NCBI GenBank assembly: GCA_038042445.1
Contig: JBBTED010000112.1
Span: 1-34,753, forward strand
Direction: 5' to 3'
Source of the DNA: Candidatus Firestoneibacteriota bacterium
GTDB taxonomy: Bacteria > Oederibacteriota > D2-FULL-39-29 > JBBTED01
Length of the DNA stretch: 34,753 nt
The notes under the pieces were generated by a model. It was not told the DNA's origin. It worked only from the letters and a program-made list of their open reading frames with translations, and did not search any database. This document shows, piece by piece, positions 1 through 34,753 of this stretch. The translations under genes and the position numbers were made by a program. Numbering within the stretch: the stretch's first letter is position 1; each line of letters opens with the position of its first letter.

Positions 1-856
1 TCAATAATCTAAAGAATCCGTAAGTAGTAATAGGAATCCATGGCAAATAAATAACCCATAAATCCTTTATATATCCAAAATATGATAGAAATGTGCTTTT
101 TTCTTTATCAATAACAAAAGCACGACGCAAAATTATCCAGCCAAAATGCACATCTAAAAACTCCAATCCATTTTTAAGATATTCATAAATCCACCAGGAA
201 AAAGGCAGACTAATTCCAAGAAAAGAACCTATCAGGAAAAATGGATTAAATATTTCTTTGAACCTACCTGTCCCTATGAAATATGCAATTGCAATCAAAA
301 GGGGAAAAAAACCTAAAATATTTTTGGTCAACATTGCTATACCACAAAAAAATCCAAACAAAATATAGTATTTTTTGTTATCTAAAACTCCTTTAACTAA
401 AAATAGAATGCTCAAAGTCACAAAAAAAGCAAGTGTTACATCTAACATTGAATGACGCGCAAATTTAGTAAAATATTGTGTAGTCATAAGGAAAAACGAG
501 GAAAACAAACCAACATATCCTCCATAAAGTCTGTTTCCCAAAAAAAACACCAGTAAAATCGTGCCAACTCCAAACAATGCAGACGAAAATCTGGCGGTAT
601 ATTCACTTACACCAAAAAATTTAAACATTATTGCCATACACCATAAACATACAGGATCATTCTCAAAAAGCGGTTTTTTGTCGTAGTGCATAGTCAACCA
701 ATCACCAGTTTGCAAAATCTCTTTTGACTGCTGTGCATAAAAACAGTCATCATAAGTTGCAAGCCCGCCTTCCCATAATTTTGCAAACAAAAAAATGCTT
801 GCAAAAAATAAAATTATAAAAATTTGGAACTTTTTACTTGCAATAATATTATCCAT
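1..856 (-). CDS. ArnT/PMT-like (GT-C fold) membrane glycosyltransferase; C-terminus runs off the window
   Basis: Not in the ORF track; manual translation from ATG 856 gives MDNIIASKKFQIFIILFFASIFLFAKLWEGGLATYDDCFYAQQSKEILQTGDWLTMHYDKKPLFENDP...FGVSEYTARFSSALFG...ARHSMLD...LTK. This matches ArnT-family motifs (acidic pair then Y; GDW; FG.SE...R; LTK) with many TM segments. Confidence 0.85.
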   Translation of the reverse strand, partial: MDNIIASKKFQIFIILFFASIFLFAKLWEGGLATYDDCFYAQQSKEILQTGDWLTMHYDKKPLFENDPVCLWCMAIMFKFFGVSEYTARFSSALFGVGTILLVFFLGNRLYGGYVGLFSSFFLMTTQYFTKFARHSMLDVTLAFFVTLSILFLVKGVLDNKKYYILFGFFCGIAMLTKNILGFFPLLIAIAYFIGTGRFKEIFNPFFLIGSFLGISLPFSWWIYEYLKNGLEFLDVHFGWIILRRAFVIDKEKSTFLSYFGYIKDLWVIYLPWIPITTYGFFRLL

Positions 857-865
857 ATAAATAAA

Positions 866-905
866 CCCCCTTTAATTCCCCCCTACCCCCCTTTAATAAA
901 GGGGG
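866..905. repeat. CCCCTT-family palindrome (CCCCCTTTA-A-TAAAGGGGG with C-rich leader)
   Basis: Inverted repeat 887-905; same architecture as 5273-5302 and 10251-10296. Confidence 0.7.
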
Positions 906-916
906 CAACATGGCAT

Positions 917-1954
917 TTACCACATTGCGTAATTCATCATCTTTTCATAAACTTCCTGTGAAGTTATCTTGTTAAAACATTCATAAGTACCAAGCGGACA
1001 TATCCTCTTAAAACAAGGGCCGCAGGACAATTTTTTATACAACACTATATGATTATCTCCTAAAGGAGCTGTCCATATTGGACTTGTTGACCCAAATATT
1101 GCAACAACAGGAATATTAAATGCAGCAGCAATATGCATTAAGCCAGTATCATTAGATAAAACTACTTTACATCTTTTAATCGCAGCCATTGTTTCATCAA
1201 TACTAAATTTGCCTACAAAATTTTTAGCATTTTTTATTTCAGAAACAATATTAAACCCAAGCTTCTCTTCTCCTTCCCCTCCTAAAACCACTAATTTGAC
1301 TTCATTGTTTTTAGTCAGCAATTTACCTGTTTCAATAAATTTTGAAATGGGCCAACGTTTTGCAGGCCCATACGTTGCACATGGTGCAAGCCCAACAATA
1401 ATATCATCTTTACCAATGCCATTCTCTTCAAAAATTGCATTTATCCTTTTTATAGTATCCGGGAATAAATTCAAATTGAATTTTATACTGCTTAATGAAG
1501 TTTGCACTCCTGTAACTTCAGATACTATATACAAATATTCTTCTGCTAAATGCCCAACCCTGAATTTCATTTTTGGCACAATACTCTTGCTTAACAAAAA
1601 CCCCCTACACTCACTTTTATATCCTATTCTTTCTTTTATACCTGCAAGAAAAACAGAAAAAGCAGAAGAAAATGATGTTGGGAATATTAACGCCAGATCA
1701 AATTTTTTTGATTTAAGAATATTAGCTAATTTAAATTGCCCTAAAAATCCGTTGCAATCATCATATTTAATTATTTCATTTACATCTGGATTTGCACACC
1801 ATAAATTATGCAAATTTGGCTTTGCAAGAACTCCAATATAAGAATCAGAAAAATAGTGACGTAAAGCATTAACAGCAGGAAAAGAAAGAATGCTGTCACC
1901 TATCCAATTTGGCGCCCGAATCAATATTCTTTTGTAATTCCCATAATTTTGCAT
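917..1954 (-). CDS. waaF: LPS heptosyltransferase II (GT9)
   Basis: ILIRAPNWIGD, PCATYGPAKRWP, SNDTGLMHIAAA, AIFGST and CGPCFKRICPLG motifs. Confidence 0.9.
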   Translation of the reverse strand: MQNYGNYKRILIRAPNWIGDSILSFPAVNALRHYFSDSYIGVLAKPNLHNLWCANPDVNEIIKYDDCNGFLGQFKLANILKSKKFDLALIFPTSFSSAFSVFLAGIKERIGYKSECRGFLLSKSIVPKMKFRVGHLAEEYLYIVSEVTGVQTSLSSIKFNLNLFPDTIKRINAIFEENGIGKDDIIVGLAPCATYGPAKRWPISKFIETGKLLTKNNEVKLVVLGGEGEEKLGFNIVSEIKNAKNFVGKFSIDETMAAIKRCKVVLSNDTGLMHIAAAFNIPVVAIFGSTSPIWTAPLGDNHIVLYKKLSCGPCFKRICPLGTYECFNKITSQEVYEKMMNYAMW

Positions 1955-2675
1955 ATTTTACAAAAACATTAAAAGAGCTTATTATACAAATGACAAAACC
2001 TGTAAATCCATCTAAAAATCCTTTTTTAAAAACATACGATTTAAAAAAGAAAACAATAGGCAATAAAAAAAGTTTAAAAATATTTGATTGGACACCTTTT
2101 TGATACAAATCCTGTGCAGCAAGTGTAGTATATTCATTAAATTTTTCAAAGTATTTAACTAAATTAGCATAAGGTAAATGCAATAAATCAGAACAAAGAT
2201 ATTCCTTTTTTCCATCTAATACAACTCCTTCATGAACTCTTTTTTCATTAAATTTACCTTTATCCTTTTGAAGCAATCGTAATTGATAATCAGGATACCA
2301 TCCAGATGCTTTTATCCATCTGCCTAAAAAAAATGTCCTTCTTGGGAAACAATATCCATCAGCTTTATTCTCACCAATCAAAACATTTATAATCTCATTT
2401 TTTAAATCATCTGTAATACGCTCATCAGCATCTACAGATAAAATCCAGTTATTCTGAGCTTTCTCAATTCCAAAATTCTTTTGCTTTGAATAACCAAGCC
2501 ACTTAATCTGATATATTTTGTCAGTATACTGCCTACACAATTCAACTGTGCTATCACTACTAAAAGCATCTATAATAATTATTTCATCAACCCATTTTAT
2601 GCTTTCCAAACAATTTTTTATGTTCTCTTTTTCATTCTTTGTTATTACAACTGCTGAAATTCTATCTTTAGGCAT
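1896..2675 (-). CDS. GT2 glycosyltransferase, KdtX/WaaE/LgtF-like (LPS core)
   Basis: ISAVVITKNE, DAFSSDST, WILSVDADE, GWYPDYQLRL, VHE and GFLDG motifs. Confidence 0.88.
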   Translation of the reverse strand: MPKDRISAVVITKNEKENIKNCLESIKWVDEIIIIDAFSSDSTVELCRQYTDKIYQIKWLGYSKQKNFGIEKAQNNWILSVDADERITDDLKNEIINVLIGENKADGYCFPRRTFFLGRWIKASGWYPDYQLRLLQKDKGKFNEKRVHEGVVLDGKKEYLCSDLLHLPYANLVKYFEKFNEYTTLAAQDLYQKGVQSNIFKLFLLPIVFFFKSYVFKKGFLDGFTGFVICIISSFNVFVKYAKLWELQKNIDSGAKLDR

Positions 2676-4011
2676 AAGATTTTTTATCTTGTTTAAATAC
2701 TAAAAACATATTTATCAAAAACAACAGAAAACCGCTTCCCAAAAGAATATATAGGATATGGAAAATAGTAGAATGCAAAAACTGAAATAACACCACTTGC
2801 AATACTGCAACAAAAATTAATGGAACTATAAATTTAAATTTATGTACCGACAACTGATACATAAGCAAAATATTAACAAGCGAATAAAAAGTCATAGCCA
2901 CTCCAAAAAGCCAAAGCAGTGGAATGCCAGATATAAATTGTTTTCCAAATAAAAGCAACACTATAGGCTCTGGAAAAGCAAAATAACAAAATGTAATACC
3001 AAGGCAAACTGCAGTAACAATAAGCAAGCTTTTTATAAGAATCGGACGTGGATCTTTGTTTTGTGTATTAAGAGATGCAACCTTTGGAAACATTAATATT
3101 ACAATTGTTGAAGGCAAATACAAAACTATTTTTCCAATCATTTCTGCGCCAGCATAATATCCTGTTTCAACAGTAGAAAAGAAATGTTTTACCATAATTA
3201 AATCTATATTTGTAAGTGCTGTAAAACATAGAAGAGTTACAACTACAGGATAACTGTATGAGTAAATATCTTTAAATTTAATATCATTATTCTTATTATC
3301 TATATCATATTTTTTAGAAAGTATTGGTTTTAACAATAATACTGTATATATAAAACTACCCACACAAGAAAGTGCAATTCCTAAAATAGCGACATTAACT
3401 TTTAATTGGGTAGAAACAATAGAAACAAGTGCTACTGAAAATACAAATCGTAACATACTTTCGCCTGTTCCACTGATACCAAAACCTAAAAATCTTTGTA
3501 AGCCCTGTAAAGCACCACGTGTAACAGGAGTAAGAAATGATGGAATAAAAATAGTGCTCAAAATTAAAATTGGCATTATTGTTTCTATATGCAAATAATT
3601 AGCTATAAGCTTGCTTGCTAACATAAGAATTAAACATAAACCAACACCCATTCCCAACATATTTTTAAGAAGTTTTAACACTAACTTCTTTATTTTAAAC
3701 ATTTCAGACTTTGCAAAAAATTCTGCTATATATTTTGTTGTAACAGTCTGAATCGTGCCTATTGGAACAGCTAATACAATAAACAATGAAAATAAAGACA
3801 TTAAAACAGCATAACCTTCAGGACCTAGCATACGAGCCATTGAAACAGCAAATAAATAGTTAAAGAAATTCCCAATCATCATAATAAAAAAGAGCAATCC
3901 TGTTTCTTTTAAATTCAAACTATGATGACTGGATTCTTCTATTAATGCCGATGAATCGGCAACTACAACAGATGTTTCAGTTTCTGAATGTGATGAATCA
4001 ATTTCAGACAT
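2668..4011 (-). CDS. Wzx-like oligosaccharide flippase (MOP superfamily)
   Basis: Many TM segments with ARMLGPEGYA, RGALQGLQRF, NIDLIMVKHFF and GYYAGA motifs. Start set at ATG 4011 (GGAG 9 nt upstream, no overlap with pyrF). Confidence 0.85.
   Translation of the reverse strand: MSEIDSSHSETETSVVVADSSALIEESSHHSLNLKETGLLFFIMMIGNFFNYLFAVSMARMLGPEGYAVLMSLFSLFIVLAVPIGTIQTVTTKYIAEFFAKSEMFKIKKLVLKLLKNMLGMGVGLCLILMLASKLIANYLHIETIMPILILSTIFIPSFLTPVTRGALQGLQRFLGFGISGTGESMLRFVFSVALVSIVSTQLKVNVAILGIALSCVGSFIYTVLLLKPILSKKYDIDNKNNDIKFKDIYSYSYPVVVTLLCFTALTNIDLIMVKHFFSTVETGYYAGAEMIGKIVLYLPSTIVILMFPKVASLNTQNKDPRPILIKSLLIVTAVCLGITFCYFAFPEPIVLLLFGKQFISGIPLLWLFGVAMTFYSLVNILLMYQLSVHKFKFIVPLIFVAVLQVVLFQFLHSTIFHILYILLGSGFLLFLINMFLVFKQDKKSYA
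3947..3967 (-). repeat. GTAG-tagged REP-like palindrome inside the flippase CDS (encodes VVADSSA)
   Basis: GCCGATGAATCGGCAACTACA, identical to intergenic 17372-17392. Confidence 0.85.
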
Positions 4012-4012
4012 A

Positions 4013-4717
4013 CTATATTTCTCCAAGTATTTGTTGAACTGCAATAACTGGATTTTGCGCTTTCAAAATTGGTCTGCCCACCACAATATAATTCGCACCA
4101 GCATTTATAGCTTCCCATGGTGTCATTATACGTTTCTGATCATCTAAACCAGCCCAAGCAGGACGCACTCCAGGGGTAACAATTATAAATTTTTTTCCAC
4201 ACACTTTGCGAATATCAGTAATTTCCTGTGGAGAAGCTACAATACCATCCAATCCGGCTTTTTTTGCAAGTAATGCCAATTGTTTAACTTTAGCTTTCAA
4301 GTTAATTTTTACTCCTATTTCATTTTTAAGAATATCACTATTAATACTTGTCAGTATAGTCACTCCAAGCAAAACAGGTTTTTTAATTTTTAATTTACTC
4401 GCTGTTCTTTCAACAGATTCTTTCGCGACCAACATCATTTCATATCCACCTAAAGTATGAACATTCAGCATTGCAATTTGTAAGCGAACTACAGATTCGC
4501 ATGCTTTTGCCACTGTATTTGGAATATCATGAAATTTAGCATCTAAAAAAACTTCTACACCAAGTTTTTTAATTGCATTTATAATTTTAGGACCCTCTGC
4601 AGTAAATAACTGTAAACCGACTTTAAAAATTTGAACGTAATTTTTAAGTTTTTTTACTATTGCAATAGCTTGCTTTGCAGAATCCACATCTAATGCCACT
4701 ATCAATTTTGATTTCAT
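4013..4717 (-). CDS. pyrF: Orotidine-5'-phosphate decarboxylase
   Basis: LIVALD, FKVG, FLDAKFHDIPNT, GVTILTS, VTPGVRP, DDQKR and IVVGRPI motifs. Confidence 0.96.
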   Translation of the reverse strand: MKSKLIVALDVDSAKQAIAIVKKLKNYVQIFKVGLQLFTAEGPKIINAIKKLGVEVFLDAKFHDIPNTVAKACESVVRLQIAMLNVHTLGGYEMMLVAKESVERTASKLKIKKPVLLGVTILTSINSDILKNEIGVKINLKAKVKQLALLAKKAGLDGIVASPQEITDIRKVCGKKFIIVTPGVRPAWAGLDDQKRIMTPWEAINAGANYIVVGRPILKAQNPVIAVQQILGEI

Positions 4718-4740
4718 TTTATTTACCCTATTCTATTTTA

Positions 4741-4763
4741 GGGCGGGTAAACCCGCCCCTACG
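4741..4763 (-). repeat. GTAG-tagged REP-like palindrome
   Basis: GGGCGGGTAAACCCGCCC-CTACG, identical to 11693-11715 inside polA. Confidence 0.85.
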
Positions 4764-4779
4764 CAAACAAAGCTCTATA

Positions 4780-5247
4780 TTATTTCAATTCGGCAAATAA
4801 ATTTGCCATTTCTATTGCTGAAATTGCAGCATCTGCTCCTTTATTACCGGATTTTGTACCTGAACGTTCAATAGCCTGCTCAAGTGTATCTGTAGTCAAA
4901 ACTCCAAAAATAGTTGGTATTCCTGATGACAAACCTGTTTGTGCGATACCCTTTGCAGCCTCAGAAGCAATATATTCATTATGTGGTGTATCTCCTTTGA
5001 TAACAGCACCCAAACATATAATTGCATCGTATTTCTTGCCTTTTGCAAGCCTACTTGCTGCATAAGATATTTCAAAAGAACCCGGAACCCATACTACATC
5101 TATATCTTTTTCATCTGCACCATGCCTTATTAAAGTATCCTGCGCTCCTTCAAGAAGTTTCTTTGTCAAGAATTCATTAAACCTTGAAACCACAATTCCA
5201 AATTTCTTACCCGTAGCAATTAACTTGCCTTCATACACTTTACCCAT
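4780..5247 (-). CDS. ribH: 6,7-dimethyl-8-ribityllumazine synthase
   Basis: [48 protein letters not shown]. Probable start at MGKVYEG (5247); the track start 5265 is an alternative. Confidence 0.96.
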
Positions 5248-5272
5248 TTTCCTCAACCCCCTCATAAAATAA

Positions 5273-5302
5273 CCCCCTTAATCCCCCTTTAGTAAAGGGG
5301 GA
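5273..5302. repeat. CCCCTT-family palindrome
   Basis: CCCCCTTAA-TCCCCCTTTA-G-TAAAGGGGGA. Confidence 0.75.
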
Positions 5303-5372
5303 TAGGAGATTTCTATTTATTTTTAACAGATTTATTAAAAAAATGCTATAAATTTTTATAATTTCACTCTAT

Positions 5373-6569
5373 TCAAATCTTTAATAAGTGACCAAGTTTT
5401 TGTTTTTTTACACTTAAATATTTTTTATTCGTTTTATTTGGTGAAATCTCTATTGGAATTCTTTCCACCATATTAAGACCGTATCCTTCTAACCCAATAA
5501 TTTTTTTTGGGTTATTTGTCAATAGCTTAATATTCGTAAGACCCAAATCAACTAAAATCTGTGCTCCAATACCATAATCTCTTAAATCCGCCTTAAATCC
5601 TAATTTTTCATTTGCCTCAACAGTATCATAACCTTCATCCTGAAGTGCATAAGCTTTTATCTTATTATCTATACCAATACCCCTTCCTTCTTGCCTCATA
5701 TATAAAATCACACCTGCTTTTTCTTTAGCTATAATTTTCATAGCAATCTTTAATTGTTCTCCACAATCACATCTAAGTGATCCAAATACATCTCCAGTTA
5801 AGCATTGAGAATGAACACGCACAAGCACACTCTGCTTCCCAGTTATATCACCCATAACAAGCGCAATATGATGTTGAGGCTCAATTGAAGATTCATAAAG
5901 TATTAATTTCCAATCTCCAAAAGAAGTAGGTAATATAGTTTCCTCAATTCTATTTATCAATTTTTCTGTTTTTCTTCTATATTTTATCAAATCGGCAACT
6001 GTAATTATTTTTAAATTATGTTTTTTAGAGAATTTTTTTAAATCCGGCATTCTTGCCATTGTGCCATCTTCTTTCATTATCTCGCAAATTACTCCTGCAG
6101 GATAAAAACCAGAAAGTTTAGCCAAATCAACTGATGCTTCTGTTTGACCAGCTCTTGCCAATACTCCACCTTCACGTGCTTTAAGTGGAAAAATATGTCC
6201 TGGCCTTGCCAAATCCTCTGGCTTGGTTTTCTTATTAATCACTGTCTTTATTGTAACAGCTCTATCATAAGCAGAAATCCCTGTAGTTACACCTTTTTTC
6301 GCATCAATAGAAATTGTAAAAGCAGTTCCAAATTGTGCAGTATTATCAGAAACCATATCTGATATTTTAAGTTCATCTAATCTTTTACTTGTCATTGGCA
6401 AACATATTAACCCACGCCCGTATTTTGCCATAAAGTTTATGGCAAAAGGCGTAACTTTCTCTGCTGCCATTACAAGATCACCTTCATTTTCCCTATCTTC
6501 ATCATCTACAACAATAACCATTTTACCTTTTTTTATATCATCTAATGCTTCCTTAATTGTTTGAATCAT
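5373..6569 (-). CDS. ribBA: Bifunctional DHBP synthase / GTP cyclohydrolase II
   Basis: [52 protein letters not shown] and LLTNNP motifs; GGAG RBS upstream. Confidence 0.97.
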
Positions 6570-6627
6570 ATCCTGTCTCCTAAATAGTGTTTAAGTGCAC
6601 AAGTTCTATGTGCATAAGAATACTTTT

Positions 6628-7269
6628 TTAATTGTTAAATCCTGTTTCTGCTAAAAAATGTTTCGTGATTTTTTCATTAGTATTACCTGTAATAAATTTT
6701 TTAATATGTTTTGATATGATATCTACTTCTACATTTATTTTATCTCCTGCTTTTTTGTGTCCCAAAGTTGTATTTGATAAAGTATGAGGTATAAGAGCCA
6801 CTGTAAATTCTGTATTTTTAACATAAACAAGTGTAAGACTCACACCTTCTATAGCAATTGAACCTTTGCTAACCATAAAATCTGTTAAACTTTTAGCAAA
6901 TGATATTGTCCAAACTTTAGAGCCATTTTTTTGAATTATATTCTTTATTATTCCTACACCATCTATATGTCCCATAACAAAATGCCCACCTAAACGACTT
7001 GTTGGCATTAAAGCACGTTCTAAATTTACTTTTTCTCCAGTATGCAAGCTACTTAAATTTGTTTTTTGCAAAGTTTCTTCCATCACATCAACTTCAAAAC
7101 AACCTTTTTTAAATTTCACTGCTGTTAAACAAACACCGTTTATGCTAATACTTGAACCAATTTCCATATCTTCAAGAATTTTATTAGCAGCAATTTTCAA
7201 ACGCACATTATTGCTTTGCTTGGATACATTTAAAACATTCCCTATTTCTTCAACTATTCCTGTAAACAT
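6628..7269 (-). CDS. ribE: Riboflavin synthase (alpha chain; ribE in Bacillus nomenclature, ribC in E. coli)
   Basis: MFTGIVE start; NGVCLT, VNLERA, RLGGHFVMGHID, KGSIAIEGVSLT and INVEVD motifs. Confidence 0.96.
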   Translation of the reverse strand: MFTGIVEEIGNVLNVSKQSNNVRLKIAANKILEDMEIGSSISINGVCLTAVKFKKGCFEVDVMEETLQKTNLSSLHTGEKVNLERALMPTSRLGGHFVMGHIDGVGIIKNIIQKNGSKVWTISFAKSLTDFMVSKGSIAIEGVSLTLVYVKNTEFTVALIPHTLSNTTLGHKKAGDKINVEVDIISKHIKKFITGNTNEKITKHFLAETGFNN

Positions 7270-7281
7270 AATTTTAATATA

Positions 7282-7372
7282 CGCAGGCTAAAGCCTGCGG
7301 CTACATTTAGATCCTTCGCTAACACTCAGGATGACACTTCGCGTCATTTTACATTTTGCACTTTGCATTTTT
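7282..7372 (-). repeat. Repeat stack: GTAG element (7282-7305), TGTCAT element (7309-7336), CATTTT[G/A] heptamers (7345-7372)
   Basis: CGCAGGCTAAAGCCTGCG-GCTACA; AGATCCTTCGCTAACACTCAGGATGACA; CATTTTA CATTTTG CACTTTG CATTTTT. Confidence 0.8.
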
Positions 7373-8500
7373 AATATATCCTTCTATTAACACATCTTCG
7401 TCAATTTTTTCAACAGAAATATCCTGTAAAGCAATTGCATTTTTTAATTCTTTTATTCCATTGCCTTCAATAGATGTTTTGGCATTTCTACCACCAATTA
7501 TTTTTGGAGAAATAAAAAACAATGCTTTATCAACTATTTTTTCTTCAATTGCAGAAGCATTTACTTCACCACCACCTTCAATTAATATGCTTGTAATTTC
7601 CAAACGCCCAAGTTTTTTAAGTAAATTTTTAAATTTTATCTTACCATTACATAATTTAACCTGCAAAACATCGCTCCCTGTTTTTTTTATCCTTATAAGT
7701 TTCTGCTTTGGAACATCCAAACCAGTTACAATAAGTGTTTTTGCACAAGGAGAAATTTTTAAAACATTCGCAGATAAAGGGATTTTTAAATTGCTATCCA
7801 ATATTACTCGCAATAATTTTCGCTTGTGTTTATTTAATTTTACTTGTGCCCTATACCACTCACTTCGTTCGGATATAGGATATACTATCAAATTGGGATT
7901 GTCTTTTAACACAGTATTTATTCCAACCATAATTGCATCAACACAAAAGCGCAATTTTTGGACCAGCATTCTGGATTCTTCTCCTGTAATCCATTTGGAC
8001 TCACCATTTGTTGTTGCAATTTTTCCATCAATACTCTGACCTGCTTTCAAAATTACATAGGGAATCTTAGTCGTTATATATTTTATGTATGCTTCATTTA
8101 GCTTGTAAGCCTTATCTTTCAATAAACCCTCTTCTACTTTTATTCCAGCATTTTTAAGTTTTTTTATTCCTTTTCCACAAACTATAGGATTAACATCTTT
8201 CATAGCAATAACCACTTTTTTAATTTTAGACTTTATTATAACATCTGTGCAAGGTGGAGTTTTGCCATAATGAGCACATGGTTCAAGTGTAACATACAAA
8301 GTAGCTCCTTTTGACCTATAACCTGCTTCTTTTAAAGCATTAACTTCTGCATGAAATCCACCAGCATATTTATGATAACCTCTGCCTACTATTTTACCAT
8401 TTTTAACAACTATAGCTCCAACTGCAGGATTAGGACTTGTATTACCCAAGCCTTTTTCTGCTTGCCTTAATGCAAGCTCCATAAACTTTTCATCATTCAT
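7349..8500 (-). CDS. ribD: Bifunctional pyrimidine deaminase/reductase
   Basis: TSPNPAVGA, HAE, TLEPCAHYGKTPPC, SIDGKIA, SKWIT, DAIMVG and ILIEGGG motifs. Confidence 0.97.
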   Translation of the reverse strand: MNDEKFMELALRQAEKGLGNTSPNPAVGAIVVKNGKIVGRGYHKYAGGFHAEVNALKEAGYRSKGATLYVTLEPCAHYGKTPPCTDVIIKSKIKKVVIAMKDVNPIVCGKGIKKLKNAGIKVEEGLLKDKAYKLNEAYIKYITTKIPYVILKAGQSIDGKIATTNGESKWITGEESRMLVQKLRFCVDAIMVGINTVLKDNPNLIVYPISERSEWYRAQVKLNKHKRKLLRVILDSNLKIPLSANVLKISPCAKTLIVTGLDVPKQKLIRIKKTGSDVLQVKLCNGKIKFKNLLKKLGRLEITSILIEGGGEVNASAIEEKIVDKALFFISPKIIGGRNAKTSIEGNGIKELKNAIALQDISVEKIDEDVLIEGYIKNAKCKM

Positions 8501-8513
8501 AATTTTAAAGACA

Positions 8514-8602
8514 CTGGATTCCCGATTAAAACTTCGGGAATGACAATGGTTGTTTGTCAGGCAAGATGCCTGACCTATTACTTAATACATTTGGGAATGA
8601 CA
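8514..8602 (-). repeat. Repeat stack in the rib leader: TGTCAT element (8514-8545), GTCAGGC element (8553-8579), TGTCAT remnant (8593-8602)
   Basis: CTGGATTCCCGATTAAAACTTCGGGAATGACA; TTTGTCAGGCAAGATGCCTGACCTATT; GGGAATGACA. Confidence 0.8.
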
Positions 8603-8636
8603 AATAAAAAACCCTGAAGGTAAATACCTTCAGGGT
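8602..8636 (-). terminator. Intrinsic terminator (expression platform of the FMN riboswitch)
   Basis: Minus strand reads ACCCTGAAGGTA-TT-TACCTTCAGGGT followed by TTTTTATTT. The left arm CCCTGAAGG is complementary to the aptamer 5' end CCTTCAGGG. Confidence 0.9.
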
Positions 8637-8651
8637 AAAATACTAATATTT

Positions 8652-8806
8652 AACCTTCTTTCATCCAGACTTTAACTGTCGGCTCTGGAATCTCACCAGA
8701 ATCAATTCTATTAAATCAGAATTTGCGGGCTTTAATTAGCTCAATGAATTGAGCAACTACAATACATCTTACCGCCGATCGGGAATTACACCCTGCCCTG
8801 AAGGCT
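8652..8806 (-). ncRNA. FMN riboswitch (RFN element)
   Basis: Minus strand reads AGCCTTCAGGGCAGGGTGTAATTCCCGATCGGCGGTA...AGCCCGC...GATTCTGGTGAGATTCCAGAGCCGACAGTTAAAGTCTGGATGAAAGAAGGTT, matching the RFN consensus, upstream of ribD. Confidence 0.97.
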
Positions 8807-8812
8807 TAATTT

Positions 8813-8840
8813 ATTATAGCTGAATTATAACATTTTGCAA
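8813..8840 (-). promoter_or_regulatory. Putative sigma70 promoter of the rib operon
   Basis: TTGCAA (8835-8840), 16-nt spacer, TATAAT (8813-8818), ending 6 nt before the aptamer. An overlapping TGnTATAAT extended -10 lies at 8824-8832. Confidence 0.65.
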
Positions 8841-8866
8841 TATATTTCTTGCAAAATTGCAGAAAA

Positions 8867-9460
8867 TCAAGAGATAGGTGTAATAACCAACCTTATAAGT
8901 GATACAACTGATAGCAAAATATCTAATTCATCTTCAGGAGTTGAATGTTTAATTCCGAGTTTTTCAGAAACAAAAATGCCAATTATTTTATTTTTATTTT
9001 TAACTGGCACTGCTATTATTGTTTTAAAGTAGTGATTATTCAAAGAATTAGACCAAAATGGTTCACCAGTTGTATAAATTCTTTCAAAAACATCTTTAAG
9101 CTCTGACTTTACAGCACTTAAATCAGCAACCCGTATTCCTTTCATATCTTCTATTTTTATTCTTCTGGATTCCCGCTGGAGTTTACCCCGTACCCCGATA
9201 CGGGGCGGGAATGACAAACTATAATTGTTTAATAACCTTGCATAAACTAAAATTTTCGTACTAGTATAATGAGTTAAAATATCCATTATTCCAATCAAAA
9301 TATCTGACTTTGCTTTTTTCTTAAGCAATAAATCAGTCTCTTCAAAACCGCAGGAAAGTCTATCAACTAATTTAATAGATTCCTCCAATATTGCAAGTTT
9401 AGTCATTTTAAAATTTGATTTATTTGCTATATTTTTAAAATCCTCAAATATATTTTTCAT
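8867..9460 (-). CDS. Hypothetical protein with GAF-like C-terminal half
   Basis: IIAVPVKNKNKIIGIFV...TPEDELDILLSVV resembles the end of a GAF domain; co-oriented downstream of coaE. Confidence 0.6.
   Translation of the reverse strand: MKNIFEDFKNIANKSNFKMTKLAILEESIKLVDRLSCGFEETDLLLKKKAKSDILIGIMDILTHYTSTKILVYARLLNNYSLSFPPRIGVRGKLQRESRRIKIEDMKGIRVADLSAVKSELKDVFERIYTTGEPFWSNSLNNHYFKTIIAVPVKNKNKIIGIFVSEKLGIKHSTPEDELDILLSVVSLIRLVITPIS
9165..9216 (-). repeat. Composite TGTCAT element in frame in the GAF-like CDS (LSFPPRIGVRGKLQRES)
   Basis: 52 nt, 50/52 identical to 19124-19175. Confidence 0.88.
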
Positions 9461-9493
9461 TTTTTTTATTCAAAAATTCCACGACCCATTACG

Positions 9494-9553
9494 TTTGTCA
9501 GGCAAGATGCCTGACCTATTTGAATGGATGCCCCACCCCCTTTATCAAGGGAG
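9494..9553 (-). repeat. GTCAGGC element (9494-9520) and degenerate CCCCTT element (9531-9553) at the coaE 3' end
   Basis: TTTGTCAGGCAAGATGCCTGACCTATT is identical to 8553-8579 and contains the coaE TAG (9516-9518). Confidence 0.8.
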
Positions 9554-10175
9554 AAAGAGTATGCAAATACAGATTCTTTACTTTTTTTCTTAAATCAGTT
9601 AGTTTAGCATTATTATTTATAACATAATCTGCGTATTTAATTTTTTTAGCAAGAGGCATCTGGGATTTTACCCGAAGTTTAGCTTTATCTGGTGACAAAT
9701 TGTATTTCTTTATAAGACGCTTTATTTGGGCCTCTTCATTTGATGCTATAACTAATATTTTATCAACTAACAATGTTATCTTTGCTTCAAATAGAAGTGG
9801 AGCATCAAGTATAATAATTTTTGCAAAGCTACGCTTTGCAGCTACATTTAGCTTACACTTTAGATTTTTAATTTGTTTTTTTATTTCTTTTATTATGTAT
9901 GGATGCGTTATTGCATTTAATTTTAATCTTTTATTTTTATTACTAAATATTATAGATGCAAGCTTAGACCTGTTAATTTCTCTGTTCTTTTCCAGAATAT
10001 CTTTTCCAAAATATGCTGTTATTTTGCGATATGCAGATGTATTGTGTTTTATGATTTTATGGGCTATTGCATCGGCATCTACTATCTTACACCCAAGTTT
10101 TTTAAAAATCTTTGCGGCTGTAGATTTGCCTGTAGCAATTCCACCTGTTAATCCGATAACTGTATTTTTAGACAT
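9516..10175 (-). CDS. coaE: Dephospho-CoA kinase
   Basis: IGLTGGIATGKST, VDADAIAH, LNAITHP, DAPLLFE, SQMP and ADYVINN motifs; follows polA. Confidence 0.95.
   Translation of the reverse strand: MSKNTVIGLTGGIATGKSTAAKIFKKLGCKIVDADAIAHKIIKHNTSAYRKITAYFGKDILEKNREINRSKLASIIFSNKNKRLKLNAITHPYIIKEIKKQIKNLKCKLNVAAKRSFAKIIILDAPLLFEAKITLLVDKILVIASNEEAQIKRLIKKYNLSPDKAKLRVKSQMPLAKKIKYADYVINNNAKLTDLRKKVKNLYLHTLSPLIKGVGHPFK
9822..9846 (-). repeat. GTAG-tagged palindrome in frame in coaE (VAAKRSFA)
   Basis: TGCAAAGC-TAC-GCTTTGCA-GCTACA: perfect 8-bp stem plus CTACA tag. Confidence 0.75.
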
Positions 10176-10178
10176 ATA

Positions 10179-10296
10179 CCCCTCACCCTACCCTCTCCCA
10201 CAAGGGGAGAGGGGAACTTTAATTCTTGGGCGAGTAAACTCGCCCCTACAAATCCCCCATCTGTCCCCCTTTGTCAAAGTGGGAATTAAAGGGGGA
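10179..10296 (-). repeat. Intergenic stack: CCCTCTCCC element (10179-10214), GTAG element (10228-10250), CCCCTT element (10251-10296)
   Basis: CCCCTCACCCTACCCTCTCCCACAAGGGGAGAGGGG; GGGCGAGTAAACTCGCCC-CTACA; AATCCCCCATCTGTCCCCCTTTGTCAAAGTGGGA. Confidence 0.8.
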
Positions 10297-10305
10297 ATTA
10301 TTATA

Positions 10306-12954
10306 TTATTTACAGTCATACCAGTTTTTGCCGGATTTTATGTCTACCTTAATTGGGACTTTTAGAAACATTGCGGTTTCCATTATGTCTTTAATGACGA
10401 TTTTGAATTTTTCTGATTCAGGAGCATAAACTTCAAATAGTAACTCGTCGTGAACCTGAAGCAACATTCGCGCTTTAAAATTTTTGATTTCTTTATCTAA
10501 TTTTATCATTGCGAGTTTGATTAAATCGGATGCAGAACCCTGAATTGGCATATTCATAGCAGCTCTTTCATTAAATTCTCTTATAGATTTCATATAACTG
10601 TTAATTTCAGGGAAATATCTTCTTCGTCCAAGAATTGTTGTAACATATCCATCTTTTCTCACCTTTTCCATTGTATTGCTAATGTATGTTTTAACAGCAG
10701 AATATTTTGCGAAATAATTATCAATGTAATTTTGCGCTTCTCCAACGCTTAGATTTAATTCTTTTGACAAACCATAAGCACTCATACCGTATATTATACC
10801 AAAATTCACAATTTTTGCACTCCGACGCATATCTGAAGTAACCTTGTCTGCAGATAAATTGAAAATTTCCATAGCAGTTCTTAAGTGAATATCCCCATCT
10901 TTCTTAAAAGCATTTATTAGATTTTCATCCTCTGAAATATGTGCTAAAAATCTTAATTCTATTTGTGAATAATCAGCACTTATAAATATCCAGTTTTTTT
11001 CTGATGGAATAAATGCCTTTCGCACTTCTCTGCCCATTTGGGTTTTTATTGGAATAGTCTGAAGATTTGGCTCAGCAGACGAAAGCCTTCCAGTAGAAGT
11101 ACCGGTTTGCCTGTAAGAAGTATGGACTTTAAAAGTATTTTTATCCATTAATTTTGGTAATACATCCACATAGTTCGATTTCAGTTTCATAATTCCTCTG
11201 TAATCTAAAATCTTTGCAGGCAATTCATTATTCAATGCCAATTTTTCTAAAACATCAACAGCTGTAGAATGACCTGTTTTTATCTTTTTTCCTTTTGGGA
11301 GATTAAGTTTTTCAAAAAGTATTCGCGAAAGCTCTTTTGGTGAATTTACATTAAATTCTTCACCAGCCAAAGCATAAATTTCTTTATTTAATTCTATGAT
11401 GTTGTGTTCAAGAAATTCTGAAAGTTCTTTTAAAACTTCCGTATCAATTTTAATACCATTAACCTCCATATTATATAAAACATCAACAAGAGGCATTTCA
11501 ACTTCATTGAATAATTTTGTAAGATCTTTTTCCTGCAATGCTTTTTCTAATTCGTTTTTAAGTTTAAAAATTTCTTGGTGAAAAACTTCCGGGGATGATG
11601 ACAAATATTGTTTAATATTGTAGTCAAGCAAATGTGCAGCTATCATTATGTCGAATAAGGGGCCTGATAAATTGATTGGGTTGACAGGCGATGGGCGGGT
11701 AAACCCGCCCCTACGCGATAAAAAAAGTTTTAGTTTTTTTATGTCGTATCCTGTTTTTTTTATATTTTCGTTTTCAAATATTGGTTTTAGTTCAGGAATA
11801 AACTCATGGGGAAATATAAACATTTCCTGAATTCCCGATTTGTCAGGCAAGATGCCTGACCTATTGCTTACGGGAATAACACCTATTTTGCCCCTACCGG
11901 GACTTATTCCTTCGTCTTCGTCTAAAAGGGCGATATTGATTTCTGGAGCATTGTTTAATTTTTTCCTTACGGCAACCGCTACATCTAATTCTTGTATAAT
12001 AGTCTGGCTTCCCGATTTGTCAGGCAAGATGCCTGACCTATTGCTTGCGGGAATGACAGATGCAGGTAAAGATATAGACAAAGCAGAAATGATGGTTTCC
12101 AATTCTCCTATTAGTTTTCTGAATTCGAGTTTTTTAAATACAGGTAGGATTTTTTGCATATCAATATCTTTTAGTTTTGCTTTTTCAATGTCAAATTCAA
12201 TTGGAACATCTGTAACTAATAGAGCGAGTTTTTTGCTTATTATTGCGGATTCTTTATTTTCGGTTAATGTTTTAACTAATTTTTCTTTTGTTACTTTATC
12301 TAAATTTTCATATAAATTTTCTATTGTTCCAAATTGCGCAATCAATGCCATAGCGGTTTTTTCTCCTATTCCGGCAACACCCGGAATATTGTCAGCAGCA
12401 TCACCCATCAATGCAAGAATATCAGGAACAGATGAAGGCGAAACACCAAATCTTTCTTTTACTTTTTCTTCATCATAAAAAAAACCTTCCTTATGCGCAC
12501 TTAAAACATTTGTATTTGAATTAACTATTTGTAATATATCTTTATCCCCGGAAACAATAGTAACTGCCAAACCAAGATTTTCTGCTTTTTTCGCAAGTGT
12601 TGCAACTACATCATCAGCTTCATACCCGGGCATTTCAAAAATTGGAATGTCAAAACCTTCTGTTACCTCTTTCAAAAAAGGAAATTGCGATATTAATTCT
12701 TCAGGCATTTTAGGCCTATGTTTTTTGTAATCCGCATATTGCTTATGTCTAAAAGTTGGTTCTGGCCTGTCAAATGCTACACCTAAATAATCTGGTTTGT
12801 AATCTTTTATTATTTTTAAGAGTGTTCTTGCGAATCCAAATATTGCATTTGTAGGCTGACCAGCGCTTGTTTTGAAATGTGGAACAGCGTAAAAAGCCTT
12901 ATAGGCATACGAATTTCCGTCTATTAAAAATAGTTTTAGTTTAGTAGTGTTCAT
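10306..12954 (-). CDS. polA: DNA polymerase I
   Basis: 5'-3' exonuclease (LIDG, GYEADD, SGDKD, DNIPGVAGIGEKTA) and polymerase motifs (TGRLSS, ADYSQIELR, AKIVNFGIIYG, PIQGSASD, LQVHDEL). The middle domain is short and degenerate. Confidence 0.97.
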   Translation of the reverse strand: MNTTKLKLFLIDGNSYAYKAFYAVPHFKTSAGQPTNAIFGFARTLLKIIKDYKPDYLGVAFDRPEPTFRHKQYADYKKHRPKMPEELISQFPFLKEVTEGFDIPIFEMPGYEADDVVATLAKKAENLGLAVTIVSGDKDILQIVNSNTNVLSAHKEGFFYDEEKVKERFGVSPSSVPDILALMGDAADNIPGVAGIGEKTAMALIAQFGTIENLYENLDKVTKEKLVKTLTENKESAIISKKLALLVTDVPIEFDIEKAKLKDIDMQKILPVFKKLEFRKLIGELETIISALSISLPASVIPASNRSGILPDKSGSQTIIQELDVAVAVRKKLNNAPEINIALLDEDEGISPGRGKIGVIPVSNRSGILPDKSGIQEMFIFPHEFIPELKPIFENENIKKTGYDIKKLKLFLSRRGGFTRPSPVNPINLSGPLFDIMIAAHLLDYNIKQYLSSSPEVFHQEIFKLKNELEKALQEKDLTKLFNEVEMPLVDVLYNMEVNGIKIDTEVLKELSEFLEHNIIELNKEIYALAGEEFNVNSPKELSRILFEKLNLPKGKKIKTGHSTAVDVLEKLALNNELPAKILDYRGIMKLKSNYVDVLPKLMDKNTFKVHTSYRQTGTSTGRLSSAEPNLQTIPIKTQMGREVRKAFIPSEKNWIFISADYSQIELRFLAHISEDENLINAFKKDGDIHLRTAMEIFNLSADKVTSDMRRSAKIVNFGIIYGMSAYGLSKELNLSVGEAQNYIDNYFAKYSAVKTYISNTMEKVRKDGYVTTILGRRRYFPEINSYMKSIREFNERAAMNMPIQGSASDLIKLAMIKLDKEIKNFKARMLLQVHDELLFEVYAPESEKFKIVIKDIMETAMFLKVPIKVDIKSGKNWYDCK
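11693..11715 (-). repeat. GTAG element in frame in polA (RRGGFTRP)
   Basis: Identical to intergenic 4741-4763. Confidence 0.9.
11827..11881 (-). repeat. Nested TGTCAT/GTCAGGC element in frame in polA (VIPVSNRSGILPDKSGIQ)
   Basis: 55 nt, 51/55 identical to 12004-12058; core identical to intergenic 8553-8579. Confidence 0.9.
12004..12058 (-). repeat. Nested TGTCAT/GTCAGGC element in frame in polA (VIPASNRSGILPDKSGSQ)
   Basis: CTGGCTTCCCGA-TTTGTCAGGCAAGATGCCTGACCTATT-GCTTGCGGGAATGACA. Confidence 0.9.
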
Positions 12955-12970
12955 TTTTTTTCTAAATTGT

Positions 12971-13052
12971 GAGATCCTGAAACAAGTTCAGGATGACAAA
13001 TGCCGATAAATTGACAACTACAAATTAAGCAAGGCTAAAGCCTTGCCCTACA
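12971..13052 (-). repeat. Intergenic stack: TGTCAT element (12971-12998), degenerate GTAG element (13002-13022), GTAG element (13029-13052)
   Basis: GAGATCCTGAAACAAGTTCAGGATGACA; GCCGATAAATTGACAACTACA; GCAAGGCTAAAGCCTTGC-CCTACA. Confidence 0.85.
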
Positions 13053-13071
13053 TACTTAATACCTATAACCG

Positions 13072-14436
13072 CTAACCGCACACCGAAACTTGATGAAGTG
13101 CTTCTTGGACTGTTTTAACGCCGATACACTGACCGTTTTTAGAAGACAAATCTTTTAAATTTGAATGGGGGATTAATATTTTTGAAAATCCTAATTTTAC
13201 TGCTTCATTAACTCGCCTTTCTATTTGTGAAACTGCGCGAACTTCTCCTCCTAAACCGACTTCGCCAATAACAGATACTTTTGTATCAACTGGTATATCT
13301 TTAAAACTTGAGGCTATTGCTAAAATTAGTCCTAAATCCGATGCAGGTTCATCTATTTTTACTCCACCTGCCACATTCACAAATACATCGTAATATGAAA
13401 TATGCAATCCAGCTCTTTTTTCAAGAACTGCAAGAAGTAAAACAAGTTCATTGTAATCTATACCTGTGGCGCGCCGTTGCGGATTTGTAAAATTAGTTGG
13501 GCTTACAAGAGCCTGAAGTTCTACAAGAATCGGACGTGTGCCTTCTATAATTGGAACTATAACAGAACCAGATACATTGTTCGCACGTTCAGATAAAAAT
13601 ATCTGTGAAGGATTTTCAACTTCTATTAAACCTTTTTCCCTCATTTCAAATATTGCAATTTCATTTGTAGAACCAAAACGATTTTTATATGCGCGCAAAA
13701 TTCTAAAAGAATGATGACTATCTCCTTCAAAATATAAAACAGTATCCACTAAATGTTCAAGAACACGAGGCCCTGCAATTGTTCCATCTTTAGTAACATG
13801 ACCAACAATAAAAATAGGTATTCCTGTTGTTTTAGCCAAACGCATAAGAAGAGAACAACTTTCCCGAACCTGACTTACACTCCCGGATGCAGAAGGTATA
13901 TCCGGCCTGAAAATTGTCTGAATTGAATCAATAACTAAAACTTTTGGCTTGAGTTTCTCAACATATTCAATAATTGTATGGACATTTGTTTCAGAAGCAA
14001 TATATAGTTCTTTAGAAATACTGGTTATTCTATTAGCTCTGAGTTTGGTCTGTTTAACAGATTCTTCTCCTGAGATATATAAAACAAGACCATATTTCTG
14101 ACTTAATGTATTTGTAGCCTGTAATAATAGAGTTGATTTACCTATACCCGGCTCTCCACCTATTAAAATAAGAGAACCCGGAACTACTCCGCCACCAAGA
14201 AGTCTATCAAATTCATGGACACCTGTTAATAATCTGTCTTCTTCCTTTGATTCTACTTCTGTTAATGAACGAGGGAATTCCGCTGCTGATTGAATAACTA
14301 AAGATTTGTGATTAATTTCTTCTGCCTGAATTTCTTCAACTATAGTATTCCATTTAGAACAACTAGGACATTTTCCAAGCCATTTTGAGGATTCGTGACC
14401 ACATTCCTGACAGGTGTATTTGATTTTAGTTTTCAT
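13072..14436 (-). CDS. radA: DNA repair protein RadA/Sms
   Basis: CQECG..KWLGKCPSC zinc finger, GGEPGIGKST, IDSIQT, GHVTKDG, KNRFG and EGTRP motifs. Confidence 0.97.
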   Translation of the reverse strand: MKTKIKYTCQECGHESSKWLGKCPSCSKWNTIVEEIQAEEINHKSLVIQSAAEFPRSLTEVESKEEDRLLTGVHEFDRLLGGGVVPGSLILIGGEPGIGKSTLLLQATNTLSQKYGLVLYISGEESVKQTKLRANRITSISKELYIASETNVHTIIEYVEKLKPKVLVIDSIQTIFRPDIPSASGSVSQVRESCSLLMRLAKTTGIPIFIVGHVTKDGTIAGPRVLEHLVDTVLYFEGDSHHSFRILRAYKNRFGSTNEIAIFEMREKGLIEVENPSQIFLSERANNVSGSVIVPIIEGTRPILVELQALVSPTNFTNPQRRATGIDYNELVLLLAVLEKRAGLHISYYDVFVNVAGGVKIDEPASDLGLILAIASSFKDIPVDTKVSVIGEVGLGGEVRAVSQIERRVNEAVKLGFSKILIPHSNLKDLSSKNGQCIGVKTVQEALHQVSVCG

Positions 14437-14446
14437 TGTTTTTGCA

Positions 14447-14499
14447 GAGATTCTGAAACAAGTTCAGAATGACAGATATAAATCCCCCTTAATCCCTCC
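14447..14499 (-). repeat. TGTCAT element (14447-14474) and partial CCCCTT element (14481-14499)
   Basis: GAGATTCTGAAACAAGTTCAGAATGACA is a compensatory variant of the 12971/16323 copies; AATCCCCCTTAATCCCTCC follows. Confidence 0.8.
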
Positions 14500-14526
14500 G
14501 CATAGGCGAAAGGCTACAACTGAAAT

Positions 14527-15417
14527 TTATCTGCGCCAGAGGAGTTTCCAGGGGTGGCTTTTTAAGTCTTCAACAAGTGTTTTTAGGTCTTCAGCTAAAG
14601 CTTTATCTGTCATTAATAGACCTAATGAACCCTCACCCTTTTCAATACCTTTCAAAATTGTATCTAATGAAACAAGAGTTTTGTCTAATTTTTCCGATGC
14701 TTTGCTTAAATTCGCAAGAGTTTCTTCTATGTTTTTTATGTTTTCTTTAGTTAAAATTTTCCCGATTTCATTAGTCAAATCTTCAACATTTTTAGTTATT
14801 TTATTAATTTTCTCAGAACTTTCTTTAAAATTACCAATTGCAGAAACAATAGGTTTTTCATTTTCTTCAACAATCCTATTCGCTGTCGTTGTAGCACTTT
14901 TAATATTATTCAAACTGTCCAATATCGCATTTTTAGCTTCTGGACTTCCTATAACTGAATTAACAGAAGCCATTGCATCTTTCAATTCGCCTAAAATGTT
15001 TGAAAGCTTGGTTATGGCTATATCCGTACTCATTGGATTTACACCTTGAAGTGTATCTCCATTATTTAAATATGGCGAATTTTCACTTCCACCAGCAACC
15101 TCAATATATTTTTCACCCATTAAACCTGAAGTAAATATGGCAAATTCAGCATCTTTATGTATTTTAAAATCTTTTTTTATCCACAGGGAAACTTTTGCTT
15201 TATTTTTTTCCAATTGTATTTCTCTGACTTTTCCCACAACTACTCCACCTGCATATTTCACCTTTGATTCTTTTTTTAAATCACTTACGAATTCAAATAA
15301 TACATGGACTTCGTAACCATTAGCGACTATACTTAGCTTACCAAGATAAAGTAATCCGCCAACAAAAATAATTATACAAGAAATTACCATTAAACCGATT
15401 TTCGCTTCAGAACTCAT
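14527..15417 (-). CDS. mlaD: MlaD/MCE-family protein with helical C-terminal region
   Basis: N-terminal TM helix; L...SKVKYAGGVVVGKV, TSGLMGEKYIEV, GEGSLGLL and HPWKL motifs. GGAGG precedes ATG 15417 (MSSEAK). Confidence 0.85.
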   Translation of the reverse strand: MSSEAKIGLMVISCIIIFVGGLLYLGKLSIVANGYEVHVLFEFVSDLKKESKVKYAGGVVVGKVREIQLEKNKAKVSLWIKKDFKIHKDAEFAIFTSGLMGEKYIEVAGGSENSPYLNNGDTLQGVNPMSTDIAITKLSNILGELKDAMASVNSVIGSPEAKNAILDSLNNIKSATTTANRIVEENEKPIVSAIGNFKESSEKINKITKNVEDLTNEIGKILTKENIKNIEETLANLSKASEKLDKTLVSLDTILKGIEKGEGSLGLLMTDKALAEDLKTLVEDLKSHPWKLLWRR

Positions 15418-16177
15418 CAGTTTTTCCTCCATTTTTTGCTGTTATAGGACCAACCGCACTACCTGTTATAAATTGCTTAACTACCGGATTTTTTGTATTT
15501 TTTATTTCGTCAGGAGTCCCATTAATAACTATTTCACCACCATACATCATAGCTATTCTATCTGATATTTTATATGCACTTACCATATCATGAGTAACAA
15601 CTACAGATGTTATACCAATTTTTCTATGCAAATCAACAATAAGGTTATTAATTACATCTGCAGTTATTGGGTCTAAACCTGTTGTTGGCTCATCATACAG
15701 AAGTATATTCGGCTCCATAGCTATAGCTCTTGCAATTCCCACTCTTTTTCGCATTCCACCGGACAATTCAGCAGGCTTCATATTTTCAATATTTCCCAAA
15801 CCAACCAAAGCAAGTTTTTCATGGACAATTCTATCTATTTCTTTTTTTGAAATATTTGTATTTCTTGCTAATGCAAAACTCACATTTTCACCAATAGTAA
15901 GCGAATCAAATAATGCAGCGCCCTGGAATACCATTCCAAAGTGTTTTCTTATTTCAGCAAGTCGTGCTTCATCAACATTAGATATATCTTCATCATCTAT
16001 ATATATTTTTCCTGCATCCGGTTTCATTATACCAATTATATGTTTTAGTAAAACACTTTTGCCACATCCACTTCCCCCAATTATAGCAAGTGTTTCCCTA
16101 TCGTTTATTTTGAGATTTAAATTTTTAAAAATTCTGTTTTTGCCAAAATATTTTGTTAAATTTGTAATGTTTATCAT
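15407..16177 (-). CDS. mlaF: MlaF/Mkl-family ABC ATPase
   Basis: GGSGCGKS, GMVFQGAALFDSL, ELSGGMRKRVGIARA, YDEPTTGLDP, VTHD and PVVKQF motifs. Start set at MINITNL (16177). Confidence 0.9.
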   Translation of the reverse strand: MINITNLTKYFGKNRIFKNLNLKINDRETLAIIGGSGCGKSVLLKHIIGIMKPDAGKIYIDDEDISNVDEARLAEIRKHFGMVFQGAALFDSLTIGENVSFALARNTNISKKEIDRIVHEKLALVGLGNIENMKPAELSGGMRKRVGIARAIAMEPNILLYDEPTTGLDPITADVINNLIVDLHRKIGITSVVVTHDMVSAYKISDRIAMMYGGEIVINGTPDEIKNTKNPVVKQFITGSAVGPITAKNGGKTDEF

Positions 16178-16185
16178 TTTATGAC

Positions 16186-16235
16186 GCCGATAAATCGGCA
16201 ACTACAAATATACGCAGGCTAAAGCCTGCGACTAC
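16186..16235 (-). repeat. Two GTAG elements (16186-16206, 16213-16235)
   Basis: GCCGATAAATCGGC-AACTACA; CGCAGGCTAAAGCCTGCG-ACTAC. Confidence 0.85.
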
Positions 16236-16284
16236 CAAATACATTTTTAGGTTCGCATAGAAAAACGATTACCAAATATATTAT

Positions 16285-16313
16285 AGAATAGCTTAAGTTT
16301 GAGGAAAAATCAA
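16285..16313 (-). promoter_or_regulatory. Possible sigma70 promoter for mlaF-mlaD-radA-polA-coaE
   Basis: TTGATT, 17-nt spacer, TATTCT (with an overlapping TATAAT) in the repeat-free part of this gap. Confidence 0.4.
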
Positions 16314-16322
16314 GGGTATTTT

Positions 16323-16350
16323 GAGATCCTGAAACAAGTTCAGGATGACA
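16323..16350 (-). repeat. TGTCAT element abutting the stop codon at 16351
   Basis: Identical to 12971-12998. Confidence 0.88.
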
Positions 16351-17283
16351 TTAAAAGAAAAGACTTATGGAGAGGGAGAAGCCGTTTAGGTCTGAAAAAC
16401 CTGTGGAGCTTTTTGTGGGAATAATATTGTATCTTGCATCAAGACTTAATCTGCCTTCATTTACAAAACCCATAAGTATTTGGTAAGATGTCAAAACTTC
16501 TCTTGTAGTAACAGAAGCATAAAGCCATCCATTTGTTGCATCATAACGTTCACCGCGAAATCTTTCAGAAACAAAAGTTGCACCGGCACCTACACCAAAA
16601 TATCCTTTCCATATATTGTCAGGCAGGATGCCTGACCTATTTAAAAATTTTGAACCTCTTATGTTCAAAAAGGATGGTGCCCATACACAAGAAATATATA
16701 AGGGTGTAAGAGCCAAATTTGTATTTGCATATCTCCAATCGCCTTGGGTTGTAGCATTTTGGACCTGAGTTTTTGTTAAAGGAAGTATTCTCTCCTGGTC
16801 AAATTTACCAACTTCTAATATGCTTCCAATTTCTCTCCACCAAATCTGAAGATTAACTCCGTATATTAAACCATCGCTATATACATCACGCATATCTGAA
16901 TTCATCGGCACAAAAACTCCAAGTTTCGGGCCAACATATCCACGAATGTCATCTCCCATCGATTGACGAGCAAGCTCGTCTGCTACATTTTTTTTAAGTA
17001 GTTTTCCGCAGTTACTGCAATATTTTGATGATTCTAGAACCTCTGTATCACATCTGGTGCATTTGATTAGTTTATTTTGACGAGCAAGCTCATCTGCTAC
17101 ATCCTGTTTTGTGATTTCAGATTGCAACATCATAATTGTTGGGTCGGAAACAAAGGTGTTTTGTGAAAAAACAAAAACAGGTGGAAATAAAAATAAAATC
17201 AATAATGATATGATTAGATTCTTCGCTTCGCTCAGAATGACATTTTGTTTCATTTTGCAATTTTCATTTTTCATTTTAATCAT
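16351..17283 (-). CDS. Exported protein: signal peptide, zinc ribbon, putative small outer-membrane beta-barrel
   Basis: Hydrophobic segment ending VFS-Q; CTRC-x10-CSNC; amphipathic strands (YVGPKLG, YFGVGAG, LDARY); terminal FSLSISLFF beta-signal-like end. Confidence 0.65.
   Translation of the reverse strand: MIKMKNENCKMKQNVILSEAKNLIISLLILFLFPPVFVFSQNTFVSDPTIMMLQSEITKQDVADELARQNKLIKCTRCDTEVLESSKYCSNCGKLLKKNVADELARQSMGDDIRGYVGPKLGVFVPMNSDMRDVYSDGLIYGVNLQIWWREIGSILEVGKFDQERILPLTKTQVQNATTQGDWRYANTNLALTPLYISCVWAPSFLNIRGSKFLNRSGILPDNIWKGYFGVGAGATFVSERFRGERYDATNGWLYASVTTREVLTSYQILMGFVNEGRLSLDARYNIIPTKSSTGFSDLNGFSLSISLFF
16616..16641 (-). repeat. GTCAGGC element in frame in the barrel CDS (NRSGILPDN)
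   Basis: TTGTCAGGCAGGATGCCTGACCTATT, one mismatch to the intergenic copies. Confidence 0.85.
16965..17101 (-). repeat. Two direct GTAG elements (16965-16987, 17079-17101) flanking the zinc ribbon, each encoding VADELARQ
   Basis: GACGAGC-AA-GCTCGTC-TGCTACA and GACGAGCAAGCTCATCTGCTACA, offset by 114 nt. Confidence 0.82.
17216..17278 (-). repeat. TGTCAT element (17216-17242, VILSEAKNL) and heptamers (17251-17278) in the signal-peptide n-region
   Basis: AGATTCTTCGCTTCGCTCAGAATGACA, 26/27 identical to 19021-19047. Confidence 0.82.
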
Positions 17284-17294
17284 CTCACATTTAA

Positions 17295-17426
17295 ACCCAC
17301 CCTAACCATCCCTTATCAGGGAGGGGATTACTCGCAAGGCTGAAGCCTTGCCCTACAACTACTACAACTACGCCGATGAATCGGCAACTACAGAACTTCT
17401 GGATTCCTGCTTTCGCGGGAATGACA
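17295..17426 (-). repeat. Intergenic stack of four elements (17295-17326, 17334-17357, 17372-17392, 17399-17426)
   Basis: ACCCACCCTAACCATCCCTTATCAGGGAGGGG; GCAAGGCTGAAGCCTTGCCCTACA; GCCGATGAATCGGCAACTACA; CTGGATTCCTGCTTTCGCGGGAATGACA. Confidence 0.85.
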
Positions 17427-19211
17427 TCATTTCATACCGGGTGGAGTGGATTGTGCTTCACCACCACTTACACGTTTCAAAAAATTCTGCAAATCTTTGT
17501 TCGTTGGGTCAAGCATTAAAGCTTTTTGCCATGCTTCACGCGCTTTATCTTTTTGCTGAATCGCATAATATCCTGAACCTATTCTCATCAAAGCTGTAAG
17601 ATTGCTTGGCTCAAGCTCTAAAACATCCTGACACTTTTCAATTACCTTATCATACTTACCCTCATAGAAATATCCAAGACTTTCGTAAAGTTTTTGCGAA
17701 ACTACATCCATACCTTCTTTTGTCTTGCCACCTTTGAAATCCAGATTTGTTTCAGCAGCTATCATTCTACCTAATTTTATCAATCTCTCATTCTCAGGCT
17801 GCTTGCTTGATACATATTCTAACATATTAAGTGCCATTTTTGGATTACTGTCAATATAATATTCAACACCTCTTCTTATTAAATCACTTTCCCTGCTATC
17901 ACCTGTTTCTTTTGGCATAGCACTTGTTATAGATTGCATTTTATTAACCAAAGCAAGTGAATCTGCATTTTTTGGGTCAAGCTCAATTGCTTTATTTAAT
18001 TTTTCAAGTGATGCAGCATACAAACCTGTTTTATAATCAGCTACTGCCATCTTGTAATAACTATTTGCCTCTTCCTGTTTTGCAAGCTCTATTGACCTCT
18101 CACGTTCAAGCCTTGCAAAAGACATTGATTCTCCAAACCGCGCTGTAGCTGAAAATCTATGGCTTCCACCTAACTCGTGAGTTCCAAACGCATAATCAAG
18201 CCCATAATCTCTATAATATGCACCAAAACCTACTGTAAATTCCTCATAATTTGCACCAACACGAAGTGCAATTTGAAGCGGATTTTCCGTCTGTAATCTA
18301 AACAATTTATATTCAGTTCCAACATACCAATTACTATCACTGTCAACATCAAAAGCTACAGTCATTTGTTTACGCAAAAACCTGTATGACAATCCACCTC
18401 TAATCATAAGTGGTATTTTATCCTGAGTTGCAGCACCAAGATGCATTATCGTTAAAAAATCCTGCAATGTTAATCCCAATCTTGCATCTTCAAAAGGTTC
18501 AGTGATTATTCCTAAATCAGTAAGAATAAATGCATCTATATCTTTAGCTAATGTTCTTGAATAATATTTTACACTTCCTCCTAATGATATATGTTCCATT
18601 AGATATGCCCCATACGCCAAACTTATAGCCATTTCATTAACTCCAAAAGTTCCACCCGGCACATTATATATATCCCGTTCTTCAAAACCACCTGATGAAA
18701 GATATAACAGATTAAGACCAAATGTCCCCATATCCAAAGTAGGATGAACATAACTTACAAAATCATAATTTGTATCAGCCCATAGTATTGCGTGCAATGC
18801 AGTAAGTTCTTTTTGGTCTACTTGCGCTAATGCACCTGTGTTCCAAAGTGTAGCTGTAGCATCATCTACAACTGAAACATAAGCTTTACCCATTCCAAGC
18901 GCTCTTGCACCTGCACCATAAATAAGAAGTGCACCTGGTTTTCCGCCTTTACCTATGGGTGCGGCGGAAATGGGGGAGATAAATAGCAATGTAATACATA
19001 TAATAACAAGGGAAAGAATGAGATTCTTCGCTTTGCTCAGAATGACAGAAGAAATATTGCTCGCAATGACAGATACCATCACGCGTAATGACAAGTTCCG
19101 CAGGCTAAAGCCTGCGACTACCTCTGGATTCCCGCTGGAGTTTACCCCGTACTCCGATACGGGGCGGGAATAACAAGCGATTTTGCATTTTATGTTTTTC
19201 ATTGTCATCAT
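17427..19211 (-). CDS. PorV/PorQ-like (FadL-fold, UPF0164-like) outer-membrane protein with C-terminal TPRs; start uncertain (19211 or 19079)
   Basis: GAGARALGMGKAYVSVVDDATATLWNTGAL signature; barrel end GLDYAFGTHELGGSHRFS; TPRs (KAIELDPKN, AREAWQKALMLDPTN); signal h-region ending ISA-A. Confidence 0.8.
   Translation of the reverse strand: MMTMKNIKCKIACYSRPVSEYGVNSSGNPEVVAGFSLRNLSLRVMVSVIASNISSVILSKAKNLILSLVIICITLLFISPISAAPIGKGGKPGALLIYGAGARALGMGKAYVSVVDDATATLWNTGALAQVDQKELTALHAILWADTNYDFVSYVHPTLDMGTFGLNLLYLSSGGFEERDIYNVPGGTFGVNEMAISLAYGAYLMEHISLGGSVKYYSRTLAKDIDAFILTDLGIITEPFEDARLGLTLQDFLTIMHLGAATQDKIPLMIRGGLSYRFLRKQMTVAFDVDSDSNWYVGTEYKLFRLQTENPLQIALRVGANYEEFTVGFGAYYRDYGLDYAFGTHELGGSHRFSATARFGESMSFARLERERSIELAKQEEANSYYKMAVADYKTGLYAASLEKLNKAIELDPKNADSLALVNKMQSITSAMPKETGDSRESDLIRRGVEYYIDSNPKMALNMLEYVSSKQPENERLIKLGRMIAAETNLDFKGGKTKEGMDVVSQKLYESLGYFYEGKYDKVIEKCQDVLELEPSNLTALMRIGSGYYAIQQKDKAREAWQKALMLDPTNKDLQNFLKRVSGGEAQSTPPGMK
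19021..19206 (-). repeat. Stack of repeats within the open 5' frame of the PorV-like gene
   Basis: TGTCAT element 19021-19047, remnants 19057-19071 and 19080-19093, GTAG element 19099-19121, composite 19124-19175, heptamers 19179-19206. Confidence 0.85.
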
Positions 19212-19221
19212 CTCACATTTA

Positions 19222-19272
19222 GCCGATAAATCGGCAACTACAAATCTCGCAAGGCTAAAGCCTTACCCTACA
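19222..19272 (-). repeat. Two GTAG elements (19222-19242, 19249-19272)
   Basis: GCCGATAAATCGGCAACTACA; GCAAGGCTAAAGCCTTACCCTACA. Confidence 0.85.
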
Positions 19273-19310
19273 TAATGTATTACGCTAACCGCTACATATT
19301 ATATCATAAC

Positions 19311-22300
19311 TTAGTGTAAGACTCCAATTTTTCTTATGATTTGTTTCATTCCCTGTTCTGATTTAATAACTATTCTGCAAATATATCCACCTTTTGATAC
19401 ATACTCACCAATATCATTTTTACCATCCCATACTATGTTATTAAGCAATACTTGTCCACCTTCTAAAGCTTTTGGACATTCTTTTGTCCATGCTAAATGC
19501 CCAAGTAAATCGTATATCTGTATCGTAACATCAGCATCCTGATTTAATAAATATGTAATAGTAGTCTGGCCTTCAACACCTGACTTTCTTGTATCAAATG
19601 GATTTGGATAATTAGCAAGCATACTTATAACTTCTTTAGGTAATTCACCTACTACAATACCCGGAGCTACAACACTGTAATCACCCCATTTACCTGCACC
19701 GTTAATAGCTTTAACTCTATAGTAGTATATATGATTTAATTCTTTTTTATCAAACAATAGAGTTGCTTTTCCTGATTTTTCTGAAATACCTGTTGTCATT
19801 TTCTGGGTTTTCCTGAATCCAAGTGCACGAACAGGAGCATCTGTAGTGCTAATACTCTTCCACACAGGAGAAGTATCAAGTTTTTCTTCTACTATATAAC
19901 CTTTAATTCCAGATTTATCTTCTATTGCAGTATTCCAGGTTACTGAATATGTTCCAACTTTAGTCTGATAAATTCTGCCTGTTTTTGGTATTCCAGGTGC
20001 AAGCTTTTCAGGAGCATTAGGTGGAGTTAAATCAACCTCCACTTTGCCTTTTGTAGGTATACTCTTGTACTGCTGATTTTTCAATCTAACAAATACATAA
20101 GATGGAACATTTGGATCTAAATTCGTTGCAGCATCAAATTCACTATTTGCACCAACAGAATTCCAACTACTATCAGGAACATTTTCAGAAACATATTCAG
20201 CTGTTACATCCTGTGTAGTCACATAGAATTGTATATCATCAAATTTAATATCATCTCCAATTGCTCCCAATGCAAGTATAGCAAGCTTTGACGGGTCAGC
20301 AACAAAAGCCGGTAATTCTATAACAGGAGAAAGTGGTGTGAATTTTGGAACAATCCTTGGTGTAGAAGACTCATATCCACCTGCAACAAAATCCTGTATT
20401 GTTCCTGCGGTAAATATGAAATAATCTCCAGATGCAAGTTTTACACCAACTCTTCCATCAATAGGCGATTCTATATTTACATCTATTGCTATATAGAATG
20501 TCTTGATACCTGTATTTATTACCTCAGGAGTAGTCAGAGTAATTGATGCAAGTTCACTTGGGAATGGACCTTGTGCTACACCTATTTCAGTATCTTTATC
20601 TTTGTCAAAATTGCCCTCTCCGTCATCTCTGTAAACTCTTATTCTATCTATAGACGCATAGGCTTTTAATAATTTAATCTGCATTCCATTTAAATAACAT
20701 TCATTATTACTTGTATTCAAAGCAAATTTTATCATTCCACTTTTAACAAAACCCTGCCTTAATGCAACTGTAGCAATTGAACTTGCAGACAAAGTAATTT
20801 TTATTTGTCCTATCTGAACATCCTCAGACTGAATTGGGAATCCAACTTCAGTATTCATGCTATTTGGCGAAGTTATTGTAAAATATGCAGGAAGATCGCA
20901 TTTTACACCAACCCAGTTATTTGGAATAGCATCCGGTGCAATTAAATATACTATATAATAAGTCTGTACAGCTGGAGTTATCTTTTGATAAGACGCTGGA
21001 GTTGTTCCTGATGTAATATTTAGGACAACTCTTCCATTTACAAAGAATGCATCTGTTACAAACGCTCCAATTGGATGATATGCTGATTTAGTCGCAGGTA
21101 TACCAGCAGCAGGAGACGCAGCACGTCCTATTCCTGTAAATGAATTAGCAGTTTTGCCACTATAACTTATGACTTCACTTCCTATTTTTATGTATCCACT
21201 GCTCGGGAATCCTTCTGTAGAAGTAACAGGAACAACTGTAGCAGATGGATCTATTCCCGCAGAAAGAATTGTTCCAGAATTAACTAATGTATCCTTATCT
21301 GCTTCAAATGAACCACTATTATTTGAATCTTTGAATATTTTAATTGCAGATATATCTGTATCCACACTTTGCCCTTTTCTTAAAAGCGTTAATTTCTCCC
21401 AACCTGCTTCAGACACATCAGTTTGCATTGTAAATCTCACAAGCGCAATTTGCTCATTTGGCATAGGTGAAGGAGTTGCTGAAGTTATTAAGTTTATACC
21501 AGAAACCGTAACTTTATCTAAATATTCCTGGATAGTCACTCCTGAAGAAACAATTTCCGAAAATGCCTGAACTGTATCAGCCTGAGCTCCAAGCCGCGTT
21601 GTTGCTAATGTAAATGAAGATGGACCTTCAATTCTGACTCTTAAAGTTACGCCAATAGTTGCAGTTGGTTGAATACTATAGGTTACAAAATATTTTTGCA
21701 GAGTTGTGCCAATATCCTGTGGATACTGAAGTTGTATTGTTGTTTCTTTGTTCATATATACATGACTTTCATAACTTACAAGAGTATCCGTGCCATTTTC
21801 ATAATTATCATTATTATTTACATCTTTATAAATTTTGATTGCATAAATGTCATTATCTGTTGCAGTAGCATCAGTTCCATTCATTGTAAGTTTAAGATGT
21901 GTCCACTTCACATTATGTTTATCTGATTTCAGTCTAAGTTGTAATATAATAAATGGATCTCTTAAGAATTCTGTTGTTGAACCTGGCTGTGAACCCTGCC
22001 CTTGTGTAACCTGTGGATATGCCATAGCTCTATCAAAAGAATCAACTATAAGCTTATCATTTGTAGCGTGGACAACTGGAGAGCCACTTGTAAATGCAAA
22101 ATTCTGAGTAGATACCACATTTGGACTATTTAATGTAAATGTATCTTTATTTGTCCAGCTTGCAGCAACCTGCACATCATCAGTAGCAGCATCTGCAAAA
22201 CTATATGCAACAAAATAAGTTTTTGATGCTATAGCAACTGCTGTGCCTGTTGTATGAGAAGCTGCAGCTGATGAATTAGCGCCTCTTGTGCAACCTGTTA

Positions 22301-25300
22301 AGTTTGTAGCATCCTTCCCTGTATAAACTATCAATTCATTTTCAATTTTTATGACTCCAGAACCAGAGAAACTTGCAGTAGAAACTACTGGAATAGTTGT
22401 CACAACATTTGTTATATCCCCTGACAAAGTTGTTAAATTCGTAATAGGTATAATTTCTGTTGGACTTAGAGGAGTTCCAGATGTTGGCAATGTAATAAGT
22501 GCTGTAGAATAACTAAATGTACCAAACCCTAAATCTGTATCTGCATCCGGATCTAACGTTCCATTGTCATCTGTTGGGTCATAAGGTGTTCCATTGTCAT
22601 CTCTGAATATTTTTACTGCTTCTATATCTGCATCAACACCACCTGAAATTCTACTTACACGCATTTCTTTTAATTTTACCTGATAATCATCAACTGAAAG
22701 AACAAGTTTTTCCATTGCAACATATTTATCACCCTGGAATACATATTTTTCAACAAGTTCACCAGGATTATGAACGTCTTTAGAAGTTCCAAAAGAACCT
22801 CTTATGCATCCTGTAAATGTTGTAGCAGTTCTGCTTGTATATGTAATTAACTCGTTGCCGATTTTCATTGTGTAATATGGACGGTCAGCAGAACCCGGAT
22901 TTGGAGTTGTAAAATTAGCAGTTGACGAAACTGTAATCACAGTTTCGCTTCCACCAGCAACCAAACCTGCTCCACCAAGTGTTGTGCCACTTGTTACATC
23001 ATAAGGTTGGACATACATAGTTCTTGGTGTAGGAACAATTTCATTTTCAGCAGATTGGAATGATGCAAAACCAGTATATATTGCATTTGGCGTCTTGAAT
23101 GTCCAATATGTGCTATCTGTCCATTTAACTCCTATTTTATTTCCTGGAGGTGCAGAACCACCTATGTTCACTACCACAAAATATATCTGTGGAGTTGGAG
23201 TCAAAATAGTTTCCATAGTTGAAACAAAAGTACTTGATTTATGAGAAACTGCACTTGTTCCTGAAGTACCTCTTGTGCATCCTGTAAAAGAATTACCCGC
23301 AATTCCTGTATAAGATATAAGCTCATTATCTATTCTTAAAGTTCCAGTAGATGGGAAACTCGTAGATAAAACCACATTAATTGTTGTATCAGATGAATTT
23401 ATATCTGATAAAAGCGATGTTGGAGTTATAAGTGTTATATTAGCTAATCCACCTGTGAAACCACTTATACTTGTGACTAATGTATCAGTTGCAGGATCAA
23501 ACACACCTGCACTTCCTGCATCTTTATAAATTTTAATTCCTGTTATATCGGAATCTACACCTGCACCTATTCTTTCAAATTTGGTTCCTGTCCATATAGC
23601 AGTAGATTTATCAGTTGATAAACTTAATTTTTCTATTGAAACATTAGTTTTACCTTGTAGTATTGTATTTGGATTCCCTGATTCTGTTGGATTTTCTGCT
23701 ATTCCTGAAACAGTTATTGTATCAGTATATTCATTAATAACAATTGGTAACACATCATGAGAAGGAGTAGTATTGCTTAAAATATCGGGCAAAACTACTG
23801 TATAAGGCGGTGTTCCAGTACCATCATAACCATCTATATGAATTCCAAGCATTCCAGAACCAATTGTTGCAAAATTATTTATATCAATTGCAACAAAATA
23901 AGTTTGAACAAATGGAAAAACTGTAGATATTGTCTGGTCTTTTGTAAGTGTAATTGAACTGCTTCCACTTGTGAACACATTAGAACCGGAAGAAATCAAA
24001 GCATCACCAACTAATGCTCCTGTGCTATGAGCTATAGCTGTTGTTCCCTGAACACCTCTTGTTAATCCTGTAAATGTTGTAGAAGTAGTACCGGAATATT
24101 GAATTTTTTCTTCATCAATTTGAACATAACCAGAACCTGGGAACCCTGTTGTAGAAGTAACAGAAATACTTGAAGCACTACTACTTATAGTTGCTGTTAA
24201 ATTGGTAACACAAAGCACTGCTTTTCCTGAACCGCTTACAGCACCTGTTACATATTTATAGATTTTAATTGCTGATATATCTACATCCTGGCCAACACCT
24301 AATCTGCTTAAACTAATCTGTGTCCATTTCGCAGTATTTTTATTCACAGAAAGTTTTAATCTAACTAACATAACATCTTTCGTACTCTGAATTGCTGATG
24401 CAACATCAGTATTATCCTCAGCAGTTACACTAATAGTATCTACAGTTGCATGTATTAAAGGTTCTTCTGTAGCAAATGGGAAGTTTACATTTTCTACAGT
24501 ATTTCCACCTCCTAAAGTAAGTATAATTGAATCTTTAGTCGTTAATTTAGCTCCAAATGTATTGCTTATAGTTGCTGATGGGTCTATTTTATAAACAAGG
24601 AAATAGGTTTTTGGTGTTGTTGTTATATTCTGGGAATTTGAAGAAAAATCTATAGTAACACTTCCTGAAGAAAAAGCTTCAGTCCCAGCACTGATAAGTG
24701 TATCTGCAGTATAATCAAATATACCATCTCCATATTCTGTTTGTCCAGGGGTTCCATCTTTATATATTTTAACTGCAGTTATATCAGTATCCAAACCTGT
24801 AACTGGCGTTCCACCTTTTGTTATTGACATTTGTACCCATTCTGCTGAATATTTATCTGTATTTAAAACAATTTTGACTATTCCATAATTTAAATCTCCC
24901 TGTTCTGCATATTGATATATTAATGTCTCTGCAGAATGTGAATCAGGAGTAGTTCCATTTATACCACGCGATTCTACATTTAAAACTTCATCTGTCTTTG
25001 AATTATATTTTATAATTTCATTATCTATTTTAATATTACCTGCATTAGGTATTCCATCAGTTGCAGGATATTTATATATTGTTGCACCCATAGTATGAGA
25101 TGCAGCACTCGTAGCTCCGCCAAATGGATTATTTATATCTGATACTCCTCTTATACAACCTGTAAATATTAAAAACCCACTATCAACATACGCATCTGTA
25201 TAAGATATTATTTCACTATCAATTTTTATAAATCCTTTTATTGCTTTATCTTCAGCATTAGAACCTTTTGGATAAAACCCTGCTACAGAAGTTGCTGTGC

Positions 25301-28300
25301 TTGAAATTATAGTTGCAATATCATCTACAGTATTTTGCAAAGCTGTAGAAACTTTGTATTTTATCGGAACAGTTGCAGAACCACTGGTTATACCTGACCC
25401 TAATTTAATTGCACTTATATCAGTTGGTATTACATAAACCTTACCTGGAGATGTTTCTATCACACTTACTAAATTTACTTCTGTGCCTGCTGAATGTTGC
25501 TCTTGAGGTGTCCCATATTGACCTCTGCTTAATCCTGTAAGCTGATTTCCTGATTTACCTGTATACTTGATAATTTCACTTTCAATTTTTATTGCAGCCG
25601 GAACTCCAGGAGTCGCATTAGGAAAAGACACAGGATTATTTAATGTAACTGTAGTAGCTCCAACTAATAAAATATTAGTTAAAGTTGATGAACTAATAGG
25701 GAAATTATTTGCTGCTACTGGAACACTGGAAGTCGTGAAATAAGCGGTATTTGCAATTTTTGCACCATGATAATTATTTGGATTAGCTGTATCCGCTACA
25801 GAAAAAGTAACAAAGTATACCTTATTATTACTTGCAATTAGTTCAGAAAACCCGGTTAAATTACATATTCCACCCACAAAAGTAAATGGACCACCTATTA
25901 CAGTTACCAAAACATCGCTACTTGCTTCAAATGATCCATTATTATCACTTCTCCATAGTTTTACACTTGTTATATCAGAATCTGCACCTGCAGTTCCAAC
26001 TCTATCTAATCTCAACTGTGTCCAATTCGTTGAAGAACCACTTGTTTTTATTGTTAATTTCGTAACAGCTTTATTCTGATCTCCCTGGCTTATACCTGCA
26101 GGAGATATAATTCCTTCTGTAGCTCCTGGAGTAACAGTTACACCTTGAACACTTAAACTTGTTATACTTGTTCCTGTTATAGATGGAGTATTTACATCTG
26201 TTGCAGTAATTGTTATATTCTCAGCATTTGTATCTGATAACTGCAAGGCATAAACTCCCTGAGCATTTATTGTATAAGTATAAGAAGCTGATGGTGTAAA
26301 TGTAACTGTACTTCCTGATGAATTTGTTGTAAAGTTTACTATTCCTGTATAATAAGAAACAGTTGGCATAGTCGCAGAAGACCAGGAACCAGAAGCAATA
26401 TTCCCACGACCATCTTTTGCTTTTATAGTTACATCAGACATAGAATTAACTACTGTTGTTCCTGAATGTAGGACTTCATACGAAGCAGCAGAACCTGGTG
26501 TAACTGTTATATATTGTGATGCAGGAGTCCAACCATATCCAACATTCGGTGTTGCAGTTAGAGTTGTTGGTTTTGCAACTTTTGTGCTTGAATTATGGGC
26601 ATCAGGAGTTGTAGGAGATGAACCTGTTGTTCCTGCAGCACCTCTTGTGCACATTAAGAAATTAGTTGCATCAATACTTGTATAAGTTATTATTTCATTT
26701 TCAATTGTTATAGCTCCTGAAGATGGGAAACCAGTAGTTGATGCAACAGGAATAGTAGTCACTGCAGAAGTAATAGCAGAAGTTAATCTTGTTGAAATAC
26801 CAGCAGTCTTATCCTTATAATGGAGTAAACCTGAACTGAAACCTGGAGCTATTCCAATCATAATATTAGATGTACCTGGCCATGTTCCTATGGAAAATTC
26901 TGCATCACCCGAGGCCCCAGTTATAGTAATATATTTTGTAACAGCTCCTGTAACAGGAGATATATTGTCTGATGCATCACGCGTTTCAACATAAATTGGA
27001 TAACCTGTTCCAACTGTTGTTCCTTCATCCATCATTATTGTTCTAAATGGAGATGTTATAAATACTTTCGTAATAGGTCCTGCTGTAACTGTTTGAGTTT
27101 GCGAGGCTTGAGTCCAATTTGGAGAAGCAGACGGACTTTCATTAAGTATTATATTTGGTGTTCCGACTTTTGAACTCTTGAAGTAGAAATAAGCTGTGCT
27201 TTGACCAATTGGAATAGTTGTCCAAGTAGATGTAAAATTAACAGCATCAGTTGAGAAAGTCGCGCCTTGTGGAATACTTTCAAAGTTAAGTGTTGTATTT
27301 CCCGGAGCATTAGCAGGATTTTTGAACTTATCCTGAACTTGAACTTTCATAAAATGCAAAGCAGTTGCTGTTGCACCTGAACTATGCGTGCTCGCTGAAG
27401 TTCCATTATATCCGCGAACACATTCCAAGAATGAAGTTGGGTTTTTACTCTTATATGCAATTACTTCATTATCAATTTTAAGAGCTCCTGAAGCAGGGAA
27501 AGACTCTGTATCTGCTATAGTAATTGTAATATCACCCAAACCAATACCTGATGAAAGAGTAGCATCAATATTTGTAGCAGGCAGAGTACGTGCAAAAGTT
27601 AGAAATACCAACATCGGTGTTGACAAAGACAAATCAGGTGTAATTGTTTCAGTTTGTGTTGCATTTCCCAATCCTGCAGCTATTGCAGTTATTTGAACTG
27701 CAGGATAATTATAAACTGTAGCTCCAATTGAATGTGATGCTGCACCTCCACCTCTTGTGCATCCTGTAAATGAAGTTCCTGTTTTGCCTGTGTAAGTTAT
27801 TGTTTCAGAATCTATTTTTATAGTACCTGATGATGAGAATCCACCTGTTGTTTCAACATATATATTTGCATCAGTTGATAACACATCTATTGTTAAAGGC
27901 ACACCAACTTTTGTATCTTTATAATAGAAATTCACGGAATTCTGACCTGATGGTATTGTAACTGTTGTAGTTGGATTTACCGTATCTATAGAAAATGATG
28001 CAGTTCCTATAGAATTAGAAGACAAACTTACACTTGTATTAGAACTTACTATATTGGCATTACTATAAGAATCCTGTGCCTGAACTGTAAGCACAGCTGA
28101 ATAAGTATCAGCTGATGTTGTAACAGGACTATTTGCAAAAGCTAAGAAAGAAATAGTAGTAGGATGCAAAATTATATTCTTTGTAATAGTCGGAACAGGC
28201 AAACCTATTATTTCTGCTGTTATTGTAAAACTAATAGGTGCATCTGGTGGTGAATAACTTGCCTTTTCATCATAATAGTAGAATAAAGCTGCTGTAATAA

Positions 28301-31300
28301 CCTGTGCATTATTTGAATGTATTGCAGGTGTAGAACCAAAGGCACCTCTTGTGCAATTTTCCAATGTATTTGCAGTCTTGCTTGTGTAATATATTTTTTC
28401 ACTATCTATAAGAACGCAACCAGGTGTCTGGAATAAATTTGTAGATGACACATAAATAGTTGTCTCAGTTGTTGTATTTACTGCAGAAGTCAACCTTGAA
28501 CCTGCAGGCCAGGTTATAGACGTAACTGCACTACCAGGTGTAGATGGAGTTGTTTTACTAAATCTCTTATTTGCACCTGTTGAACTAGATGTTGGAAGAA
28601 CACTCTGCAACTGTGAATTTGCATAGTTATTATAAAAATCACGTCTTATAACTATATAAGCAGTTGAATCAGTTCCTGCATAAGTTTCAGACGGGAATGT
28701 TACTATTTCTAAATGATCTGCTGAAGCACCAACAGTTGTCATAGTGCCGGTTTTTCCTGTTGCAGATGGAGAAGCTGATGAAACTGTAACAGTAGCGTTA
28801 TTTCCTGATGTAGTTGCAACTGTATAAGTTATAGCAGGGCTTATACCTATTTTTCCATTTACATCTGTTGTTGCATTTGGTGTTGAAAGTGTTCCTGTAG
28901 AACCTACTATATCACTTACATAAAGTGTGCAGGAAACTCCGGATTGATAATATGGGTTATTATACGGATCTGCAAGCTGTGCAACTATTCCAACATTATT
29001 ACCTGCGCTTACATCTGAATTTCCAGATGGTGAAGAGAATGCAAATTTAGATGCAGAAGCAGGCTGGACAAATATACCATTTTCCTGACCAGCAGTTACA
29101 CTACCATTCGTAATATCTTCTACTTTAACCCAATGTGTTGCCAGCAAAGGATTAGGTGATGCATCTGGTCTATATGAAGTAACCATTGTTAGTTGATTTG
29201 ATAAATTCTTTATTCCAGCATCACCAGATATAAATGTATAATTTGCAGGTGGTGATGCTGATGTATCATCAGACGAAAAAGCAATAGTATCTGTAAATAC
29301 ATTAGACCCTATTGAGCAACGATTATCATAAGCATCATGAGCTTCAACTGTTATTGTAATACCTGCTGATACACCTGCTGTTAATGGAATACTAACATAA
29401 GCTCCTGAACTATGAGATGCAGCAAGTGTTCCACCAGTTGCTCTTGTGCATCCTTCAAAAGACGATGGAGTAACAGTTGCATAAGTAAATCTTTCATTAT
29501 CTATTCCTGCTGAACCAGGCGCAGGGAATCCTGCTGTTGAAACTACTGGAATACTTGTGGCAGAATCTAATATTCCAGAAGTAAGTGTTGTAGTTGTTGT
29601 AATATTAGTTAGATGCAAATGTGTTGCCGCGCCAGGCCAAACTGTAATAACAGGACTTGTAGATGCTGTAAGTGTTGGGCTAATAGCATCAGTATCTGAA
29701 GCAGTCAAGGTATAACTACTTCCTGCTGTTGCTAAAGCAACATTGAATGTCAAAGATCCATTTATAAGATTTGCTGCAGATGGCATCAATGCACCGGCTT
29801 TTGGATCAGTAGTAGTTATTGTTATTTGCGGTGTATCTGTTGTAGTATTCCATGCAGCATCTGCTGAGTTTACAGTAACAACAAAAGTTGTTCCTGCAAT
29901 TCTTGTTGTAGGTGTTCCTGTTTTCCCTGATGATGTTCCTAAAACTGCTGTTTCACCCGGAACTAAAAGTTGCAATTTCACAGCAGGACCTGGTGTTATA
30001 GAAACATTTGAACTTGTATTAGCAGTATAACTTGGGGATACTCCATCTACATCAGTTCCTGTTACTGTCCAGGTTCCTACAGTTGCACAAGATATATTAA
30101 AGTTTCTTGTTCCAGAACTTAAACTACCTAATCTATTAGCATCGCCTTCATCATCATTTGGATCATTTGTAGAAATTTTAACTTGCGGTGATGTTGATAC
30201 AACTTTGTTAAAATAGTCGTCTGTGCAATTTACTGTAACAGTAAATGTTGCACCTGTCTCATGCGAAGTTACAGGACCTGTTTTACCAGAAGATGAACCT
30301 GCAACTGCTGTTTCGCCAGGTAATAGAACTTGTAATTTTATAGGATTATTTGTGTTCACATCAAATGCTGGACTTGTATCTCCTGTATAAGTTCCAGATG
30401 TAGCAGAAATTGTATGACCTGTATTCGCAGTTTTTAAAGTAATACTAAATGTTCCTGTTCCACCAGCAAGTATTGCAGATGTTGGCTCTGTATCATATAA
30501 ATCTGATGTTGAAACTGTAACATTAGGAGCTGCAGACGGCACTATATTAAAGAAGGCATCTACACACTGGACTGTAACATTAAATGAAGTTCCTGCTGTT
30601 CTCGTTGTTGGAGTTCCTGTTTTGCCTGTTGATGTTCCAGCAGCTGCTGTTTCTCCTGGCACAAGCAATTGTAGTTTTGCAGCGTCTCCTGGATTAGCTA
30701 TAAATGTCGGACTTGTATTTGCCACATAAAGCGGAGTTGCTGGATCAGTATCTGATGCTGTAATTGTATGACTTGCACCAGATGTTTTTAAAGTAATACT
30801 ATATGTCATTGAACCTAAACTCAGATTTGCTGATGATGGCTCTGTATCATTTACATCCGATGTTGTAATTGTCATACTCTGAGTTATTGTTGTATTTGTG
30901 TTCCAGTAATTATCAACTGAATTTACAGTAACAATAAATGAATCGCCTGCAATTCTGTTTGTTGGAGTTCCTGTTTTTCCTGGTGTTGCACTGCTTGTAT
31001 CTCCAGGATTTGCTGTCTCACCTGGTATGAGCACTTGTAGTTTTACTCCAGTGCCAAAAGTAACTGGAATTGCAGGGCTTGTATTTAATGTATAAGTTGG
31101 AGATACTCCATCTACATCTGTTGCTGTAACTGTGGAAGAACTTCCAGTTAATAATGTAACATTAAATGTCCTTGTGCCTAAAGTTAAAGACTGTGGATCT
31201 GGGTTTACATCATTTACATCCGAAGTTGTAAGATTGGCAGTTACAGAAATGGAAGTATTTTTATTCCAATAATCATCTGTGCACTGGACTGTAACTACAA

Positions 31301-34300
31301 ACAAAGTTCCTGCTGTTTGCAAAACTGGTGTTCCATTTTTGCCCTGGCCTGTTCCCGGAGCTGCTGTTTCTCCAGGCACTAAAACCTGAAGTTTTGTCCC
31401 TGTATTTGGATTTATAAGTACTGATGCACTTGTGCTTGATGTATATGTTATAGAAGTTCCACTAACATCTGATGCTGTTATTGTGCTATTACCACCTGTA
31501 ACTAATGTTACATTGAATATATTGTATCCATCAGATAAAGTTGCGTCAGTTGGCATAGTTGCATTTGAATCTGAAGTTATTAGATGAACCAATGGATTTG
31601 CAGTTGGGCAGACATTCCATTTATCATCAACTGCATTTACAGTTGTATTAAACGCAGTGCCTGCAATTTGCGAAACTGGTGTGCCTGTTTTTCCTCCAAC
31701 TGATGTATTGCCTGGTGCTGCTGTTTCACCTGGTAATAATATCTGCAATTTAACTGCAGCAGCAGGATAAATAGTAGCACTCGGACTTGTAGATGCAGTA
31801 TAAGTAGGAGGAGCACCATCTGTATCCGTTGCAGTTATACTCGCGCTTCCAGCAGTATTTAAAATGACACTAAATGTTTTTGTTCCTGTAGATAATCCAC
31901 TTGCAGCAGGTAAACCAGCATTAGTATCAGAGCTTGTAATTGTAACAGTCGGATTTGCTCCTGGATTTGTATTCCATTGAGCATCTGTGCAATTCACAGT
32001 TACATCAAAAGCAACACCAACTGTTCTTGCAGTAGGATTGCTAACTTTTCCATTATTAGCTGTATCTCCGGGAACTGCTGTTTCACCAGGAATAAGCACC
32101 TGTAATTTCACACCTGTTCCAGGATTAACTGTTAAATTCTGAGTTATATAAGGATTATATACTGCAGGAGCCACATCAGTTGCAGTAATAGAAGTTAAAT
32201 TAGAACCAGCAGTTTTGAGATTAACTGTAAAATTCTTTGTGCCATTAACTAATGTCTCAGTTGATGGCTCTGTATCATAAGTATCACTTGTAGTAATAGC
32301 AACATCTGGATTTGTCCCTGTAACCAAGTTCCAATTTGTATCAACACAATTTACTTTTGCATTAAATGCAGTACCTGCAACAGGATTATTTGCTGTCCCT
32401 GTTTTTCCTGTTGTTGTTCCAGGTGCTGCTGTTTCCCCAGGAAGTATTATCTGCAGTTTAGCTGCACTTCCCGGAATTATATTTAAAGCAGAGTGATTAT
32501 ATGTTGTATAAGTTGTAGCATCTCCATCTGTATCAGTTGCTGTTACAGTAGAAGTTCCTGCTGTTTTAAATGTAACATTATAAGTTTTTGTTCCAGATGA
32601 AAGTGTTTGATATGATGGCTCTGTATCATTTGCATCTTGTGTTGTAATTGTAACTTGTGGAGTTGCTGATGGATTTATATTCCAATATGCATCTACACAA
32701 TTTACTGTTACTGTGAATTGTGTTCCTGCAATTCGTGTACTTGCGCTTCCAACAAATCCATTTGCAGAAGTATTTCCAGCAGATGCTGTTTCTCCAGGTG
32801 CTATTACTTGTAACTTAACTGCTGTATTTGGATTTACAGTTATAGATGAATGTGTATAGAAATTATACAACGGTTCTGTAGCATCTTCATCCGAAGCTGT
32901 AAGAGTATCTGAACCAGCAGTTAAAGGTGTAACATTTAATGTTAATGTTCCATTAACAAGTGTTCCCTGTGGATTAGTGTCATAATTATCTGATGTTGTA
33001 ATTCTAACAATTGGATTTGCATCGGTCACTTTATTCCAGTAAGCATCAACACAATTTATAGTAGTTGTAAATTGTATTCCTGTTGTTTGTACACTCGCTG
33101 TTCCTCCTACTCCATCACCAGTTCCAGGTTCTGCTGTTTCACCCGGCAATATTAACTGCAATTTTGCAGCACTTGCAGTCTGACAGGTAATTGACGGACT
33201 TATATTAGTAGTATAAGTAGGTGAAGCAGATGTATCTGTTGCTGTTATTGTCCATACCCCTGATGTTTTGAATGTTACATTAAATGTTCTTGCTCCATTT
33301 GCAAGTTGTTGTTGTCCAGGTAAAGTAGCATTAGAATCTGTACTTGTAAGCGTAACATCTGGATTTGCTATAGTAACTTTGTTCCATTCATCATCTACGC
33401 AATTCACTGTTACTGTGAATTGTGTTCCAGCTGTCCTGTCTGTTGGCAAACCTGCTGTTTTACCAGTAGATGTTCCAGCAGCAGCTGTTTCACCAGGAAC
33501 AAGCAATTGAAGTTTTGTTGCAATACCAGAACCTGTGCTTATTGCACTATTCACATACTCTGCATAAGAAGGTTCGCTTCCATCTGTATCTGTTGCTGTA
33601 ATTGTCCAACTTCCAACTGTTTTAAATTTAACATTAAATGTCTTACTTCCATTTGATAAAAACGCAAATGTCTCATTATCATTTGGATCTGATGTAGTTA
33701 TTGAAACTTCACTTGTAACAGCAGAAGTATTTAAATTCCAATCATTATCAACTGCATTTACTGTTATTGTAAACTGAACTCCTGCATACTGGGAATTTGC
33801 TGTACCTGTTTTTCCACCTTGAGCTGTATTTCCAGGCGCTGCTGTTTCTCCTGGTGCAAGTATTAAAAGTTTGACTGCAGTATTTGGACTTACTAATATC
33901 TGTGGATGTGTATTTATTGTATAAGTTGTTCCATCTCCATCTGTATCTTCAGATGTTACTGTCCAATTCCCCATTGTCTTAAATAGGACATTAAATGTGC
34001 TTGTTCCTGCTGTTAATGTCTGCTGACCTGATGTTGGAGTATTTGCATCACTTGTATAAACTGTTACACCAGGTGCAACTGTTGTATTTCTATTCCAGTT
34101 CGCATCTACTGCATTTACTGTAACTGTGAATTGTGTTCCTGCTGTTTGTCCTATTGCTGTTCCTGTATACCCATAAGTTGAACCTGGATTTGCTGTTTCT
34201 CCAGGTAATAATAATTGCAGTTTTACTGCTGTTCCTGAACTTGCTGTTATTGTCTTATTGCTTGTAGATGTATATGTTGGACTTGCTCCGTCTACATCAC

Positions 34301-34753
34301 TTGCGCTTAATGTCCAACTTCCTGCCTTCTTGAATGTTATGTTATATGTATTTGTCCCATTGCTCAAATTCGCTGTTGGTTCTGTATCAAATGTATCACT
34401 TGTTGATATTGTTACTTGCGGACTTGTTGTTGTATTGATGTTCCAATTCGCATCTACACACTGGACAGTTACTACAAAATTCGTTCCTGCTACCTGACTA
34501 CTTGGTGTTCCTGTGAATCCACTGCTTGTTCCTGGAGCTCCTGTTTCTCCAGGTAATAACAACTGCAACTTTACCGCATTGCCAGAATTCACTCCTATTG
34601 CTGTATGTGAATATACTGTATAAGTCGGGCTTATTACGTCTGAATCACTTGCTGTTACTGTGGATGTCCCTACTGTCTTCAATGTTACATTATATGTTCC
34701 TGTTCCACTTGCTAAATTAGCAGCTCCTGGATGTGTATCATTTCCATCTCCTG
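19311..34753 (-). CDS. Giant Thr/Ser/Gly-rich multi-repeat surface protein (>5,140 aa) with FN3-like and T9SS type-A/FlgD-Ig-like C-terminal domains; N-terminus outside the window
   Basis: The track start (34682) is an internal TTG; the frame stays open to the window edge (GDGNDTHPGAANLASGTGTYNVTL). C-terminus reads NYPNPF..TTITY..VTIQIYDLLG..WDGKN..G..V..GGY..RI..RKIGVLH. Confidence 0.9.
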   Translation of the reverse strand, partial: GDGNDTHPGAANLASGTGTYNVTLKTVGTSTVTASDSDVISPTYTVYSHTAIGVNSGNAVKLQLLLPGETGAPGTSSGFTGTPSSQVAGTNFVVTVQCVDANWNINTTTSPQVTISTSDTFDTEPTANLSNGTNTYNITFKKAGSWTLSASDVDGASPTYTSTSNKTITASSGTAVKLQLLLPGETANPGSTYGYTGTAIGQTAGTQFTVTVNAVDANWNRNTTVAPGVTVYTSDANTPTSGQQTLTAGTSTFNVLFKTMGNWTVTSEDTDGDGTTYTINTHPQILVSPNTAVKLLILAPGETAAPGNTAQGGKTGTANSQYAGVQFTITVNAVDNDWNLNTSAVTSEVSITTSDPNDNETFAFLSNGSKTFNVKFKTVGSWTITATDTDGSEPSYAEYVNSAISTGSGIATKLQLLVPGETAAAGTSTGKTAGLPTDRTAGTQFTVTVNCVDDEWNKVTIANPDVTLTSTDSNATLPGQQQLANGARTFNVTFKTSGVWTITATDTSASPTYTTNISPSITCQTASAAKLQLILPGETAEPGTGDGVGGTASVQTTGIQFTTTINCVDAYWNKVTDANPIVRITTSDNYDTNPQGTLVNGTLTLNVTPLTAGSDTLTASDEDATEPLYNFYTHSSITVNPNTAVKLQVIAPGETASAGNTSANGFVGSASTRIAGTQFTVTVNCVDAYWNINPSATPQVTITTQDANDTEPSYQTLSSGTKTYNVTFKTAGTSTVTATDTDGDATTYTTYNHSALNIIPGSAAKLQIILPGETAAPGTTTGKTGTANNPVAGTAFNAKVNCVDTNWNLVTGTNPDVAITTSDTYDTEPSTETLVNGTKNFTVNLKTAGSNLTSITATDVAPAVYNPYITQNLTVNPGTGVKLQVLIPGETAVPGDTANNGKVSNPTARTVGVAFDVTVNCTDAQWNTNPGANPTVTITSSDTNAGLPAASGLSTGTKTFSVILNTAGSASITATDTDGAPPTYTASTSPSATIYPAAAVKLQILLPGETAAPGNTSVGGKTGTPVSQIAGTAFNTTVNAVDDKWNVCPTANPLVHLITSDSNATMPTDATLSDGYNIFNVTLVTGGNSTITASDVSGTSITYTSSTSASVLINPNTGTKLQVLVPGETAAPGTGQGKNGTPVLQTAGTLFVVTVQCTDDYWNKNTSISVTANLTTSDVNDVNPDPQSLTLGTRTFNVTLLTGSSSTVTATDVDGVSPTYTLNTSPAIPVTFGTGVKLQVLIPGETANPGDTSSATPGKTGTPTNRIAGDSFIVTVNSVDNYWNTNTTITQSMTITTSDVNDTEPSSANLSLGSMTYSITLKTSGASHTITASDTDPATPLYVANTSPTFIANPGDAAKLQLLVPGETAAAGTSTGKTGTPTTRTAGTSFNVTVQCVDAFFNIVPSAAPNVTVSTSDLYDTEPTSAILAGGTGTFSITLKTANTGHTISATSGTYTGDTSPAFDVNTNNPIKLQVLLPGETAVAGSSSGKTGPVTSHETGATFTVTVNCTDDYFNKVVSTSPQVKISTNDPNDDEGDANRLGSLSSGTRNFNISCATVGTWTVTGTDVDGVSPSYTANTSSNVSITPGPAVKLQLLVPGETAVLGTSSGKTGTPTTRIAGTTFVVTVNSADAAWNTTTDTPQITITTTDPKAGALMPSAANLINGSLTFNVALATAGSSYTLTASDTDAISPTLTASTSPVITVWPGAATHLHLTNITTTTTLTSGILDSATSIPVVSTAGFPAPGSAGIDNERFTYATVTPSSFEGCTRATGGTLAASHSSGAYVSIPLTAGVSAGITITVEAHDAYDNRCSIGSNVFTDTIAFSSDDTSASPPANYTFISGDAGIKNLSNQLTMVTSYRPDASPNPLLATHWVKVEDITNGSVTAGQENGIFVQPASASKFAFSSPSGNSDVSAGNNVGIVAQLADPYNNPYYQSGVSCTLYVSDIVGSTGTLSTPNATTDVNGKIGISPAITYTVATTSGNNATVTVSSASPSATGKTGTMTTVGASADHLEIVTFPSETYAGTDSTAYIVIRRDFYNNYANSQLQSVLPTSSSTGANKRFSKTTPSTPGSAVTSITWPAGSRLTSAVNTTTETTIYVSSTNLFQTPGCVLIDSEKIYYTSKTANTLENCTRGAFGSTPAIHSNNAQVITAALFYYYDEKASYSPPDAPISFTITAEIIGLPVPTITKNIILHPTTISFLAFANSPVTTSADTYSAVLTVQAQDSYSNANIVSSNTSVSLSSNSIGTASFSIDTVNPTTTVTIPSGQNSVNFYYKDTKVGVPLTIDVLSTDANIYVETTGGFSSSGTIKIDSETITYTGKTGTSFTGCTRGGGAASHSIGATVYNYPAVQITAIAAGLGNATQTETITPDLSLSTPMLVFLTFARTLPATNIDATLSSGIGLGDITITIADTESFPASGALKIDNEVIAYKSKNPTSFLECVRGYNGTSASTHSSGATATALHFMKVQVQDKFKNPANAPGNTTLNFESIPQGATFSTDAVNFTSTWTTIPIGQSTAYFYFKSSKVGTPNIILNESPSASPNWTQASQTQTVTAGPITKVFITSPFRTIMMDEGTTVGTGYPIYVETRDASDNISPVTGAVTKYITITGASGDAEFSIGTWPGTSNIMIGIAPGFSSGLLHYKDKTAGISTRLTSAITSAVTTIPVASTTGFPSSGAITIENEIITYTSIDATNFLMCTRGAAGTTGSSPTTPDAHNSSTKVAKPTTLTATPNVGYGWTPASQYITVTPGSAASYEVLHSGTTVVNSMSDVTIKAKDGRGNIASGSWSSATMPTVSYYTGIVNFTTNSSGSTVTFTPSASYTYTINAQGVYALQLSDTNAENITITATDVNTPSITGTSITSLSVQGVTVTPGATEGIISPAGISQGDQNKAVTKLTIKTSGSSTNWTQLRLDRVGTAGADSDITSVKLWRSDNNGSFEASSDVLVTVIGGPFTFVGGICNLTGFSELIASNNKVYFVTFSVADTANPNNYHGAKIANTAYFTTSSVPVAANNFPISSSTLTNILLVGATTVTLNNPVSFPNATPGVPAAIKIESEIIKYTGKSGNQLTGLSRGQYGTPQEQHSAGTEVNLVSVIETSPGKVYVIPTDISAIKLGSGITSGSATVPIKYKVSTALQNTVDDIATIISSTATSVAGFYPKGSNAEDKAIKGFIKIDSEIISYTDAYVDSGFLIFTGCIRGVSDINNPFGGATSAASHTMGATIYKYPATDGIPNAGNIKIDNEIIKYNSKTDEVLNVESRGINGTTPDSHSAETLIYQYAEQGDLNYGIVKIVLNTDKYSAEWVQMSITKGGTPVTGLDTDITAVKIYKDGTPGQTEYGDGIFDYTADTLISAGTEAFSSGSVTIDFSSNSQNITTTPKTYFLVYKIDPSATISNTFGAKLTTKDSIILTLGGGNTVENVNFPFATEEPLIHATVDTISVTAEDNTDVASAIQSTKDVMLVRLKLSVNKNTAKWTQISLSRLGVGQDVDISAIKIYKYVTGAVSGSGKAVLCVTNLTATISSSASSISVTSTTGFPGSGYVQIDEEKIQYSGTTSTTFTGLTRGVQGTTAIAHSTGALVGDALISSGSNVFTSGSSSITLTKDQTISTVFPFVQTYFVAIDINNFATIGSGMLGIHIDGYDGTGTPPYTVVLPDILSNTTPSHDVLPIVINEYTDTITVSGIAENPTESGNPNTILQGKTNVSIEKLSLSTDKSTAIWTGTKFERIGAGVDSDITGIKIYKDAGSAGVFDPATDTLVTSISGFTGGLANITLITPTSLLSDINSSDTTINVVLSTSFPSTGTLRIDNELISYTGIAGNSFTGCTRGTSGTSAVSHKSSTFVSTMETILTPTPQIYFVVVNIGGSAPPGNKIGVKWTDSTYWTFKTPNAIYTGFASFQSAENEIVPTPRTMYVQPYDVTSGTTLGGAGLVAGGSETVITVSSTANFTTPNPGSADRPYYTMKIGNELITYTSRTATTFTGCIRGSFGTSKDVHNPGELVEKYVFQGDKYVAMEKLVLSVDDYQVKLKEMRVSRISGGVDADIEAVKIFRDDNGTPYDPTDDNGTLDPDADTDLGFGTFSYSTALITLPTSGTPLSPTEIIPITNLTTLSGDITNVVTTIPVVSTASFSGSGVIKIENELIVYTGKDATNLTGCTRGANSSAAASHTTGTAVAIASKTYFVAYSFADAATDDVQVAASWTNKDTFTLNSPNVVSTQNFAFTSGSPVVHATNDKLIVDSFDRAMAYPQVTQGQGSQPGSTTEFLRDPFIILQLRLKSDKHNVKWTHLKLTMNGTDATATDNDIYAIKIYKDVNNNDNYENGTDTLVSYESHVYMNKETTIQLQYPQDIGTTLQKYFVTYSIQPTATIGVTLRVRIEGPSSFTLATTRLGAQADTVQAFSEIVSSGVTIQEYLDKVTVSGINLITSATPSPMPNEQIALVRFTMQTDVSEAGWEKLTLLRKGQSVDTDISAIKIFKDSNNSGSFEADKDTLVNSGTILSAGIDPSATVVPVTSTEGFPSSGYIKIGSEVISYSGKTANSFTGIGRAASPAAGIPATKSAYHPIGAFVTDAFFVNGRVVLNITSGTTPASYQKITPAVQTYYIVYLIAPDAIPNNWVGVKCDLPAYFTITSPNSMNTEVGFPIQSEDVQIGQIKITLSASSIATVALRQGFVKSGMIKFALNTSNNECYLNGMQIKLLKAYASIDRIRVYRDDGEGNFDKDKDTEIGVAQGPFPSELASITLTTPEVINTGIKTFYIAIDVNIESPIDGRVGVKLASGDYFIFTAGTIQDFVAGGYESSTPRIVPKFTPLSPVIELPAFVADPSKLAILALGAIGDDIKFDDIQFYVTTQDVTAEYVSENVPDSSWNSVGANSEFDAATNLDPNVPSYVFVRLKNQQYKSIPTKGKVEVDLTPPNAPEKLAPGIPKTGRIYQTKVGTYSVTWNTAIEDKSGIKGYIVEEKLDTSPVWKSISTTDAPVRALGFRKTQKMTTGISEKSGKATLLFDKKELNHIYYYRVKAINGAGKWGDYSVVAPGIVVGELPKEVISMLANYPNPFDTRKSGVEGQTTITYLLNQDADVTIQIYDLLGHLAWTKECPKALEGGQVLLNNIVWDGKNDIGEYVSKGGYICRIVIKSEQGMKQIIRKIGVLH
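20360..26110 (-). repeat. Eight copies of a ~140-aa beta-rich protein repeat with acidic loops
   Basis: Recurring QG....KL.L.T....W..L...G...D.DI..IKIY[K/R]D...G.F....D.LV...YF[V/I] pattern. Boundaries are approximate. Confidence 0.7.
21057..29592 (-). repeat. 13 dispersed copies of a ~65-aa module
   Basis: TL...I....TTI.V.ST..FP..G.IKI[D/E/G].E.I.Y.....FTGCTRG..GT.A..H..GA.V, counted by eye in the translation. Confidence 0.85.
29640..34753 (-). repeat. 14 complete (plus one partial) tandem ~118-aa Ig-like repeats
   Basis: KL(Q)[LVI][LI].PGET.....GKTG.P....AG..F.VTV..VD..WN....TSD..D...L..GT.TF.V..KT.G; first and 14th motifs at 34571 and 29978, mean period about 353 nt. Confidence 0.9.

Follow-up and report, generated by a model that had tools for sequence, protein, structure and literature searches.

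A dense patch of genome-wide hairpin repeats, and nuclease genes flanked by related hairpins, in a groundwater bacterium

Hairpin repeats in the window and across the genome

The window, the 34,753-nucleotide stretch analysed here, comes from Candidatus Firestoneibacteriota, and between positions 866 and 19272 it holds a flippase ORF, rib genes, pyrF, coaE, polA and an FMN riboswitch, with short hairpins in and between them (Table 1). We find 17 GTAG-footed hairpins with at most one mismatch, 12 of which have perfect stems; all are minus-strand, the plus strand having none, and they carry at least seven stems (CGCAGGC, GGGCGGG, GGGCGAG, GCAAGGC, TGCCGA, GCTCAA and GCAAAGC), close to the ~18 hairpins and at least six stems of a preliminary description. 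Two of the 17 (15437 and 17681) look like chance matches, those at 16965 and 17079 are the two copies of a repeat confined to a single ORF, and three degenerate copies below the detector are visible at 13003-13025, 16184-16207 and 17366-17390. The five GTCAGGC-core elements reported earlier are all present, each with an ATAG foot. For TGTCA(T)-footed units, strict detectors recover only three to four, and the earlier figure of ~12 is reached when partial and degenerate units are counted by eye (~16). C-rich CCCCTT-type hairpins number eight, one more than the approximate count given before: three perfect, with a mirror G block after each one, and five imperfect. A further family, F, and the in-frame REP in coaE had been overlooked.

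Table 1. Hairpin repeats and associated features between positions 866 and 19272.
Positions	Strand	Feature	Context
866-908	-	C-rich triplex-type (PIT-like): C-arm, loop, G-arm, mirror G block	
3946-3966	-	GTAG REP, TTGCCGA stem	5' end or leader of flippase ORF
4741-4762	-	GTAG REP, GGGCGGG stem	ribH/pyrF spacer
5266-5310	-	C-rich triplex-type element	ribBA/ribH spacer
7282-7304	-	GTAG REP, CGCAGGC stem (most abundant family)	
7305-7348	-	Two stacked TGTCA-footed units	
7850-7885	-	Family F hairpin	In frame in ribD, 15-residue insert
8519-8545	-	TGTCA-footed hairpin, ATTCCCG arms	
8556-8578	-	ATAG-footed REP, GTCAGGC stem	
8649-8809	-	FMN riboswitch (RF00050, 105 bits)	
8737-8760	-	GTAG REP	P3 terminal loop of FMN riboswitch
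9168-9222	-	Composite: TGTCATTCCCGC outer arms, inner CCCCGTA hairpin	In frame, 197-aa ORF without family assignment
9497-9519	-	ATAG-footed REP, GTCAGGC stem	
9520-9552	-	Imperfect C-rich hairpin	Encodes CoaE's unique C-terminal tail
9822-9845	-	GTAG REP, GCAAAGC stem	In frame in coaE
10178-10218	-	TMECO/BoxC-type: CCCTCTCCC, loop, GGGAGAGGG, TA, GGGTGAGGG	
10228-10249	-	GTAG REP, GGGCGAG stem	
10250-10300	-	Imperfect C-rich hairpin units	
11693-11714	-	GTAG REP, GGGCGGG stem	In frame in polA
11833-11885	-	Composite, ATTCCCG arms around ATAG-GTCAGGC REP	In frame in polA
12012-12060	-	Second ATTCCCG/ATAG-GTCAGGC composite	In frame in polA
12971-12998	-	TGTCA-footed hairpin, CCTGAA-CTTGTT type (B1)	
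13003-13051	-	Degenerate TTGCCGA-type REP, then GTAG REP (GCAAGGC stem)	
14445-14520	-	B1-type TGTCA unit, C-rich remnant, GTAG-footed remnant	
16184-16235	-	TTGCCGA-type REP, then CGCAGGC REP	
16325-16350	-	B1-type TGTCA hairpin	
16618-16640	-	ATAG-GTCAGGC REP, read as NRSGILPD (also in polA)	In frame in ORF 16351-17283
17212-17243	-	B3-type unit (TGTCATTCTGAGCGAAGCGAAGAATC)	Read as VILSEAKNL directly before signal-peptide core
17286-17427	-	Mixed stack: C-rich element, GCAAGGC REP, TTGCCGA REP, NTS-like TGTCATTCCCGCGAAAGCAGGAATCCAG	
19008-19272	-	Mixed stack: B3 unit, two partial TGTCA units, CGCAGGC REP, composite, TTGCCGA REP, GCAAGGC-like REP	One part translated as N-terminus of ORF 17427-19211

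Element density over positions 866-19272 is 1.25 per kb, against a median of 0.33 and a maximum of 1.20 in 139 genomic bins of 18.4 kb. No other 18-kb stretch of the genome is as dense, and the 'unusually high density' first described holds within this one genome, which the comparison covers. The families themselves are genome-wide and far above chance. Relative to five first-order Markov simulations of the genome, we count 494 GTAG hairpins (5-12 simulated), 201 TGTCA hairpins (9-15) and 100 ATAG hairpins (16-24); pyrimidine-arm hairpins occupy 132 loci (264 strand-counts), where simulations gave 0, 0 and 2. Short hairpin repeats in the genome total over a thousand. GTAG is the top 4-mer 5' of GC-rich perfect hairpins (144 of 1,738 flanks), and 114 inverted GTAG...CTAC doublets represent the REPIN form. 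The coexistence of several non-autonomous families, as first proposed, is borne out by 103 distinct GTAG stems (31 with at least three copies) together with ATAG, TGTCA, C-rich and F families. Folded as DNA, eight of 12 sequences gave Z-scores of -2.3 to -4.7; B3, family F and the window's NTS-like copy folded no better than shuffles. Copy number is patchy across genomes in a mobility-like way. For example, we count 124 copies of the CGCAGGC REP in this genome, 55 in a genome from a different family and at most two in each of the remaining 29 genomes, and the NTS-like 24-mer has 36 here, 23 in one genome of the same phylum and at most two in others.

Chimeric joining of several organisms' DNA at short repeats, during assembly or binning, could in principle generate such a pattern. 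Logan contigs do end at repeats, and read depth in repeat-holding bins is 10-200x that of neighbouring bins in all four groundwater runs, which implies that these short sequences are present in many molecules, possibly those of other organisms. However, long contigs from an independent assembly cross many junctions with no differences (for example 4294-8347, 9165-10203 and 10191-11860), estimated contamination is 2.2%, and the polA, coaE and ribD frames continue through their inserts without stops, making an artefact extremely improbable. Contigs from the four runs, which represent four studies, cover window junctions, some with no differences; polymorphism between empty and filled sites was not seen in these metagenomes, whose contigs break at repeats.

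Nuclease genes beside the repeats

The contig has no RAYT, GIY-YIG or DUF559 match, in agreement with the preliminary description; elsewhere in the genome, genes of these kinds lie beside matching repeat families. Five genes match Y1_Tnp, and the best name for all is 'REP-associated tyrosine transposase' (NF047646), with one score above the cut-off (111.8 versus 80) and four below (50-78). All five also match 4er8 and carry HUH and YI.NN motifs. Each carries a different REP stem family, which in four cases lies on either side of the gene or within it. GCAGAGC and GCAAAGC REPs lie on both sides of RAYT1, ATAG-GTCAGGC on both sides of RAYT2, GGGC(G/A)(A/G)G on both sides of and within RAYT3, and a double-foot GTAG...CTAC upstream of and within RAYT5. 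RAYT4 has one perfect TTGCCGA REP at a distance of 370 nt, and imperfect copies of that family abut the gene, one in frame as ...VVADSSA.... The GTCAGGC family is an ATAG-footed REP that has a RAYT of its own. CGCAGGC, the largest REP family, flanks none of these five genes and none of five RAYT loci retrieved from the other genome that carries it; with the present genome 90% complete, the assembly may be missing partner genes.

These features recall REP/RAYT REPtrons of E. coli (yafM, PDB 4ER8) and Pseudomonas, which likewise have a GTAG foot 0-2 nt before a GC-rich hairpin, inverted doublets and several RAYT genes per genome, each with its own REP family; the likeness is to TnpAY1 subclass 2.4 (Quentin et al. 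2018, PMC6006769). By contrast, the host here, a groundwater bacterium of 32% GC, is uncultured, the units are very short and uniform (22-23 nt, one TTTA loop over at least 31 stem families), one family is ATAG-footed, the assembly lacks a RAYT for the largest family, and the window copies are all singletons.

The TGTCA family belongs with the Ssn/SRM system described in 2025 and not with RAYT. Its nearest kin are NTS/dRS3 and SRM repeats, which share the 5' GTCA(T) foot and hairpin in the available text of Chenal et al. (2025, PMC11893778), grouped with the 'CGTC-tagged' repeats covered in the available part of Di Nocera et al. (2013). Hairpins of TGTCA type or of family F lie next to three of four small, single-domain, Ssn-like GIY-YIG genes: CTGAA-type TGTCA hairpins bracket GIY2, TGTCATTCTGAG-type hairpins bracket GIY3, and three family-F units precede GIY4; the flanks of GIY1 hold no repeats. 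Residues Y8, Y19 and E66 of GIY2 are spaced as Y6, Y17 and E64 of SsnA, which were mutated in the published work (PMC11893778). One subfamily, TGTCATTCCCGCGAAAGCGGGAATCCAG, is one base off the Neisseria NTS consensus. The published SRM pattern matches only this NTS-like subfamily, whose 36 copies flank no GIY-YIG gene, and not the B1/B3 hairpins flanking GIY2 and GIY3 (CTGAA-CTTGTT and TTCTGAG-CGAAGC types); within the window it yields no true match. In two relatives, a perfect GTCA-footed hairpin lies within 600 nt at one of four small GIY-YIG loci.

The CCCCTT elements do form a family, as noted at the outset: they are intrastrand-triplex repeats of the BoxC/PIT/TMECO type. In the available text of Holder et al. 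(2015, PMC4666352), such repeats are mostly intergenic, as here, and consist of a C-stem, loop, G-stem, short loop and further mirror G block; apart from its 2-nt second loop, the 10178-10218 copy conforms to the TMECO consensus given there. Most copies here instead have CCCCCTTT/AAAGGGGG composition, and the elements bracket DUF559 genes, whereas that text reports no mobility genes. Two of the three DUF559 genes are flanked: DUF559a has two C-rich hairpins, both 3' of the gene, and at DUF559b a perfect hairpin lies at the 5' end and an imperfect hairpin overlaps the stop; no C-rich hairpin lies near DUF559c. The link generalises beyond this genome. In other genomes of the phylum, a pyrimidine-arm hairpin lies no more than 200 nt away at 25 of 29 DUF559 loci (on both sides at 13), with densities of 3.66 per kb near the gene and 0.19 far from it; among 80 loci from many phyla, 71 have one within 250 nt (44 on both sides), at 3.34 versus 0.19 per kb. 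A TMECO-type motif also lies ~170 nt downstream of E. coli K-12 ycjD, and the DUF559 acidic residues D45, E56, D58 and D71 are invariant. As far as we have found, this link has no published report, whereas REP-RAYT, SRM-Ssn and intragenic REPs have been published.

Alternatively, all families might be spread by one enzyme, or by some general activity of the host, for instance recombination or gene conversion among the hairpins, with the family-specific gene flanks being local pile-ups in permissive DNA. The TTTA loop and foot common to 334 of 494 GTAG hairpins despite their 103 stems would fit such a process, as would a largest family without its own RAYT and the sharing of sites in mixed stacks and nested composites. 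We nevertheless regard it as very unlikely, given the different stem family at each RAYT gene, the ~17-fold enrichment of C-rich hairpins beside DUF559 genes across phyla, and the preferential cutting by Ssn homologues of their own SRM, as the available text of PMC11893778 describes.

Copies inside genes and a riboswitch

In-frame coding and noncoding-RNA insertions, of the kind noted in the preliminary description, were also found: three in polA and one each in coaE and ribD, and a REP in the P3 loop of the FMN riboswitch. Orthologues lack the inserts at these sites (20 for polA, 9 for ribD and 10 for coaE), and the P3 loop is minimal in four of 14 relatives. The nearest genomes share only the class (polA at most 58% identical), and orthologue absence is thus not equivalent to a precise empty site. 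Conserved genes that carry in-frame copies number at least 15. Outside the window, 16 of 19 host ORFs scanned have Pfam domains (ArgRS, adenylate kinase, GH2 and Mur ligase, for example), and the copy falls mostly within a domain match or between two.

Rickettsia palindromic elements, proposed as the precedent, are longer. In size and build the inserts match intragenic REPs instead; both of these known classes place palindromes in frame in conserved genes, and hosts of intragenic REPs are often replication or repair genes, with nucleotide-excision proteins, UvrD/Rep helicase and a DNA polymerase among those listed in the available text (Di Nocera, De Gregorio and Rocco 2013, PMC3733652). Unlike in those cases, three enzyme-linked classes supply inserts in one genome here, composites nest one class in another, and a riboswitch loop is also occupied.

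Orientation and a proposed explanation

All tagged units in the window share one orientation, that of transcription, and hairpins occupy nearly all spacers of the rib operon. Genome-wide, singleton REPs between co-directional genes lie along genes in 102 cases and against them in 28, placing the GTAG strand on the gene-sense strand, and C-rich units show a 52:7 bias. These patterns would be expected if the hairpins were immobile host signals selected at gene ends (mRNA 3'-end stabilisers, attenuators or terminators) with incidental nuclease neighbours, and many REPs have been argued to act as RNA elements in the available text of PMC3733652. The REP bias also fits, as expected, insertion into the single-stranded lagging-strand template, and transcription explains it equally well. 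A purely regulatory role seems unlikely, however, because TGTCA units are unbiased (37 versus 32), the inverted doublets have no orientation, no T-tract follows the stems as judged by eye, copy number differs ~60-fold between related genomes, copies sit in frame in conserved genes, and bracketing at the five RAYT genes is family-specific. Both readings could hold together: co-option of mobile copies is possible.

We consider it likely that the window is the densest patch of genome-wide hairpin repeats belonging to at least three systems, each with a trans-acting nuclease bracketed by its own hairpins. The repeats would fold as single-stranded DNA hairpins, and a small nuclease encoded elsewhere would most likely recognise and cut its own family in trans. 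In the first system, REPs (GTAG or ATAG foot, 6-8 bp stem, mostly TTTA loop) would be served by the five HUH/Y1 RAYT enzymes; cleavage and rejoining of single-stranded REP DNA by RAYT is the published route of spread. The second would pair SRM-like TGTCA-footed hairpins with small single-domain GIY-YIG enzymes, with a fourth GIY-YIG gene beside family F, and the third would pair triplex-type hairpins (pyrimidine arm, mirror G block) with Vsr-like DUF559 proteins. Structure, counts, enzyme-repeat adjacency, orthologue absence and patchy distribution are observed here; catalysis, mobilisation in trans and the mode by which the SRM-like and triplex types multiply are inferred.

In a ~92% coding genome, the few intergenic gaps would collect copies, and this pile-up would produce the mixed stacks. 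Some copies nest, with a REP placed in an SRM-like loop, and this composite unit is in turn repeated. Genic copies would persist only when in frame, stop-free and located in tolerant linkers or loops, and the same logic may apply to the REP in a peripheral riboswitch loop. Several copies appear to be tolerated harmlessly inside essential genes and a riboswitch.

Hairpin families in the window and across the genome

The host assembly comprises 2.81 Mb in 181 contigs (31.9% GC, 90% complete). Throughout positions 1-19300 of the window, genes occupy the minus strand, in the order PMT-type glycosyltransferase, heptosyltransferase, GT2, flippase, pyrF, ribH, ribBA, ribE, ribD, a 197-aa ORF of no family, coaE, polA, radA, an MlaD protein, an ABC ATPase, a zinc-ribbon protein and a TPR protein, followed by a 5123-aa ORF. 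The hairpin-rich segment among them (first line of the table) holds 17 GTAG-footed hairpins with one mismatch permitted (12 perfect), all on the minus strand. Also present are five GTCAGGC hairpins with an ATAG foot, eight C-rich hairpins (three perfect, five imperfect) and TGTCA-footed units that number 3-4 by a strict detector and 16 by eye when partial units are counted. Element density reaches 1.25 per kb, compared with a median of 0.33 and a maximum of 1.20 across 139 genome bins of equal size, and the repeat junctions are covered by independent contigs from four groundwater runs. The dense, multi-family hairpin system of the preliminary description is a solid observation, and the interpretation offered there is essentially right.

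Coordinates of the features discussed
Sequence	Position	Feature
Window	866-19272	Hairpin-rich segment
Window	8867-9460	ORF whose reading frame passes through a composite element
Window	10178-10218	C-rich copy fitting the TMECO consensus
Window	16351-17283	ORF carrying a GTCAGGC REP read as NRSGILPD, the frame also used in polA
Window	16965-16986	GTAGCAGA.GAGCTTGCTCGTC hairpin
Window	17079-17100	GTAGCAGA.GAGCTTGCTCGTC hairpin
Window	17212-17243	TGTCATTCTGAGCGAAGCGAAGAATC unit
Window	19017-19047	TGTCATTCTGAGCGAAGCGAAGAATC unit
Host contig C21	~49900-50150	Family F hairpins after a tRNA gene
Host contig C133	~15865	Family F hairpins after a tRNA gene
Host contig C63 (L004)	~8100-8800	RAYT4 frame through TTGCCGA REPs
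E. coli K-12 (L299)	7240-7420	ycjD end and downstream region

A genome-wide scan for each consensus, as the preliminary description had advised, places all of these families far above chance, here defined by five first-order Markov simulations of the genome: 494 GTAG hairpins (5-12 simulated), 201 TGTCA hairpins (9-15) and 100 ATAG hairpins (16-24). For C-rich hairpins, which occupy 132 loci, simulations gave 0-2 strand-counts. When hairpins are sought first, with no tag imposed, GTAG is the commonest 5' flank of GC-rich hairpins. The GTAG REPs consist of a foot, 0-2 nt, a stem of 6-8 bp and a 4-nt loop, which reads TTTA in 334 of 494 copies; their stems fall into 103 distinct sequences, 31 with at least three copies and 12 with at least ten. 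Inverted GTAG...CTAC doublets, the REPIN form, number 114 pairs within 100 nt genome-wide, accounting for nearly half of the GTAG copies, and none lies in the window. The GTCAGGC family shares this build but has ATAG as its foot. The TGTCA family comprises three subfamilies: an NTS-like one, TGTCATTCCCGCGAAAGCGGGAATCCAG, which is one base from the Neisseria NTS consensus in the excerpted text of PMC11893778, a CCTGAA-CTTGTT type and a TTCTGAG-CGAAGC type. In C-rich units, a loop separates a pyrimidine arm from a purine arm, and a mirror purine block follows; 143 oriented units have this block, as do all three perfect copies of the window. BoxC, PIT and TMECO triplex repeats have the same build, of which only the hairpin part has been folded computationally here, and one window copy fits the TMECO consensus as excerpted from Holder et al. 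2015 (PMC4666352). A further family, F (ATATACCACTCACTTCGTTCGGGTATAT), has ten copies, one of them within ribD, and at least ten genome sites carry composites, in which an ATAG-GTCAGGC REP occupies the loop between ATTCC(C/T)G...CGGGAAT arms.

Several other repeats were recorded alongside these families. One GTAG-footed hairpin, GTAGCAGA.GAGCTTGCTCGTC, has just two genome copies, which share an ORF; each encodes VADELARQ and a zinc-ribbon segment lies between them. This pair may have arisen by duplication within the ORF and not belong to a dispersed family. A repeat with core CGCTCCCGCGCGGGGAGCG and a conserved 32-nt unit, GTTTCAATCCACGCTCCCGCGCGGGGAGCGAC (GTTTCAATCC...GAC), occurs 31 times in the genome. 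It resembles a CRISPR repeat, is missing from the window elements and was therefore set aside as unrelated to the hairpin families.

Elements within proteins and an FMN riboswitch

Orthologue alignments bear out the claim that coding genes have taken up these elements as peptide inserts. In polA, three in-frame elements occupy the linker that joins the 5'-3' exonuclease domain to the polymerase domain, and both long inserts are composites. Of 20 orthologues aligned, the nine from the same class show gaps at all three sites; at the first two sites, a few distant orthologues carry unrelated residues, with the alignment loose around the inserts because the linker is divergent. None of 10 CoaE orthologues has the VAAKRSFA segment that a REP encodes in coaE, and a C-rich element encodes a unique tail of CoaE; nine RibD orthologues lack the 15-residue insert that a family F copy contributes to ribD. 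The nearest genomes compared belong to the same class only, and a PolA search of metagenome contigs for closer relatives returned 77 loci, none above 50% identity. Beyond the window, a Pfam scan covered 19 ORFs with multi-copy elements deep inside, 16 of which have Pfam domains; in most of these 16 the copy lies inside a domain match or between two, as in arginyl-tRNA synthetase, adenylate kinase, a Mur ligase, GH2, GH42 and an adenylate cyclase. The excerpted text of Di Nocera et al. 2013 (PMC3733652) already describes REPs that lie within genes, often genes of replication and repair, so the gene inserts here are not new in kind.

Rickettsia palindromic elements, which are ~100-150 bp long and insert in frame, had been named as the precedent. 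The parallel extends to in-frame tolerance but not to element size, as the units here measure 22-55 nt. Elsewhere in the window, two neighbouring outer-membrane-type ORFs carry a TGTCATTCTGAGCGAAGCGAAGAATC unit translated as VILS(E/K)AKNL directly ahead of the signal-peptide hydrophobic core; because no start codon lies downstream of the unit, the signal peptide seems to owe its charged N-region to the repeat.

An RNA has been colonised as well. Compared with its Rfam model, the FMN riboswitch (105 bits) carries 25 extra nucleotides in the P3 terminal loop, formed by a hairpin of a dispersed subfamily of ~8 copies, TGTAGTTGCTCAATT(T/C)ATTGAGC. Four of the 14 relatives having the riboswitch retain the minimal P3 loop GGTAAAGCC and a 124-nt aptamer; the remainder have aptamers of up to 264 nt with other hairpin repeats in the P3 loop or another peripheral loop. 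At six riboswitch loci (L190-L195, in genomes G001, G002, G003, G005, G006 and G007), peripheral loops carry CCATG(A/T)ACCA...GGT.CATGG hairpin repeats, with three tandem copies of this type in G005. A literature search combining riboswitch and RAYT gave nothing relevant among the matches listed, which is weak evidence of absence from the literature.

Candidate enzymes beside their hairpins

As first described, the window encodes no mobilising enzyme; the RAYT, GIY-YIG and DUF559 genes all lie elsewhere in the genome. A profile search finds five Y1_Tnp genes (RAYT1-RAYT5), whose proteins have NF047646, REP-associated tyrosine transposase, as their best NCBIfam match (one above cut-off, four below). 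Comparison of two of these proteins with solved structures gave a match to E. coli TnpA-REP (4er8) for each. HUH and YI.NN motifs are kept in all five, and the idea that RAYT2 lacks a catalytic Tyr was ruled out, because alignment to 4er8 puts this residue, which we take to be the Tyr of the YI.NNP motif, within a motif kept in every copy. The expectation that such genes would be flanked by a matching family is borne out by all five, and the REP family differs gene by gene: GCAGAGC and GCAAAGC REPs beside RAYT1, ATAG-GTCAGGC REPs beside RAYT2, GGGC(G/A)(A/G)G REPs beside RAYT3, a TTGCCGA REP beside RAYT4 (one perfect copy at 370 nt and imperfect copies abutting) and the double-foot GTAGGGAA.GGTCGCGACC.TTCCCTAC beside RAYT5. 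REPs are on both sides of, or inside, the gene for four of the five, and three RAYT genes have their own REP in frame in the stretch that separates the HUH motif from the YI.NN motif. An in-frame REP between the motifs and a double foot make up the signature of TnpAY1 subclass 2.4 in the excerpt of Quentin et al. 2018 (PMC6006769), and both traits are present here. For the CGCAGGC family, no RAYT was found in the 90%-complete host assembly, nor was any flanked by CGCAGGC at the five loci examined, of seven RAYT matches, in G005, a second genome carrying this family.

The RAYT4 frame passes without a stop through TTGCCGA REPs and runs on into a surface protein of 1,200 aa, taking in its signal peptide and body. 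This protein has a sorting-type domain at its C-terminus, and the open frame totals 1,370 aa.

Small GIY-YIG genes number four (81-95 aa; GIY1-GIY4), in addition to uvrC, with Pfam GIY-YIG scores of 63-77 bits. The expected flanking by a matching family holds on both sides for GIY2 (CTGAA-type hairpins) and GIY3 (TTCTGAG-type hairpins), as judged by our own hairpin detector and by eye, and on one side for GIY4, which has three family F units upstream, but GIY1 has no flanking repeats. Tyr8, Tyr19 and Glu66 of GIY2 have the spacing of SsnA Y6, Y17 and E64, the residues mutated by Chenal et al. according to the excerpted text (PMC11893778). The published SRM pattern, HGTCWYN(0-2)YYVSBRHN(0-5)WNVSBRGN(0-2)RNCYNB, has 46 genome matches against 1-3 in simulation, 36 of them in the GTCATTCCCGC subfamily; its single match in the window is a chance one. 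With this pattern, none of the four GIY genes is flanked, and it matches neither the CCTGAA-CTTGTT nor the TTCTGAG-CGAAGC hairpins. As these flanks fall outside the published pattern, membership in Ssn/SRM is only partly shown, and we propose that GIY2 and GIY3 may work with their hairpins as Ssn does with SRM. No GIY-YIG gene flanked by the NTS-like subfamily was found in the 90%-complete assembly. In two other genomes (G005 and G018), the strict detector places a perfect GTCA-footed hairpin within 600 nt of one of four small GIY-YIG genes.

Family F hairpins also occur directly after the 3' CCA end of tRNA genes on two host contigs; on C21 the order is tRNA, family F hairpins, small GIY-YIG gene.

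DUF559 (PF04480) is encoded three times in the host genome, and flanking by a matching family, here C-rich hairpins, applies to two of the three. DUF559a has two, both 3' of the gene; at DUF559b, a perfect hairpin marks the 5' end and an imperfect one overlaps the stop; DUF559c has none nearby. The association recurs widely. Across 27 other genomes of the phylum, hairpins lie within 200 nt on at least one side at 25 of 29 loci and on both sides at 13 (3.66 per kb near versus 0.19 per kb far). A set spanning many phyla, obtained by searching contigs with a single DUF559 protein as query and including Patescibacteria, Bacteroidota, Proteobacteria, Clostridia, Chloroflexota, Cyanobacteria and others, gave 71 and 44 of 80 loci, respectively, within 250 nt (3.34 versus 0.19 per kb). 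The hairpin beside these genes varies in sequence by genome and is constant in build, and acidic residues of the proteins are invariant. In E. coli K-12, ycjD, annotated as DUF559, has a TMECO-type motif ~170 nt downstream. This organism had been taken as a counter-example, as the genome search gave no PF04480 match there, and was dropped as such once ycjD was recognised. The excerpt of Holder et al. 2015 (PMC4666352) reports that no mobility functions were found near TMECO, and the titles and abstracts searched revealed no DUF559-repeat link. We regard the putative connection between DUF559 and triplex-type repeats, which is drawn from gene neighbourhoods, as a well-supported lead.

At the ycjD locus, the last ~45 nt of the gene are repeated ~60 nt downstream and are followed by the TMECO-type motif, an arrangement resembling what is left of a second cassette end.

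Spread, orientation and implications

Copy numbers are patchy among genomes. The CGCAGGC REP reaches 124 copies here and 55 in one genome from a different family, with no more than two in any of 29 others; for the NTS-like 24-mer the figures are 36 here, 23 in one genome of the same phylum and no more than two elsewhere. This distribution fits lineage-specific bursts. Crude ORF calls span 92% of the genome, and most GTAG copies (394 of 494, ~80%) lie outside them. Between co-directional genes, singleton REPs run with the gene direction in 102 cases and against it in 28, C-rich units in 52 and 7, and TGTCA units show no orientation bias (37 versus 32). Given the genome-wide singleton bias, the uniform orientation in the window is an extreme case of the same rule. 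Strand or composition bias is unusually strong, with the locally G-rich strand carrying 2145 of 2422 crude genes (nearly nine in ten), so replication strand and transcription are confounded on short contigs. The rule could reflect either insertion into the single-stranded lagging-strand template, as is the habit of IS200/IS605 enzymes, or selection on transcripts. Over positions 800-19400, contigs from the four groundwater runs break at repeats, and the joints listed are repeat-mediated; as none skips an element, these contigs have no bearing on current mobility.

REP-RAYT and SRM-Ssn are known systems, and this locus is a rich further example of both, with attractive details in its nested composites, three polA inserts and repeatedly colonised riboswitch loop. 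Tentatively, and with a little less than even confidence, we suggest that the Vsr-like DUF559 proteins could be the missing partner enzymes of BoxC, PIT and TMECO and that three hairpin-nuclease systems may jointly remodel linkers in essential proteins and the loops of a riboswitch. First, DUF559 and triplex repeats would be a third 'small nuclease + own dispersed hairpin' system beside REP-RAYT and SRM-Ssn. Second, the three would act side by side in one genome, with landing sites in common. Finally, nested composites, in which a REP sits within an SRM-like loop, would then multiply as new units, making the systems an interacting community rather than independent parasites.

More broadly, three classes of very small hairpin repeats can each be linked with a candidate enzyme within one genome, and because the RAYT and Ssn pairings are published, they serve as internal positive controls for the DUF559 pairing. 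The locus also illustrates how far repeat invasion can go without loss of function, with three insertions in polA and one each in CoaE, RibD and the FMN riboswitch loop. The spread of triplex-type repeats has long been unexplained, and the candidate link to DUF559 makes this question directly testable.
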